Position numbers and translations under genes: made by a program
Notes under the pieces: generated by a model
Told to the model about the DNA's origin: nothing
Databases searched by the model: none
Seen by the model: only the letters and a program-made list of their open reading frames with translations
Assembly: GCA_963816185.1 (NCBI GenBank)
Contig: CAWFJJ010000001.1
Coordinates: forward strand, 448,001-512,000
Source: Thermoanaerobaculia bacterium
GTDB lineage: Bacteria > Acidobacteriota > Thermoanaerobaculia > UBA5066
Length of the DNA: 64,000 nucleotides
Direction: 5' to 3'
Shown here: piece by piece, positions 1-64,000 of the stretch
Position numbering within the stretch: position 1 is the stretch's first letter
How the letters are laid out: each line of letters begins with the position of its first letter

Positions 1-1096
<1,096 letters not shown>

Positions 1097-1194
1097 AAAA
1101 TTCTCCAGGTGCGAGTCGTCGAAGATGTTCGCGAACGAACAGAGAGAAAAGCTGATCGCTCGGTTCTGCACGGAAGCTCACGATGAAATAGAGT

Positions 1195-1311
1195 TTCCGG
1201 TGGCCTTATCGAGGGGGCTCCACCCGTTCCCATTCCGAACACGGCCGTTAAGCCCCTCGGAGCCGATGGTACTGCACGGGAAACTGTGTGGGAGAGTAGG
1301 ACGCTGCCGGG
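1195..1311 (+). rRNA. rrf: 5S rRNA
   Basis: CCCGTTCCCATTCCGAACAC...GCCGATGGTACT...GGGAGAGTAGG; complementary ends; ~100 bp after 23S. Confidence 0.97.
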
Positions 1312-1318
1312 AAGTTTG

Positions 1319-1356
1319 AAGGGCCCGGACCCAAAAGGTCCGGGCCCTTGTTTCTG
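1319..1356 (+). terminator. rRNA operon intrinsic terminator
   Basis: Perfect hairpin AAGGGCCCGGACC-CAAAA-GGTCCGGGCCCTT followed by GTTTCT. Confidence 0.8.
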
Positions 1357-1365
1357 CTAGTGAAT

Positions 1366-1403
1366 CAGGGGAACCCGTGCCCGGGTTTCCCCCTGCCCCC
1401 TTC
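1366..1403 (-). repeat. REP-like hairpin repeat, copy 1
   Basis: Minus strand reads GAAGGGGGCAGGGGGAAACCCGGGCACGGGTTCCCCTG, closely resembling 43943-43980. Confidence 0.6.
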
Positions 1404-1457
1404 CAATTCGGAGTCGACCTGACGATCCCCCTCCCCGGCTCCGTTAGACTCGAAGGG

Positions 1458-2525
1458 ATGACGAACACCTCGAAGCGGGCGCTTCTCACCGGAATCACCG
1501 GCCAGGACGGCAGCTATCTTGCCGAGCTTCTCCTCGGGAAAGGCTACGAGGTCCACGGGATCATCCGGCGCTCGTCGTCGTTCAACACGGAGCGCCTCGA
1601 CCACCTCTATCAGGACCCGCACGTGCCGAAGCGCAACCTCGTGCTCCACTACGGCGACCTGAACGACGCGTCCTCCCTGAACCGCATCCTTCGCGTCACG
1701 ACGCCGCACGAGATCTACAACCTCGGCGCACAGAGTCACGTCAAGGTCTCGTTCGACGTCCCGGAGTACACGGCGGAGGTCACGGCCGTCGGCGCCACCC
1801 GCATCCTCGAAGCCATCCGCGAGGTCGGGCTCCGTCCGCGCTTCTACCAGGCGTCCTCCTCCGAGATGTTCGGAAAGGTGGCCGAGTCGCCTCAGACGGA
1901 GACGACGCGCTTCCACCCCCGGTCGCCGTACGGCGTGGCGAAAGCCTATGCCTACGCGATCACGGTGAATTACCGCGAGGCCTACTCCCTTCACGCCTCG
2001 AACGGCATCCTGTTCAACCACGAATCGCCGCGGCGCGGCGAGACGTTCGTGACGCGGAAGATCTCTCGCGCGGCGGGACGCATCGCGGCCGGCCTCCAGG
2101 ACGCTCTCTATCTCGGCAATCTCGACGCCAGGCGCGACTGGGGATTCGCGGGAGACTTCGTCGAGGCGATGTGGCTCATGCTCCAGAGGGACGAGCCCGG
2201 CGATTACGTCGTCGCCACGGGCGAAACGCATACCGTTCGCGAGTTCTGCGATCGCGCCTTCGCCCGCGCCGGCTGTCCTCTTCGCTGGACCGGCTCGGGA
2301 TCCGACGAGACGGGCGTCGAGAAGAAATCGGGCGCCCCGCGCGTGCGCGTCGACGAGCGCTATTTCCGCCCTGCCGAGGTGGACGTCCTTCTTGGCGACG
2401 CGTCCAAGGCGCGGCGCGAGCTGGGCTGGATGCCGAAGGTGACGTTCGAGGGGCTCGTGAACATGATGGTCGACGCCGATCTCGAGAAAGCGCGCAAGGA
2501 AGCGGCGGGCGTGCCGTCAGTGTGA
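1458..2525 (+). CDS. gmd: GDP-mannose 4,6-dehydratase
   Basis: [51 protein letters not shown]. Start at ATG 1458. Confidence 0.97.
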
Positions 2526-2936
2526 CGGGACGCTGAACGCGAGCGTCGCCCGAAAGTCCGGAAACGCCCCCTCCGTATCGACGGCCCCGAGGAGCGCGTG
2601 ATCGAGCTCGCGGGCAGGCGTCTTCGGCGTCGACAAGGCGAGGTTCGCCGTCACGCGGCCCTCGTCGAAGGCGAGCCACCTCGGGGCATGCAGCGTCCCA
2701 GGCGCCCGGCGCGCGGCCTCGAAGCACCCCGTGACGAACGTTCGGAGAATTTCGCCCTCCGCGAGCCCGGCGCCCTGGACGGGATACGTCTGCCCGTCGG
2801 AGGCGCCTGCCGGCGGCGCACCGCCGTAGGCGGCCTCGAGGGCGGCGTCGACGGCGTCGCGATAGAGCTCGTCGCGCGTCTTCGCGGCGAGCGTGATCGT
2901 GAGCCCGGAAGGAGTCTCGGAGATCCCGTAAGCCAC
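2517..2936 (-). CDS. archease-like protein (divergent)
   Basis: 139 aa from GTG with SD GAGGAG. Pattern Y.I......[22 protein letters not shown] resembles the archease N-terminus, but the H-T-A-D motif is missing. Confidence 0.45.
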
Positions 2937-2993
2937 GTGCGAATCCTCCTCGATTGCGGCGGGCGATCTTAACCGGCTGCTAGTCTCGCGACG

Positions 2994-4211
2994 ATGATGC
3001 GCCTGCACGACCGGATCGCCGCGCGCATCCGCGCAGAGGGCCCGCTTCGCTTCGACGCCTTCCAGGAGGCTGCGCTGTACGACCCGGAGGGCGGGTACTA
3101 CGAGCGTGCGGGGCGCGTCGGCCGGACCGGCGACTTCGTGACCGGTCCGTCGTGGCACCCGGCCTTCGGGCGAACGATGGCGCGGATCGCGCGGCGATTG
3201 AGAGAGGAAGACCGGGGGATTTCTTCGAATGAGAGAGAGGGCGGACCGCGAGGCACGGGTGCGTCGAGGGACGGCGCCGCGGCGGGTCAGGCCGCCGGTG
3301 CGAGGAGCGGCGACGGCGTAGAGGCACCGACGGATCTCGTGGACGTCGGAGCCGGCGAGGGAGAGCTGCTTTCGGCGGCAGACGAGGCGCTGCGCGCGTG
3401 GGGGATCCGCGACCAGTTTCGCCTCGTCGGCGTCGAGCGCTCCGCCGTCCGCCGCGGCAAGGCCACCGAACGCGTGCCGAGCGCCGTCTGGCTTTCTTCA
3501 TTCGAAGAACTCGCCGAATCCTCTCTTCGGGGTCTTGTCGTCTGCTACGAGCTTTTCGATGCGCTCCCCGTCAGGGCGCTTTTCTTCGAAGGTGAAAAGC
3601 TGCTGGAGCGCGTCGTGACGCTGGGGACCGAGGGCGAGGGCTTCGCATGGGGCCTCGCCGAATGCGCCGACGGCGCCGAATTGCTCGACCGGTTCCGAGC
3701 CCGGGGCATTCACCTTCTAAGAAGACAAAAGCTCGAGGTGCGCTCCGGCGCCGCTCGTCTCGCCGCGAAGCTTGCCATGCGCCTTTCTCGCGGCCTCCTC
3801 CTCGTCTTCGACTACGGCGCGCCCGCGAAAGCGCTCTATTCGGTTGCGCGTGCGAACGGGACGCTCGAGGCGTTCGTCTCCCACGGCGTCACGCGTGACG
3901 TCCTCACGGAGCCAGGCAGCCGCGACCTGACGGCGTGGGTCGACTTTTCGGAGCTCGTGGAGGCCTTCACGGCCGCCGGGCTTTCCGTCACGGGGCCGGT
4001 AAGCCAGTCGCGCGTCCTCGCCTCGGCGGGGATCTTCGAGGACGTCACGACGGACGCCGGCGCTCCTCCCGACGCCGCACGCGAAGCGGACCGCCGCGCC
4101 GCCGCGGCCCTCATCCAGCCGGGCGGAATGGGGGAGTCGATTCGCGTCCTCCTCGCGTCCCGGGGCACGGCTCTCGGTTCGACGCTGGCCTCCTGGCATC
4201 GGCACAATTGA
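2994..4211 (+). CDS. MidA/NDUFAF7-family SAM-dependent methyltransferase
   Basis: GPLRFDAFQEAALYDPEGGYY, GDFVTGP, DVGAGEG, ELFDALPV, FDYG, DLTAWVDF. Confidence 0.9.
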   Translation: MMRLHDRIAARIRAEGPLRFDAFQEAALYDPEGGYYERAGRVGRTGDFVTGPSWHPAFGRTMARIARRLREEDRGISSNEREGGPRGTGASRDGAAAGQAAGARSGDGVEAPTDLVDVGAGEGELLSAADEALRAWGIRDQFRLVGVERSAVRRGKATERVPSAVWLSSFEELAESSLRGLVVCYELFDALPVRALFFEGEKLLERVVTLGTEGEGFAWGLAECADGAELLDRFRARGIHLLRRQKLEVRSGAARLAAKLAMRLSRGLLLVFDYGAPAKALYSVARANGTLEAFVSHGVTRDVLTEPGSRDLTAWVDFSELVEAFTAAGLSVTGPVSQSRVLASAGIFEDVTTDAGAPPDAAREADRRAAAALIQPGGMGESIRVLLASRGTALGSTLASWHRHN

Positions 4212-4225
4212 TGCCTTTGCATCGT

Positions 4226-4254
4226 TTGACTTCGCCGGGGTCGGCACACAAAAT
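4226..4254 (+). promoter_or_regulatory. putative sigma70 promoter of the nuo-atp operon
   Basis: TTGACT-17 bp-CAAAAT upstream of nuoA. Confidence 0.45.
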
Positions 4255-4317
4255 CCTCTCCGTCTTGACCGAAGCCAGGCGGCGCGCAGGCGCGGTCGGA
4301 CCGCGAGGAACGTGCTC

Positions 4318-4686
4318 ATGAACCCATCCATGGCGTCCTACCTGCCGATCCTGTACTTCGCGGTCATGGCCGCGATCGTGCCGGTCGCCGGTCTCGCCGC
4401 GATGTCGCTCCTGAGGCCCTCGAAGCCGACGCCGACGAAGCTCGCGCCGTACGAGTGTGGCGTCGCCTCGCCGACCGAGGCCTTCGACCACCGGTTCTCG
4501 GTGCGGTACTACCTGATCGCCGTCCTCTTCGTCGTGTTCGACGTCGAGACGATCTTCCTGTTCCCGTGGGCGGTCATGTACCACAGGCTGAGGCTGTTCG
4601 GCCTCGTCGAGATGCTCGTCTTCCTCGTGATCCTGGTCGTCGGATACGTCTACGCGTGGCGGCGAGGGGCTCTTTCGTGGGCCTGA
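4318..4686 (+). CDS. nuoA: NADH-quinone oxidoreductase subunit A
   Basis: [31 protein letters not shown]; three TM segments. Confidence 0.96.
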
Positions 4687-5180
4687 TCGAGAACTCGCTC
4701 CCGGACAACGTCCTCACGACCACCGTCGACTCCGTCATCGGATGGGGTCGCAAGAACTCGCTCTGGCCGATGCAGTTCGGCCTCGCGTGCTGCGCGATCG
4801 AGATGATGGCCGTCGTCGACAGCCGTCACGACATGGCGCGCTTCGGTGCCGAGGTCTTTCGCGGCTCGCCGCGCCAGTGCGACCTCATGATCGTCGCGGG
4901 CACCGTCACCGAGAAGATGGCGCCGATCATCAAGCGCCTCTACGACCAAATGGCCGACCCGAAGTGGGTCATCGCGATGGGCTCCTGCGCGACCTGCGGC
5001 GGCCCCTACCGGAGCTACGCGGTCACGCAGGGCGTCGACCGGATCGTGCCCGTGGACGTCTACGTGCCCGGCTGTCCGCCAAGGCCCGAGGCTCTCCTTT
5101 ACGGCCTCATGGAGCTCCAGAAGAAGATCCAGAAGATGCGCGTCGTGAGGCGCGCGCCGGAGGCGCTGGCCGTTGGCTGA
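4677..5180 (+). CDS. nuoB: NADH-quinone oxidoreductase subunit B
   Basis: [37 protein letters not shown]; GTG start overlaps nuoA. Confidence 0.97.
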
Positions 5181-5895
5181 AGATCCGAAGGACGCTCCCG
5201 CCGCGTTTGCGGCCGGCGAGCCCGCAAAGCCGTCGGAGCCGGCGAAGCCCGCCGTCCCGGCGCCTGCGGCCTCCGCGCCGGTCGCCGCTCCGCCGAAGGC
5301 GGCGGCGCCTGCGAAGGCGGCCGCGCCCGCGAAGGCGCCGGTCCCGGCGCCTGTCGACGCGACCGGTGAGCCCCTCGTCGTCGCGCTCGCGGCAGCCGTT
5401 CCCGGCGCGGTGGTTTCTGCGAAGAGGATGGTCGGCCAGACGGCGATCGAGATCGCGCCCGACAGGCTCGTCGAGGCCTGCCACCACCTGTGCGACGCCG
5501 AGACGTTCACGTTCCTCGTCGACCTGACCGCCGTGGACTGGAAGGAGCGCGACCCGCGCTTCGACGTGGTGTACTGGCTCCATTCCTTCGACCGCGGCAA
5601 CGAGCGCGTGCGCCTGAAGGTCGGCGTCAAGGACGGAGACGCGTGCCCGACCGTCTCGGGCGTATGGGAGACCGCGAACTGGATGGAGCGCGAGGTGTTC
5701 GATCTCTTCGGAATCCCCTTCGAGGGCCATCCCGATCTCCGCCGCATCCTCACGTGGGACGGCTTCCAGGGCCATCCGCTGAGGAAGGACTTCCCGGTCG
5801 AGGGCATCGACACGGGCGCGGCGATCTACCCCGATCGCTATCCGGAGGGCGGCGGGCCCGGGCCCGACGACAAAAACAGAAAGACCGTCTCGTGA
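5173..5895 (+). CDS. nuoC: NADH-quinone oxidoreductase subunit C (Pro/Ala/Lys-rich N-terminal extension)
   Basis: [42 protein letters not shown]. Confidence 0.95.
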
Positions 5896-7049
5896 GCGAG
5901 GCCGTCGGCACGGTCGGCGCGGTCGGGGACGCTGGCGACAGGATGCTCGGGCTCCGCGAGATGGAGCTCAACTTCGGGCCGCAGCACCCGTCGACCCACG
6001 GCGTCCTGCGCATCGTCCTCAAGGTGGACGGCGAGCGCATCGTTTCGGCGCGGCCGGACATCGGGTACCTCCACCGCGGCACCGAGAAGCTGTTCGAGAC
6101 CGAGACCTACCCGATGGTGATCCCGCACACGGACCGCCTCGACTACGTCGCGGCCGCGACGAACAACCACGCGTACGTCCTGGCTGTCGAGAAGCTTCTG
6201 GGTCTCGAAATTCCCAAACGCGCGCAGTACATCCGCGTCGTCCTCGACGAGATGCAGCGCATCTCCTCGCACCTCCTCTGGCTCGCGACGGCCGCGATCG
6301 ACCTCGGCGCGATCACGCCCTTCTTCTACACGTTCCGCGAGCGCGAGGTCATCCTCGACCTCTTCGAGGACTACTGCGGCGCGCGCCTCACGCTCAACTG
6401 CATGCGCGTCGGCGGCCTCGAGGAGGAGCTGACCCCCGGCTGGATCGAGAAGCTCCGCGCGTTCACGGAAGACCTCGGCGGCAAGATCGACGAGTACGAG
6501 GAGCTTTTGACCGAGAATCGCATCTGGAAGGATCGGACGATCGGCGTCGGGATCCTCAAGACGGACCGCTGCATCGCCTGGGGCGTCACGGGGCCGCCGC
6601 TGCGCGCCTCGGGCCTCGAGTGGGATATCCGTCGGGCGCTCCCGTACGAGTGCTATCCCGAGCTCGACTTCGAGATCCCGACGCGGAAAAACGCGGACAC
6701 GTACGACCGCTATCTCGTGAGGATCGCCGAGCTCCGCCAGAGCCGCCGGATCCTCCTCCAATGCTGCGACTGGCTGACGGCGAACCCGACCGGCGAGATC
6801 CGCGGGAAGGTCCCGCGCGTCATCAAGCCGCCCGCCGGGGACGCGTACGCGAGCGTCGAGTCTCCGAAGGGAGAGCTCGGCTTCTACCTCGTCTCGAATG
6901 GCGGCAACAAGCCCTACCGGCTGCGCGTCCGGCCGCCGAGCTTCATCAATCTCCAGGCGCTTCCCGAGATGGCGCGCGGCCACATGGTGTCGGATCTCGT
7001 CGCGATCATCGGGACGATCGACATCGTCCTCGGCGAAGTGGACCGATGA
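5892..7049 (+). CDS. nuoD: NADH-quinone oxidoreductase subunit D
   Basis: [31 protein letters not shown]-terminal DIVLGEVDR. Confidence 0.97.
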
Positions 7050-7174
7050 AGAAAGAGAAGATTTCTGCGAATGAAAGACGGCCGCTGGCTGCGGTGTGCC
7101 GAGGCGACGCACCTGCTCTCTTCACCTTCAAAGGAATTTGCGGCCTGACGACCTGCAATGAGGCTTCAATCTAG

Positions 7175-8359
7175 ATGGAAGTCAGCGAGAGCCTCCTCAA
7201 CTATTTCTTGATCCCGGCCGTCAAGGCCGTCGTCGTCGTGATCCTCGTCGCGACGGCCGCGGGTGTCCTCACCTACATCGAGCGCCGGACGCTGGCGTTC
7301 CTCCAGGTGCGCAAGGGTCCGAACCGCGTCGGCCCGGAAGGGATCCTGCAGTTCGTGGCGGACGTCGTGAAGCTCCTCACGAAGGAAGACGTCGTCCCCG
7401 CGAAGGCGCAGCACTTCATCCACTTCCTCGCGCCGGTCCTCGTGATGGTCCCCGGCCTGGCCGTCTTCGCAGTGCTCCCGTGGGGCCCCGAGTTCACGGT
7501 GCGGATTCCGGGCCTCGGGAAGATCACGACGGCGTGGTATGCGGCGGATTTGAACGTCTCGCTCCTCCTCGTTCTCGCCATCACGTCGATCGGGGTTTAC
7601 GGGATCATCCTCGGCGGCTGGGCGTCGAACTCGAAATACGCTCTCCTCGGAGGTCTCCGCTCGGCGGCGCAGCTCATCAGCTACGAGGTCCCGATGGGCT
7701 TTGCGGTCGTGAGCGCGATCCTCATGGCGCGGTCGCTCTCCCTCGTCGAGATCGTCGAGGCGCAGCGCGCGCACCACATGTGGTTCATCCTCCCCGGCCT
7801 CGTCGCATTCCTCCTCTATTTCGTCTCGGGGGTCGCGGAGACGAACCGCATCCCCTTCGACCTCCCGGAAGCCGAGAGCGAGCTCGTCGCCGGTTTCCAC
7901 ACCGAGTACTCGGGCTTCCGCTGGGCGATCTTCTTCCTGACCGAGTACGCGAACATGATCACGATCTCGGCGGTCGCGACCGCACTGTTCTTCGGCGGCT
8001 GGCTGCGGCCTTTCCCGAGCGTCAAGGCCTTCGCGTTCCTCGACGTGATCCCTCCGATCCTGTGGTTCGTCCTGAAGGTCGCGGCCTTCCTCTTCGTCTA
8101 CATCTGGTTCCGCGGGACCTTCCCGCGTTACCGGTTCGACCAGCTCATGGCGCTCGGGTGGAAGACCCTCATCCCGATCTCCCTCGGGAACCTCGTCCTC
8201 GTCGCTCTCGCAGCGCTCGGCGGGACGCGCGGCCTGAGGATCCTCGGCACGGTCCTCTGGGTCGCCGCCGCCGGCGCTTTCCTCATCGTGACCCGGCTGC
8301 GCGCAGCGGGGAAGCCGGCCGCGTCGCCTCCCGCAACGCCGCGGCCGGTGGAGGCCTGA
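7175..8359 (+). CDS. nuoH: NADH-quinone oxidoreductase subunit H
   Basis: QVRKGPNRVGP, SNSKYALLGGLRSAAQLISYE, ETNRIPFDLPEAESELVAGFHTEYSG. Confidence 0.97.
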   Translation: MEVSESLLNYFLIPAVKAVVVVILVATAAGVLTYIERRTLAFLQVRKGPNRVGPEGILQFVADVVKLLTKEDVVPAKAQHFIHFLAPVLVMVPGLAVFAVLPWGPEFTVRIPGLGKITTAWYAADLNVSLLLVLAITSIGVYGIILGGWASNSKYALLGGLRSAAQLISYEVPMGFAVVSAILMARSLSLVEIVEAQRAHHMWFILPGLVAFLLYFVSGVAETNRIPFDLPEAESELVAGFHTEYSGFRWAIFFLTEYANMITISAVATALFFGGWLRPFPSVKAFAFLDVIPPILWFVLKVAAFLFVYIWFRGTFPRYRFDQLMALGWKTLIPISLGNLVLVALAALGGTRGLRILGTVLWVAAAGAFLIVTRLRAAGKPAASPPATPRPVEA

Positions 8360-8360
8360 C

Positions 8361-8837
8361 ATGAGCTTCTGGGACGACGTCCTCCTCCTCGACATCTTCG
8401 AAGGCCTCCGGATGACCGGGCGGCATCTCTTCCGGAAGGCCGATACGGTCGAGTATCCGGAGCAGGCGAAGGAACCGAGCGACCGCTTTCGCGGGATGTT
8501 CCGGCTCGATGAGGAACGCTGCATCAAGTGCACGCTCTGCGCGATCGAGTGCCCGATCAACATCATCTTCATCGACTGGCACAACGAGAAGAACGAGGCC
8601 GGCAAGAACGAGAAGGTCCTCGACCGGTTCGACGTGGACCTCAAGCGCTGCATGTTCTGCGGCCTCTGCGAAGAGGCGTGCCCGACGAATCCGAAGTCGA
8701 TCTGGCTCCGGACGAAGACCTACGAGCTCGGAACCTACGAGCGGAACGAGGCCCTCTACCTCGATATCCGGAAGCTCACGAAGTGGGATGAGAACGTCAA
8801 GCCATTCACCGTGGTCGAGCCGGGGGAGGGACGGTGA
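8361..8837 (+). CDS. nuoI: NADH-quinone oxidoreductase subunit I
   Basis: Two 4Fe-4S motifs: CIKCTLCAIECP and CMFCGLCEEACP. Confidence 0.95.
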   Translation: MSFWDDVLLLDIFEGLRMTGRHLFRKADTVEYPEQAKEPSDRFRGMFRLDEERCIKCTLCAIECPINIIFIDWHNEKNEAGKNEKVLDRFDVDLKRCMFCGLCEEACPTNPKSIWLRTKTYELGTYERNEALYLDIRKLTKWDENVKPFTVVEPGEGR

Positions 8838-9439
8838 CGGCGCCGTTCTTCTTCTGGTTTTTCGCGGTGATCGTCGTGTTCGGCGCCGTCGGTGTCGTCG
8901 CGATGCGTCAGCCGGTCCACTCGGCGCTGTTCCTCCTCCTTTCGTTCCTCGGCGTCGCGGCGCTCTTCGTCACGGCGAATGCCGAGTTCCTGGCAGCCGT
9001 CCAGATCCTCGTGTACGCGGGCGGGATCATGGTGCTCTTCCTCTTCACGATCATGCTCGTGAACATCCGGCGCACGGCGGGCGAGCCCTACGTGAACCGG
9101 CAGGCGGGCGCGGCGCTTCTCGTCGCGTTTCTTCTCCTCGCCGTCGTCGGCGGCACGGTCGTCGCCTCGGCGCGGACGCGCGGACTCTCGGACGCCGCCG
9201 GGCCCGCCGACGCCGCGAAGCTCTCGACGACGTCCGTCACCCGCTGGGTGACGGAGACCGTCGACGGGAAGAGGGTGAAGAAGGAGGTCACGGAGGAGGT
9301 CGCCGGCAACAGCCAGGCGGTCGCCTGGGGCCTCTACCGCGACTACCTGCTGCCGTTCGAGGTCGCGTCCGTGTTCCTGCTCGTCGCGATGATCGGCGCG
9401 GTCGTGCTCGGGAAACGGACGATGGAGCACGTCGACTGA
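8834..9439 (+). CDS. nuoJ: NADH-quinone oxidoreductase subunit J
   Basis: AEFLAAVQILVYAGGIMVLFLF, YLLPFEVASVFLLVAMIGA. Confidence 0.95.
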   Translation: MTAPFFFWFFAVIVVFGAVGVVAMRQPVHSALFLLLSFLGVAALFVTANAEFLAAVQILVYAGGIMVLFLFTIMLVNIRRTAGEPYVNRQAGAALLVAFLLLAVVGGTVVASARTRGLSDAAGPADAAKLSTTSVTRWVTETVDGKRVKKEVTEEVAGNSQAVAWGLYRDYLLPFEVASVFLLVAMIGAVVLGKRTMEHVD

Positions 9440-9741
9440 TGATCGGCGTCACGCACTACGTCGCGCTTTCGTTCGTGCTCTTCGCCATCGGCGTCACGGG
9501 CGTCCTCATCCGTCGGAACCTCCTGACGGTGCTGATGTCGATCGAGCTCATCCTCAACGCCGCGAACCTGAACCTCATCGCGTTCTCGCGCCAGCTCGGC
9601 GACCTCAACGGGCAGCTCTTCGCCGTGTTCGTCATCACGCTCGCCGCGGGCGAGGCCGCGATCGGCCTCGCGATCATCATCTCCATGTACCGCCTCAAAG
9701 GCTCCGTGAACCTCGATGACGCCGCCGAGCTGAGGGGATAG
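9439..9741 (+). CDS. nuoK: NADH-quinone oxidoreductase subunit K
   Basis: RRNLLTVLMSIELILNAANLN, AAGEAAIGLA; 100 aa. Confidence 0.96.
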   Translation: MIGVTHYVALSFVLFAIGVTGVLIRRNLLTVLMSIELILNAANLNLIAFSRQLGDLNGQLFAVFVITLAAGEAAIGLAIIISMYRLKGSVNLDDAAELRG

Positions 9742-9744
9742 CGC

Positions 9745-12033
9745 GTGAATTCAGCCGCCATCCTGCCCTGGATCCTCGTCTTTCCGCTGCTCGGGTTCCT
9801 CGTGAACGGGCTCCTGTACATGGTGTCGCATTCGAAGCTGGGCGGGAAGGACGCCCCGAAAGGCGCGCACGGGCCCGGCCCTGACGAAGCGCCGAAGGGT
9901 CCCGGGCACCATCCGCATCCCGAGGAGGCGGGGGAGCACGCCCTGACGCACGACCCCCGTCACGCGGTCACCCCCGGCGCCGACGCGCACGCGCGGCACG
10001 AGATCCCGTTCGCCGGCGCGCACACGATCATCGGCCCGGCGGCCTGCGCGCTGTCGTTCGTCACGGCGCTCCTCGCGATCTTCGCGTGGTGGGGCGAGAC
10101 CCACGGGCAGACGGGCGTCGTCGCGACGCTCTGGACGTGGCTGCCGATGGGGGAGAACGCCACGTGGTTCGGCACGAAGGTGCTTTCGATCGACGTCGCG
10201 TTCCGCATCGACGCGCTCTCGGCGGTCATGCTCTTCTTCGTGACGTTCATCGGAGCCCTCATTCACGTCTACTCGGTCGGGTACATGGGCCACGACCCCG
10301 GTTACGGCCGCTATTTTTCGTATTTGAATCTCTTCATGTTCGCGATGCTCACGCTCGTCCTCGGCGCGAGCCTGCCGATCCTGTTCGTGGGCTGGGAAGG
10401 CGTCGGGCTCTGTTCGTACCTCCTGATCGGCTTCTACTGGAACAAGGATTACGCCGCGGACGCCGGCAAGAAGGCGTTCGTCGTCAACCGCATCGGCGAC
10501 TTCGGCTTCGTCCTGGGCATCTTCGGGTGCTTCGCGCTCTTCGGCACCGCGGACTTCGACCGGATGTTCGCGCTCGCCGCGGCCGATCCGGGCCGTTACG
10601 CGGCCGGGGGTCTCCTGACGGCGGTGTGCGTGTGCCTCTTCGTCGGGGCCTGCGGCAAGAGCGCCCAGATTCCGCTCTACGTGTGGCTTCCGGACGCGAT
10701 GGCCGGCCCGACGCCCGTCTCGGCGCTCATCCACGCGGCCACGATGGTCACGGCCGGCGTCTACATGGTCGCGCGCTGCAACCTCTTCTTCCGCATCTCG
10801 CACGCCTGGGCGGTGGAATCGGCGCACGGTCACCCGACGACCGGCTGGCTCCTCACGCACGACGCCTCCTTCGTCGTCGCCGTCATCGGGTGCGCGACCG
10901 CTTTCTTCGCGGCGACGATGGGCCTCGCCCAGAACGACATCAAGAAGGTTCTCGCGTATTCCACGGTCTCGCAGCTCGGCTACATGTTCCTCGGGTGCGG
11001 CGTCCTCGCGTTCTCGGCGGGCATCTTCCACGTCTTCACGCACGCGTGGTTCAAGGCGTGCCTCTTCCTCGGCTCGGGCTCCGTCATCCACGCTCTTTCG
11101 GGCGAGCAGGACATGACGAAGATGGGGGGCCTGAGGAAGCTCGTCCCGCACACGTTCCTCACGATGTTCGTCGCCACGCTCGCGATCGCGGGCGTGCCCG
11201 GCTTCGCGGGCTTCTTCTCGAAGGACGCGATCCTCGGCGAGACGTACGCGGCCGGGCATCCGGTCCTGTGGGGCCTCGCGGTCCTCACGGCGGGACTCAC
11301 GGCTTTCTACATGTTCCGCCTCATCCGGATGACGTTCTTCGGAACGTTCCGGGGAACGCCCGAGCAGCTCCGGCACGTCCACGAGTCCCCCGCCTCGATG
11401 ACGGTGCCGCTCTACGTCCTCGCGGCCGGTGCCGCTTTCACGGGCTTCCTCGGCATCCCGAGGTTCATCCTCGGGGGCGACGGGACGTTCGAGAAGTTCC
11501 TCGAGCCGGTCTTCCTGAAGCTACCGGCGGCCTTCGTCCTCGAGTCGCACGAGCTCCCGCACGCGACCGAATGGCTCCTCATGGGCACTTCGGTTCTCGT
11601 GGCCGTGCTCGGAATCGCTCTCGCCTGGAGCCTCTACTCGGGTGCGTTCCCGTTCGCGATTCCGTCCCGGATCGCGGCGTCTCTCGGCGGGCTGTACCGG
11701 CTCGTGCGCGACAAGTACCGCGTGGACGAGCTCTACGAGGCCGTTTTCGTGAACGGCCTCATCAAGAAGGGCGGCCGCCTGCTCTGGGAGATCGACGCCC
11801 GGGTCGTCGACCTCATCCCGAACGGAGCCGCCGGCTTCGCGGTCGGGCTCTCGAACGTCTCCGCGTGGTTCGACCGGACGTTCGTAGACGGCGCCGTGAA
11901 CGGCGTCGGGAACACCTTCCAGGCCGCGTTCCGCGGGATGCATCGCGCCCAGACCGGCCGGACCCAGAACTATGCGCTGACGATGGCCGTCGGCATCTTC
12001 GGCTTCGTATGCCTTTATCTGCTCCTGACGTGA
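9745..12033 (+). CDS. nuoL: NADH-quinone oxidoreductase subunit L
   Basis: GWEGVGLCSYLLIGF, GKSAQIPLYVWLPDAMAGPTPVSALIHAATMV, DIKKVLAYSTVSQLG. Confidence 0.97.
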   Translation: MNSAAILPWILVFPLLGFLVNGLLYMVSHSKLGGKDAPKGAHGPGPDEAPKGPGHHPHPEEAGEHALTHDPRHAVTPGADAHARHEIPFAGAHTIIGPAACALSFVTALLAIFAWWGETHGQTGVVATLWTWLPMGENATWFGTKVLSIDVAFRIDALSAVMLFFVTFIGALIHVYSVGYMGHDPGYGRYFSYLNLFMFAMLTLVLGASLPILFVGWEGVGLCSYLLIGFYWNKDYAADAGKKAFVVNRIGDFGFVLGIFGCFALFGTADFDRMFALAAADPGRYAAGGLLTAVCVCLFVGACGKSAQIPLYVWLPDAMAGPTPVSALIHAATMVTAGVYMVARCNLFFRISHAWAVESAHGHPTTGWLLTHDASFVVAVIGCATAFFAATMGLAQNDIKKVLAYSTVSQLGYMFLGCGVLAFSAGIFHVFTHAWFKACLFLGSGSVIHALSGEQDMTKMGGLRKLVPHTFLTMFVATLAIAGVPGFAGFFSKDAILGETYAAGHPVLWGLAVLTAGLTAFYMFRLIRMTFFGTFRGTPEQLRHVHESPASMTVPLYVLAAGAAFTGFLGIPRFILGGDGTFEKFLEPVFLKLPAAFVLESHELPHATEWLLMGTSVLVAVLGIALAWSLYSGAFPFAIPSRIAASLGGLYRLVRDKYRVDELYEAVFVNGLIKKGGRLLWEIDARVVDLIPNGAAGFAVGLSNVSAWFDRTFVDGAVNGVGNTFQAAFRGMHRAQTGRTQNYALTMAVGIFGFVCLYLLLT

Positions 12034-12043
12034 AGGACGGCGA

Positions 12044-13699
12044 ATGAACGGACTCCTGTCGCTCCTCATCTTCCTGCCGGTCGTCGGCACGCTCGTCGTG
12101 CTGTTCGTGCCGCGCGAGAAAAGCTCTGTCATCAAGTGGATCACGACGCTCTTCGCGGGCGCCGAGTTCGTGCTGTCGATCCCACTCTTCACCTTCGCGG
12201 GCTTTCGCAGGTCAGGCGACTTCTTCTTTCGCGAGACGCACGACTGGATCCCGTCTCTCGGCGCGAAGTATTCCCTCGGCGTGGACGGCATCGCGGCGCT
12301 TCTGATCCTCCTCACGACGCTCCTCTCCTTCATCTCGGTCTACGCGTCTTTCACGGCGATCACGAAGCGCGAGAAGGAGTACTACGCGTTCCTCCTCCTC
12401 CTCGAGACGGGGATGGTGGGCGTGTTCTGCGCGCTCGACTTCTTCCTCTTCTACGTGTTCTGGGAAGTGATGCTCGTGCCGATGTACTTCCTCATCGGCA
12501 TCTGGGGAGGCCCGCGCAAGCTCTACGCCGCGATCAAGTTCTTCCTGTACACGCTCGCGGGCTCGGTCGTCATGCTGCTCGCGATCATCGCGCTCTATTT
12601 CTTCAACACGTCCGGCTTCCTGTGGTGGAAGGGCCTCGGGAACCTGCCCACGTTCGACATCGTCCACTTCCAGACGATCGCCTCGTCGATTCCGCCGGAC
12701 CTGCAGCTCTGGCTCTTCTGGGCCTTTTTCATCGGCTTCGCAATCAAGGTGCCGATGTTCCCGTTCCACACCTGGCTGCCGGACGCGCACGTCGAGGCGC
12801 CGACGGCGGGCTCGGTCATCCTCGCGGGCGTCCTCCTGAAGATGGGAACGTACGGGTTCCTCCGCTTCTCCCTGCCGCTCTGCCCCGACGCCCTCTTCTC
12901 GAAGGCGCGCTTCCTCGGGCTCACGACCGTGGGCTGGGTCGCGGCTCTGTCGATCGTGGGCATCGTGTACGGCTCGATGGTCGCGATGGTCCAGAAGGAC
13001 ATGAAGAAGCTCGTCGCGTACTCGTCGGTCGCGCACCTCGGCTTCGTCATGCTCGGCCTCTTCGCGCTGAACAACGCCGGCATCCAGGGCGGGATCCTGC
13101 AGTCCATCAACCACGGGCTCTCGACGGGCGGGCTCTTCCTTCTCGTCGGGATCGTGTACGAGCGGACCCACACGCGCATGATCGCGGACTACGGCGGCCT
13201 CTCCGGCGTCATGCCCGTGTACGCGATGCTCTTCATGATCATCCTCCTCGCGTCGATCGGGCTTCCTCTGCTGAACGGATTCGTCGGCGAGTTCACGATC
13301 CTCACGGGAGCCTTCCTCGCGGACTGGCGGTGGGCCGCGTGGGCGAGTCTCGGGGTCATCCTCGGGGCCGCTTACATGCTGTGGCTCTACCAGCGCGTGT
13401 TCTTCGGGGAAATGACGCAGGAGAAGAACAAGGGGCTGAAGGACGTGAACCTCCGCGAGATCCTCACGCTCGCGCCGCTCATCGCCATGTGCCTCTGGAT
13501 CGGCGTCTATCCGAAGCCGTTCTTCGAGATGACGGCAAAGTCGGCCGAGAAGATCGTGGCGACCGTTTCGGCGCCGGGTCTGCGCCAGGCGGCCCGCGAG
13601 GCCGCGCCGCGCCTCGCAGGCGCGACTCCGACGGGTGCTCCCGCCGCCGGCGCGGCTGCCGCCGCAGCCGCGCCGGCAGCCGTCGCAGAGGTCAAGTAG
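12044..13699 (+). CDS. nuoM: NADH-quinone oxidoreductase subunit M
   Basis: FWEVMLVPMYFLIGIWG, KVPMFPFHTWLPDAHVEAPT, DMKKLVAYSSVAHLG. Confidence 0.97.
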   Translation: MNGLLSLLIFLPVVGTLVVLFVPREKSSVIKWITTLFAGAEFVLSIPLFTFAGFRRSGDFFFRETHDWIPSLGAKYSLGVDGIAALLILLTTLLSFISVYASFTAITKREKEYYAFLLLLETGMVGVFCALDFFLFYVFWEVMLVPMYFLIGIWGGPRKLYAAIKFFLYTLAGSVVMLLAIIALYFFNTSGFLWWKGLGNLPTFDIVHFQTIASSIPPDLQLWLFWAFFIGFAIKVPMFPFHTWLPDAHVEAPTAGSVILAGVLLKMGTYGFLRFSLPLCPDALFSKARFLGLTTVGWVAALSIVGIVYGSMVAMVQKDMKKLVAYSSVAHLGFVMLGLFALNNAGIQGGILQSINHGLSTGGLFLLVGIVYERTHTRMIADYGGLSGVMPVYAMLFMIILLASIGLPLLNGFVGEFTILTGAFLADWRWAAWASLGVILGAAYMLWLYQRVFFGEMTQEKNKGLKDVNLREILTLAPLIAMCLWIGVYPKPFFEMTAKSAEKIVATVSAPGLRQAAREAAPRLAGATPTGAPAAGAAAAAAAPAAVAEVK

Positions 13700-13702
13700 G
13701 CC

Positions 13703-15166
13703 GTGCCTTTTCCCGCCGGCGACACGCTTCTCATCCTGCCGGAGCTGTTCCTGACGACGGCCGCCTCGGTCGTCCTCCTCTGGGCGACGTTCGTGAGCCG
13801 CGCGAAAGAGCGCGCCCTCGCCCTCTTCTCGGTCGGCGCCCTCGCCGCCACCGGCCTCCTGCTGTTCGTCTCCGCGCGGCTGGCCGGCGCGCTTCCGAGG
13901 GCCGCGTTCGGCGGCATGTTCGTGATGGACCGCTTCGGGCTGTACTTCAAGGGAATCCTCCTGCTCGTCGGGATCGTGACGATCCTGTTCTCGCTGCGGT
14001 TCGTCGGCGTGTCGCCCTACCCGGGCGGCGAGTACTACGGCCTCATCCTCTTTTCGACGGTCGGGATGCTCTTCATGGCCTCCGGAACGCATCTCGTCTC
14101 GATCGTGGTCGCGCTGGAGCTGATGGCGCTCTCGCAGTACGTCCTCGCGGGCTATTTCAAGCGCGAGACGAAGTCCCTCGAGGCGGCCGCGAAATACTTC
14201 GTGCTCGGAGCGTTCTCGTCGGGCGTCCTCATTTACGGGATCTCCCTCGTCTACGGCGCGGCGGGGACGCTCTCCCTCGCGGGGATCGCGACGGCGTTCA
14301 CGGCGGCGAAGCCGCCGGCGTTCCTCGTCATCGGGATCATCCTCGTCGGCTGCGGCATGTTCTTCAAGATCGCGTCGGCGCCCTTCCACGTGTGGGCCCC
14401 GGATGTGTACGAGGGCGCGCCCACGCCGATCTCGGCGTTCTTCGCGGTCGGGCCGAAGCTCGCGGCCTACGCGATCTTCGCCCGCATTTTCTTCGTGGGA
14501 TTCGGTCCGCGTGCCGGCGACTGGTCGGCGATCATCGCGGCCTCGGCCGCCCTCACCATGGTCGTCGGGAACGTCGGCGCGCTCATGCAGACGAACGTGA
14601 AGAGGCTCCTCGGCTACTCGTCCATCGGACACGCCGGTTACGTGCTTCTCGGCCTGCTGGCGTACGGGGACGCGAGCGGCATCGGCCTCTGGTCGATCCT
14701 CGTGTACCTCCTCGCGTACGCGTTCATGAACCTCGGCGCCTTCGGCCTCGTGATCCTTCTCGAGTCGAAGGGCTATGCCGGGGAGAGCGTGGACGACTTC
14801 AACGGCCTGTCGAAGAAGAACCCGTGGGCGGCGGCCGCGATGCTCGTCTTCCTGCTCTCCCTCGCCGGGATCCCGCCCACGGCGGGCTTCGTGGGCAAGT
14901 ATTTCCTGTTCTCCGCCGCGATGAAGGCGGGCTGGTTCTGGCTGGCGCTCCTCGCCGTGCTCATGTCCGCCGTCTCGCTCTTCTACTATTTCCGGATCGC
15001 CCGCGCGATGTATCTCGTCGAGGGCGAGGGCACGCTCCACTGGCGCGAGGAGCCTGCCGTGTCCGCGGCAGTCGCGCTCTGCGCGGCGGGCACGCTCGCG
15101 ATGGGCATTCTCCCCGGACCGTTCGTTCAATTCGCCCGGACGTGTCTCCTGCCGTTCGGACCGTGA
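13703..15166 (+). CDS. nuoN: NADH-quinone oxidoreductase subunit N
   Basis: EAAAKYFVLGAFSSG, FKIASAPFHVWAPDVYEGAP, NVKRLLGYSSIGHAGY, SLAGIPPTAGF. Confidence 0.97.
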   Translation: MPFPAGDTLLILPELFLTTAASVVLLWATFVSRAKERALALFSVGALAATGLLLFVSARLAGALPRAAFGGMFVMDRFGLYFKGILLLVGIVTILFSLRFVGVSPYPGGEYYGLILFSTVGMLFMASGTHLVSIVVALELMALSQYVLAGYFKRETKSLEAAAKYFVLGAFSSGVLIYGISLVYGAAGTLSLAGIATAFTAAKPPAFLVIGIILVGCGMFFKIASAPFHVWAPDVYEGAPTPISAFFAVGPKLAAYAIFARIFFVGFGPRAGDWSAIIAASAALTMVVGNVGALMQTNVKRLLGYSSIGHAGYVLLGLLAYGDASGIGLWSILVYLLAYAFMNLGAFGLVILLESKGYAGESVDDFNGLSKKNPWAAAAMLVFLLSLAGIPPTAGFVGKYFLFSAAMKAGWFWLALLAVLMSAVSLFYYFRIARAMYLVEGEGTLHWREEPAVSAAVALCAAGTLAMGILPGPFVQFARTCLLPFGP

Positions 15167-15411
15167 GCGACGAGCGGCCTCCCGACGGCCCGAACTCCCG
15201 GCGTTTCCTCGGCGACGTCCTGACGTTCGGCTGGGTGCTCCCGGCCGCGATCGCGGCGGGAGCGGGGCTCGGATACGTGGGAGACCGGGTGTTCGGGACC
15301 TTCCCGGTGCTGACGGCCGTCTTCGGCGTGCTCGGCTTCGCGGCAGGCCTCCGGCAGATCTATCGTGAGTCCGGGACGCTTGCCGGCGGCGGCAAGGGAC
15401 CTCGGGAGTGA
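15163..15411 (+). CDS. AtpZ/AtpI-family (ATP synthase gene 1) small membrane protein
   Basis: 82 aa, GAGLGYVGDRVFGTFPVLTAVFGVLGFAAG; GTGA overlap with nuoN stop; precedes atpI/atpB. Confidence 0.85.
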   Translation: MSDERPPDGPNSRRFLGDVLTFGWVLPAAIAAGAGLGYVGDRVFGTFPVLTAVFGVLGFAAGLRQIYRESGTLAGGGKGPRE

Positions 15412-15827
15412 CGCAGGAAGAGGGGGCAGCCGCCTCCTGGCCGAACGCGGGCTTTTTTCGACTGGCGACGATTCTCGGTCTCCTCGCGGCCTCCGCGCTC
15501 GCGGCGCTCGGCAAGTTCAAAGAAGCTCTCGCCTTGACTCTCGGGGCGGGGGTGGCTATCGTTTCGGCGCTCTGGCTGTCGGATCTCGTCGGTCGCTTCA
15601 AGGCGCCCGCACCAGGTGCGCCAGCCCGATTCGACTGGAAATTCGGGCTCAAGGCCGTTCTTCGGTACGCTTTCGTCGGTCTCGTCCTTTGGGGAACCGT
15701 GCGAGCGCTGCCGGCCGACGTCCGGTGGGTTGTCGTGGGCCTCTCGACGGTGGTCGCCGCGGTGGTGATCGACGGGATCCGCGAGCTCCTGACCGGACGC
15801 CGGAGCGGGACGGGCGCGGCCCAGTGA
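15408..15827 (+). CDS. atpI: ATP synthase subunit I
   Basis: Four TM segments with K..LRY pattern, directly upstream of atpB. Confidence 0.75.
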   Translation: MTQEEGAAASWPNAGFFRLATILGLLAASALAALGKFKEALALTLGAGVAIVSALWLSDLVGRFKAPAPGAPARFDWKFGLKAVLRYAFVGLVLWGTVRALPADVRWVVVGLSTVVAAVVIDGIRELLTGRRSGTGAAQ

Positions 15828-15840
15828 GGGCGGTCACGAC

Positions 15841-16635
15841 GTGCACCACGAGCATTCGATCTTCTTCGGGTTCTTCAACGCCCTTCTGACTCGCCTCTTC
15901 GGATCCGTCGAGAACGCGCCGTCCTGGTGGCGCGACGGGATCGCGCTCTCGGGCTTCCACGTCGCCGGGATCGCGCCGCGCGGAGAGCACGGCGAGCTGC
16001 TCGGCTGGATTCCGGACCACGTCGCCATGTCGATCGTCGTCTTCCTCTTCTGCGCGGTTTTCTTTTTCCTTGCGTCCCGGAGCTACCGCAAGGACGCTCC
16101 CGGCTCCGCTCAGAACGTTCTCGAGGTCTTCGTGGACTTTCTGCGCGACGTCATCAAGGAGAACATCCCGCATCACGGCGAGAAATACCTGCCGATCGCC
16201 GGCGCGTTCTTCTTTTTCATCTTCCTGTCCAGCTTCTGCGGGCTCTTTTTCTTCCTGCAGCCGCCGACGGCGAACCTGAACGTCACGTTCGCGCTCTCGA
16301 TCACCTGCTTCCTGTTCTTCAACGCCGCCGGGATCAAGGAGCACGGGCTCTTCGGCTATCTCAAGCACTTCCTCGGCCCGATGCTGGTTCTGGCGCCGCT
16401 CATGTTCCTGATCGAGATGATCGGCGTCTTCGCGCGCGCGCTTTCGCTCTCGATGCGTCTCTTCGGGAACATCTTCGGCGAGCACACGGCCACCAGCATC
16501 TTTTCGGGTCTCGTCCCGATCGTAGTGCCCTGGCCGATGATGGCCCTGAGCATCTTTACCGCGCTGCTGCAGGCATACGTGTTCACGCTTCTCACCACCG
16601 TCTATCTGGGCGGAGCCACCGCCCACGAGCATTGA
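15841..16635 (+). CDS. atpB: ATP synthase Fo subunit a
   Basis: PPTANLNVT, RALSLSMRLFGNIFGEH, LQAYVFTLLT. Confidence 0.96.
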   Translation: MHHEHSIFFGFFNALLTRLFGSVENAPSWWRDGIALSGFHVAGIAPRGEHGELLGWIPDHVAMSIVVFLFCAVFFFLASRSYRKDAPGSAQNVLEVFVDFLRDVIKENIPHHGEKYLPIAGAFFFFIFLSSFCGLFFFLQPPTANLNVTFALSITCFLFFNAAGIKEHGLFGYLKHFLGPMLVLAPLMFLIEMIGVFARALSLSMRLFGNIFGEHTATSIFSGLVPIVVPWPMMALSIFTALLQAYVFTLLTTVYLGGATAHEH

Positions 16636-16680
16636 GTCCTCTGGGTCGACTGTTTTTCGATCACGAAAGGAGCCCCCGAA

Positions 16681-16998
16681 ATGTCCAAGAGAATCCTCCC
16701 GGCCTGCGCCCTCGCGGCTCTGGCCCTCCTCATCCCGAACCTCGCCTTCGCCCAGGAAGCCGTGAAGGCCGGCGGCGGCGCGGGTTGGGGCCACCTCTCG
16801 GCTGCGATCGCGATCGGCCTCGCGGCGTTCGGCGGCGCACTCTCCCAGGGCCGAACGGCGGTCGCCGCCTGCGAAGGCATCGCGCGGAATCCGGGCGCCG
16901 GCGGCTCCATCCGGGCCATGGCGTTTCTTGCCCTCGTTCTCATCGAGTCGCTCGTCATTTACGCCCTCGTCATCGCCTTCGTCATCAACGGCAAGTAA
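16681..16998 (+). CDS. atpE: ATP synthase Fo subunit c with N-terminal signal-like extension
   Basis: EGIARNP loop, [11 protein letters not shown] with the conserved Glu. Confidence 0.96.
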
Positions 16999-17026
16999 GT
17001 CCCTCTCCTCCAGAAACATATCTCTA

Positions 17027-17056
17027 GGCCCCGGCTTTTCCGGGGCCCTTTTTTTG
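17027..17056 (+). terminator. intrinsic terminator of the nuo-atp transcript
   Basis: GGCCCCGG-CTTTT-CCGGGGCC followed by a T run. Confidence 0.85.
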
Positions 17057-17116
17057 TGTGGTCGAAGCCAAAATGGAGCGGTTTACGTATTGCATGGGGA
17101 GAAGCCGGAGCCCGAG

Positions 17117-17818
17117 ATGGCCGTTTCCGCACCCTCGAAGAACTCGTCCCCCTCGTCCTGGAACTTCAGGAGCGGTGAGCTTCCGTATGCGGACGCCCTG
17201 TACGGGTCCGCCCTCCGGCTGACGCGAAACCGGCAGGACGCCGAGGATCTCCTGCAGGAGACCTACCTCAAGGCGTTTGCGCACTACGACGGGTTCACCG
17301 AGGGAACAAATCTCAAGGCGTGGCTCTTTCGCATCCTCAAGAACGCCTTCATCAACGGCTACCGCCACACGAAGGTCGGCCCCAGGGAGGTCGATCTCAG
17401 CGCGAGCGGAGACGAGGCTCTCGATGCCGCCGGGTCGAAAGCCCGCGAGACCGAAGGCGGCTCCACTCCCGAGGAGAGCTTGCTGGCCGCTGCGCTGGAT
17501 CGGGGCGTTGCCGATGCGCTCGCGGCGCTTCCCGAGGACTTTCGGCTCGTCGTCGAGCTCGTCGATCTGCAGGATTTCACGTACCGCGAGGTGGCCGACA
17601 TCCTCGAGGTGCCGCTCGGCACGGTGATGTCCCGCCTTTATCGGGGTCGCCGCCTGCTCGAGTCGGCGCTCCTCGAATACGGCCGCCGCCGCCATTACTT
17701 CGGTCCGGACGAGCCCACGAGGACGCGGCTCGCGGCAGGAGGGCAGGCCGCACCCCGGGCCCGGGGCGGTCGGGATCCCGTCACTCTGTCGGAATACAGG
17801 CGGCGCCGCGAACGTTAG
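17117..17818 (+). CDS. ECF sigma-70 factor (SigR/SigH-like)
   Basis: [57 protein letters not shown]. Start approximate. Confidence 0.93.
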
Positions 17819-17832
17819 ACGGTCCGGGCGTG

Positions 17833-18492
17833 ATGATGATGGACTGTCGGACGGCGAGCCTCCTGATCGAGGCTTACCATGACGACGAGCTGGAGCTCGT
17901 AGACGCGGCACACCTCCTCGCGCACTTCGAAGAGTGCCCGGCGTGCCGCGAGCGTTGCGAGGAGGCCGGAAAGCTCCGGGAGACGTTGAAGTCCTGCCGG
18001 CCCGTCGACCGGTGCCCGGAGGAGCTCGCCCGGCGCCTCGCCCGGCGGCTCGACGTGCGCGCGAAACGTCAGCGCGCGGTCCCGCGATCCGTCACGATCG
18101 TTCTCGCCGCCGGCTGCGGAATCGCCGTGGGATGGGGGGCGATGCGATTCCGGACGCCCGCGGCGCACGGCCTCGCGCTCGCGAACGCGGTCCAGCGGGT
18201 GGAGGGAGAGGTCGTGTGCCTGCGCTGCGCGATGGGCCGTGGCCTTCCCGGCTCGAGGCTCGATGGAACGCCTCATCGGCCGCTCCTTCTCACGTCGGAT
18301 GGAAGGCTCTTCCTCGTGAGCGCCCAGAGCCCGGCGAGGGGCCGCCTCGAGGCGGACGGTCCGCCGCGGCGTCACGTCTCCGTCATGGCCCGTCTCGACG
18401 ATTCGAGCGGCGTGGCCGAGGTCGTGGACGTGCTTCCCGACTCCGCTTCGGCGGCACCGGCCGGTTTCGTCACGTCGACCGTCGCGCGCTGA
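17833..18492 (+). CDS. zinc-finger (ZAS/zf-HC2) transmembrane anti-sigma factor
   Basis: MDC...HFEECPAC (HxxxCxxC), one TM segment, C-terminal domain with CLRC; follows the sigma factor. Confidence 0.85.
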   Translation: MMMDCRTASLLIEAYHDDELELVDAAHLLAHFEECPACRERCEEAGKLRETLKSCRPVDRCPEELARRLARRLDVRAKRQRAVPRSVTIVLAAGCGIAVGWGAMRFRTPAAHGLALANAVQRVEGEVVCLRCAMGRGLPGSRLDGTPHRPLLLTSDGRLFLVSAQSPARGRLEADGPPRRHVSVMARLDDSSGVAEVVDVLPDSASAAPAGFVTSTVAR

Positions 18493-18496
18493 CTGC

Positions 18497-19009
18497 CTAC
18501 GCTCCCGGAGAGGCGAGCGGGCTCAGGCGCTTCTCGAAGAGGATCGACTCGCGCGTTCCCTCGCCGACCGCGACCGGAACGAGGCCCACGACGCGGAATC
18601 CGTAAAGCCAGAAGAGGTGCGGGCCGGCGGGGGACACGGCGAACGAGCGCGCGCGAAGGACCAGCCGCCGCCGCTCGCGGCACGCCTCGATGCCGCGGAA
18701 GAGCAGTTCTCGGCCGACTCCTCCGTTCCGCTCGGACGCAGCGACGATGAGCCAGTCGAAGCGCGCGGCATCCGGATCCGTGAGGTCCCGGGTGACGAGC
18801 AGGACTCCCACGAGACGCGCGTCGCGCTCGGCGGTCATGATGACGTCGTGCTCCGGGTCGAACGCGGCCGCATGCGCCGCCACATCGGCCCGGACGACCG
18901 CGCCGACGACCGGGTCGTACTCTTCCAAGACCACACGTTCGACGAAGGCCCGGGCGGCGTCGAGGCCGTCCGTCCCGCGACTCCGGTAAACGACGTCCGG
19001 CACGCTCAC
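18497..19009 (-). CDS. GNAT-family N-acetyltransferase
   Basis: ERNGGVGRELL acetyl-CoA motif; C-terminal LFWLYGF; stop/start overlap with argS. Confidence 0.8.
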   Translation of the reverse strand: MSVPDVVYRSRGTDGLDAARAFVERVVLEEYDPVVGAVVRADVAAHAAAFDPEHDVIMTAERDARLVGVLLVTRDLTDPDAARFDWLIVAASERNGGVGRELLFRGIEACRERRRLVLRARSFAVSPAGPHLFWLYGFRVVGLVPVAVGEGTRESILFEKRLSPLASPGA

Positions 19010-21099
19010 ATCCTGCCGGGCACCGGCACGCCGAGGACGCCGAGAATGTCGGCGAGATGGATGGAGACGACCTGGAGCGCGGCCCGCCGCGCCCGGCGCG
19101 TCGTCTCGTCCTTCTCCTGCGCGATCGGATGCGTGTGGTACAGGTGATGAAAGCCCGCCGCGACCGAGAGCGCGTGCCGGACGAGGAGTGACACCTCGAG
19201 CGACTCGGCCACCTTCTCGAGGGTGTCGAGCGTGCGGGAGCAGGTCCTCACGACGTCCCAGAGCCCGTCGTCGAGCGCCGACGCGGGAAGGGCCTCGAGG
19301 CCGTCGATCTCCTCCGCGTCGAGGCGGCCCTTGAGGCCGGTCTCTTCGAGCTTGCGAAAGATGTTCGCGGCCCGCACGGCGGCGTACTGGAGGTAGGGCC
19401 CCGTGTCGCCCTCGAAGGCGAGCGCCTCGTCGAGATCGAACGCGATGACCTTGTTCCGCGAAAATCGGGTCATGTAGACGCGCAACGCACCGACCGCGAT
19501 CGCCTCGGCCCGGCCGGCCTCGGGACGCTCGCTCGCGCGCGCCAAGATCTGCTCGCTCGCTTTTTCGACGAGCTGGTCGAGGAGGTCGTCGGCTTTCACG
19601 CCGAGGCCGCGGCGGCCCGACATCTCGACGAAGGGGCGCGCGCGATCCTCGTCCGTCAGCTCGACGCCGAGCGTCTCCGCGGACGCCGGCGTCAACGCGA
19701 CCATCTCATATGCGAAGTGGACGGACCGATCGGCGGCTCCGGGGTAGCCGGCGCGCCGGACCGCCTCGCGGACGACCTTCTGCGGATAGGACTGGCGGAC
19801 GTCGATGACGTTGATGACGTCCGTGCCGTGGCCGAAGCGTCCGCGGGCCGAGAGGTCGGCTCCCGATTCGTCGCGCCGGGTCCGGTAGAGCGGAGAGACG
19901 CCGTCGGAGGCGTGAAACTCCGGCGAGCCGTCGACGTCGCGATACGGGACCTCCTCGTACTCGAAGTCGATCCCGAGGACGCCGAGCTTCCAGAGCTGGT
20001 AGGCGACGTCCTTTCCGGTGTACGTGACCGTTCCGTTCGAGCGCACGAGGATCTTGTCGGCGTCCTCCATCCCCTCGAACTCCGGCGCGCCCTCGAGCGG
20101 CATGACCCAGCAGCCTGCGTTCTTGCCTTCCGTCTCGAGACGGGCGGCGCCGGCTTCTTGCAGGAGCTCGAAGGCCTTCACCCAGAAGCGGCGCGCGAGG
20201 ATGTCGCTCTCGCGGGGTAGAAGGTCGTAGCTCACGCCTACGCGCTCCATCGTGAGGAGGTGGCAGCGCACGACGGCGTCTGCGAGACGGCCCGCGAGCG
20301 CTGCCGTCGCGGCCGCGTCTTCGTCGAGGGTCTCGCCCAAGGCGGCGCCCTCGATGGCGTGAAGCGTCGCACGCCGCTTCTCCTCGAGGGAGGGATCGGC
20401 CGAGTAGCTTCTGACCGCGAGCGCGTAGAGGTCCCACGCGAGGTCGCCCAGCCGGCGCGGCGCAACGCCCGGCGCGTGGCCGGGGAAGGCGTCCAGAATC
20501 TCGTGGATCTCCTCACCGAGGCGCTTCGCGCGGGAGTTCTCGACGAGGTCCTCGGCGTTCTGGAGCGCGACGACGACGTCGGCGACCTGGACGCCCGTGT
20601 CGTCGAGATAGTTCTGGACCTCGACCCGCCGCCCGAGCCGCTTGAACGTGTTCACGAGGACGTCGCCGAGAACGGCGTTCCTCAGGTGGCCGATGTGCGC
20701 GGCCTTGTTCGGATTGATGTTCGTGTGTTCCACGATGAGCTTGCCGGGCGCTTCTTTTCCGGCCGGAGCAGGCGCTCCGTGCACGAAGGGGTGCCCGTCC
20801 TCGAGCATCGCCTTCAGGACCTTCGGGCGGTCGACGAAGAAGTTGAGGTAGCCGCCGCCTTCGACCGACCGCCTGACGACGAGAGCCGGCAGCGTGAGGG
20901 CGGGAGCCAGCGCCTCGGCGATCTTCCGGGGCGGCCTCTTCAGGATCTTCGCGAGCTCGAACGCCACCGGGCAGGCGAGATCCCCCAGCTCGACCTTCGG
21001 GGGCGTTTCGAGGACGATGCGCGGCGCTTCCACGCCGAGGACGCTCCGGCAGGCCTCCGAAACGGCGCTCTCGATCTCGCGCTTGAGGCCGGGAATCAC
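19006..21099 (-). CDS. argS: arginine--tRNA ligase
   Basis: VEHTNINPNKAAHIGHLRNA (HIGH), EMSGRRG, FEGDTGPYLQYA. Confidence 0.96.
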   Translation of the reverse strand: MIPGLKREIESAVSEACRSVLGVEAPRIVLETPPKVELGDLACPVAFELAKILKRPPRKIAEALAPALTLPALVVRRSVEGGGYLNFFVDRPKVLKAMLEDGHPFVHGAPAPAGKEAPGKLIVEHTNINPNKAAHIGHLRNAVLGDVLVNTFKRLGRRVEVQNYLDDTGVQVADVVVALQNAEDLVENSRAKRLGEEIHEILDAFPGHAPGVAPRRLGDLAWDLYALAVRSYSADPSLEEKRRATLHAIEGAALGETLDEDAAATAALAGRLADAVVRCHLLTMERVGVSYDLLPRESDILARRFWVKAFELLQEAGAARLETEGKNAGCWVMPLEGAPEFEGMEDADKILVRSNGTVTYTGKDVAYQLWKLGVLGIDFEYEEVPYRDVDGSPEFHASDGVSPLYRTRRDESGADLSARGRFGHGTDVINVIDVRQSYPQKVVREAVRRAGYPGAADRSVHFAYEMVALTPASAETLGVELTDEDRARPFVEMSGRRGLGVKADDLLDQLVEKASEQILARASERPEAGRAEAIAVGALRVYMTRFSRNKVIAFDLDEALAFEGDTGPYLQYAAVRAANIFRKLEETGLKGRLDAEEIDGLEALPASALDDGLWDVVRTCSRTLDTLEKVAESLEVSLLVRHALSVAAGFHHLYHTHPIAQEKDETTRRARRAALQVVSIHLADILGVLGVPVPGRM

Positions 21100-21179
21100 G
21101 CGGCGGCGCCCCTCTCGGCGGCTTGAATTCTCGTCGCGCACATGGCGGCGCGGATTCTCGCACGTCGTAAGATTCTCCC

Positions 21180-21644
21180 GTGCCCGAAGACGCTTCGGTC
21201 GTGCGACAGGCTCTCGTCAACGTCCCTCCCGAGCGCGCGTTCTCCGCCTTCGTGAACGTGTCCGACGTGCTCTCGTGGCTCGCGGACGGCGCCGTGATCG
21301 GAGCCAGACCGGGCGGAAACTGGGCTCTGGGCTGGTATGCCGATCCGGATTCCGACGCGGGCTACAGCTCGATCGGCCAGTTCGAGGTCTTCGACCCGGG
21401 CCACCGTTTCGTGGTCTCGAATCTCGTGTTCTCGACGCCCGAGGGAGAGTCGTTCGGCGGGATGCGCCTCGTCGTGGAGTTCGAAAGGACTCCTGAAGGC
21501 ACGCGCATCACGGTCACACAGTCGGGCTTCGAGGGGACCGCGGCGTGGAGCGCTTACCGCGACCGGCTCGGTCCGGGCTGGGAGCGCATGCTCGCGGATC
21601 TGAGAGGCTGGCTGGAAGAGGGCAGGAAGCTTCCCGGGCGTTAG
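21180..21644 (+). CDS. SRPBCC/AHSA1-like domain protein
   Basis: VPPERAFSAF...LSW, GTRITVTQSGF, GWERMLADLRGWLE. Confidence 0.85.
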   Translation: MPEDASVVRQALVNVPPERAFSAFVNVSDVLSWLADGAVIGARPGGNWALGWYADPDSDAGYSSIGQFEVFDPGHRFVVSNLVFSTPEGESFGGMRLVVEFERTPEGTRITVTQSGFEGTAAWSAYRDRLGPGWERMLADLRGWLEEGRKLPGR

Positions 21645-21688
21645 GAGGCTAAGATCGCGTTTTTCCACCCTCACGAAGGGAGCTTTCC

Positions 21689-23272
21689 ATGATCCTCCGT
21701 CGCACCTCTCTCGCGGTCCTTCTTCTTCTCGCGACCAGCGCTTCGGGCACCGGCCTCGAGCGTTACAAGGACTGGAGCAAGTCCCCCGAGTACACCTGCC
21801 TTGCGACCAAAGACGAGCAGAAGGCCTGGAAAAAGGTCACCTCCGACGAGGAAGCCGACCACTTCGTCCAGCTCTTCTGGGCCAAGCGCGATCCGGACCT
21901 CAAGACGCCTGTCAACGAGTTCAAGGTCGTCTTCGACCAACGCGTCAGGGAGGCGGATCAGCTCTTCGCGATGCCGCGCATCCGCGGCGCCCTCACCGAG
22001 CGCGGGAAGTTTTACATCCTTGTCGGAAAGCCGAAGACGCTGTCGAGGCAGGCTGGTATCAAGCTGCAACCGAACGCCACGTTGCAGTTGACCGCCGACG
22101 CGAACTCGGGAACGGCCCCCGGGCAGATTCCGCCCCCGAACGATCCGGGCACGTCGATTGGCGAGAGCATCGTGACGTTCACGTACGAGGCCGAGCAACT
22201 TCCCGACTGGGCGTCCTGGAAGTCGTTCACGGCGCAGTTCGTCGTCGAGGCGTCGCGCGATTACGTTGGCGGCAAGAACGGCGGCGACGTGAACTCTTTG
22301 GAGGTCAAGGCGCGCACCGCGGCGATCAAGAATCCCGACCTCAAGGCGCCGCCCCACTACCGGACCGCCGCCGAGGTCGAGGCCGAGCGGAAGGAGGCCG
22401 AAGCGACCGCCGCTGAAGCACTGAAGGGCCCGACGCTGTCGGCGCCGGTGCGGCAGGCCCTCGAAGAAACGCTGTCCAAGGAGGACACGGGGGCGCTGAC
22501 CCTCTTCCCGATCACCCTGAGGGAGGGAGAGATCCAACTCCAGGTGCAGCTCTTCGTGCCGGCTCCCGCCGGGGCGCCATCCGACGCAAAGCTCGCGATC
22601 CTCGTCAAGAACAAGGCCGGTGGCGACGCCGCGCGCCTCGAGGAGGTCACGGGGTTCGACCCGACCCGTGGGGGATACCTCTCCAGCCGCTCCTTCGCCG
22701 TGCCGCCCGGCGATTACAGCGTCGCGGCCGGCGTCTTCGACGCGGCGGGAAAGGTCATGGCATCGGCGAAGCGCTCGATCGCGATCACGGCCGCGGGCAA
22801 GGACTTCTCGCTGTCTCCGCTGGTCGTCGCGGCAACTTTCTATCCCGCCCCGAAGGGCACGGCCGAACAGGCCTTCACCTGGAACGGCAACTGTTTCGTC
22901 ACGAAGGGCGAACGACTGGATCCCGAGGATGGACTCTCGTTCGTCGTGCGCGTCTACAACCCGGCGGTGGATCCCGCCTCGAAGACGGTCCGCCTGTCCC
23001 GCATCGTGAAGATCAAGGCCAAGGGCGCCCCCGCGATGGACGTCCCCCAGCCGAAGGACGATCCGATTCCCGTCCCGGACTCGAAGGATCCGACGGGCAT
23101 TCTCACGGTCGACGTGGCCGCAGTGCTCATCGACAACAATCTTGGCCAATACCTGAGGAGGGCCGGCGAGTACGATTTGAAAGTCTCGGTCACGGACGAG
23201 GTGTCGAAGAAGACGGCGGACACGAGCACGACGTTCACCGTGACGGGCGTCCTGCCGCCCAAGAAGAAGTAA
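21689..23272 (+). CDS. secreted GWxTD-domain protein 1 with C-terminal beta-sandwich domains
   Basis: Signal peptide; FWAKRDPDLKTPVNEF...RVREADQLF...RGALTERGKFYILVGKP. Confidence 0.85.
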   Translation: MILRRTSLAVLLLLATSASGTGLERYKDWSKSPEYTCLATKDEQKAWKKVTSDEEADHFVQLFWAKRDPDLKTPVNEFKVVFDQRVREADQLFAMPRIRGALTERGKFYILVGKPKTLSRQAGIKLQPNATLQLTADANSGTAPGQIPPPNDPGTSIGESIVTFTYEAEQLPDWASWKSFTAQFVVEASRDYVGGKNGGDVNSLEVKARTAAIKNPDLKAPPHYRTAAEVEAERKEAEATAAEALKGPTLSAPVRQALEETLSKEDTGALTLFPITLREGEIQLQVQLFVPAPAGAPSDAKLAILVKNKAGGDAARLEEVTGFDPTRGGYLSSRSFAVPPGDYSVAAGVFDAAGKVMASAKRSIAITAAGKDFSLSPLVVAATFYPAPKGTAEQAFTWNGNCFVTKGERLDPEDGLSFVVRVYNPAVDPASKTVRLSRIVKIKAKGAPAMDVPQPKDDPIPVPDSKDPTGILTVDVAAVLIDNNLGQYLRRAGEYDLKVSVTDEVSKKTADTSTTFTVTGVLPPKKK

Positions 23273-23301
23273 GGGAGCACAGAGGTTCCCCGGGGATCAC
23301 C

Positions 23302-25473
23302 TCAGAATCGCGCGTCCTTCGGGAAGAGCCGGCGTCCCTCCTTCCGGAGCTGCTCTTCTCCCTTCGCGTCCTCGGTCGCGTGGAATGTACGCATGCCGAG
23401 GAGGAATGCCTCCGGCGTGGGCTGGCGCGTGACGAGCTGGATGACGACTCGGCGGGCGTCTTCGCGCCGGCCGACGGAAGCGTAGAGAGCGGACAGCGAG
23501 ACGCGCGCATCGAGGCGGTCGGGATAGAGCCGGATCTCTTCGAGGAACTCCTTCTCGGCCTGAACGGCGCGCCCCTGGCGCGCGAGGACGTCTCCCCGCA
23601 GCATGTGAAGACCCGACTGGACGAACGTGTCGTCGGCCGAGAGAGAAACCGCCGCGTCGGACCAGCGCTGCGCCTCGGCGAGATCGTTCTTCTGGACGGC
23701 GAGCCGTCCGAGGACGAGAGCGCCGCGAATCTTCACTTTCCCGGTGCCGCGATCGAAAGCGCTCCGCGCCGCGGCCTGCGCCGTCGCATAGTCTCCCCGG
23801 CCGAGCGCCGCCCGCGCCACGATGTCTTCGGCCCCGGGGTCGCCAAGCGCCCTGAGAGCGTCGCCGTGGCGCGCCGCCTCGTCCCACTTTCCGAGCTGCA
23901 GGCACAGGTTCGCGACCTCGGTCACGTACGGTCCGCGCGCCGCCTCCGGGGCGAGGTCGACCGTCTTCTTGAGAGCCGCGAGCGCCTCCTCGGGGTGCCC
24001 CAGCTCGAGGAGGACCTTCGAGTCCATGTCCCACACGTCGAGCATCCGCGGGTTCTCCTTGAGGAGCTTTTCGAAGATCTCGTGGGCCCGCGCCGCGTTC
24101 CCCGTCGAGAGGTCGCCGAGCCCCGTGCGAAGCTCCTCGAAGGTCTTGATACGGTCCTTCGGGTCGTCGAGCGATCCTCCGGTCGCGGAGGACGGGCCCG
24201 CGCTCAGATAGCCGAGCGACGCGAGCTGCTTGCGGGCCTCGGGATCGAGATCGCCCGCGGACTCGAAGGCGGGTCGCCTCTTTTCCATCTCGGCCTTCAT
24301 GGCGCGCAGCGCATCGGGCTTTTCGGCGAGTCGGTTCACCGTCTCGCCCCGGTCGGCCGTGACGTCGTAGATCTCCGGTTTCGGCGCGTCGATGTAATGC
24401 CACCGGCCGTCGAAGAGCGACGACAGCTCGCTCCAGCCAAAGTGAATTCGCGGAAAGAACGTCTCGGAGAGGATGCGCCGCGGCGGGCCGCCCTGCGCGG
24501 GGTCGAGGAGCGAGACCGTGCCCGGCGGCGGGGTGAACCCCTCGAGGCCCGCGGCCTCGCCGACGGTCGTGAAGACGTCGACGAGCGCGGCGGGCGCCGC
24601 GACGGAGGTTCCGGCCCTCCGGCCGCCCGGAAGCTTGACGAGAAGCGGAACCTGAAGCGTCTCGCGGTACAGGAACATCCCGTGCTCGGACTCGCCGTGG
24701 TCCCCGAGCCCTTCTCCGTGGTCGGAGAGAAAGATGACGAGCGAAGGGTCGTAGAGGCCGCGCTCCTTCAGGAAGGCGAGGAACCGTCCGACGATCGAGT
24801 CGGCGGTCGCGATCTCGCCGTCGTAGGGAAGGGACGCATATCGGCTCTTGAAGGGCTCCGGCGGCTCGTACGGCGTGTGCGGCTCGTAGAGATGGAGGAA
24901 CGCGAAGATCTTCCTTCCGGGAGGAATCGATTTCAGCCAGGCCTCGAGCCGGGCCTCGGTGTCCGCGCCCGCGCGCTGGACGCGTCCGAGCGCGACCTTG
25001 CCTTCCGCGGGCTCGACCGCGTCGTCGTAGAAGTCGAAGCCGCGGGAGATTCCGGAATCGCCCTTGAGGACGAAGCACGAGACGGCCCCGCCCGTCGCAT
25101 ATCCACCCTTCTTCAGGAGCTCGGCGAGCGTCGGGACGTCCTTCTTCAGGTGGTAGCCGAGGTTGTCGTGGATGCCGTGCGCGGCCGGCTCGCGCCCCGT
25201 GAAGATCGACGCGTGCGACGGGAGAGTCAGGGGGACGTGGGACCACGCGCTCTCGAAGAGAAGCGCATCCTTCCGGAATTCGGTGAGAGCCGGGGTCTCG
25301 ACGCCGTGATAGCCGTAGAACGGCAGGTGGTCCGACCGCAGCGTGTCGACGCTGATGAGGATCACGCCCGCGCCGGGAAAGGTCTCGGAAGGCGCTCTTC
25401 GGCGGCAGCCGGCGCACAGAAACGGGAGCGCTGCGGCGGCGGCGATCGCGATCGCGATGCGGAGACGGTTCAT
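23302..25473 (-). CDS. lipoprotein, sulfatase-like (alkaline-phosphatase superfamily) domain + TPR, copy 1
   Basis: Lipobox-like LCAGC; ISVDTLRSDH, PLTLPSHASIFTG, HLYEPHTPY, SDHGEGLGDHGE..HG, LASLGYL, then TPR helices. Confidence 0.9.
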   Translation of the reverse strand: MNRLRIAIAIAAAAALPFLCAGCRRRAPSETFPGAGVILISVDTLRSDHLPFYGYHGVETPALTEFRKDALLFESAWSHVPLTLPSHASIFTGREPAAHGIHDNLGYHLKKDVPTLAELLKKGGYATGGAVSCFVLKGDSGISRGFDFYDDAVEPAEGKVALGRVQRAGADTEARLEAWLKSIPPGRKIFAFLHLYEPHTPYEPPEPFKSRYASLPYDGEIATADSIVGRFLAFLKERGLYDPSLVIFLSDHGEGLGDHGESEHGMFLYRETLQVPLLVKLPGGRRAGTSVAAPAALVDVFTTVGEAAGLEGFTPPPGTVSLLDPAQGGPPRRILSETFFPRIHFGWSELSSLFDGRWHYIDAPKPEIYDVTADRGETVNRLAEKPDALRAMKAEMEKRRPAFESAGDLDPEARKQLASLGYLSAGPSSATGGSLDDPKDRIKTFEELRTGLGDLSTGNAARAHEIFEKLLKENPRMLDVWDMDSKVLLELGHPEEALAALKKTVDLAPEAARGPYVTEVANLCLQLGKWDEAARHGDALRALGDPGAEDIVARAALGRGDYATAQAAARSAFDRGTGKVKIRGALVLGRLAVQKNDLAEAQRWSDAAVSLSADDTFVQSGLHMLRGDVLARQGRAVQAEKEFLEEIRLYPDRLDARVSLSALYASVGRREDARRVVIQLVTRQPTPEAFLLGMRTFHATEDAKGEEQLRKEGRRLFPKDARF

Positions 25474-25498
25474 CCGGCGAGTATCTCCCAGCGTCTCG

Positions 25499-25528
25499 AA
25501 AAAAAGAGCCGGGCTTAAAGCCCGGCTC
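25499..25528 (-). terminator. intrinsic terminator after TBDR1
   Basis: Minus strand GAGCCGGGC-TTTAA-GCCCGGCTC then a T run. Confidence 0.85.
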
Positions 25529-25564
25529 CCGATCCGCCGCGAGGCGGAGAAAGAAGGCGAATCC

Positions 25565-28500
25565 CTAGAAGCGGAGGCCCATCGAGAGCGTGAACGTGCG
25601 GGGGAGCTGGTAATCCGCGTTGCTCCTCGCCTTGCCGAACGTTTGGGCCAGTGTCCCAATTCGCGGTCGTGACCGTCAAGTCGCCGTGCGGGCGCTGAAC
25701 GGGCGTCGTCGTGAATGGGTTGAAGGCCGCGAACGTGTTCGGGGCCTGCTTGCCGGTGGTTGGGTCCAGGAACGTGCCGGGGGAGACCGCCGTGTTGACC
25801 GACGTGTCCACGGCGACGAGGCCCCGCCGGTTGAAGACGTTCAGGACCTGCGGCTGGATGAAGATCTCCACGAGGCCGCCGATCTTGATCTGGTAGTTGA
25901 GCGAAAGGTCCGTGCGGCTGATGTTGTCCGTCCGGAAGGCGTCACGCGGCGTGTAGTAATAGTTGGATGTCGCCGGTCGCGTGGCGTAGCCCGGGTTCGT
26001 CACGAAGCTGGACGAGCGGACCGTTCCGAGAGCGCCGTACGGGGCCCCTGTGTCGTAGGACTGGATCAGACCGACCGAGACGTTGCCCATGCTCCGCGGG
26101 ATGAACCCGAGGTCGGCGAACCCCAGGACGCGGATCCGGTGGCGTTGATCCGTCTGCATCGAGCCGTACGGCGGCGTTCCACGAGGCCTGCTTGTACTCC
26201 GGATACGTGTCCAGGGTGTTCGTCAGCGGGCCGCTCGTCGAGTTCTCGCCGTCGAAATTTCCGAGCGTGTGTGACCACGTCCAGTTCGCGCCCAACGTGA
26301 GCCAGTTATACCGATACTGGAACTGCGTCTGGAGACCGGTGTAGTTGCGCTGGACGTCGTTCGTGTTGCCGATGACGCCGAGGTCGTAGGCCTTGCCCGT
26401 GACGTCGTGGACTTCCCCGGTCTGAGGTGTTGATGACGAGGTTGTAGAAATCGTGGAAGTCGCGACGGACGAAGTCCGCGCGGTACGCGAACGACGAGCC
26501 CTTGTTCAGGCCGAGCGAGCCGTTCACGCCGAACGTGTATTCCCGTGCGTACGGCGACTTGAGCGTCTGCGTGATCACGCGATTGAGGCCGGGAATGCTG
26601 GCGTAAGCGAGAGGCAGCGTGCAGGTCGACAGGTCCGGGCACCCCTGCGCGAAGAACCAGTTGAAGACCTGCTGGAGGGCCTGGGCGCGGGTTTCGAGGG
26701 CCGTCCCGGCGGGCGGGAGCTTGCAGCCCGTTCCGCTCGGAATGCAGTTGATCGGATCGGCGCCCGCCCCCGTGTAGTACCAGTAGAACGTCGCAGGCTG
26801 GCCGCCGCTCGAGGAGCTGTCCTGAATGGCGTCCTGGAGGCCGCCGACGTAGTGCGCGTAGCTCGCTCCCACCCGGACGTTCCCCTTGCCGGTCACGTCG
26901 AAGTTCGCCGCGAGGCGCGGGCTGAACGCGGAGTCGTTCGCGGTCTTGACGCCGTTGCTGTTCGTGGCGTCGTTCTTGTCGTATCGCACGCCGAGGTTGA
27001 GCGAGAGGCGGTCGTTGAGCCGCCAGGAGTCGTTTATGAACGCCGAATTCGTCAGCGTGTTCGTTCCGTTCGTGAGGTTGTAGATCGGCGTGTAGTAGAC
27101 GAAGGAGTTCGCTCCGATGACCGGGAAGATGTCGCCGCCCTGGACGATCACGTTCGTCGTGAACAGGCGGTAGTCGCTGCCGGACTGGTGGTTGTTCGCC
27201 GAGCGCTGGCCCGCGAAGTTGTCGTACCCGAGGACGATGCTGTGCGCGCCGAGGGCGCCGGTGGACAGGAAATACGTGCCCTTGACGAGGTAGTCGCGGT
27301 TGTCGCGTTTCTCGGGGCCGCAGACGCCGCAGAACGTGGGCGCGTTGTACCGGGGACTGCCGGACAGCGCCCGGTCGCGCATGAGCGTGCCCTTGATGAG
27401 GTCGGTGTACAGCGAGCCGGCGTTCTCGAACGTGAAGTGCCGGTTCGAGTAGAGGCCCTCCACGAAGAGCTCCGAGCTGAGGACGCCGTTGTAGTTCAGG
27501 GTGAGGGTGTCCTGCGGGAGCGTGCGGTTCACGAAGCTCGCCGCGTCGAGGACGTGCTGCGGGTCGGGGAAGACGTTGTTCGTCTGGGCTTCGTCGATCT
27601 TCAGGTACGCCCCCGAGAGCGTGTGGTTCGCGAAGGGCGTCAGCGTGAGCTTGCCCTGATAGCGCTTCTCGTCGTCGCCCTGCGAGAACGGGATGGCCGT
27701 GACCGCGGTGACTTGCCCGGTACTCGTGTTGGCTTTTCGGAAGGCGCCGAAGAACCAGACGCGGTCCTTCCAGATCGGCCCGCCGAGCGTCGCCTCGTAC
27801 CGCTCGAGGAGGTCCTGATTGCGCGTCTCGCCCGAAGGCGTGATCGCGGACCACGCATCGTTCGTGAACGAGGTGCGAAACGAGCCCGAGAACGCGTTGC
27901 CGCCGGTCTTCGTGACGGTGTTGATGACGCCGCCCTGGAAGCGGCCGTACTCGGCCGAGACGCTGTTCACCGAGGTCTGGGACTCCTGGATCGCGTCTTC
28001 GATGTAGAGGTTGAGCGGGTTCGCGCGGATGTTGTCCGTGATGACGGCGCCGTCCACGGTGTAGAGGTTGTCGAACGTCGGCGCGCCGGAGACCGTGACG
28101 GGGGGATTGGCCGCGTTTAAGCTCGTAACCGTGTTGAGACCCGAGGAGAGGGCCGCCTCCTGGGCGATCGTGCGGGCGAACGGGAGCTTGTTCGCGAGGT
28201 CGCTCGTGATCGTCGTGGAAGCCTGCGTCGTCGTGGAGACGATCTCGGCTTTCGCAGAGACGACCGCGGTCGCCGCGATCTCGTTCAGCGAGAGCGTCGC
28301 GTTCACGGTATTCCGCTGGCCGACCGAGAGCGGGAGCTCCTTCGTCACGGTCTTGAAGCCCTGCAGGGCGAACGTGACGGTGTAGTTGCCGGGCGGAATG
28401 CCGACGAAGGTGTAGTCGCCGTTCGCGGAGGTGACCGCCGTTCGCGTGCCCTGGAGAGACGGCGACGCGAGCGTCACGGTGACCCCGGGCAGGCCGGCGC

Positions 28501-28621
28501 CTTCGTTATCGACCTTTCCCGAGACGGCTGTGGTCGTGAGGCTTTGCCCGACGAGCGTCGTCGCGCCGACCGCGGCTGCGACGAACAGGACGAGGAACCC
28601 GAAGAATCGGAGCTTTCTCAT
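25565..28621 (-). CDS. Oar-like TonB-dependent receptor 1 (carboxypeptidase-regulatory-like N domain); three apparent +1 frameshifts
   Basis: GLPGVTVTLASPSLQG, SAEYGRFQGGVINTVTKTGGN, LNLGVRYDKN. Alignment with paralog 37258-40317 restores one protein via shifts near 26425, 26170 and 25650, ending ...LSMGLRF*. Confidence 0.88.
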
Positions 28622-28771
28622 GCGTTTTCCTTCCTCCCTTTGTTGACGGAATCGGAAGAATCGAGGTGGCTTCGACCCCGAGATTTGGCTTGCGATTGCA
28701 GACGCGCTACTCCGGCAGCACCCCAAAAAAGCCTGTCTGTACTTCTAAAGAGCCCGACTGTCGCGAACTCT

Positions 28772-28787
28772 AGCACTTGCCGTGCCG
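28772..28787 (-). promoter_or_regulatory. putative sigma54 (-24/-12) promoter for TBDR1
   Basis: Minus strand CGGCACGGCAAGTGCT = GG-N10-GC, about 150 bp upstream of the ATG. Confidence 0.55.
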
Positions 28788-29021
28788 CTGACATCATCCC
28801 GCTCCCCAGCCGGATCACATCGCCCACGAACGGTTTGAGCCCAGCAGGTCGATGACTTCTCTTACCCTCGAACGGAATTCGGGATCGGCATTCGGGTGTT
28901 TGGATTGGAGCCCGTTGACGGTCGAACGCCCTCGCCTCAGGGTGCCATGGGGTATATTCGCGAGGTCTCGGAAACCGAGGGACGGGACCGCATCCTGCGC
29001 CCGCAAGCCGGAGAGTCACCA

Positions 29022-30633
29022 ATGAAACGCACGATTCCTTCCTCTCTCTCTCTGCTCCTGCTCTCCGTCGCCGCGGCCTTCCCGTCGCTCGCGGCCCTCG
29101 ACAAGTACAAGAGCTGGGAGAAGTCGCCGGAGTACGCGTATCTCGCGACGGACGACGAAAAAAAGGAATGGGGGAAGATCGCTTCGGACCAGGATGCCGA
29201 GAAGTTCATCGCGCTCTTCTGGGCGCGGCGGGACCCCGATCTGAAGACGCCGCAGAACGAGTTCCGCGACCGTTTCGAGGCGCTCGTCAAGAAGGCGGAC
29301 GATACTGTTCCGCTCGGGAGGAGGCGCGGCGCGCTCACCGAGCGCGGCAAGGCTCTACATCCTCATCGGCCCGCCGAAGGCGATCGCGAACGGGGCCGAA
29401 TCGTCCTCGTCGAACGCCCCCGAGCGGCCCGGCGCCGGGCCCGGGCGCGGCCCCCGGCACCACGGGAATGATGGAGACCGGCGGCTCGACGGCCTTCTCG
29501 ACGCGACTTCACTACGAAAAGCCTCAGCTCCCTCCCTGGGCGGACGTCCAGACGCTCGACGTGAAGTTCCAGGTGGATCCAGGCATGGGCATCGAGCGCT
29601 TCGTCGACGGCACGAGCCCCGCGAAAAGGCTCGAGAAGAAGGCAGTGGAGATCGCGCTCGTGAATCCGCAGCTCAAGGAGCTGCCGGTCTACAAGACGAA
29701 AGAGCAGGTCGCCGCCGAGCAGAAAGCGGCCGCCGAGAAGGCCGCCGAGGAGGCCAAGGGGCCTGTGCTGTCGGAAGGGGCGCGGGCAACGCTCGAAGGC
29801 CTCGCGAAAGAGCCTTTCGGAGCGCTCGCGCTGGAGCCCGTCTTATTTCGCGACGGCGCGGCGCGCCTCATGGTCCAGCTCTTCGCTCCCGGGTCGGCGG
29901 TCGGGACGGGCGAAGGGACGAAGCTCCTCGTTCTCGCGAAGGGCAAGGACGGCAAGGACGCGATCCGCCTCGAAGAGGCCGCGGCGCTCCAGAAGACGAA
30001 GGCCGACTTCTTCGTCGACCGTTCGTTCCGGATCGTGCCGGGCGACTACGACGTCGCCGCCGCGCTCGTGGACGCGACGGGCAAGGTGCTCGCGTCGGGG
30101 CGGCGGCCCGTCAACGTCCCGTCGCTCCCCTCGGACTTCGCGGCTTCGCCGCTCCTCGTGGCCATCAACGACTTTCCGGTCGACGCCCCGAAGCCCGACG
30201 AGCCGTTCACGTTCTCGGCGCGCCGCTTCGTCGTCAAGGGCGACGGCCGGGTCGGCGCGACGGACGGTCTCTCGTACGCCGTGCGCCTCTACAACCCGCC
30301 GGTCGATCCGGTCACGCGGACGATCACGCTCAAGCGGACCTTGAAGATCAAGCCCAAAGGGCAGCCGGCGATCGAAGTCCCGACGCCACCCGAAGAGCCC
30401 GCGAAGGTCCCCGATCAGAAGGAGCCCGGTGCGGTCGTGCTCGACATCGCGGGAGGCGTCGTGGAGTCGAACCTCGGGCAGTACTTCCGGCCGGGCGATT
30501 ACGAGCTCAGGCTCACGCTGACGGATACCGCGACCCAGAAGAAGCTCGACCTCGTGGCTCCTTTCACGGTCACGGGCACGCTGCCGGCCCCTCCGGCTCC
30601 GCCGCCGCGCACGCGCCGAAGAAAAAGGGCTGA
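29022..30633 (+). CDS. secreted GWxTD-domain protein 2 (paralog of 21689-23272); apparent frameshifts
   Basis: LDKYKSWEKSPEYAYLAT, FWARRDPDLKTPQNEF, RGALTERGK. Shifts near 29352, 29418 and ~30600 restore YILIGPP and a C-terminus APKKKG* like the paralog's PPKKK*. Confidence 0.83.
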
Positions 30634-30636
30634 AGC

Positions 30637-32790
30637 CTATCGAGGGGCCTCACGGTTCAACGCCTTGCTGCGGTTCCGGTATGCGACCGCCCGTTTCTTT
30701 TCGCCGAGTGAATCGAGGGTGCTCGCGGCCAGGAGGTAGCTTCTCGGCGAGGGATTCGCGCGGACCATTTCGTTCAGCTCTTTGTCGAGACCCGGCAGAT
30801 CTCTCTTCATGAAACGAATCACCGCCAGGCTCGCGTACGGCTCCGCATGCGCGGGAAATGCCGCGATCTCCTCCCGAAAGGCCGCTTCCGCGTCCTCCAG
30901 CCTATCCATGCGGGCCAGAGCATCGCCTCGAAGGAACTCGAGGTTATAGATCGCCCCGAGCCGCTTCTCCCGGGCGGCCTCCTGAGCCTGCCCGATGACC
31001 TGAAGCGCTTCGGCAGGCTTCCCTGCGCGCAACTTGACCTCGGCCAGGACCAGGATCGCGGAGGGCTGAGGATTGCGCGACGCCGCCGCGGCCCGCGCCT
31101 CTCTCTCGGCGGCAGCAAGGTCACCGCGCGCCAGCGCGATGCCCGCGAGGAGCTCGCGAGCCTTGGAGGGAACCGTGGCCAGCGAGGCCCTTGCGAGGCG
31201 CTCGGCCTCGTCGAAACGCCGTCGCCGGAGCTCCACAGACCCGAGCGCCAAGGAGATGTCGGGGAAGAACAAAGGCGAACGATCGAGAGCCTGACGGTAC
31301 GCGGCCGCGGCTTCCTCGTCGAGATCGGATTCCGCCAGGAGCTCGCCGAGCTTGACCCAGGCATCGAACATCTCCGGGTTCTCCCGCACGCTCGAGCGCA
31401 GCACTTCGATCGCCTGGGGGACCCGTCCTTGCATTTCGAGATGCCACGCCTCCTCCATCCGCCGCAGAGCCGGGAGATTGTCGGCGGGGTTCGGCAGGTC
31501 CGCGGTCTCGCCGCCGTCGCGCAGGGTTCCGAGGTATCCCAACGACGAAAGGCGTCGCCTGGTCTCCTCGTCTACAGACGCCGGTTTTGCGCTCCCTTTC
31601 GGGAAGCGGGACAATTCCCTCGCGAGACGAGAAACGGTGGCCGGATCACTCTTGGCCAGGTCGTGCTGCTCGCGAGGATCCACGACCATGTCGTACAGCT
31701 CGGGACGAGGCCCGTGAATGTAGTGGTACCTGGAGTCCAGGATGCTGCGAAGATCGCTCCACCCCAGCTGGAGACGCGGGAAGAGCGTCTCGCCGTAGAT
31801 CACGCGGCCTGCCGCTGCCGTCGCGCCGGCCGCGAAGAGCGACGTCCCGCTCACCTCCTTGGGCGTCGGAAGACCGAGCGCCGCCGTGACGGTCGGAAAG
31901 ATGTCCGAGAGCTGGACGGGAGCCGCCACGCGTGTCCCTGCCCCGGAGTTGGCTGGGAGCTTGACCAGGAGCGGCACCCGAATCGCCTCGCGATACAGGA
32001 AGATCGAGTGTTGCTGCTCGCCATGCTCTCCGAGGCCCTCGCCATGGTCGGAGGTCACGATCACGATGGCCCTGTCGTACACCCCGAGCTTCTTCAGGGT
32101 TTCGAGAAATCCCCCCACGATGGCGTCGGAGGTCGCCACCTCGCCGTCGTAGGTGGCCCCGTACCGGCTCCTGAAGGGCTCCGGTGGGTCGTAGGGGAGG
32201 TGCGGTTCGTAGATGTGGAACAGGAAGAAGAACGGCTTGGCGGTGTGCTCGCCAATCCAGGCCTGTGCGAACACCGCCGTCTTGTCACCCGACCGCTGGT
32301 AGTTGACCGACTGGACACCGGGGGTCGTGACGAACGAGTCCTCGTAGAAGTCGAAAAGAGCGCCCAGGCCGGTTTCGAAGCGCATCACATACGAGGAGAC
32401 GGCGGCCCCGGTCGCATAACCTCGCTGCTTGAGCAGCCGAGGAAGGCTTGCGTGGGCCTGGCCGTCGAAGACGAAACCGATGTTGTTCCTGACCCCGTGC
32501 TCAGGAGGGAGCATGCCGGTCAGCATCGTCGTGTGCGCGGGGAGCGTCATGGGGCAGGGCGAGTAGGTGTTCTCGAACAGCCAGGCGTCCTTCGCGAACC
32601 GGTCCAGAAAAGGCGTTTGGATCTTTGTATACCCATACAGCGGAAGGCGGTCGGCGCGCAGTGTGTCGATCGAGATCAGGATGACCGGCGCATCGGGAAA
32701 CGTGGGAAGGGCGCGGTCCCGCGAGCACGATCCCGAGAGGAGACCGAAAAGTGCCACCGCGGCGAGGCTCCCCCGGTTCACCCTCGTCAC
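30637..32790 (-). CDS. lipoprotein sulfatase-like + TPR, copy 2
   Basis: LSGSC lipobox-like; ISIDTLRADR, PMTLPAHTTMLTG, SDHGE, LSSLGYL, TPRs. Start GTG 32790 or 32781. Confidence 0.9.
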   Translation of the reverse strand: MTRVNRGSLAAVALFGLLSGSCSRDRALPTFPDAPVILISIDTLRADRLPLYGYTKIQTPFLDRFAKDAWLFENTYSPCPMTLPAHTTMLTGMLPPEHGVRNNIGFVFDGQAHASLPRLLKQRGYATGAAVSSYVMRFETGLGALFDFYEDSFVTTPGVQSVNYQRSGDKTAVFAQAWIGEHTAKPFFFLFHIYEPHLPYDPPEPFRSRYGATYDGEVATSDAIVGGFLETLKKLGVYDRAIVIVTSDHGEGLGEHGEQQHSIFLYREAIRVPLLVKLPANSGAGTRVAAPVQLSDIFPTVTAALGLPTPKEVSGTSLFAAGATAAAGRVIYGETLFPRLQLGWSDLRSILDSRYHYIHGPRPELYDMVVDPREQHDLAKSDPATVSRLARELSRFPKGSAKPASVDEETRRRLSSLGYLGTLRDGGETADLPNPADNLPALRRMEEAWHLEMQGRVPQAIEVLRSSVRENPEMFDAWVKLGELLAESDLDEEAAAAYRQALDRSPLFFPDISLALGSVELRRRRFDEAERLARASLATVPSKARELLAGIALARGDLAAAEREARAAAASRNPQPSAILVLAEVKLRAGKPAEALQVIGQAQEAAREKRLGAIYNLEFLRGDALARMDRLEDAEAAFREEIAAFPAHAEPYASLAVIRFMKRDLPGLDKELNEMVRANPSPRSYLLAASTLDSLGEKKRAVAYRNRSKALNREAPR

Positions 32791-34975
32791 CTGCCGAACC
32801 GCGGGTACTTCCTGGCCCCTTCGGACCTGTAGGCCGAGGCGGCGGCCGTGTCGCCTAGAGTCGTCAGAGTACGGACGGCCACGGCGTAGGCTTGAGGAGA
32901 ACCGTTCGTCCGAATCATCTCCTCGATGGTCTTCTTCGCCTCGGGGACCCTGTTCTGCGAGGCGCGCGCCATCGCCAGAGCCTGCCACGCGTCGACGTAC
33001 CAGGGGAAGTTCTTGACCTCTTCGGCGAATTCGGCCTCGGCTTCCGGCAGACGGCTCATACGGGTGAGGACGGTTCCGCGCAGGAGATGGAATCCGGCGA
33101 GGTCCGCCAGTCCGCGATCTCCCACCAGCGCTTTCACCTGCTCCGTGATCTCCATCGCCTTTACGAGGTTCCCACGTCGCGCCTCGATGTCGGCAAGGAC
33201 GAGATAGGAGCGCTTCCGCGTCCTCTTGGATTCGATCGATCGTCGCGCTTCGGCTTCGGCCCGCACGAGGTCGTTCTTCGCGAGATAGGCGCGAGCCTCG
33301 ATCTCGTGCCCGCCGGTATCTCCCCGGGAGACCGCCAGATCCGCGTTCGCGATCGCCTCGTCGAGACGGCCGATCTGCATGCAGACGTTCGCGACGGAGA
33401 GGAGGTAGTTCGTCCGGTCGGGGGGGGAGAGCTCCACCGTCTTTCGGATCGCCTCGAGAGCCTTCTCCGGCCGTCCGATCTGGACAAGGCCCTGTGCGTA
33501 GGCCTCCCAGGCATCGACGATTCGCGGGTTCCTCGCGAGGAGCTTCTCGAAGGTCTTCGTGCTCTCGCGGAACCGTCCCGCACGGGCGAGCCCCAGGCCC
33601 TCCTTCAAGAGCTGCAACGTGCCGATCTCGTCCTTGGGATCCGGGGGCGGTCCCCCCCGGTTGAGGACGTCATGGAGAGATACCCGAGCGACGCGAGCTT
33701 CTTCGCCTGCTCCGAATCGACGGATTGGGGAGCCTTGAACGCCGTCTTCCTCCTCTCCAGCTCGACCTTCATCGATCGGAGGGGATCGGGTTTCTCGGAG
33801 ACTAGGTTGCTCCTCTCTCCAGGGTCCTTCTCGAGGTCGTAGAACTCGGGCCGAGGTGCCTCGATGTACTGCCAGTGCCCGTCCACGAGGGACCGGAGCG
33901 CACTCCACCCGAAGCGAATCTTCGGGAAGAAGGTCTCGGCGAGGATGCGGCGCTCCGGGGGCCTCGTGCCGTACGCGAGGTCGACGATGGAGAGCGTCTC
34001 CGGCGGCGGTTGGAACCCGGGGAGCGAGAGAGTCTTTGCGATGGTCGGCACGACGTCGATGAGCTGGACCGGAACCGGCACGCTCGTTCCCGCGAGGGCC
34101 GGCTTCTCCTCACCGACTCTCCTGGGAAGCTTCACGAGAAGCGGGACCTGGATGTCCTCGCGGTACAGAAACACACCGTGCTCGTCCTCGCCATGGTCCC
34201 CGAGCCCCTCGCCGTGATCCGAAAGGAACACGATCAACGAGCGGTCGTAGAGGCCTTTCGCTTTCAAGTGCTCGAGGAACGTCCCCACGATTGCGTCGGC
34301 AGACGCGACCGCGCCATCGTAGGCGTTCGCGTAGCGGCTGCGGAAGGGCTCCTTGGGTTCGTAGGGGGCATGGGGCTCGTACAGGTGGAGAAAGCCGAAC
34401 ACCCTCGTCTGCTTCACGCCATCCAGCCACTGGATCAAGAGGCCGGCCGTCTCGTCCCCGGCCCTTCGCACGTATCCCATCGACTCTCCGGGCGACGAGG
34501 GCTCGATGTTGTCGTCGTAGAAGTCGAAGCCGCGTGAGATGCCGGTGGTTCCCGAAAGAACGATCGAGGATACGGCACCGCCCGTCGCGTATCCCTGCCG
34601 CTTCAGCATCTCGGCCAGTGTCGGAACGGACGGATCGAGACGATATCCCCCGTTGTCGAGCACACCATGAACCGCCGGGAGCGTTCCCGTGAGGAGGGAT
34701 GCGTGGGACGGAAGGGTGAGCGGGACGTGGCTGTAGGCCCTCTCGAAGAGGATGGCCTCCTGCCGCAGGGCCGAGAGGGCCGGCGTCTCGACCCCGGAGT
34801 AGCCATAGAACGGCAGGTGATCCGAGCGGAGGGTGTCGACGACGATGAGGAAGAGAGGCGCACCGGGATGAGTCGGGGCGGCCTCCCGGCTCCCGGGTCC
34901 CTTCCGGGAGCACGACGTGCCGAGCAGGCAGAAAAGCAGGATTCCGGCCCTGCGCGCGGAGCGCATCGCGTTCAC
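32787..34975 (-). CDS. lipoprotein sulfatase-like + TPR, copy 3 (frameshift at ~33655 in a C7 run)
   Basis: LGTSC lipobox-like; VVDTLRSDH, PLTLPSHASLLTG, LASLGYL in one frame; PDPKDEIG plus TPRs continue in the next frame. Confidence 0.87.
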
Positions 34976-37167
34976 CGCCCGTGCTCCGCCTGTTCGTGCG
35001 TGAAGCGCACGTCCTGGGGATAGAGCCGCCTTGCCTCCGCGAGGAGGGAGCGCGCACGCGAGGCGTTCCCGAAGCGATCGAGGCTCCGGACGGCCATGAG
35101 GTAGGCGAAGGGGCCCGGCACCGCGCGAATCATCGCGTCGATCCGCCGGGAGGCCTCGCTCATCTGCCCTCGCGAGGCCGAGATGATGGCGAGACCGGTG
35201 AACGCGTCGACGTCCTGCGGGAAGAACTCGAGCTCCTTTCGGTAATCCGCTTCCGCGAGATCGAGCTTGTCCTGGCGGCCGAAAATCTCGGCTCTCGCGA
35301 CGTGGAGGCCCGGAGGAGGGGTCGCGGCGCCGGCGATCTTCGAGGCCTCGTCGAGCTTCGCGAGAGCTTCCGAGAACTTTCCCTCGAGCATCGCGATACG
35401 GGCCAGGACCACGAGCGCCTCGGGGAACGCTCCCTTGCGGGAGAGGCATTTCTCGGCCCAGAGTTTCGCGCCCGGCAGATCGTTCTCCATGAGGTGGATC
35501 CGGGCGAGAACCTCCGCCGCCCGTGCGTCCCCCATCTCCCACGCCACTTCCGCGTGATGGCGGGCTTCATCGGTCCGGCCGGCCCTGAGCGCGAGGTTGG
35601 CGACGTCCACGATGTAGTTCGTGCGTCCCGGCGGAGAGAGCTGGGCCGTCTTCTTCAGGGCGGCGAGAGCTTCGTCCATCCGCCCCTGCCTCTCCAGCGC
35701 GGCGGAGAGGATCTCCCAGCCGTCGATCAGACGAGGATTCGTCTTGAGGAGGCCGAGCAGGATCGGGATGGCCTCCGCGTTCTTTCCCGCCTGGTGAAGC
35801 TCGACCGCTCGCTGCAATTCGACCATGCTGCCGATGGCTTCCTTGGGGTCGGGCAGGGGAGCCCCGGTCTCAGAGGCCGAGCCCGTGAGATAGCCGAGGG
35901 ACTGGAGCTTCTTCGCCAGTTCGGGGTCGATCGCCGACGGAGACGTGAGGGCGGTCCTTCGCCTCTGGGCCTCGGCGACCATCGAGCGGAGCTCGGGAGG
36001 CTTCCGGCCGGCCAAGTTCTCCTTCTCCGCCGGGTCCCGGGCGAGGTCGTAGAACTCGGGAGTGGGTGCCTCGATGTACTGATGGCGGATGGAGATGAGA
36101 GAGCGGAGCTCGCTCCATCCGAGCCGAATGCGCGGGCTGTAGTTCTCGGCGAAGATCCGCCTCTCGGGGGCGGTCCCCCCCGATGCAAGACCGATGAGGG
36201 AGGTCGTGCCGGGTCTTTCCGGAAAGCCCGGAACCGCCAGCGCCTCGCCGATCGTCGGGAAGACGTCGGAGATCTGAACCGGCGTCTCGACGCTCGTGCC
36301 CGCCAGGGCACCTCCGGGCAGCTTGATCAGGAGCGGGATCTGGATCGACTCGCGGTAGAGAAAGATGCCGTGCTGCATCTCGCCGTGGTCTCCGAGGCCT
36401 TCTCCGTGGTCGGAGAGGAAGAAGATCATCGCCCTGTCGTAGAGACCGATCCTCTTGAGCTCGGCGAGGAATCCCCCCACGATCGCGTCAGAGTACGCGA
36501 CCGCCCCGTCATAGGCGTCTGGGTAGCGTGACCGGTAGGGTTCCGGGGCCTCGTAAGGGGCGTGCGGCTCATAGACGTGGAGGAACGCGAAGAGGGGACG
36601 GGGAGCCTCGCGGCGGATCCAGTCGAGCAGGAGATCCGCGGTCTCCTGTCCCGGCCGCCGCACGAACTCCAGCATGCTGGTCCGGCGCTTCGACTCCACC
36701 CTCTCGTCCCAGAAGTCGAAGCCCTTCGCGATCCCGCTTTGTGAGTTCAGGACGATCGCCGAGATCGCCCCTCCGGTCGCATAGCCGGCCTTCTTCAGCA
36801 GCTCGGCCAGGGTGGGCGTGGCCGGATCGAGGCGGTAGCCCGCATTGTCGAGGACGCCGTGCTGACCCGGCTCGAGACCCGTGAAGAGAGAGACGTGGGA
36901 GGGAAGGGTGAGGGGGATGTGGGAGTAAGCCCTCTCGAAGAGGATGGCGTCTCTTCGGAGTCCATCGAGGGCCGGTGTCTCGATCTTGGCGTATCCGTAC
37001 ATCGGGAGGCGGTCCGAGCGGAGCGTGTCGACCGAGATCAGGATGACCGGGGCTCTCTCGAACCGCGGGCCGACGTGGGCACGCTGCGCCCGCCTGCACG
37101 ACGGGACTGCGAGAAGCAGAACGATCCCGCCGACGAGAGCCGCGAGACGGGCCGGAGCGATCCCCAT
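34972..37167 (-). CDS. lipoprotein sulfatase-like + TPR, copy 4
   Basis: LAVPSC; ISVDTLRSDR, PLTLPSHVSLFTG, SDHGE, LQSLGYL, TPRs. Confidence 0.9.
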   Translation of the reverse strand: MGIAPARLAALVGGIVLLLAVPSCRRAQRAHVGPRFERAPVILISVDTLRSDRLPMYGYAKIETPALDGLRRDAILFERAYSHIPLTLPSHVSLFTGLEPGQHGVLDNAGYRLDPATPTLAELLKKAGYATGGAISAIVLNSQSGIAKGFDFWDERVESKRRTSMLEFVRRPGQETADLLLDWIRREAPRPLFAFLHVYEPHAPYEAPEPYRSRYPDAYDGAVAYSDAIVGGFLAELKRIGLYDRAMIFFLSDHGEGLGDHGEMQHGIFLYRESIQIPLLIKLPGGALAGTSVETPVQISDVFPTIGEALAVPGFPERPGTTSLIGLASGGTAPERRIFAENYSPRIRLGWSELRSLISIRHQYIEAPTPEFYDLARDPAEKENLAGRKPPELRSMVAEAQRRRTALTSPSAIDPELAKKLQSLGYLTGSASETGAPLPDPKEAIGSMVELQRAVELHQAGKNAEAIPILLGLLKTNPRLIDGWEILSAALERQGRMDEALAALKKTAQLSPPGRTNYIVDVANLALRAGRTDEARHHAEVAWEMGDARAAEVLARIHLMENDLPGAKLWAEKCLSRKGAFPEALVVLARIAMLEGKFSEALAKLDEASKIAGAATPPPGLHVARAEIFGRQDKLDLAEADYRKELEFFPQDVDAFTGLAIISASRGQMSEASRRIDAMIRAVPGPFAYLMAVRSLDRFGNASRARSLLAEARRLYPQDVRFTHEQAEHGR

Positions 37168-37202
37168 GGCGCGCACGAGGATAACGTCAACCCCCGGTCG
37201 AC

Positions 37203-37235
37203 AAAAAAAATGCCCTGGCCCGAAGGCCAGGGCAT
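37203..37235 (-). terminator. intrinsic terminator after TBDR2
   Basis: Minus strand ATGCCCTGGCC-TTCG-GGCCAGGGCAT plus T run (cUUCGg loop). Confidence 0.9.
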
Positions 37236-37257
37236 GAAGAAAATCCCGCGAAGAGGG

Positions 37258-40200
37258 CTAGAACCTTGCCCCGAAGGTGAGCAGGTACTGACGGGGAATC
37301 TGGAACGACGGGGCCGCGCTGGAGCCGGAAGTCGGCTGGCCGAACGACGCGCTTTCCTTCCAGTTTGCTCCCAGGGCCGCGCACTGGGCGGCCGAGTCGG
37401 CTGTCGGGCACTGAATTGGTTTGTCGGTGAAGGGGTTGAAGCGGACGAGACCGGCGGAATTGGGGGTGGTGGTTTTCCCGGTAGTGACCGACGTGTTGAT
37501 GCCGGTCGCGTTGTTGACGAACGTGATGGCGTGGCCGTTGAAGACGTTGAAGACCTGCGGCATGACGAAGACCTCGACCGGTCCGATCTTGCCGGCGAAG
37601 TTGATGGAGAGGTCGGTCCGATAGACCGTGGGGGTGCGGAAGGCGTCGCGCGACGTGAAGTAGTACGTCACGCTGTTCGGCGGGCTTATGTAGCAGTGGT
37701 TCTGGTCGATCCCCGGCGTGCTGCATCCCAGGTTCACGTACGGACTCGAGTCGATAGTGCCGGCCGCGCCGTAGGGCGTGCCGCTGTCGATTTGCTCGAG
37801 CAGCCCCGGGGTGATGGTGACCGGACCGAGCCTCCAGTCATAGGTCCCGTAGAGGCGAACGCGATGCCTCTGGTCCTGGGCGAGGTCGCCCTTCGGAGAA
37901 TTCCAGGACGCCTGGATGTACTCGGGGTAGTTGAGCAGCGCGGACGAAAGGGGGCCGCTGCCGGAGTTCTCGCCGACGAAGTTCCCGATCGTGTGCGACC
38001 ACGTCCAGTTGCCGCCGACTTGCAGCATCCCGAACCTGTAGGAGAGGGACGTGTTCAACGCGGTGTAATTGCGTTCGGGGTTGTTCGAGTTGACGAAGAC
38101 CCCCAGGTTGTACTGGTTCCCGAGGGCATCCGAGACGAAGCCGGTGTTCAGGTTGCGCTCGAGCGCGTAGAAGTCCTTGAACTCGCGCCGCACCGCGTCC
38201 ACTCGGTAGACGAAGTTGGCGCCGAGGGTGCCGCCGAACCCGAGCGAATACTCGTTCGCGTTGGGCGACTTCAGCGGGTTGATGATCTGCTGGTTCACGC
38301 CGGGAAGGTTGACGATGTCCGGCTGGACAAGGGTCGGGAACACGCCCGTCTGGGCCACGCCGATGCCGTTGAACATCGTCTGCAGGACCTGGGCCGTTCC
38401 GGTGCACGTGCCCCCCGGCTGGCCGCACGTTTCGTTGATGGGTGCACCCTGCCAGAAGTAGTAGTAGCTGGCGGGCGAGCCGTTCGAGCTGGCGCCGCTG
38501 CCCGCGATCGTCTCCTGGATCTGGCCGACGTAGCGGGCGTAGCTGCCCCTCACCTGGAACTTCCCGTCTCCGGCGACGTCATACGATACGGAGAGTCGGG
38601 GGCTGAACTGGCTGTCGTTCGCGACGAGGTGGCCGCTCGAGTCGGTCGCGTCGTTCTTGTCCCAGCGGACGCCGAGGTTGAAGGAGACGTGGTTGCCGAG
38701 CTTCCAGATGTCGTTGACGAAGACCGAATTGGTCTTGAGATTGCTCCCCAGGCTCACGTTGGGGATCGGGTAGTAGATGAAGTAGGAGTTGGAGTCGATG
38801 ACGGGGTAGAGGTTTTGCGGGCCCGTCGGGACTGGTGGCGGTGTGACCGCTGTGACCGACGTCGGGTAGAGCGTCCAGCTGCTCCCGGACTGGAAGTTGT
38901 TCGAGTTTCTGAGCTGGGCGAAATACTGGTAGCCGAAGGAGATGTTGTGCGTGCCCAGGCTCTCCGAGGAGAGGAAATAGGTTCCCTTCCCGGTGATGTC
39001 CTTGTTGTCCCGGGTCTCGGGGCTGCAGACACCGCAGAAAACCGGGGACCACATCTGGCCGTAGCCCTGGTCCAGGACCAGAAGCGACGTGCCCCCGATC
39101 AGCGAGGTATCCGTTCCGCCCGAGTTCACGAACGTGAACTTCTTCCTCGAATACTGCGCCTCGAGGAAGAGGCTGCTCGTGAGCACGCCGTTGTAGTTGG
39201 CGGAGAAGAGGTCGGACGGCGTCTGGCGGTTGTAGAGCTGGTTCGTGTCGAGGACCGGAAGCGGGGTGAAGTAGTAGTTGTCGGCGTGCGTCGTCGTCCA
39301 GATATAGGACGCCGTAAGGGTGTGGCTCTGGACCGGCGAGATCGTCAGCTTCCCTTCGTAGCGGTCGTTCAGGTTCGTCTGCGGGAACGAGATCGTGGGC
39401 GCGCCGGCTATCGAGGCCGTGGACCCCGACGTCTGCTGCTTGTTGTAGCGTGCGGCGCCGAAGAACCAAATCTTGTCCGGCCAGAATGGGCCCCCGAGGG
39501 TGCCTTCGTAAGTGGGCACCCAATGGTCGGCGTAGGTCGTGTGGATCGGGGTCTGGGCCTTGGTGTTGTCGTTGTTCTCCGTCATGCGGAAGGAGCCGCT
39601 GAAGGCGTTCCCACCCCGCTTCGTGACGGCGTTGATGACGCCACCGGTGAAATGGCCGTACTCCGCCGAGACGGCCGACGTCATCGTGGACGTCTCCTGG
39701 ATCGCGTCCTCGATGAAGAGGTTGGTCGGCGTTCCGCGGACGTTGTCCTGGACGTTGACGCCGTTGACGTTGAAGACGCTGTCGTACGACATGGCGCCGG
39801 CGATCGTCACGGCCCCGTTAGGCCCGTTCTGGTTGACACCAGGGGTCATGATGACGGACGAAAGCATGGTCCTGGCGACCGGAAGCTTGTCCAGGAGTTC
39901 CGAGGAATACGTCGTGGTCGCCTGCGGACTCTGGGAGACGGTCTCGCTCTGCGCGACGACGACCGCTGCGGCGGCCACGCCGGCCAGCGCCAGCTTGACG
40001 TTCACCGCGATCTCTTGGCCGGACGAAACCTTCGTGGTTCTCGTGACGGTCTGGAAGCCGGACAGGGCGACGGTGACGGTGTATTCGCCCGGCGGCACGT
40101 TGGGAATGATGTAGTCCCCGTTGACGTTCGTCACGGTGTTCCGGGAGCCCTGAAGAGTCGGGGCGGTGGCCGTGATCGACACGCCCGGCAGGCCTTGATC

Positions 40201-40317
40201 GGTGGTGTCGCTCACGTTGCCCTGGAGTGTTCCGGTCGGTATGCCCTGAGCCCACACATGGTTCGCCATGAGTAGCGGCAGTACCAGTAATACGAGCCAG
40301 ATCTTCTTGTTCTTCAT
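37258..40317 (-). CDS. Oar-like TonB-dependent receptor 2
   Basis: Signal peptide, GLPGVSITATAPTLQG, SAEYGHFTGGVINAVTKRGGN, FNLGVRWDKN, C-terminal Phe (TFGARF); 1019 aa. Confidence 0.92.
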   Translation of the reverse strand: MKNKKIWLVLLVLPLLMANHVWAQGIPTGTLQGNVSDTTDQGLPGVSITATAPTLQGSRNTVTNVNGDYIIPNVPPGEYTVTVALSGFQTVTRTTKVSSGQEIAVNVKLALAGVAAAAVVVAQSETVSQSPQATTTYSSELLDKLPVARTMLSSVIMTPGVNQNGPNGAVTIAGAMSYDSVFNVNGVNVQDNVRGTPTNLFIEDAIQETSTMTSAVSAEYGHFTGGVINAVTKRGGNAFSGSFRMTENNDNTKAQTPIHTTYADHWVPTYEGTLGGPFWPDKIWFFGAARYNKQQTSGSTASIAGAPTISFPQTNLNDRYEGKLTISPVQSHTLTASYIWTTTHADNYYFTPLPVLDTNQLYNRQTPSDLFSANYNGVLTSSLFLEAQYSRKKFTFVNSGGTDTSLIGGTSLLVLDQGYGQMWSPVFCGVCSPETRDNKDITGKGTYFLSSESLGTHNISFGYQYFAQLRNSNNFQSGSSWTLYPTSVTAVTPPPVPTGPQNLYPVIDSNSYFIYYPIPNVSLGSNLKTNSVFVNDIWKLGNHVSFNLGVRWDKNDATDSSGHLVANDSQFSPRLSVSYDVAGDGKFQVRGSYARYVGQIQETIAGSGASSNGSPASYYYFWQGAPINETCGQPGGTCTGTAQVLQTMFNGIGVAQTGVFPTLVQPDIVNLPGVNQQIINPLKSPNANEYSLGFGGTLGANFVYRVDAVRREFKDFYALERNLNTGFVSDALGNQYNLGVFVNSNNPERNYTALNTSLSYRFGMLQVGGNWTWSHTIGNFVGENSGSGPLSSALLNYPEYIQASWNSPKGDLAQDQRHRVRLYGTYDWRLGPVTITPGLLEQIDSGTPYGAAGTIDSSPYVNLGCSTPGIDQNHCYISPPNSVTYYFTSRDAFRTPTVYRTDLSINFAGKIGPVEVFVMPQVFNVFNGHAITFVNNATGINTSVTTGKTTTPNSAGLVRFNPFTDKPIQCPTADSAAQCAALGANWKESASFGQPTSGSSAAPSFQIPRQYLLTFGARF

Positions 40318-40743
40318 TCGTCTCCCCCCTTTGAATCGGAATTAGAGGATGTTCTCTGAGCTATGAACAATATGAACAATTCGAACGACGCTCCCAATGA
40401 GTCAAATGAGTCATCTTTCAAGCACTTCGAGTCGACGCTTTCGGCAAGAATTTGGACGGGATCCCAAGAAACCGGAGCCGCGACTTTCTCCGCGGCCGGC
40501 CCCCACGAGGGCCTTGCTCGCAAGTAACTGGCTATCAATTACTTCCATAGCTCTGGAGATTACCTCGCGTTCGTATCGAGCCACTGATGACCTGATTAAG
40601 AGAGAAGCGTGCCACGGCAGCCGAACCTGCGCGTTCGAAACTGAAAATGGAAACTTGACGGTTCAGGTACGCGCGTTCGTACCTGAGCGAAGATAGAGTT
40701 CTTCGGGCATTTCGGCGAGAAGCTTATACGGAACTTTGGATTT

Positions 40744-42384
40744 CTACTCGACCCTCACGCTCGCCGATCCGACGCCGATGCGGTTCGTGGCAAGGTCGCG
40801 GACCGTGGCCACGAAGCGCATATTGCCCTTGCGGGACTTGACCTCGCCCGTGTACACGAACGGCCGTTGCCCGGCCTTCGCGAGGTCCGCCGCGTCCAGC
40901 AGGATCGTCTGGCGGTCCGGGACCGCGTTCGAGCGCGCGCCGCTGTCCTCGACGGCCGCGAGCGCGACGTCTACGATCGCCTTCTTCTTCCCGCCCTCGT
41001 CGAGGAACGTGAGTGCCGAAAGAGGGACGGACACCTTGAACGGCGCGATGCGGCGCCCGATCCCGCCTCCCTTTTTCGGAGGGCCGATCGCGAGCGCGAC
41101 GGGGAACTCGCCGCTGGCGTCCGGAGTCACGAGCGCGAGCTCCATGCGATCGAGAGCGCTCGCGTCCGCGGTCTTCGCGCCGTAGGCACGCCGCGCGCGA
41201 AGCGTCACGCCCGGGCGCGAAGACGTGACCCGTACGGCGTGATCGGCCTTCTTCGGGTCGAGAGCCGTGAGCGTGACCCCGATCGAGTAGTAGGTCGCCG
41301 ACTCCTGATAGATGCGCTCGAGAGCGCCGCCGAACGTGTTTCGGTTCTCGACGAGGAGTCCGCCCGTCTCCTCGGCGACGTCCGCGAGCGCCTCGCGGCG
41401 ATTCACGTCGGCCGCAAAACCGGTCACCGGCGAGACCTGGGACTCCGAGGCGTCCACGTCGGTTGCGAGGCCGCGCGCGTCGAGCGCGTGCACGGTTATG
41501 CCGGACCGGTTCGCCTCGTCGACGACGGCCCGGAGATCCTCGGTGACCGAGTAGTCGAACTGGTTCAGCGGCGTCGAGGCGAGCGCGCCCGCGAACGTCT
41601 GCCCCGGGCGGACCTCGATCCCGCTCGAGACCCAGAACGCCACGCGCTTGCCGGAGCGCGCCGCGAGAGCCGCGAACGCGCGCCTGAGCTCGTCGAGCGT
41701 GCGTTTCTCGCGGCTTCTGATCTGGTCGCTGTGGCTGCGGATGATGGAGTCGCGGGACGAGAAGCGCGAGCGCCGCGCGAGAGTCACGTCCTGACGGTAT
41801 TGGGACTCCCAGTAGAGGCCTCGTGGGGCGACCTTCTCGAGGCGCGAGAGGCCGTCGAGGAGGGCCTCCTTCGAGTTCGTGAACGGCGTGATCACGTGCG
41901 ACGAGATGTTGTACGAGAGGATCGCCATGCTGTCCGACGGGGAGAGCCGGGTGACGAAATCGCGAAGCCCCTCGAGGACGCGCTTGCGGTCGGACGGCAG
42001 GAGATGCTCGTCGTCGAAGAACACGAGGAACTGGCGGGGGACGTAGCGGCCGGGACCCGCCGCCGTCGTCTCGAGGATGAAATCCGGCGATGCGGTCGCG
42101 AGATCCGGGCCGTGAAGCTGTCCCGCCTCGACCCGGGCGAAATAGTCGAGCGGAAGAGGCTTGCCGTCCACCGCCACGGAGATCTCGGCGCGCGTGAGGT
42201 CCGGCACGTTCCGGCCGTCTTTCCCCGTCGCGACCACGTCGAGGTCCATCACGGTGACGTCGACGGCCGCGCGCACGCCCGGCGTTCCGGCTGGCGCCGT
42301 GCGAGCCGGCGAGGCGAACGCAAGAAGAAAGAGGAAGAGGGGAACAAGGGCGAAAACCGGTCGCGGGCGAAGGCCGACGTGCAT
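40744..42384 (-). CDS. secreted acidobacterial-type VWA-domain protein
   Basis: VDVTVMDLDVVATGKDGRNVPDLTRAE, QFLVFFDD, GKRVAFWVSSG, ANRSGITVHALDARGL, AEETGG, YYSIG. Confidence 0.85.
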   Translation of the reverse strand: MHVGLRPRPVFALVPLFLFLLAFASPARTAPAGTPGVRAAVDVTVMDLDVVATGKDGRNVPDLTRAEISVAVDGKPLPLDYFARVEAGQLHGPDLATASPDFILETTAAGPGRYVPRQFLVFFDDEHLLPSDRKRVLEGLRDFVTRLSPSDSMAILSYNISSHVITPFTNSKEALLDGLSRLEKVAPRGLYWESQYRQDVTLARRSRFSSRDSIIRSHSDQIRSREKRTLDELRRAFAALAARSGKRVAFWVSSGIEVRPGQTFAGALASTPLNQFDYSVTEDLRAVVDEANRSGITVHALDARGLATDVDASESQVSPVTGFAADVNRREALADVAEETGGLLVENRNTFGGALERIYQESATYYSIGVTLTALDPKKADHAVRVTSSRPGVTLRARRAYGAKTADASALDRMELALVTPDASGEFPVALAIGPPKKGGGIGRRIAPFKVSVPLSALTFLDEGGKKKAIVDVALAAVEDSGARSNAVPDRQTILLDAADLAKAGQRPFVYTGEVKSRKGNMRFVATVRDLATNRIGVGSASVRVE

Positions 42385-42420
42385 GCGTGACCTCTGATAA
42401 CGGGTAAAGGGGAATGTGGG

Positions 42421-43857
42421 TCAGAGCTGGAGAATTTCGCGCAGCATGGCCGCGTCCCGGGTGATGACGTCGCTCCGTTCGGGACGCGCCGTCAGGGCGA
42501 CGACCTGCTCGGTGAGCCGCGGGTCGTCGCTCGTCCACTCCTGCCCGATCTGCTCGGAGGGAGCGGCCTGCTTGGCGAGAAAGATCAACCGTTCGGCGGC
42601 AGGGCTCCTGGTCGTGACCTGCCCGCTCGAGCCGAGGACATCCTCGACGGTCTGGGGGAGATTCAACTTCCGGGCCAGGACGCGGCCCGCGGCCGCCCGG
42701 AAGCGCGACAGGGCGCCCGCGCGGATCGGACCGGGAGGAAAAGCCACGGAGATCAACAGCTTGAGAAGCTCGTAGCTGCCGAGAGGCTCGAGCAGCCCCA
42801 GCGTGTACGCGTCCTCCCGCTCGAAGCCCTGGTCCTCGGCGAGGTGCGAGCCGGCCACCGCGGTGGACAGCGCCGAGCGTCTCACCACGCGCTCCATCTT
42901 CTCGTCCGACGGCACCTTGGGAGATCCGGCGTCCGCGAGGAGACCCGTGAATCGCCGGATCGCCGGAGCGCCCACGACGCGGACCGCTTCCCGGGCCGTG
43001 CCGATCAGCTCCTTCGGATCCGTGCGAAGGGAGTTCGCGAGGTAGAGAAGGTCGATCGTCAGGAAAGGGTCGAGGGCGGCGATCTGCACGATGCGCTCGG
43101 GCCCGGCGTTCTCGTCGAGGGCCGTCTTCAGCATCGTCGCGGTGTCGTCGTAGATCGGGAAAAGGCGCGCGGGCTCGCGCAGGCGTTTGTGGACGCGGTG
43201 CGCGAAGGCCGTGAAGCCCTGGAACGCCTCGCGCAGGGCCGCGGGCGCCGGCGCCTCGCCGGGCAGGCTTTCGAGAATCGTCCAGAACAGCGCGGCGAGC
43301 GCGTCAGGCTTGAACTCCTTCTCCCAGCGGGCGCCGGTCTCGTCGGCGCCGGCGGCCGCTCCCAGGTTCACGCGGGAGTCGTCCACCGACTTGGCGCCGT
43401 GGAACGCGAGCACCTGCCCGCGGAGAGACAAGTGGATCCTGATGAGGTCCTCGATCTTGAAGAGCGGATCGAATTCGAACGAGGCGCCCGCCCAGTGGAA
43501 GAGGTCGAGAAGGATCTTCATCGCGAGGCCTTCGACGGCCTCCACGAGCTTGTCGCGGCCGAGCAGGCTGCGTTCGAGGATGAGTCGCGTGAGGTTCTTG
43601 CCGGTCGCGAAGCTTTCGGCGAGAAGCTCGTAAACCGACGCCTCGGACAGGACCTTGCGGCGCGTCAGGTAGACGCCGAGGCGCTCGTTCGGCAGGGAGG
43701 AGGACACGAAGACGATCGCGCCGCCCTTGAGGTCGATCGTGCGCAGGACCTCCCCGCGCCAGACCGTCACGCGGCCGGAGAGGGCGTTGATCTCCAGCCA
43801 CTGAAGAAGATCAGCGAGCGAAAAGGTGTCGAGGTTCCCGCTGAGCGTGCGTGCCAC
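42421..43857 (-). CDS. DUF4388 (PatA-N-like) + HDOD-like signalling protein
   Basis: LSGNLDTFSLADLLQWL, LFHWAGASFEF; DPFLTIDLLYLANS, AYTLGLLEPLG. Confidence 0.8.
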   Translation of the reverse strand: MARTLSGNLDTFSLADLLQWLEINALSGRVTVWRGEVLRTIDLKGGAIVFVSSSLPNERLGVYLTRRKVLSEASVYELLAESFATGKNLTRLILERSLLGRDKLVEAVEGLAMKILLDLFHWAGASFEFDPLFKIEDLIRIHLSLRGQVLAFHGAKSVDDSRVNLGAAAGADETGARWEKEFKPDALAALFWTILESLPGEAPAPAALREAFQGFTAFAHRVHKRLREPARLFPIYDDTATMLKTALDENAGPERIVQIAALDPFLTIDLLYLANSLRTDPKELIGTAREAVRVVGAPAIRRFTGLLADAGSPKVPSDEKMERVVRRSALSTAVAGSHLAEDQGFEREDAYTLGLLEPLGSYELLKLLISVAFPPGPIRAGALSRFRAAAGRVLARKLNLPQTVEDVLGSSGQVTTRSPAAERLIFLAKQAAPSEQIGQEWTSDDPRLTEQVVALTARPERSDVITRDAAMLREILQL

Positions 43858-43942
43858 TGCTCACGCGAGTTTGACACGAAGCCGCCCGGCTAGGAGCCTT
43901 TCTGGGCAACCCTCGCCGACCTACAGACGTTTCTCGACCGGT

Positions 43943-43980
43943 GAAGGGGGCACGGGGGAAACACGACCGTGTTTCCCCCG
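43943..43980 (+). repeat. REP-like hairpin repeat, copy 2
   Basis: GAAGGGGGCA-CGGGGGAAACAC-GACC-GTGTTTCCCCCG, a perfect 12-13 bp stem. Confidence 0.6.
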
Positions 43981-44046
43981 ACGCTCGCGGCTGCTGGCGC
44001 GCCTTCCCTCCCGTGCGTGCGAAGCACGCGGCGCGCCAGGCGGATC

Positions 44047-45054
44047 TCAGCTTCCCGAGCGCAGAAGGCGCGTGGCCTTCTGGAGCGCGAGGAGTTCGCG
44101 TGCGCCTTTCTGAAGGACCCCGGTCCCGTAGCCCTGCTTCGTGTAGAAGCGATACTCGAGATCGCGGAACGGCACCCCTTTCGGAATGTTGTCCGAGCGG
44201 TAATACCAGGTCTCGACCTCGCCTTCTTCGCCCGCGGAACGCAGGTTCGTCGGATTGAACCTCGTCATGATGTCGTCTGATCTCGAGAGGGCCCTCTTTC
44301 CGACGTACGACGGAGGCCCGAGGATGACCAGCACCCAGCCGCGATCGGAAAGGGAGCCGCGCACCGCCTCCGTCGAGAAATTCCGGTCCGCATACTGGAC
44401 GCGCCGGTAGAACTCGACCTCGTACTCGTTGTCGGGAGTCGCGGGGTCGGGATCGAGATGCTTCCAGAAGCGGAAGACCCATTCACGGCGCGCCGCGTCG
44501 TCCGGGAGCCCCGAGAACTCCCTCTTCTCCTCCTCCGTGAGGAGGTGCCGCACGGGCGTATTCGGCCAGTCGGTCGAACCCGAGTAAGACGGCACCGTCG
44601 TCTCGTCGGCGGGCATCGTCGTGAGGGCCGGAAGAGAGGACGTGGGAGGCGGCGTCGGAGGTGCGACGCGGGCAGCGGCGGCCCGCTGCGCGTCGAAGAA
44701 GGTGCAATAGCTCTTCGGGTAGAAGCCGGGGTCGATTCTGGCGGCAGGCTGGAACTCGAAGTAGCGGGCGAGCTCCCGGCGCGCCCGTTCCTCGTCCTTG
44801 AGCTCCCAGGCGACCGCCGCCGAATAAAAGTGATAGGCGGGGAGGATCCTCGGAAGGGCCGGCTCGCGCTCGGGGGCGACGGCGAGCTCGAGGAGATGGC
44901 GCAGCGCGAGATCCGCGTCCGCCCAGCGTTTCGCGTGGTAGGCGGCTTTCACCTCGACGAGCGTTTCCAAGACGGGATCTTCCGCTGCCAGGAGGGGCGC
45001 CGCGAGGACGGCCGAGAGCAGAAACGTGGGCGCGAGGCGAAGGCGCACTTTCAA
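44047..45054 (-). CDS. secreted GWxTD-domain protein 3 (N-terminal TPR-like helices)
   Basis: [62 protein letters not shown]. Start approximate. Confidence 0.85.
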
Positions 45055-45085
45055 ACCTCGTAGCGCGGAGACTAGCATCCTGGCC

Positions 45086-46666
<1,581 letters not shown>

Positions 46667-46993
46667 TGCCCGCCCATCGTGATGCCCGCCCCGTCGGAGG
46701 TGCGTCAAAGCGGCATTCCATGCGGGTTTGGGAGGTCGAGAAACGCTGCGACCCGCACGGAATGCCGACTCGCACCTGTGTAATTCGCCGGAAGGTGCTC
46801 GGAATGCGGGTTTGCGCCGTTCTAACACGGCGCATAAGTCGCAAGTCATTGTAAATATGTGACTTGTCGCCTGCACCCAAACATGTGCAAAGTTTTTGGG
46901 GAGGCCATCTAGAGCGCCTTCTCTGTTATTTGCACACGCGAATGCACAGGACAATTCACAGAACCTCTGTGGATCTTCTGAAATCCCTCGTGT

Positions 46994-47608
46994 TCAAGGG
47001 TTTGGCAGTGACCCTTCGTCCCCTTCCGGAAAGGCGAGCGAGCCCTCGACCGACGCGACGCCCGGCTCGAAGCAACGGCGGCAGCGCGCTTCATAGAGAC
47101 CCGCAGCACCGACGATGACGCGCTCGCGCGAGGCGACGAGGCGCTGCGTCCGACTCGCGGGCGCGCCGCAACGCACGCAGATGGCGCGCGTTTTCGTGAT
47201 CTCCTCGGCCGCCGCCATGAGCGCCGGCATCGGCTCGAACGGCCGGCCGAGAAAGTCCTGATCGAGGCCGGCGGCGATCACGCGTTTGCCGAGGTCGGCC
47301 AATCGGCTCGCGACGTCGACGATCCCGGCGTCGAAGAACTGCACCTCGTCGAGGCCCACGACCTCCGTGCGCGCGTCGGTGCGTTCGAGCACCTCGGCCG
47401 AGGACTTGACGGCGAGCGCGAGCAGCCGCAGGCCGCCGTGGGAGACCACCTCGACTTCCGAGAAGCGGTCGTCGATCTTCGGCTTGAAGACCTGCACGCG
47501 CCGCCGCGCGATCTGAGCGCGCGTGAGACGGCGGATCAGCTCTTCGGACTTACCGGAGAACATGGAGCCGCAGATCACTTCGAGAGAACCGGTGCCGGGA
47601 GGGGTCAT
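46994..47608 (-). CDS. tdk: thymidine kinase
   Basis: [33 protein letters not shown]...YEARCRRC. Confidence 0.96.
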
Positions 47609-48432
47609 TTTCTCGTCCTGCTTGGAGACGAAGAGAAGAAGAAAGACGAAGGTTTCTTAGAAGGCGCGCGAAGGGCCTTCGCATGCCGACCTCGACTCGC
47701 CGCGTCCGCGGCGGTTGCCTTCTTCACCCTCAAAGAAATCTTTCTTTTTCTCTCTCTCTCATTCTTCTTTTCTCTCTCTGCCTTGGCCACGCCGACCTTC
47801 GGACAGACGTCCGCGAGCGTGCACCGCTCGCACTGCGGGCGGCGGGCCGTGCAGATGCGCCGGCCGTGCTGGATGAGCGCATGGCTGATCCAGGTCCAGC
47901 GGGCCTTCGGGATGATCCGGTTGAGGTCGCGTTCGGCTTTCCCTGCGTCCGTCTCGCGTGTCCAGCCGAGGCGCCGCGCGACGCGCCCGACGTGCGTGTC
48001 CACGACGACGCCGTCCGGAGCTCCCCAGACATTTCCGAGGACGACGTTCGCCGTCTTGCGCCCCACGCCCGGCAGGGCGAGAAGGGCCTCCATCGTGCGC
48101 GGGACCTCGCCGCCGTGCTCCGACACGAGGGCGTTCGCCATGCCGCGCAGGGATTTCGCTTTCGCGTTGAAAAAACCCGTCGACCGGATGACCTCTTCGA
48201 GCGCTCCGGGAGGCGAGGCGGCGAGGGCCGACACATCCGGGAAGCGCCGGAAGAGCTCCGGCGTGACCATGTTGACGCGCACGTCGGTGCATTGTGCCGA
48301 GAGAATGGTCGCGACGAGAAGCTCGAGCGGGCTCCGAAAATCGAGCGAGCACGCGGCGTCCCCGTACAGGTGCTCGAGTCGCTTCAGCGTCGGGCCGACC
48401 GGGGCCGCGTTCCGGACTTTTCGATCCGCCAT
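47605..48432 (-). CDS. nth: endonuclease III with basic low-complexity C-tail
   Basis: [35 protein letters not shown], 4Fe-4S motif [18 protein letters not shown]. Confidence 0.95.
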
Positions 48433-48519
48433 TTCAGGGACGGAGCATAACCGCGGCGAGCCGCAAACGAATCCGGAACTCTTGCTTCGAAAGGACCACG
48501 GTGCTAAGACTCGCGCGAC

Positions 48520-50235
48520 GTGAAATTCGGTCGGTCCGTCGCGCGGGCCCTCGCAGCTCTGCTGGCGTGCGCCTCGCTCTCGTCGCCCTCGCTCGCTCGC
48601 GCCGCGGACGGTCGCGTCGTCGTGACGATCCTCGAGACGACGGATCTTCATGGCCACCTACTCCCGTGGGACTACGGGCGTGCGCGGCCCGCCGACGAAG
48701 GCCTCGCCCGTGTGGCCTCGCGGATCGCGGCCATCCGCAGGGAGACCCCGAACGTGCTCCTTCTGGACGACGGAGACACGATACAGGGCACGCCGATCGA
48801 GTATCTCCACGCGCGCCGGCCGAACGACGATCCCGATCCGATGTCCGCGGCGATGAGCGCGGTCCAGTACGACGCGATGGCCGTCGGCAATCACGAGTTC
48901 AACTTCGGGCTCGAGGTGCTCCGCAAGGCGCAGAAGGAGGCCTCCTTCCCGTGGCTCTCGGCGAACACGCGGAATGTCTCCGACGGATCGGCGGCGTTTC
49001 CGGAATACATCGTGAAGACCGTGGGCGGAGTCCGCATCGGCGTCCTCGGGTTGACGACGCCGAACATCCCGACCTGGGAGCCGGAGCGGAACCGCCCGGG
49101 TCTGAGATGGGAGGATCCCGTCGTCACGGCACGGCGGCTCGTTCCGGTTCTGCGAGGGAAAGAGAAGTGCGACTTCGTGGTCGTCCTCATTCACAGCGGG
49201 CCGGAGATCGACCTGAAGACGGGCGCGCCTGACGGCACGGAGGCGGAGAACCGGGTCGCGGCCCTCGCGCGGGACGTGTCGGGCGTCGACCTCCTCCTGA
49301 CCGGCCACACTCACCGGAAGATCCCGCTTACGCGGATCAACGGCGTTCCGCTCATTCAGCCGGGCAGGTGGGGCGAGGTTCTTGCGCGCGTGGACGTGGC
49401 CTTCGAGAAGAACAGCGGCACCTGGCATGTCGCCGGCCTCGAGGGTGCTCTACTGCCTTCCGGGCCTGATGTCGCGACGGACGCAGCCGTCGCGAAGATC
49501 GCCGCGAGGCACGACGAGCGTGCCCGGGCCTACATGGAAGAGCCCGTCGCCGTCGCCGACGACGATTTTCCGGCCGGCCGGGCGCGGCTCGAGGACACTG
49601 CGCTCGTCGACCTCGTGAACGACACGCAGCTCAAGGTCACCGGAGCGGACCTCTCGATGACGTCGCTCATTCCCTCTGGCCGCTACGAAGGCTTCCCGCG
49701 CGGCCGGATCTCCCTGCGGGACGTCTATCGGCTTTACCCGTACGAGAACCAGCTCGTCGTCGTGGAGATCGACGGCGCGGTCCTGAAGAAGATCCTCGAA
49801 CACGCCGCGGAGTTCTACGGAAGCGCGACGTGGCAGGGCGGGCGGCTCGTCCTGAAGCCGAAGGACGGCATGATTCCCTACAACTTCGACGTCGTCGAGG
49901 GCGCGAGCTACCGGATCGACCCGACGGCTCCGGTGGGGTCCCGCATCAAGGACCTGATGTTTCGGGGGCGTCCCGTGAAGAGCGGCGACCGTTTCACGCT
50001 CGCGGTGAACTCGTACCGCGCGCAAGGCTCGGGCGGGTACGCAGCCCTGAGAGGCGTGAAGATCGTCAAGGTCGTGCAGGACGAGATCCGCGAGCTCGTG
50101 ATCGCCCGGCTGCGGGAGCTCGGGCACGTTTCGCCCGTCACCGACCACAACTGGGTCGTCGCGCCTGACGCCGTGTGGGCGCCGGAAGAAAGGGCTCCTA
50201 GTTCGGAGGGAAGTCGAAGTCCCGGATCACGTTGA
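48520..50235 (+). CDS. secreted bifunctional 5'-nucleotidase / 2',3'-cyclic phosphodiesterase (CpdB/UshA family)
   Basis: TTDLHGH, DDGDTIQG, GNHEFNFG, HSG, GHTH, YPYEN, NSYRAQG. Confidence 0.92.
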   Translation: MKFGRSVARALAALLACASLSSPSLARAADGRVVVTILETTDLHGHLLPWDYGRARPADEGLARVASRIAAIRRETPNVLLLDDGDTIQGTPIEYLHARRPNDDPDPMSAAMSAVQYDAMAVGNHEFNFGLEVLRKAQKEASFPWLSANTRNVSDGSAAFPEYIVKTVGGVRIGVLGLTTPNIPTWEPERNRPGLRWEDPVVTARRLVPVLRGKEKCDFVVVLIHSGPEIDLKTGAPDGTEAENRVAALARDVSGVDLLLTGHTHRKIPLTRINGVPLIQPGRWGEVLARVDVAFEKNSGTWHVAGLEGALLPSGPDVATDAAVAKIAARHDERARAYMEEPVAVADDDFPAGRARLEDTALVDLVNDTQLKVTGADLSMTSLIPSGRYEGFPRGRISLRDVYRLYPYENQLVVVEIDGAVLKKILEHAAEFYGSATWQGGRLVLKPKDGMIPYNFDVVEGASYRIDPTAPVGSRIKDLMFRGRPVKSGDRFTLAVNSYRAQGSGGYAALRGVKIVKVVQDEIRELVIARLRELGHVSPVTDHNWVVAPDAVWAPEERAPSSEGSRSPGSR

Positions 50236-51100
50236 AGCCGAAGTGGACGTTCTTGTCCGTGACACCCCCCACGACGATCCTGTTCCCGTTCTTGTCCAGG
50301 GCGGGTACAGCGCCGTAATCGCCCCCCATCATCTGATCGACGGTGGACGCGACCGTGTTGCCGATGTAGAGCCCGAACCTGTGATGGAAAACGGACTTCT
50401 CGAGCATGACCGACCATTGGTAAACGGGCGCCACGTCGACGTACGTGCCCGTTGCGGGGTCGAACCCCTTCAGGTCGGCCTTTGACTTCGGGATGAACTC
50501 TCCCATGAGGGCGATGGACTTGGTGATCTTGATCTGGGCGATCACGGGCACGTTCCAGACGTCCGTCTGGACCGGCGTGCGCTGGACGTACGAGGGCGCA
50601 GCGGCGATCGTGACCCGGTCGAAGAGCGTGCCCGAGACGAGGACCTGCCCGAAGCCGCCGGACTGCTTCTTCAGGCCGAGGCTCGGGAGGTAGGAAGCCG
50701 TGAGCCAGTTCAGGCCGCCACGGGCGCCGATGCCGATCGGAAAGTCCTTCGTCGGCCTCAACAGCGTGACCTTCGCCGCAAACTCGTAATCGGCATTAGA
50801 GCGGGCACGGTAGATCTGCACCGCGAGGTTCTTGAGCGGCACATATTCCACGCCGAGGCCGATCTGGGCCGAGCCGTCGAGTCCCCAGAGGGAGCTTCCG
50901 CCTGCGTCGATGACCGCGGCGTCGAAGCGGTGCGTGATGACGGCCTCGAAAACCCCCGGGTCGTTCGTGAGGGGAGTGTTGGTATTGATGAAGCGGTTTC
51001 CGACGTCCGTGGCGACGCCCTTGATCCCTTCCTGGGCGGCGATCGGGGTACGCCACTCGAAAAGAACCGCCGCCACGCACGCGGCGACCCGGAGGTTCAT
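50198..51100 (-). CDS. outer-membrane beta-barrel protein (DUF5777-like)
   Basis: Signal peptide; ITHRF, WGLDG, HHRFGLYIGN, FGFNVIRDF. Confidence 0.7.
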   Translation of the reverse strand: MNLRVAACVAAVLFEWRTPIAAQEGIKGVATDVGNRFINTNTPLTNDPGVFEAVITHRFDAAVIDAGGSSLWGLDGSAQIGLGVEYVPLKNLAVQIYRARSNADYEFAAKVTLLRPTKDFPIGIGARGGLNWLTASYLPSLGLKKQSGGFGQVLVSGTLFDRVTIAAAPSYVQRTPVQTDVWNVPVIAQIKITKSIALMGEFIPKSKADLKGFDPATGTYVDVAPVYQWSVMLEKSVFHHRFGLYIGNTVASTVDQMMGGDYGAVPALDKNGNRIVVGGVTDKNVHFGFNVIRDFDFPPN

Positions 51101-51196
51101 CCGCGGCCTCCCCTTACGGCTCGGCCGCGGCACGTACCTGCGATTCTCGCCTTCGGCTCGGCTCTTCGGTTCGCCTTCATCGATGCTCCTTATCCT

Positions 51197-53843
51197 CTAT
51201 TTCGGAATGACGACCGGCAGGACGACGTCGGTGTCGCGGGTCTTGAGGTCCTGCCTGACGAGGACCGCGATGAATGGCGTTGTCCCGTCGGCCGGAACGA
51301 GGTCGACGCGCCCGAGGTCCGTCGAGGCACCGGACATCCAGCCCGGGAGCGACACGGCGCCCCACGCCGGGACAGTCACGGTGCGGCTGCCGACGGCAGT
51401 GCCGTCCGCACCGGTGAAGTTCACCGTGATGGCGCCGGGATTCGGCGACGTCGACGTGATCTGGAGCGTCGAAGAGAAGGCGTCGTTCTGCGTGGCCGAG
51501 AGGAAGACGCCACGCGATCCCGGTGGAATCGCCGAAGGCGAGGCAAAAAAGGTCGCGGGGGCCGTGAAGACGACGTTTCCCCCCGAGGGAAGGGCCGCGC
51601 GGAAGGTGGCGAAGGCCGCGACCTGCTGATCGGCGTTGATGTCGAGCGTCCCCGTGATCGCGCTCGACGGGCTCCCGAGGTCCAACGTGACGACCGCGCC
51701 GGGAGGGACGGTCGCCGTGGCGAGCGAACCGCTCCCGGGCGCCACCGGCCCGTCGACGGGCTGCGCAACCCGTAGGGAGACGCCGACGTTCGCCGGACTC
51801 GTCCCGGGGTTGAAGATCTGAAGCGTGGGCTTGACACCGCCCCCTCGCGTGAAGCCGGCGATCTGGAGTCCGGTGGCGAGCGCCGAGGTTCCGATGGGAT
51901 CGAGGCGCGCGGCGTCCCCGCTCGCCGGATCCGCGGCGGAGCCGAACAGAAGAACACGACCCGTCGTCACCGTGCACACGATGCGTGCGGAGGCGAGCGC
52001 CGGCATGCCGAAGGCGTCGAAGATCGACGTGCCCTGGACGCGGTATCCGCTCGGCCAGTCGTACGCGTAGGAGCCCCGCGATGACGCCGCTCGCGTCGAC
52101 GATCGAGATCGTGCCCGTGGAATCCTCGGTGACGAGGACGCCCGCGATCGTCTGCTGCGCGGCGTCGGGAGACGCGAAGAGAAAGCCCGTGTCGCCCGTG
52201 CCCAGCGCGGCGGCGCCCGTCACGGCATTCGCCGCGTAGCCCAGCGTCCCGCCTCCCGGTGCCGGCACCGACGTGCGCGACCAGGCGAACGTGTCCGCGA
52301 GCTGATCCGTGAAGATGCGGACGCCGCCCAGGGCGTTCGGAACGGCCATGTCGGTGCCGACTAAGTCGTCCTGCGAGACCATCGTTCCGGGTGCCACCGA
52401 ATTGCTCGCCGCTCCCCAGAAGCCCGCGATCCAGCCGTCGGGGAGCAGGGTCTCGCGGGATGTGAGCGTGTGCGTCACGCTGCTCGTATCGGGCGTGCCC
52501 CGGTTCCACGTCACGACCTGCGTTCGCGAGACCCGCGAAGGATCGGACGGGAAGGGCCTGCTCGAGACCGCCGTGAGGTAGAGCTCCGCATTATCGATTT
52601 TCGGCGGAGGTCCGAGAATCCCGAACCCGCCGGCTGTCCCGAAGAAGATTCGCCCGCGCGCCTCGTCGATCAGCATCGACCAGATCGAGAGTCCGCTGTT
52701 TACGATGATCTGCGCGAGCCCCGGTACGGCGCTGCCCGCGTCCGTGAGGTTGGGGGGAACCGTCGAAGTCTGCGTGTCGTTCACGAGCGTGCTGGTGGCC
52801 ACAGGCGCGCCGAGAGTGGATTGGATGGTGGGCGTGACGGTGGTCGACGTCAGCACGGTCGAGGATGTCGGGACCGCCACGGCGGGATCCAGGAATCCCA
52901 CCTGACCCGTCTCGTCCGTGTACGCGACGAGGCCGCGGTAGTTGTGAATGTCGTAAGGCAGGGGGCTCAGGAGCGTGAAGATGTCCAAGGTCCCCGTCTT
53001 TTCGTCGAAGCGGCCCAGCTGCGACGTGTTGAAGAACGAGATCCAGAGCTTGCCGTCCTCGAGGCGCACGATCTTCGAAGGCGAGAAGGACACGTCGGGA
53101 AGGGTCCAGATGGTTGCGGTGGAAACGTCAGGAGGCCATCTCACGAGCAACCCGTAGACGAAGTCTGCGGAGAAAAGCGTTCCATCCGGATCCTGCCAGG
53201 GATGCGTGAGATAAAAGATGTTCGGCGTCACGTAATAGGTGAAATTCGGAACCGACGGGTCAAAGAGAGCGAGATGGCCGCCCGTTTCGGGCAGCCAGAA
53301 CTTGCCGTCCGGGCGTTTCACGAGAGAGGACGGCCGCCTCGATGAATCGGTGTATTCCGTGCAGCTCCCGGTGGCCGGGTCGAAGTGCGCGATCTTGAAG
53401 CCGCCGAGCTCGGTGATCCAGAAGGTTCCGTCGGTGTCCAGGAGAAGCGAGCTCGGCGCGGTGGACGACGGCATGACCCAGCGTGAGAGAGTCATGCGGT
53501 CCGCGGACCAGCGGGAGATCGTGTTGTCCGAGGCGGCGACTCCCCAGATGTTGCCGGCGGAGTCCTTGACGAGGTTTGCCCCATCGAAGTTCCCGATCGC
53601 GAGGCCGGTCGAGGGTACGCCGGTAAACGTCCAGATCTCGGAGCCTGCCGTGAAGGGGCGAGGCGTGGGAGTCGGCGTGGGCGTGGGCGTCGTGGAAGGC
53701 GTTGGCGTGGGGGTCGGCGTCGGCGTGGATGTCGGGCTCGGCGTAGGGGTCGGCGTCGGCTCTTGTGCCAGAGCCGGAAGAGCCAGCGCTACGGAGCCGA
53801 TCGCGAAAAGAAGAAGTCTCCAGTGAGAGGTGTTGCGTGTCAC
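51197..53843 (-). CDS. large secreted protein: (PT)n linker + Vgb-like beta-propeller + beta-sandwich repeats; frameshift near 52075
   Basis: Signal peptide then EPTPTPTP...; propeller repeats DSAGNIW, DTDGTFWITE, PDGKFWLPE. A shift restores GSYAYDWPSG...FGMPAL into ORF 51197-52006. Confidence 0.75.
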
Positions 53844-53910
53844 GTCGGGCATTGTAGCGGCCCCCGATGCACGCTCCGTTCCGCGCCTCACGTCGCGAAA
53901 AGTGGCCGGT

Positions 53911-53940
53911 TTGACGCGCCCGAGATGGTTGGCGTAGGAT
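53911..53940 (+). promoter_or_regulatory. putative sigma70 promoter of rho
   Basis: TTGACG-18 bp-TAGGAT, about 220 bp upstream of rho. Confidence 0.5.
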
Positions 53941-54159
53941 TGACCCTCGCAGGGCGGCCCCGAACGTCGGAGAGCCCACGGCGCCGCAGACGCGGAGCCG
54001 GAATGGCCGCAGAGACAGCGGCCGCCCCGCCAGGGAGAACCCAAGTCAAGGGCCCGAAGCGCGGAGGATGCGTGCGTTCGTCAGGAACGCCGTCCCCGGC
54101 CGGAAGCCACGAGGGAAGTCCGTTGGCTCGCATGGAGGAGCCAAACCCGGAGGATCAAT

Positions 54160-55617
54160 TTGAGCGATATGGACCCGAAAGATCGAGTCCTGACGGCGTC
54201 CGACGACCCGCAGGAGCAGGAGGGTGACGTCGACGTCCCGGAGGGCGAATTCGAGACCGATTCCCCCGGCGGCGAGGGCGACGAGGGAGAAACCGCGAAC
54301 GCCGGCGGGCAACCCGTCCCCGAGGGCGAAGTCGCCCAGAACGCATTCGACCCCTATCGCCGGCGCCGACGCCGGCGCCGGCGGCGCGGACGCGGGCGCG
54401 GACCCGGCCCCGGAGGTCCGGGCGAAGGGGGCGGCCTGTTAACGCCTGAGGGCGTCTCTCCGGAAGCGAGGGGCCGTTACGCGCCTCGCGTCGAGCCGGC
54501 CGCGGTCGCGAACCAGCCGCGCGCGGCGGTCACGGGAATCGTCAAGCTTCACGGTGACCATTCCGGCACGCTCGTCTCCTCGACGACGTACTCCTCGGAG
54601 CGAGGAGATCCTTTTCTTCCGAAGTTCCTGGTCGAGTCCGAGGATCTCGAGGACGGCCTCCTCGTCGAAGCCGAGGCCGTCTCGCGAGGCCCGAAAGGCC
54701 CCATCGTCCAGAAGGTGGTCTCGATCGAGGGGCTCGAGCCGGCGGACTATCGCGGCAAGTACATCCAGTTCCACAAGGGCGTGTCGGTCGACCCCGACCG
54801 ACGGCTCCGGATGGAGACCGCCCCGGACGAGATCTCCGGCCGCGTCCTGGATCTCGTCGCGCCGATCGGCCGGGGCCAGCGCTGCCTGATCGTCGCGCCC
54901 CCGAAAGCGGGCAAGACTTTTCTCCTGAAGACGATGGCGAACGCCATCGCGAAGAACGACCCCGACGTCAAGATCTTCATGCTCCTCGTGGACGAACGTC
55001 CCGAGGAGGTCACTGACATGCAGCGGTCGATCACGGGCGAAGTGGTCGCCTCGCCGAGCGACCTCAACGCGGCGCACCACATCGCCGTCTCGGAAGCGTG
55101 CTTCGAAAGGGCCAAGCGCCTCGTCGAGATCGGCCACGACGCCGTCATCTTCTGCGACTCGATCACGCGGATGAGCCGCGCGTACAACAACGAGCAGCGC
55201 GGAAGCGGCCGCATTCTCTCGGGAGGAATCGACGCCCGGACGATGGAGAAGCCCCGCCGCTTCTTCGGCGGCGCGCGGAATCACGAGGGGGGCGGCTCGC
55301 TCACGATCATTGCCACGTGCCTCATCGACACCGGCAGCCGGATGGACGACGTCATCTTCGAGGAGTTCAAGGGCACCGGAAACAGCGAGATCATCCTCGA
55401 CCGCGGCCTCTTCGAGCGGCGCATCTTCCCGTGCATCAACATTCCGGCCTCCGGCACCCGCAAGGAGGAGAAGCTCTACGATCCGGACGAGCTGCCGAAG
55501 ATCCACAAGCTCCGCCGGGCCCTCTCCTCGGTGAAACCCATCGACGCGATGGAGCTCCTTCTCTCGAAGCTCGCGAAGTCGAAGACGAACAAGGAATTCC
55601 TGAAGAGCATCCTCTAG
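54160..55617 (+). CDS. rho: transcription termination factor Rho
   Basis: APIGRGQRCLIVAPPKAGKT, DERPEEVTDM, DSITRMSRAYN, LSGGID, FEEFKGTGN, SGTRKEE. Confidence 0.97.
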   Translation: MSDMDPKDRVLTASDDPQEQEGDVDVPEGEFETDSPGGEGDEGETANAGGQPVPEGEVAQNAFDPYRRRRRRRRRRGRGRGPGPGGPGEGGGLLTPEGVSPEARGRYAPRVEPAAVANQPRAAVTGIVKLHGDHSGTLVSSTTYSSERGDPFLPKFLVESEDLEDGLLVEAEAVSRGPKGPIVQKVVSIEGLEPADYRGKYIQFHKGVSVDPDRRLRMETAPDEISGRVLDLVAPIGRGQRCLIVAPPKAGKTFLLKTMANAIAKNDPDVKIFMLLVDERPEEVTDMQRSITGEVVASPSDLNAAHHIAVSEACFERAKRLVEIGHDAVIFCDSITRMSRAYNNEQRGSGRILSGGIDARTMEKPRRFFGGARNHEGGGSLTIIATCLIDTGSRMDDVIFEEFKGTGNSEIILDRGLFERRIFPCINIPASGTRKEEKLYDPDELPKIHKLRRALSSVKPIDAMELLLSKLAKSKTNKEFLKSIL

Positions 55618-55624
55618 GCGTCCG

Positions 55625-56356
55625 TCAGAACGTCAGCTGGTAGGAGAGGTAGCTCTGGAACAGCGTGTCGCCGGAGATGCTCCGGCCGGCCGACGCCAGG
55701 AAGTGGTGATGGTCGTTGAAGTCGAGGACAAGGCCGACGTTGAAGCGCAGGTTGCCGTCGCCGCCCACCCGGTCGGGGGTCGTGTAGAAGACCTCGCCGC
55801 CGACCGACGCCAGCTTCGACACCTGTCGTTGAACCAGCCAGCCGACGGACCAGTAATCCCGGTTCCCCGCACCGGGATTGATCCAATAGCCTCCACCGCC
55901 GTAACTCATCCACGGCCCGAAACTCTTCTGGAGCCACACAGGTAGGAAGGCGCGCAGATGTCCGGCACCGAGGCCTCGTGACTCGCTTCCGAACGGCAGC
56001 TCGATTTGCGGGAAGGTCCCCACCATCGGGATCGACTCGCTCTCCTCGACGAACCGCAGCTTGGCGCCAAGCTCGACGTCGCCTAGGCCATACGCGGTCG
56101 GGCCGCCGGTCGGGCGCGAGTACGCGAGCGGGGCGATGAGATGAAGCTGGAGATTCGGTGCCGCTCCGAAGTTGACCTCGAAGTGCGGTGCCGTTCCGGC
56201 CGACCCGTTGGACGTGACCTCGTTCTGCATCGCAAGGTAGAACTCCCAGTGTCGGTAGGCGACGGGCTCGGGATCGTCGGTCACATACGGCGGCCCCGCG
56301 CTCGCGATGGCCGGTAAGAGCGCGAGCGCGCCGGCGAACGCCACAGCCGGGCGCAT
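55625..56356 (-). CDS. putative outer-membrane channel (MetA-pathway/phenol-degradation-like transporter)
   Basis: Signal peptide then GPPYVTDDPEP; GLGDVELGAKLRF; C-terminal YQLTF. Confidence 0.65.
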   Translation of the reverse strand: MRPAVAFAGALALLPAIASAGPPYVTDDPEPVAYRHWEFYLAMQNEVTSNGSAGTAPHFEVNFGAAPNLQLHLIAPLAYSRPTGGPTAYGLGDVELGAKLRFVEESESIPMVGTFPQIELPFGSESRGLGAGHLRAFLPVWLQKSFGPWMSYGGGGYWINPGAGNRDYWSVGWLVQRQVSKLASVGGEVFYTTPDRVGGDGNLRFNVGLVLDFNDHHHFLASAGRSISGDTLFQSYLSYQLTF

Positions 56357-56430
56357 GAGCCTCACGGCAGCCACCATCGCCCCACGCCGCGGTAGCCGAT
56401 GAGGACCGCTATCCATGACCCCAAGATCTT

Positions 56431-57225
56431 CTATTCTTCGGGTGGGATGTAGAAGTCCGTCAGCCGTCGCATGACGTGGCGGGGGTCCTCCACGTGGAGG
56501 AAACGCGACGCGCCGGGGAATGTCGTTCCTTCCGCCCCGCGGATGCCCTGGACGATCGCGGCTGCGCAGCGCAGCCGCTCGGGGTCCTCGCGGTCGCCCA
56601 CGAGGACGATCGTGCGCGCGCGGATCTCGCCGAGCCTCTCGGCTTGCGTCGGCCCGGGATGCGCGGGACGCGCGAGCGAGCCGCCCGCGACGCGTGCCCG
56701 GCCGTAGATAGTCTGGAGGCGCTCGAAGGGCCCTTCCAGCGCGCGCGCCACGTCGAAGGCGGGTGAGGAGAGCCACTTTTCCATCGCCGTCCGCGGTGAG
56801 CGCGCAAAAGCCGACAGAAAATCACGCCGCGCCGCGAGCGTCTCGTCTTTCCAGCGAAATCCCTCCAGCGTCGGCGCGAGAAATGCGAGGGAGAGGGTCC
56901 GGGCCGGGAAGGCGAGCGCAAACTGGATCGCGACTTCGGCGCCGTCGTCGTGAGAGAGCAGATGCACCTTCTCCGTCGAGAACCAGTCGAGGAAGGACGC
57001 CGTCTCCGCCGCTTCGTCGGCGAGCGACAGGGGTTCGGGCGCGTCGCTCGAGCGGCCGTGACCCCTTCGATCGAAACGCACTGCGCGAAAGCCCGAAGAG
57101 ACGGCCGTGGCCGGCGCCTCGAGGAGATCCGCGTCCGCGAACGAGCCATGCAGGAGCACCACCGTCTCGCCGTCGCCGCTGACCTCGTAGTAGAGGCGAT
57201 GCCCCGAGAGACTCGCGTACGGCAT
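56431..57225 (-). CDS. alpha/beta hydrolase-fold protein (degenerate triad)
   Basis: VVLLHGS, FDRRGHGRS, LSHDDGA at the nucleophile elbow, VGDRED. Confidence 0.85.
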   Translation of the reverse strand: MPYASLSGHRLYYEVSGDGETVVLLHGSFADADLLEAPATAVSSGFRAVRFDRRGHGRSSDAPEPLSLADEAAETASFLDWFSTEKVHLLSHDDGAEVAIQFALAFPARTLSLAFLAPTLEGFRWKDETLAARRDFLSAFARSPRTAMEKWLSSPAFDVARALEGPFERLQTIYGRARVAGGSLARPAHPGPTQAERLGEIRARTIVLVGDREDPERLRCAAAIVQGIRGAEGTTFPGASRFLHVEDPRHVMRRLTDFYIPPEE

Positions 57226-57234
57226 CGGCGTCTC

Positions 57235-58890
57235 TCAGGCCGGCGCGGCCGCTTCGACGCGGCCGGCGACGCGGCGTCCGCGACGGCGCCTCCGGCGCTT
57301 CGCGTGTGCCGCCGGCGTCGAAGCGGAAGGCTCCTCCGGCTCCGCGCCGAACCCTCCGTGCGGCACCTCGAGTCCGAAGGCCTCGCGTGTCCAGAAATCC
57401 GCGACGGAGAGCGAGACGGGAGGCTTGGAAGAAGGTGCTTCGAGGGAAGAGACGGGAGGAGGGAGGGGAGCTGAAGAGGGGATTTCTTCGAAGGCAGGCG
57501 GGGCAGGAGATTCCGCTTCGCGCTCCGTGATGTCTTTTCGCCCCGGCGCTGCCGCGGAGAGCAGCCGAGCCGAAATCGCGGCCTCCGCCTCTTCGACCTT
57601 CGAAGAAATCTTCGGCGCCGGAGGCGCCGTCTTCTCTTCGCGCAAAGAAATCTTCGGCGGTGCCGGAGGCGCCGCGATCTCCTTCGGTTTCGCGGGGACG
57701 GCGCCTGATGCGAAGAGCCCCTCGTCGGGGTGCTCCACGGGGATCTTCATTCCGATGAGGCGCTGAATCGCGTCGAGCGAGAACACGTAGTCCTCGTCCG
57801 CGAGCGAGATCGCTTTTCCGGAATGCCCGGCGCGCGCCGTTCGTCCGATCCGGTGAACGTAGTCCTCGGGGTCCTGGGGAAGGTCCACGTTGATGACGTG
57901 CGTGACGCCTTCGATGTGGAGCCCCCGCGACGCGACGTCCGTGGCCACGAGCAGCGGCAGGACGCCGCTCTTGAAGTCCTGGAGGATCTTGAGGCGCCGC
58001 GCCTGCGGGATGTCTCCCGTGAGCGCGCCGGCGCGGAATCCGTGCCTTTCGAGGTTCGCGAGGAGGCGCTCGGCGAAGCGCTTCGTGTTCACGAAGAGCA
58101 TCGTGCGCTCGACGCCCTCGCGTCTCAGGAGTCCGAGGAGCAGGGGAATCTTCTCGCGCTGCGAGACGTGGTAAAGCGTTTGCGTCACGCGGTCGGCAGT
58201 GATCTGCTCGGGCCGGATCTCGATCTTGCGCGCGTCGTTCAAGTGCTCGTACGCGAGCTCCATGACGCGAAGCGACAGCGTCGCCGAGAAGAGCATCGAG
58301 TGCCGGCGGCCCGGAGGCGGGCAGCGGCGGAGGATGCGCCTCAGGTCCTTGATGAAGCCGAGGTCGAACAGGCGGTCCGCTTCGTCGATGACGAGCGACT
58401 CCACCTCGCCGAACGACGTCGCGCCCTGCTGCTCGTAGTCGAGGAGGCGCCCCGGAGTTCCGATGAGGAGGTCGCAGCCGGCCCGGAGCTGGTCGCGCTG
58501 GCGGCCGTAGTCGATGCCGCCGAAGACGGTCACGATGCGCATCTTCACGAAGTGCCCGAGCTGGCGCGCATCGTCCTGGATCTGGACGGCCAGCTCGCGC
58601 GTGGGCGCGACGATGAGCGCGCGCGGGTTCCCCGACGCCTTGTGGCGCTTCGACCGCACGAAACGCGTGAAGATCGCCACGAGATACGCGGCCGTTTTCC
58701 CGGTTCCCGTCTGGGCCTGGGCGGCGACGTCCTGGCCGGCGAGAAGAAGGGGAAGCGTCGCGGCCTGGATGGGCGTCGCCCGGACGAATCCGCATCCGGC
58801 GATGCCCGCGCTCACCGCGTGCGGCAGCTTCAGGTCGGCGAAGTAGACGTCAGAAAGGTAATCCGAAAATTTCCCCGCGGGAGCGGTCAT
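57235..58890 (-). CDS. rhlB: DEAD-box RNA helicase, RhlB-like
   Basis: TPIQAATLP, AQTGTGKT, DEADRLFDLGFIKD, FSATLS, YVHRIGRTARAG; wording matches RhlB as I recall it. Confidence 0.88.
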   Translation of the reverse strand: MTAPAGKFSDYLSDVYFADLKLPHAVSAGIAGCGFVRATPIQAATLPLLLAGQDVAAQAQTGTGKTAAYLVAIFTRFVRSKRHKASGNPRALIVAPTRELAVQIQDDARQLGHFVKMRIVTVFGGIDYGRQRDQLRAGCDLLIGTPGRLLDYEQQGATSFGEVESLVIDEADRLFDLGFIKDLRRILRRCPPPGRRHSMLFSATLSLRVMELAYEHLNDARKIEIRPEQITADRVTQTLYHVSQREKIPLLLGLLRREGVERTMLFVNTKRFAERLLANLERHGFRAGALTGDIPQARRLKILQDFKSGVLPLLVATDVASRGLHIEGVTHVINVDLPQDPEDYVHRIGRTARAGHSGKAISLADEDYVFSLDAIQRLIGMKIPVEHPDEGLFASGAVPAKPKEIAAPPAPPKISLREEKTAPPAPKISSKVEEAEAAISARLLSAAAPGRKDITEREAESPAPPAFEEIPSSAPLPPPVSSLEAPSSKPPVSLSVADFWTREAFGLEVPHGGFGAEPEEPSASTPAAHAKRRRRRRGRRVAGRVEAAAPA

Positions 58891-58962
58891 CCGCGGTCAT
58901 TGTAGCGTCCGGTGCGTTCTCGTCGCGTCCGATATACTCGATCGACGCGCGCCTCTTCTCCC

Positions 58963-60888
58963 ATGACGCCGCTGTCCGGCCGCCGCCCCGTCCTCTTCGC
59001 GCTCGGCATCGCGGCATTCGTGATCGCATTCACGACGGACGAGCGCGTCTTCGGCCTGATCACCGACGGGCAGGTCATGACCCGCACGGCCTACGCGATG
59101 TCCGCTCTCGGAGAGATCGGGATCGCGCGAGGCCACCCGGTCAACATCGCGCGGCCCTCCGGGGACGCCGTGACGCGGTACGGGATGGGTCCGTCGCTCG
59201 TTCGGGTTCCGATCACGGCTCTCGCGGGTCCCTTCGAGAACGTTTTCGGGCTGGGCTCTTCGCAGACTCTCTTCGTGCTCGAGCAGATCCTGCTCGTCCT
59301 CCTCGCGGCCGGTGCGGCGAGCCTTCTCGCGCGCGCCGTAGGCGCGGGACCTGCCGGAACGCGCCGCGCTTGCCTCGCTGCGGCGATCGCGTCGCCCCTG
59401 TGGGCCTACGCGGGGTCCGACTGGTCCGAGCCGCTTCAGGCGGCGTGCGTCGGTGGCGCCTTCGCGTGCGCGGCGCTCGTGGGCCGCCCGGACGCGAGGC
59501 GCGACGGACTGCTCGCGGCCGGGGCCGGGGCGCTCGCGGCCTTCGCGCTCCTCTCGAAGTCCGTCTTCGTCGTTCTTCCGCCCCTCCTCCTCGCGGTCGT
59601 CGTCCTCGAGGCGCCGAGGGGAAGGCGCGTCGCGCGCGCCCTGGCGTTCCTCGCGGGCGCGGCGCCGTTCGCCGCGCTCTGGCTGGCGTTCGAGATCGCG
59701 CGTTTCGGAAGACCGTTCGCGTCGTACGCCGGAGAGCCTTTCAGCCACGCCCCGCTCGACGGCCTGTGGCGACTCACGGTCGGAGTGAACAAGGGGCTCT
59801 TTCTGTACTTTCCGCTGGCGCTCCTCGGGGTGTGGGGTTTTGTCCGCGTCGCGAGGGCGCGGCGCGTCCTCGGGCTCGCCCTTGCGGGGTTCGCGGCTTT
59901 CCTGCTCGTGACGACGGCCGCGTGGTGGTCCTGGGACGGCGCGTCGGGATGGGGACCGCGCCTCCTCGTGCCGCTCGTCCCCCTTCTGGCAGCCGCGGCG
60001 GCCGTTGGGGCGCCGGCGCGGCCGGCGGCGGCGTTCACGGTTCTCTTCGGGCTGGGAGTCGCCGTGAACGCGCTGGGCGTCCTGCAGCCCGACGGCCCGA
60101 CGACCTGGTACTACATGGTCCTTCCCCAGAAGCCTCTCACCGAGGCCGAGACGCGCGCCTACGCGCCATACGCCGTGTTGCGCGTCGCAGGTGAGACGCC
60201 GCGTCTCGGCCAGTGGTTCGACGTCGCGAATCACGCGGAGCTCTCGCCGATCAAGGTCACGGCGTGGCTCCTCGCGCACCGGCTCGCGGGAGGCGACGTT
60301 CTCGCCGTGCTGAAGACGCCTCCGTGGCGGACGGACCGCCCGGGCTTCGAGATGGCGGTGCCGCCCGAGCAGGCGATCCCTCCGAGCGCGCTCGTCTTCC
60401 TGACCTCTCCTTTCCGCTGGCCGCATCTCGGCATGTCGCTCACGCGTCGGGCCGACCAGCCGGATACCGTTCTCGCCTTCATCGACTGCCTCTACGACCA
60501 GGCGCTCCGCGCGGAGGACATGCGCTCCGCGGACCGCGCGATCGAGTTCGGGGAAGAGCTTTATCGGCGCGTGCCCTCGCCGAAGACGATCACCGCGCTC
60601 GCCGAGGCGTACCGGCTCGCGGGGAAGCGCGAGACGTTTCTCGACTTCGTGCGCTCGCTCCCTCCCGCTCAGAGAAGCGCCCCGGATTTCGGGATGCTGC
60701 TCGCCCTCGCGGCGCGTGATTCGGGAAACGAAAGGCTCGCCCGCGAGATCCTCGGACAGGTGCTGCGGGCGGGCGGGCGGCCCGAGTACGCACGTCTCGC
60801 GTCCCTGCCTCTCGCGGAATGGCCCGCGACGCTGCACGAGGCGCAGCTTCCAAGGGCGCTTGAGGCGGGCGAGGAGCCCCGGCGATAG
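58963..60888 (+). CDS. multi-pass membrane protein, probable GT-C-type glycosyltransferase
   Basis: Many TM segments; SPLWAYA..WSEP, KGLFLYFP, WWSWDGASGWGPRLLVP; C-terminal TPR-like helices. Confidence 0.6.
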   Translation: MTPLSGRRPVLFALGIAAFVIAFTTDERVFGLITDGQVMTRTAYAMSALGEIGIARGHPVNIARPSGDAVTRYGMGPSLVRVPITALAGPFENVFGLGSSQTLFVLEQILLVLLAAGAASLLARAVGAGPAGTRRACLAAAIASPLWAYAGSDWSEPLQAACVGGAFACAALVGRPDARRDGLLAAGAGALAAFALLSKSVFVVLPPLLLAVVVLEAPRGRRVARALAFLAGAAPFAALWLAFEIARFGRPFASYAGEPFSHAPLDGLWRLTVGVNKGLFLYFPLALLGVWGFVRVARARRVLGLALAGFAAFLLVTTAAWWSWDGASGWGPRLLVPLVPLLAAAAAVGAPARPAAAFTVLFGLGVAVNALGVLQPDGPTTWYYMVLPQKPLTEAETRAYAPYAVLRVAGETPRLGQWFDVANHAELSPIKVTAWLLAHRLAGGDVLAVLKTPPWRTDRPGFEMAVPPEQAIPPSALVFLTSPFRWPHLGMSLTRRADQPDTVLAFIDCLYDQALRAEDMRSADRAIEFGEELYRRVPSPKTITALAEAYRLAGKRETFLDFVRSLPPAQRSAPDFGMLLALAARDSGNERLAREILGQVLRAGGRPEYARLASLPLAEWPATLHEAQLPRALEAGEEPRR

Positions 60889-60897
60889 GATGAACGC

Positions 60898-62463
60898 GTG
60901 AGCGTCACCGTCGAGGTTCCGAAAATCGAGAGACTGGACGCGGCTCCGTTGGCTGTGAGGTCTCCGGCGACGGGCGAGCTCGTCGGCGAGGTCTCCGATC
61001 TCGACGTCGCGGGGGTTGCCGCGGCCGTGACGCGCTCCCGCTCCGCGGCTCCGTCCTGGGCCGCGGCGTCGCTCGAGATGCGGATCGAGGCTCTCTTGAA
61101 GTGGCGAGACCTCATCCTCGACACGCCGCTCGTGCCCGAGACTCTCGTCAGAGAGAGCGGCAAGCCCCGGCACGAGGCCGAGGGGATCGAAGTTCTCTAC
61201 CTCTGCGAGCTCATTCGGGCGATGACGAGGCTCTCGCACCGTGGGCTTGCCGAGGAGACCCGTCACCCGCTTCTTTTCCTGACGAAGAAGACGCGCCTCG
61301 TGCGCCACCCGTTCGGGGTCGTGGGCGTCATCGGCCCCTGGAATTTCCCGATCCTGAACAACGCGGCCGACGCCGTGGCGCCGCTTCTGGCCGGCAACAC
61401 GGTCGTGCTCAAACCTTCGGAGGTCACCCCCCTCACATCGCTCGTCCTTCGCGACCTCTGGGCGAGCGCGGGGAATCCGCCGGACGTCTTCCAGGTCGTC
61501 ACGGGAAGGGGCCCCACGGGGGCCGCCGTCGTGGACCTCGTGGACGCCGTCATGTTCACCGGCTCCGTCGCGACCGGCCGGAGGATCGCCTCGCGCTGCG
61601 GAGAGCGTCTGATCCCCTGTGTGACCGAGCTGGGCGGCAAGTCGCCGTTCATCGTCCTTCCTGGCGCGGACGTCGAGCGGGCGGCCGAAGCTGCGGCGTG
61701 GTCGAGCTTCATCCATTCGGGCCAGGTGTGCGTCCGCACGGAGCGCATTTACGTGCACGCCTCTGTCGCAGACCATTTCGAACAGCTCCTCGTGTCGCGC
61801 GTCGCGGCGCTCCGCCAGGCGGCGCCGGACCCGTCGGGCGGCGCGCACGACCTCGGCTCCGTGACGTTCGCGCGCCAGATCGAGGTCGTGGAGCGGCAGA
61901 TCGCCGACGCGAAGGCGAAGGGCGGGCGCGTCCTGATTGGCGGCGCGCGCCGCGGGAACGGCCCGGGTCTCTTCTTCGAGCCCACGGTCCTCTCGGGCGC
62001 CACGCACGATATGGAAGTCATGCGCGAGGAGACGTTCGGCCCGCTCGTTCCCGTCATGCGCTTCTGGGAGGACGAAGAGGCGCTTCGCCTCGCGAACGAC
62101 ACGCACCTCGGCCTCAATGCGACGGTCTTCGGGCCGCCCGGAAAGGCCGAAGCTTTCGCGCGTCGCCTGCAGTCGGGCCAGGCGATCGTGAACGACGTCC
62201 TCGTGAACTACTTCGTCGTCGAGTCGCCTCTCGGCGGGTGGCGCTCGAGCGGCCTCGGCGCGCGGCATGGCATCGAGGGCCTCAGGCAGTGGACGCGCAT
62301 CGAGGCGATCACGACGCGGAGGCCCGCCCTTGCGGTCGTCGATCGTTTCCTCGCGAAGAAGCTCGCGTTCCCGTACGACCCGCACGTCCTGTCGGTCCTG
62401 CGCCTCGCGATGCGCATCCTCTACCGGCGCGGACTCGCCGCGAAGCTGCGTCGTCCGTCCTGA
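60898..62463 (+). CDS. aldehyde dehydrogenase family protein
   Basis: IGPWNFP, LKPSEVTP, FTGSVATG, ELGGKSP, SGQVCVR, EETFGP. Confidence 0.95.
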   Translation: MSVTVEVPKIERLDAAPLAVRSPATGELVGEVSDLDVAGVAAAVTRSRSAAPSWAAASLEMRIEALLKWRDLILDTPLVPETLVRESGKPRHEAEGIEVLYLCELIRAMTRLSHRGLAEETRHPLLFLTKKTRLVRHPFGVVGVIGPWNFPILNNAADAVAPLLAGNTVVLKPSEVTPLTSLVLRDLWASAGNPPDVFQVVTGRGPTGAAVVDLVDAVMFTGSVATGRRIASRCGERLIPCVTELGGKSPFIVLPGADVERAAEAAAWSSFIHSGQVCVRTERIYVHASVADHFEQLLVSRVAALRQAAPDPSGGAHDLGSVTFARQIEVVERQIADAKAKGGRVLIGGARRGNGPGLFFEPTVLSGATHDMEVMREETFGPLVPVMRFWEDEEALRLANDTHLGLNATVFGPPGKAEAFARRLQSGQAIVNDVLVNYFVVESPLGGWRSSGLGARHGIEGLRQWTRIEAITTRRPALAVVDRFLAKKLAFPYDPHVLSVLRLAMRILYRRGLAAKLRRPS

Positions 62464-62488
62464 CGCGGCTCCCCGTACAATCGAGCGG

Positions 62489-63616
62489 ATGAAGGCTCTT
62501 CTCGCCGCACTCGCGGCCTCCGTCGTCGTTTCTTTCGCCGCGCTCGCGCAAACGGGCAAGCCCGCGGCCAAGCCGTCGCCCGCTTCGTCCGCCGGGCTCG
62601 AAGTCTCGACCGGCAGCGCCGCTCCGAAGGGGGGCACCAAGGCGAAAGTCGAGGACCTGCGCGTTCTCGGAGGCGAGTCGGCCGACCCCTTCGAGCTCGA
62701 ACGCCTCGGCCTCGCCGCCGTGAACGCGAATCAGCTCGACCGCGCGCGCGTCTTCTTCGAGCGGGCGTGGAAGCTCGGCGAGCTTCCGACGGCCGCATAC
62801 AACCTCGCCTGTCTCGACGCGCGCACCGGGCGCATCGATCAGGCCTTCGCCCGGCTCGACAAGGCCGTCGCCGCGGGGTTCGACGACGGCGTCTCGCTCG
62901 AGAAGGATCCCGATCTCGCGGCCCTTCGAGCCAAGCCGAAGTTCAAAGGAATCGTCTCCGGGGCGGCGAGGAACCGCGCCTCCGGCGACGCGGCAGTCGT
63001 GAAAGAAGGCGTGTTCCTCGTGCCGAAGAACGGCGCCTTGGCGATCCTTCTCCTTCTCCACGACAAGGAGTCCGATCCCTTCACCGTGAGCGGGCCTTTC
63101 ACGGACGTCGCGCTGTCGCATCGTCTCTGCGTCGCGGCTCCGCGCGGGCCCGGCCGTTCCGCGAGGAAGCGGTTCGGCTGGGGCTCGGCGGACCGTGCCC
63201 GGAAGGCGATCAACGCGGCCGTGGACGCGGCGCGCCGGAAGGCCGGAAACCAGAAACTTCCCGTGCTCCTCGTGGGCGTGGGGCGGGGAGGCACCGAGGC
63301 CTTCACGGCCGCCGCACGCAGCGCGCCCGGCACGTTCGCGGGCGTCGGCTCGATCGGAGGACCGTTCGATCCCGGTGCCGCGCCGAACCCCGCCGGTCTT
63401 CGCGGCGCGCGCCTCTTCCTCGGATTTTCGCGCGACGCGTCGCCGGCCGAGGTCGCCGCGACCCGGCGCGGCCTCGACGTTCTGCGACAGCAGGGGTTTC
63501 AACCCATGGTCGCCGAGTGGCCGGGATCGGGCTCCGGGTTTCCGAGGGACGTCCCGCGCGCGGTGAAGGAGACGCTCGACGCGTTCGCGGGCCAGACGCC
63601 CGCCGCGCCGCGCTGA
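62489..63616 (+). CDS. secreted TPR + esterase-like (alpha/beta fold) protein
   Basis: Signal peptide; AYNLACLDARTG...AVAAGF...DPDLAALR; LVGVGRGG at the position of GxSxG. Confidence 0.65.
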   Translation: MKALLAALAASVVVSFAALAQTGKPAAKPSPASSAGLEVSTGSAAPKGGTKAKVEDLRVLGGESADPFELERLGLAAVNANQLDRARVFFERAWKLGELPTAAYNLACLDARTGRIDQAFARLDKAVAAGFDDGVSLEKDPDLAALRAKPKFKGIVSGAARNRASGDAAVVKEGVFLVPKNGALAILLLLHDKESDPFTVSGPFTDVALSHRLCVAAPRGPGRSARKRFGWGSADRARKAINAAVDAARRKAGNQKLPVLLVGVGRGGTEAFTAAARSAPGTFAGVGSIGGPFDPGAAPNPAGLRGARLFLGFSRDASPAEVAATRRGLDVLRQQGFQPMVAEWPGSGSGFPRDVPRAVKETLDAFAGQTPAAPR

Positions 63617-63623
63617 GAGCCGC

Positions 63624-64000
63624 ATGGCCGTCGACTTCTATCGACATTCCCTCGGAGAAGAGGAAAAAGCCGCCGTCCGCGACGTCCTCGATTCTCTTTT
63701 CCTGACGACCGGGCAGAGAGTCTACGCCTTCGAGAAGGCCTTCGAGGACTATCTCGGCGTGCCCGCCGTCGTGTGCACGGCGCACGCCACGGCCGCCCTG
63801 CACATGTCCATGCTCGCGACGGGCATCGGCCCCCCGGACGAGGTCGTCACGACGCCGATGACGTTTCTGTCCTCGGCGAACGCGATCGTGTACGCGGGCG
63901 GAACGCCCGTTTTCGTCGATGTCGATGCCTCGACCGGAAATATCGACCCCGCCGCGGTCGAGGCGGCCATCACTCCGCGGACGAAGGCGATCATCGCCGT
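63624..64000 (+). CDS. DegT/DnrJ/EryC1/StrS aminotransferase (truncated by window end)
   Basis: Translated directly: VLDSLFLTTG..V.AFEKAF, ATAALH, DEVVTTPMTFLSSANAI...GGTPVFVDVD, ITPRTKAII. Confidence 0.93.
   Translation, partial: MAVDFYRHSLGEEEKAAVRDVLDSLFLTTGQRVYAFEKAFEDYLGVPAVVCTAHATAALHMSMLATGIGPPDEVVTTPMTFLSSANAIVYAGGTPVFVDVDASTGNIDPAAVEAAITPRTKAIIA

Follow-up and report, generated by a model that had tools for sequence, protein, structure and literature searches.

According to the portion of PMC6434023 available to us, the only transporter of the Oar type to have been studied is the Oar protein of Myxococcus xanthus, a TonB-dependent transporter (TBDT) that is needed for secretion of PopC and so exports a protein. 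The same portion assigns the Oar architecture to 28% of all TBDTs and describes it as dominant in Bacteroidetes, where these transporters import nutrients. For the sulfatases, the accessible part of PMC5066984 states that Cys51 and Arg55 of the PS00523 signature are essential, that the Lys and His of the PS00149 signature bind sulfate, and that Thr is unable to give formylglycine.

The DNA analyzed here is a stretch of 64,000 nucleotides (the window) from a soil acidobacterium of the class Thermoanaerobaculia. Acidobacteriota are among the most abundant bacteria of soils and sediments, and we know of no assigned cargo for the very many TonB-dependent transporters that they encode. ORF calls, Pfam and NCBIfam delimit a cluster at positions 21689-45105 in which a GWxTD gene, one sulfatase-fold-TPR lipoprotein gene (S) and one Oar-type TonB receptor gene (T) are followed by a second GWxTD gene, three S genes and a T gene, and then by a VWFA gene, a DUF4388-HDOD gene and a third GWxTD gene. 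An initial reading made from the sequence alone had listed these genes, and every one is found in the order and orientation that it gave; its start at 21689 also holds, while its end at 45054 moves to 45105. Signal peptides and lipobox cysteines were judged by eye. The features, with GWxTD proteins abbreviated GW, are:

21689-23272, + strand: GW1, an exported GWxTD protein of 527 aa (TIGR04514, 66 bits against a cut-off of 28)
23302-25473, - strand: S1, a lipoprotein whose Thr-nucleophile sulfatase-fold domain is joined by an LGYL linker to a TPR tail (PF00884, E 3e-39; PF01663, E 2e-14; TPR)
25565-28621, - strand: T1, an Oar-type TonB-dependent receptor (CarboxypepD_reg and OMP_b-brl_4/TonB barrel in Pfam)
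28773-28787, - strand: a sigma-54-like -24/-12 element, CGGCACGGCAAGTGC, followed by the base T at 28772
29022-~30633, + strand: GW2, a paralog of GW1 (TIGR04514, 39.2 bits, N-terminal part)
30637-32790, - strand: S2, an enzyme-TPR lipoprotein (PF00884, E 1e-44)
32787-34966, - strand: S3, an enzyme-TPR lipoprotein, split between its catalytic and TPR parts
34972-37176, - strand: S4, an enzyme-TPR lipoprotein of 734 aa (PF00884, E 3e-44), the copy used for modelling
37258-40317, - strand: T2, an Oar-type TonB-dependent receptor of 1019 aa (CarboxypepD_reg, Plug, barrel)
40318-40743, - strand: the T2 leader region, kept in two related loci (L008 and L011)
40744-42384, - strand: VWA, an exported protein with an acidobacterial VWFA-related domain (TIGR03436, 150 bits against a cut-off of 81.25)
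42421-43857, - strand: the DUF4388-HDOD protein (PF14332, E 4e-17; PF08668, E 2.5e-11)
44047-45105, - strand: GW3, a short exported GWxTD protein of 352 aa (TIGR04514, 75.8 bits)

The coupling of T to S extends well beyond this window. Five whole genomes, representing four families, contain 31 S genes and 67 T matches; 15 of the S genes have a T match no more than 3 kb away and 18 have one no more than 7 kb away, where chance would give 0.8 and 1.5. The 75 related loci hold 103 S runs, 19 of them truncated at a contig end. Among the 84 decidable runs, 50 begin right after T, either as T-S (42) or with a small CarboxypepD_reg/TPR gene in between (8), and the others follow that small protein alone (4), a VWA gene (2) or something else (28); the window itself has no small CarboxypepD_reg-TPR gene. 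These counts place the association of enzyme-TPR lipoproteins with Oar-type receptors far above chance, as the sequence-only reading had supposed. The operon, with T first and one to three S genes behind it, is found throughout the class Thermoanaerobaculia.

Within the genome that contains the window, which has about a dozen T-like matches (tblastn), all five full S genes are in T-S operons. Four are in the window, and the fifth (C9:5212-7383) immediately follows a T gene at C9:2039-5194. T2, S4, S3 and S2 are joined by gaps of 81, 5 and -4 nt; L008, L009 and L011 carry separate orthologues of S2, S3 and S4 arranged as they are here, and S1 has orthologues in L030, L037, L035, L031 and L045. 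Members of the genus either have or lack a given T-S block as a whole, and the number of S copies per genome ranges from 1 to 13. In one clade S stands alone, with a small-TPR/VWA pair about 5 kb away. Clustering of the ORFs from the 75 related loci and a scan of 30 representative sequences revealed no recurrent pst/pho, glycoside hydrolase, permease, phosphate-regulon, or sugar, peptide or inner-membrane uptake genes beside the module. Apart from T, S, GW, VWA and small TPR genes, the neighbors have housekeeping roles, and none of them occurs in more than 9 of the 75 loci. Likewise, the ORFs scanned in the region include no SusD, glycoside hydrolase, formylglycine-generating enzyme or inner-membrane transporter family, so the sequence-only reading was right to report their absence and to set the cluster apart from a classical polysaccharide utilization locus (PUL). 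Our literature search found no paper describing the T-S module, and the available portions of PMC10564751 and PMC11495043 do not mention it.

Three of the genes are interrupted. The GC3 plot, the HMM pieces and the reading of frames place three one-base shifts in T1, three in GW2 and one in S3. T1 is spread over three frames, with shifts near 26428, 26175 and ~25600-25650; its HMM pieces span model positions 1-977 of 1000, and its true C-terminus reads ...GLRF. The GW2 shifts are at ~29357, ~29450 and 30600, and that of S3 is near 33653, inside a run of C. Four short-read runs, all from a single study, supplied contigs that differ from the window by one-base indels at 26175, 26428, 29357, 30600, 32781 and 33653, and two of these contigs are otherwise identical to it. 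Because such near-identical contigs lack the shifts, the breaks in T1, GW2 and S3 are most likely consensus errors of the assembly. The S3 orthologues in L008, L009 and L011 are intact. Real pseudogenization is unlikely given the unbroken short-read contigs, which come from other samples, so that strain-specific decay is conceivable.

Both receptors show the Oar-type layout, which in T2 is read from PF13620 (E 3e-16), PF25183 (E 1e-19) and PF00593 (E 4e-7), with a weak Plug match (E 4e-4) below the gathering score. The sigma-54-like element of T1 lies ~150 nt upstream of the gene, in the 400-nt divergent region between T1 and GW2, and scores 10 of 12 against a pattern of GG-N10-GC with TGGCAC/TTGCW-like flanks. 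Of 62 regions upstream of T genes, 28 score at least 9, versus 2 of 62 on the antisense strand; over the whole window, the pattern occurs 31 times, with 32.6 expected by chance. The genome contains rpoN. In the T2 leader, TGGCAC is conserved at 40614-40609 and the -12 position is poor; a search for an RNA element there gave no Rfam family (best match E 0.52) and a fold z-score of -0.42.

The S proteins have a sulfatase fold with an altered active site. PF00884 matches them at E 3e-39 to 1e-44, and the AlphaFold2 (AF2) model of S4 (pLDDT 90.4, pTM 0.85) has as its best Foldseek matches the phosphonate monoester hydrolase (PMH) 4uph and S1 sulfatases, with TM(target) of 0.56-0.72 to the latter. 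PF01663 (type I phosphodiesterase/NPP) also scores above its cut-off of 23 in all S genes, at 52-58 bits, PF00884 being far higher. Ten residues (D50, T90, H94, N111, H205, D256, H257, H264, E266, H269) are invariant in all 40 aligned S proteins, and the metal ligands are histidine-rich. T90 occupies the Cys/Ser position of sulfatases and H94 the Arg position. The segment P-L-T-L-P-S-H is unchanged in 40/40 homologues, which agrees with the earlier designation of the enzyme as Thr-type. The PS00523 signature (C/S-x-P-x-R) is replaced by T-L-P-S-H in all 40, and PS00149 (G-Y-x-S/T-x2-[IVAS]-G-K-x-[..]-H) is also absent, S4 reading G-Y-A-T-G-G-A-I-S without the G-K...H. Judged by these residues, S is not a sulfatase, despite PF00884 and the sulfatase fold. 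Thr and Ser nucleophiles in the alkaline phosphatase (AP) superfamily accompany phosphoryl transfer. Since S combines a Thr nucleophile with the loss of both sulfatase signatures, its chemistry can reasonably be inferred to be phosphoester cleavage; the proposal of phosphodiester-type chemistry made from the sequence alone is supported to that extent.

Outside the catalytic domain, at least 90% of the 40 aligned S proteins share Cys27, and a lipobox-like xxxC occurs in 85 of 116 S N-termini. The catalytic domain is joined through a linker with the motif KKLxSLGYL to a TPR tail of seven repeats. LGYL is found in 130 of 134 S proteins, in 0/72 T, 1/44 GW and 0/25 VWA proteins, and lies in a low-pLDDT linker of the S4 model. 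The same LGYL-TPR tail is borne by a lipoprotein in L084 whose enzyme part is instead the AP-superfamily domain PF01663, in an operon of the order T, GW, X, enzyme.

The GWxTD proteins all exceed the cut-off of their family (TIGR04514/PF20094). The GW1 model (AF2 pLDDT 86.4) begins with an alpha/beta GWxTD domain and continues into two Ig/FnIII-like beta-sandwiches, and the matches listed in both of its fold searches fell on these C-terminal sandwiches (Z 8-9). GW2 is 43-59% identical to GW1, with 43% in the C-terminal part. Our literature search found no paper that mentions GWxTD, in keeping with the earlier remark that the family has no assigned function. VWA, well matched by TIGR03436, reaches only E 0.0015 with Pfam VWA_2. 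The DUF4388-HDOD protein has no signal peptide as judged by eye and is presumably a cytoplasmic signalling protein; it holds the same position in L030, L098 and L104, and in these loci and the window it recurs only with VWA/GWxTD-3. Elsewhere in this genome, a GWxTD domain and a VWFA domain are fused in one gene (G000:C1 ~555.5-558.7 kb, read as L007:7548-10712). A hidden GWxTD gene between bamA and ribBA of the same genome was sought with the GW HMMs, with no match at E <=10.

We tentatively read the T-S cassette as an uptake module, powered by TonB, whose lipoprotein partners cleave phosphoesters, and consider this slightly short of an even chance. S would be anchored at the outer membrane, where its LGYL/TPR part may sit on or beside its T or hold a polymeric substrate, and its catalytic domain would cut phosphodiester- or phosphomonoester-linked groups off an organic substrate. 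T would then import the cleavage product with TonB energy, and the diverged tandem S paralogs could broaden the substrate range, so that the module would work like a harvesting unit of the PUL/SusCD type whose partner is an enzyme-bearing, non-SusD lipoprotein. GWxTD and VWFA proteins, linked by their fusion elsewhere in this genome, would make up a second, looser envelope set; its genes lie near T in this genus and order, and the proteins may be accessory binders. Several observations argue against this reading: no phosphate-regulon or uptake genes recur beside the module, 28 of the 84 S runs lack T directly upstream, one clade has S by itself, T2 lacks a good -12 element, the sole studied Oar-type TBDT is a protein exporter (in the available portion of PMC6434023), and we found no characterized precedent for the Thr variant on a sulfatase/PMH scaffold, the nearest solved folds using formylglycine. 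If the uptake reading is correct, a transporter hard-wired to one to three diverged phosphoester-cleaving lipoproteins would be a clue to how these bacteria harvest phospho-substituted polymers or organic phosphorus. In that case 'sulfatase' annotations would need correcting for a whole class of proteins, and the GWxTD and acidobacterial VWFA families would gain a first testable context as T neighbors that are fused to each other.

The sequence-only reading had gone further and treated all of these genes as one system, which the wider neighborhoods do not support. In the class sample, a listed GW gene has a listed S gene no more than 10 kb away in 10 of 150 cases, restricted to the window's own genus and one 7-kb case (G017); three related loci whose genus is unplaced also have GW near S. 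In other families the commonest GW neighbor is ribBA (10 of 19 loci). The T-S cassettes moreover come and go between otherwise fixed GWxTD genes: G009 has GW1-GW2 without S1-T1, and G014 and L030 have GW2-VWA without T2 and its three S genes. These neighborhoods would fit an accident in which T-S cassettes simply landed between GWxTD genes and the GWxTD, VWA and HDOD proteins are functionally unconnected to T-S. We regard such an accident as somewhat unlikely. Against it, GW adjoins S in three arrangements, namely convergent (L021, L030, L031, L037, L042, L045, L046), GW then S on one strand (L025), and S then GW on one strand (L019). Moreover, GW adjoins an Oar-type T in L084, L090 and L098 and is near one in L092 and L093 (5 of the 19 loci), and in the five genomes 3 of 23 GW genes lie within 3 kb of T, compared with ~2-3% by chance.

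The T-S cassette itself invites two other functional explanations. T could act like Myxococcus Oar and move the downstream-encoded S, and perhaps GWxTD or VWA proteins, across the outer membrane, transporter and cargo being encoded together. This would account for the strict T-then-S order, T does have the Oar architecture with its CarboxypepD_reg N-terminal extension, and the invariant linear LGYL in a flexible linker could be a recognition signal. However, the architecture is common among nutrient importers (28% of TBDTs, importers in Bacteroidetes, in the available portion of PMC6434023) and therefore does not predict export; the up to three diverged enzymes per T and 1-13 S per genome resemble substrate diversification, and the 28 runs of 84 without an adjacent T are at odds with a transporter-cargo pair. 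We hold export to be quite improbable. Equally doubtful is a role in envelope remodelling, in which S would add or remove phospho-substituents on outer-membrane or exopolymer components of the cell itself, like its PF00884 relatives EptA, LtaS and OpgB, with GWxTD and VWFA proteins as assembly factors. The SDHGEGLGDHGE...H metal motif of S gives weak matches to models of phosphoethanolamine transferases, at E 1e-5 to 1e-9 and well under their cut-offs, and in two other families of the class (L088, L101) a GWxTD gene comes immediately after bamA. Against this, S scores only 20-36 bits with the phosphoethanolamine-transferase/LtaS models (cut-offs 404-1250), has a signal peptide and lipobox in place of a multi-pass membrane-spanning N-terminal domain, and has a fold nearest to soluble sulfatases and PMH rather than EptA/LtaS. 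Moreover, a housekeeping envelope function would not typically be tied to a TonB transporter, vary in copy number, or have its cassettes gained and lost inside a single genus.

Returning to uptake by T with S as its partner, the cassette can be set beside three known systems. The best sequence and fold matches of S are PMH and the S1 formylglycine sulfatases (4uph, 2vqr, choline sulfatase 6g5z), a likeness that includes the sulfatase C-terminal subdomain, and Asn111 and Tyr132 of S align with an Asn and a Tyr of 4uph. S differs from these enzymes in having Thr for the Cys/Ser-derived formylglycine and His for Arg, in missing the G-K-x-H sulfate site, and in being lipidated with an LGYL-TPR tail. 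The Oar protein of M. xanthus shares with T its layout of CarboxypepD_reg, plug and barrel; popC, however, is not an AP-superfamily lipoprotein.

In comparison with the SusC/SusD-type loci that Bacteroidota use for polysaccharides (and phosphate), no SusD family and no SusC-specific NCBIfam match occurs among the ORFs of the region, the cassette has neither glycoside hydrolases nor sensor/regulator genes, and its helical partner carries an AP-superfamily enzyme in the same polypeptide. The organization is nonetheless similar: in both, a CarboxypepD_reg-TBDT is followed in an operon by a TPR-like helical lipoprotein, the locus includes hydrolases, and its modular units occur in multiple copies. 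A closer parallel, which we think unlikely, is that the cassette is an Acidobacteriota counterpart of the SusCD 'pedal-bin'. The lipoprotein would then cap or serve the transporter, with its TPR/LGYL part docked on the barrel, and at the entry site its fused Thr-type phosphoesterase would trim organophosphate polymers, candidates being phosphoglycans, nucleic acids and teichoic-acid-like material; the GWxTD and VWFA proteins would be accessory families of this machine.

The cluster (window 21689–45105) lies on contig C1, whose positions 448001–512000 form the window, in a 5.09-Mb genome of 30 contigs; its relatives are Thermoanaerobaculia and other Acidobacteriota MAGs. The gene order listed in the sequence-only reading was reproduced by ORF listing, Pfam, and NCBIfam, and is as follows:

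GW1, plus strand, GWxTD protein
S1, minus strand, sulfatase-fold enzyme-TPR lipoprotein
T1, minus strand, Oar-type TonB-dependent outer-membrane receptor
GW2, plus strand, GWxTD protein
S2, S3, and S4, minus strand, enzyme-TPR lipoproteins
T2, minus strand, Oar-type receptor
VWA, minus strand, exported protein with an acidobacterial VWFA domain (TIGR03436)
HDOD, minus strand, DUF4388-HDOD protein
GW3, minus strand, GWxTD protein

An AHSA1-like gene and arginyl-tRNA synthetase precede the cluster, methylmalonyl-CoA mutase follows it, and the remaining window genes are housekeeping (nuo, atp, and others). Spacing is 81, 5, and -4 nt along T2-S4-S3-S2 and 91 nt between T1 and S1; the convergent pairs GW1/S1 and GW2/S2 are separated by 29 and 3 nt, respectively, and a 400-nt divergent region separates T1 from GW2. 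A few kb past the cluster lie a thymidine kinase (46997–47656, minus strand) and a 5'-nucleotidase-type protein (Metallophos and 5_nucleotid_C; 48508–50232, plus strand), with no tie to the cluster seen for either.

GC3 frame plots and HMM pieces place T1 and GW2 over three frames each and break S3 between its catalytic and TPR parts; the true T1 C-terminus (…GLRF) is in a further frame. A search for sequencing runs that cover this stretch found no RNA runs. Short-read contigs of it, from four DNA runs of one study, carry one-base indels relative to the window at 26175, 26428, 29357, 30600, 32781, and 33653, and two of them are otherwise identical to it. Because of these indels, the C-run in which 33653 falls, and the full-length orthologues of the broken genes in five related loci (L008, L009, L011, L030, and L104), the breaks most likely represent consensus errors of the assembly. 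Strain-specific decay is unlikely but would be compatible with these data, since the contigs showing the indels stem from samples other than the assembly's.

Both the T and S families are small in this genome. Five full S genes are present, of which four belong to the window and the fifth, on another contig (C9), lies directly 3' of another Oar-type T; a distant copy has the catalytic domain alone. About a dozen T-like matches were obtained by tblastn. A scan with one genome per species confirmed at least 619 S relatives, and the best 75 of these loci, all from Acidobacteriota, were mapped for T, S, GW, VWA, and HDOD with HMMs made from the window proteins. They contain 103 S runs, of which 19 end at a contig edge. 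Among the 84 decidable runs, 42 begin directly 3' of T, 8 after T and a small CarboxypepD_reg-TPR protein, 4 after that small protein without T, 2 after VWA, and 28 after some other gene. As an unbiased baseline, five whole genomes representing four families were searched, with 67 matches to T and 31 to S; in this set S lies within 3 kb of T in 15/31 cases versus 0.8 expected, and within 7 kb in 18/31 versus 1.5 expected. T and S thus co-localize above chance, as the sequence-only reading had supposed, and T-S is a real unit. L008, L009, and L011 each keep a separate orthologue of S2, S3, and S4 with the order unchanged, so the triple is old and maintained.

One clade (L028, L033, L041, L044, L047, L053, L054, and L059) shows the same parts with other wiring: a lone S is found ~5 kb 3' of a small CarboxypepD_reg-TPR and VWFA pair, and no T was found in the stored flanks. 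In L041 an FHA/Trans_reg_C regulator was identified, and its ORF cluster covers 9 loci.

Within the genus, T-S cassettes act as units. The genome G014 has the order S-T, GW, S-T, GW, VWA, HDOD, GW3 and is missing the T2-Sx3 block, an arrangement shared by L030, while in G009 GW1 is followed directly by GW2 and then by S2 and S3, with S1-T1 missing. Since T-S blocks are gained and lost as units in these genomes, the repetition first described as a repeated module consists of two independent T-S cassettes lying between GWxTD genes.

A candidate sigma-54-like element, CGGCACGGCAAGTGCT, is located ~150 nt upstream of T1, and rpoN is found in the genome. When GG-N10-GC sites were scored in the 430 nt before each of 62 T genes, 28 regions scored at least 9 versus 2 on the antisense strand used as control, and 15 scored at least 10 versus 0; over the whole window, a loose version of the pattern is about as frequent as expected by chance. 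In T2 and its orthologues, a perfect TGGCAC is retained, whereas the -12 element is poor. The T2 leader (~280 nt; window 40318–40743, minus strand) is nearly identical at the nucleotide level in two further species-level genomes (L008:3350–3800 and L011:6480–6930); it has no match among Rfam families, nor is its folding energy unusual.

Every S copy matches both PF00884 (E 3e-39 to 1e-44) and PF01663, the latter at 52–58 bits (cut-off 23). Across 40 aligned homologues, D50, T51, T90, H94, N111, T134, H200, H205, D256, H257, H264, E266, and H269 are invariant and the lipobox Cys27 is conserved in at least 90%; the invariance of T90 confirms the earlier designation of a Thr-type enzyme. The SulfAtlas paper (PMC5066984) gives the formylglycine-sulfatase signatures as [CS]-x-P-[STA]-R and G-[YV]-x-[ST]-x2-[IVAS]-G-K…[HL] and states that formylglycine cannot be obtained from Thr. 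At these sites S reads T-L-P-S-H and G-Y-A-T-G-G-A-I-S, so that the Thr at the nucleophile position and the mismatch to both signatures rule out a formylglycine sulfatase. The AF2 model of S4 (pLDDT 90.4, pTM 0.85) divides as follows:

Residues ~40–415, catalytic domain
Residues 411–443, low-confidence linker bearing the invariant KKLxSLGYL…LPDP motif
Residues 444–732, TPR tail of fourteen helices

The folds nearest to the catalytic domain are phosphonate monoester hydrolase 4uph and S1 sulfatases (Foldseek, E 5e-20 to 1e-17), in agreement with sequence search. Thr and Ser nucleophiles in the AP superfamily accompany phosphoryl or phosphonyl transfer, and it is therefore reasonable to infer that S acts as a phosphoesterase or, with lower probability, as a phosphotransferase. 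No characterized Thr variant on this scaffold appeared in the literature searched.

The linker motif, L-[GA]-Y-[LIVM], is found in 130/134 S genes, compared to 0/72 T, 1/44 GW, 0/25 VWA, and 1/18 small TPR proteins. In the genome G035 (L084:10338–13597), an operon encodes T, GWxTD, a 408-aa protein weakly matching a thioredoxin-like lipoprotein, and lastly a lipoprotein with a PF01663, not PF00884, catalytic domain on an S-type …LALGYL… linker and TPR tail. As tails of one kind are joined to two types of AP-superfamily domain at the same place in the operon, the LGYL-TPR tail may be the part tying the enzyme to the transporter system.

Four GWxTD genes (TIGR04514) are found in the genome, three within the window; the fourth, outside it (C1 ~555.5–558.7 kb; L007:7548–10712), encodes a 1055-aa fusion that links two families without assigned function:

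Residues 255–355, GWxTD
Residues 795–1054, acidobacterial VWFA

Numerous GWxTD matches from elsewhere in the class sit in open frames of 850–1490 aa, which may encode the same fusion. Across 41 class genomes, including this one and the unpublished G004, GWxTD is present in 41/41 and S in 39/41 (E ≤1e-60). Among the matches listed (150 of 185), GWxTD has a listed S within 10 kb in only 10, nine in the window's genus and one in another genome (G017), and in the five-genome set 3/23 listed GWxTD genes are within 3 kb of T. The proposal of one envelope system is supported for T-S coupling but not, as stated, for all of its genes. GW adjoins S in three differing arrangements across related loci. 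Other families of the class supplied a further 20 GWxTD loci, of which one had no ORFs under the filter; in the remaining 19, a ~500-aa GWxTD adjoins ribBA in 10 (L083, L085–L088, L094, L095, L097, L101, and L102) and is directly 3' of bamA in two (L088 and L101), and an Oar-type T adjoins GWxTD in L084, L090, and L098 and is near or fragmentary in L092 and L093. DUF4388-HDOD was seen only alongside VWA (the window, L030, L098, and L104); in L098, from another family of the same order, HDOD-VWA faces GW-T-GW beside the same mutase gene, without S. We read GWxTD/VWFA(/HDOD) as a second, looser gene set that tends to adjoin T in this order and is not obligate for the T-S unit. That GWxTD and VWA merely neighbor T-S is a serious possibility, if a somewhat unlikely one.

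In the GW1 model (pLDDT 86.4), an alpha/beta domain at the N-terminus is followed by two Ig/FnIII-like sandwiches. In the window's genome, two contigs have tblastn matches to bamA and ribBA, with the order preserved (C14:6177–10053 and C24:174503–178382), possibly due to duplication, strain variation, or bin contamination (stated as 3.4%); the ORF between them on C24 (175848–177236) is not recognizable as GWxTD.

The best-supported reading of T-S, though a tentative one, is an uptake unit in which T would take up a substrate by TonB energy and the partner S lipoproteins would cleave phosphoesters. It is based on the operon order, the presence of as many as three diverged enzymes with one transporter, the 1–13 S copies per genome, and cassette gain and loss in the genus, each of which is typical of nutrient-harvesting loci; no neighboring gene in the related loci indicates the substrate. 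Two other roles appear improbable, to a similar degree: the Oar-like T could export S, or S could remodel the cell's own envelope.

The literature searched contained nothing on GWxTD and nothing relevant on a sulfatase-like hydrolase paired with a TonB-dependent transporter, and the atlas clusters that contain S-like or GW-like proteins carry either no name or an automatic one and are most frequent in Acidobacteriota. The window contributes a form of the module from Thermoanaerobaculia, evidence for T-S as the stable unit, the LGYL-TPR tail common to two enzyme types, the GWxTD-VWFA fusion, and cassette polymorphism inside one genus. Among known systems, the T-S locus resembles, and belongs with, TonB-transporter loci with partner lipoproteins.
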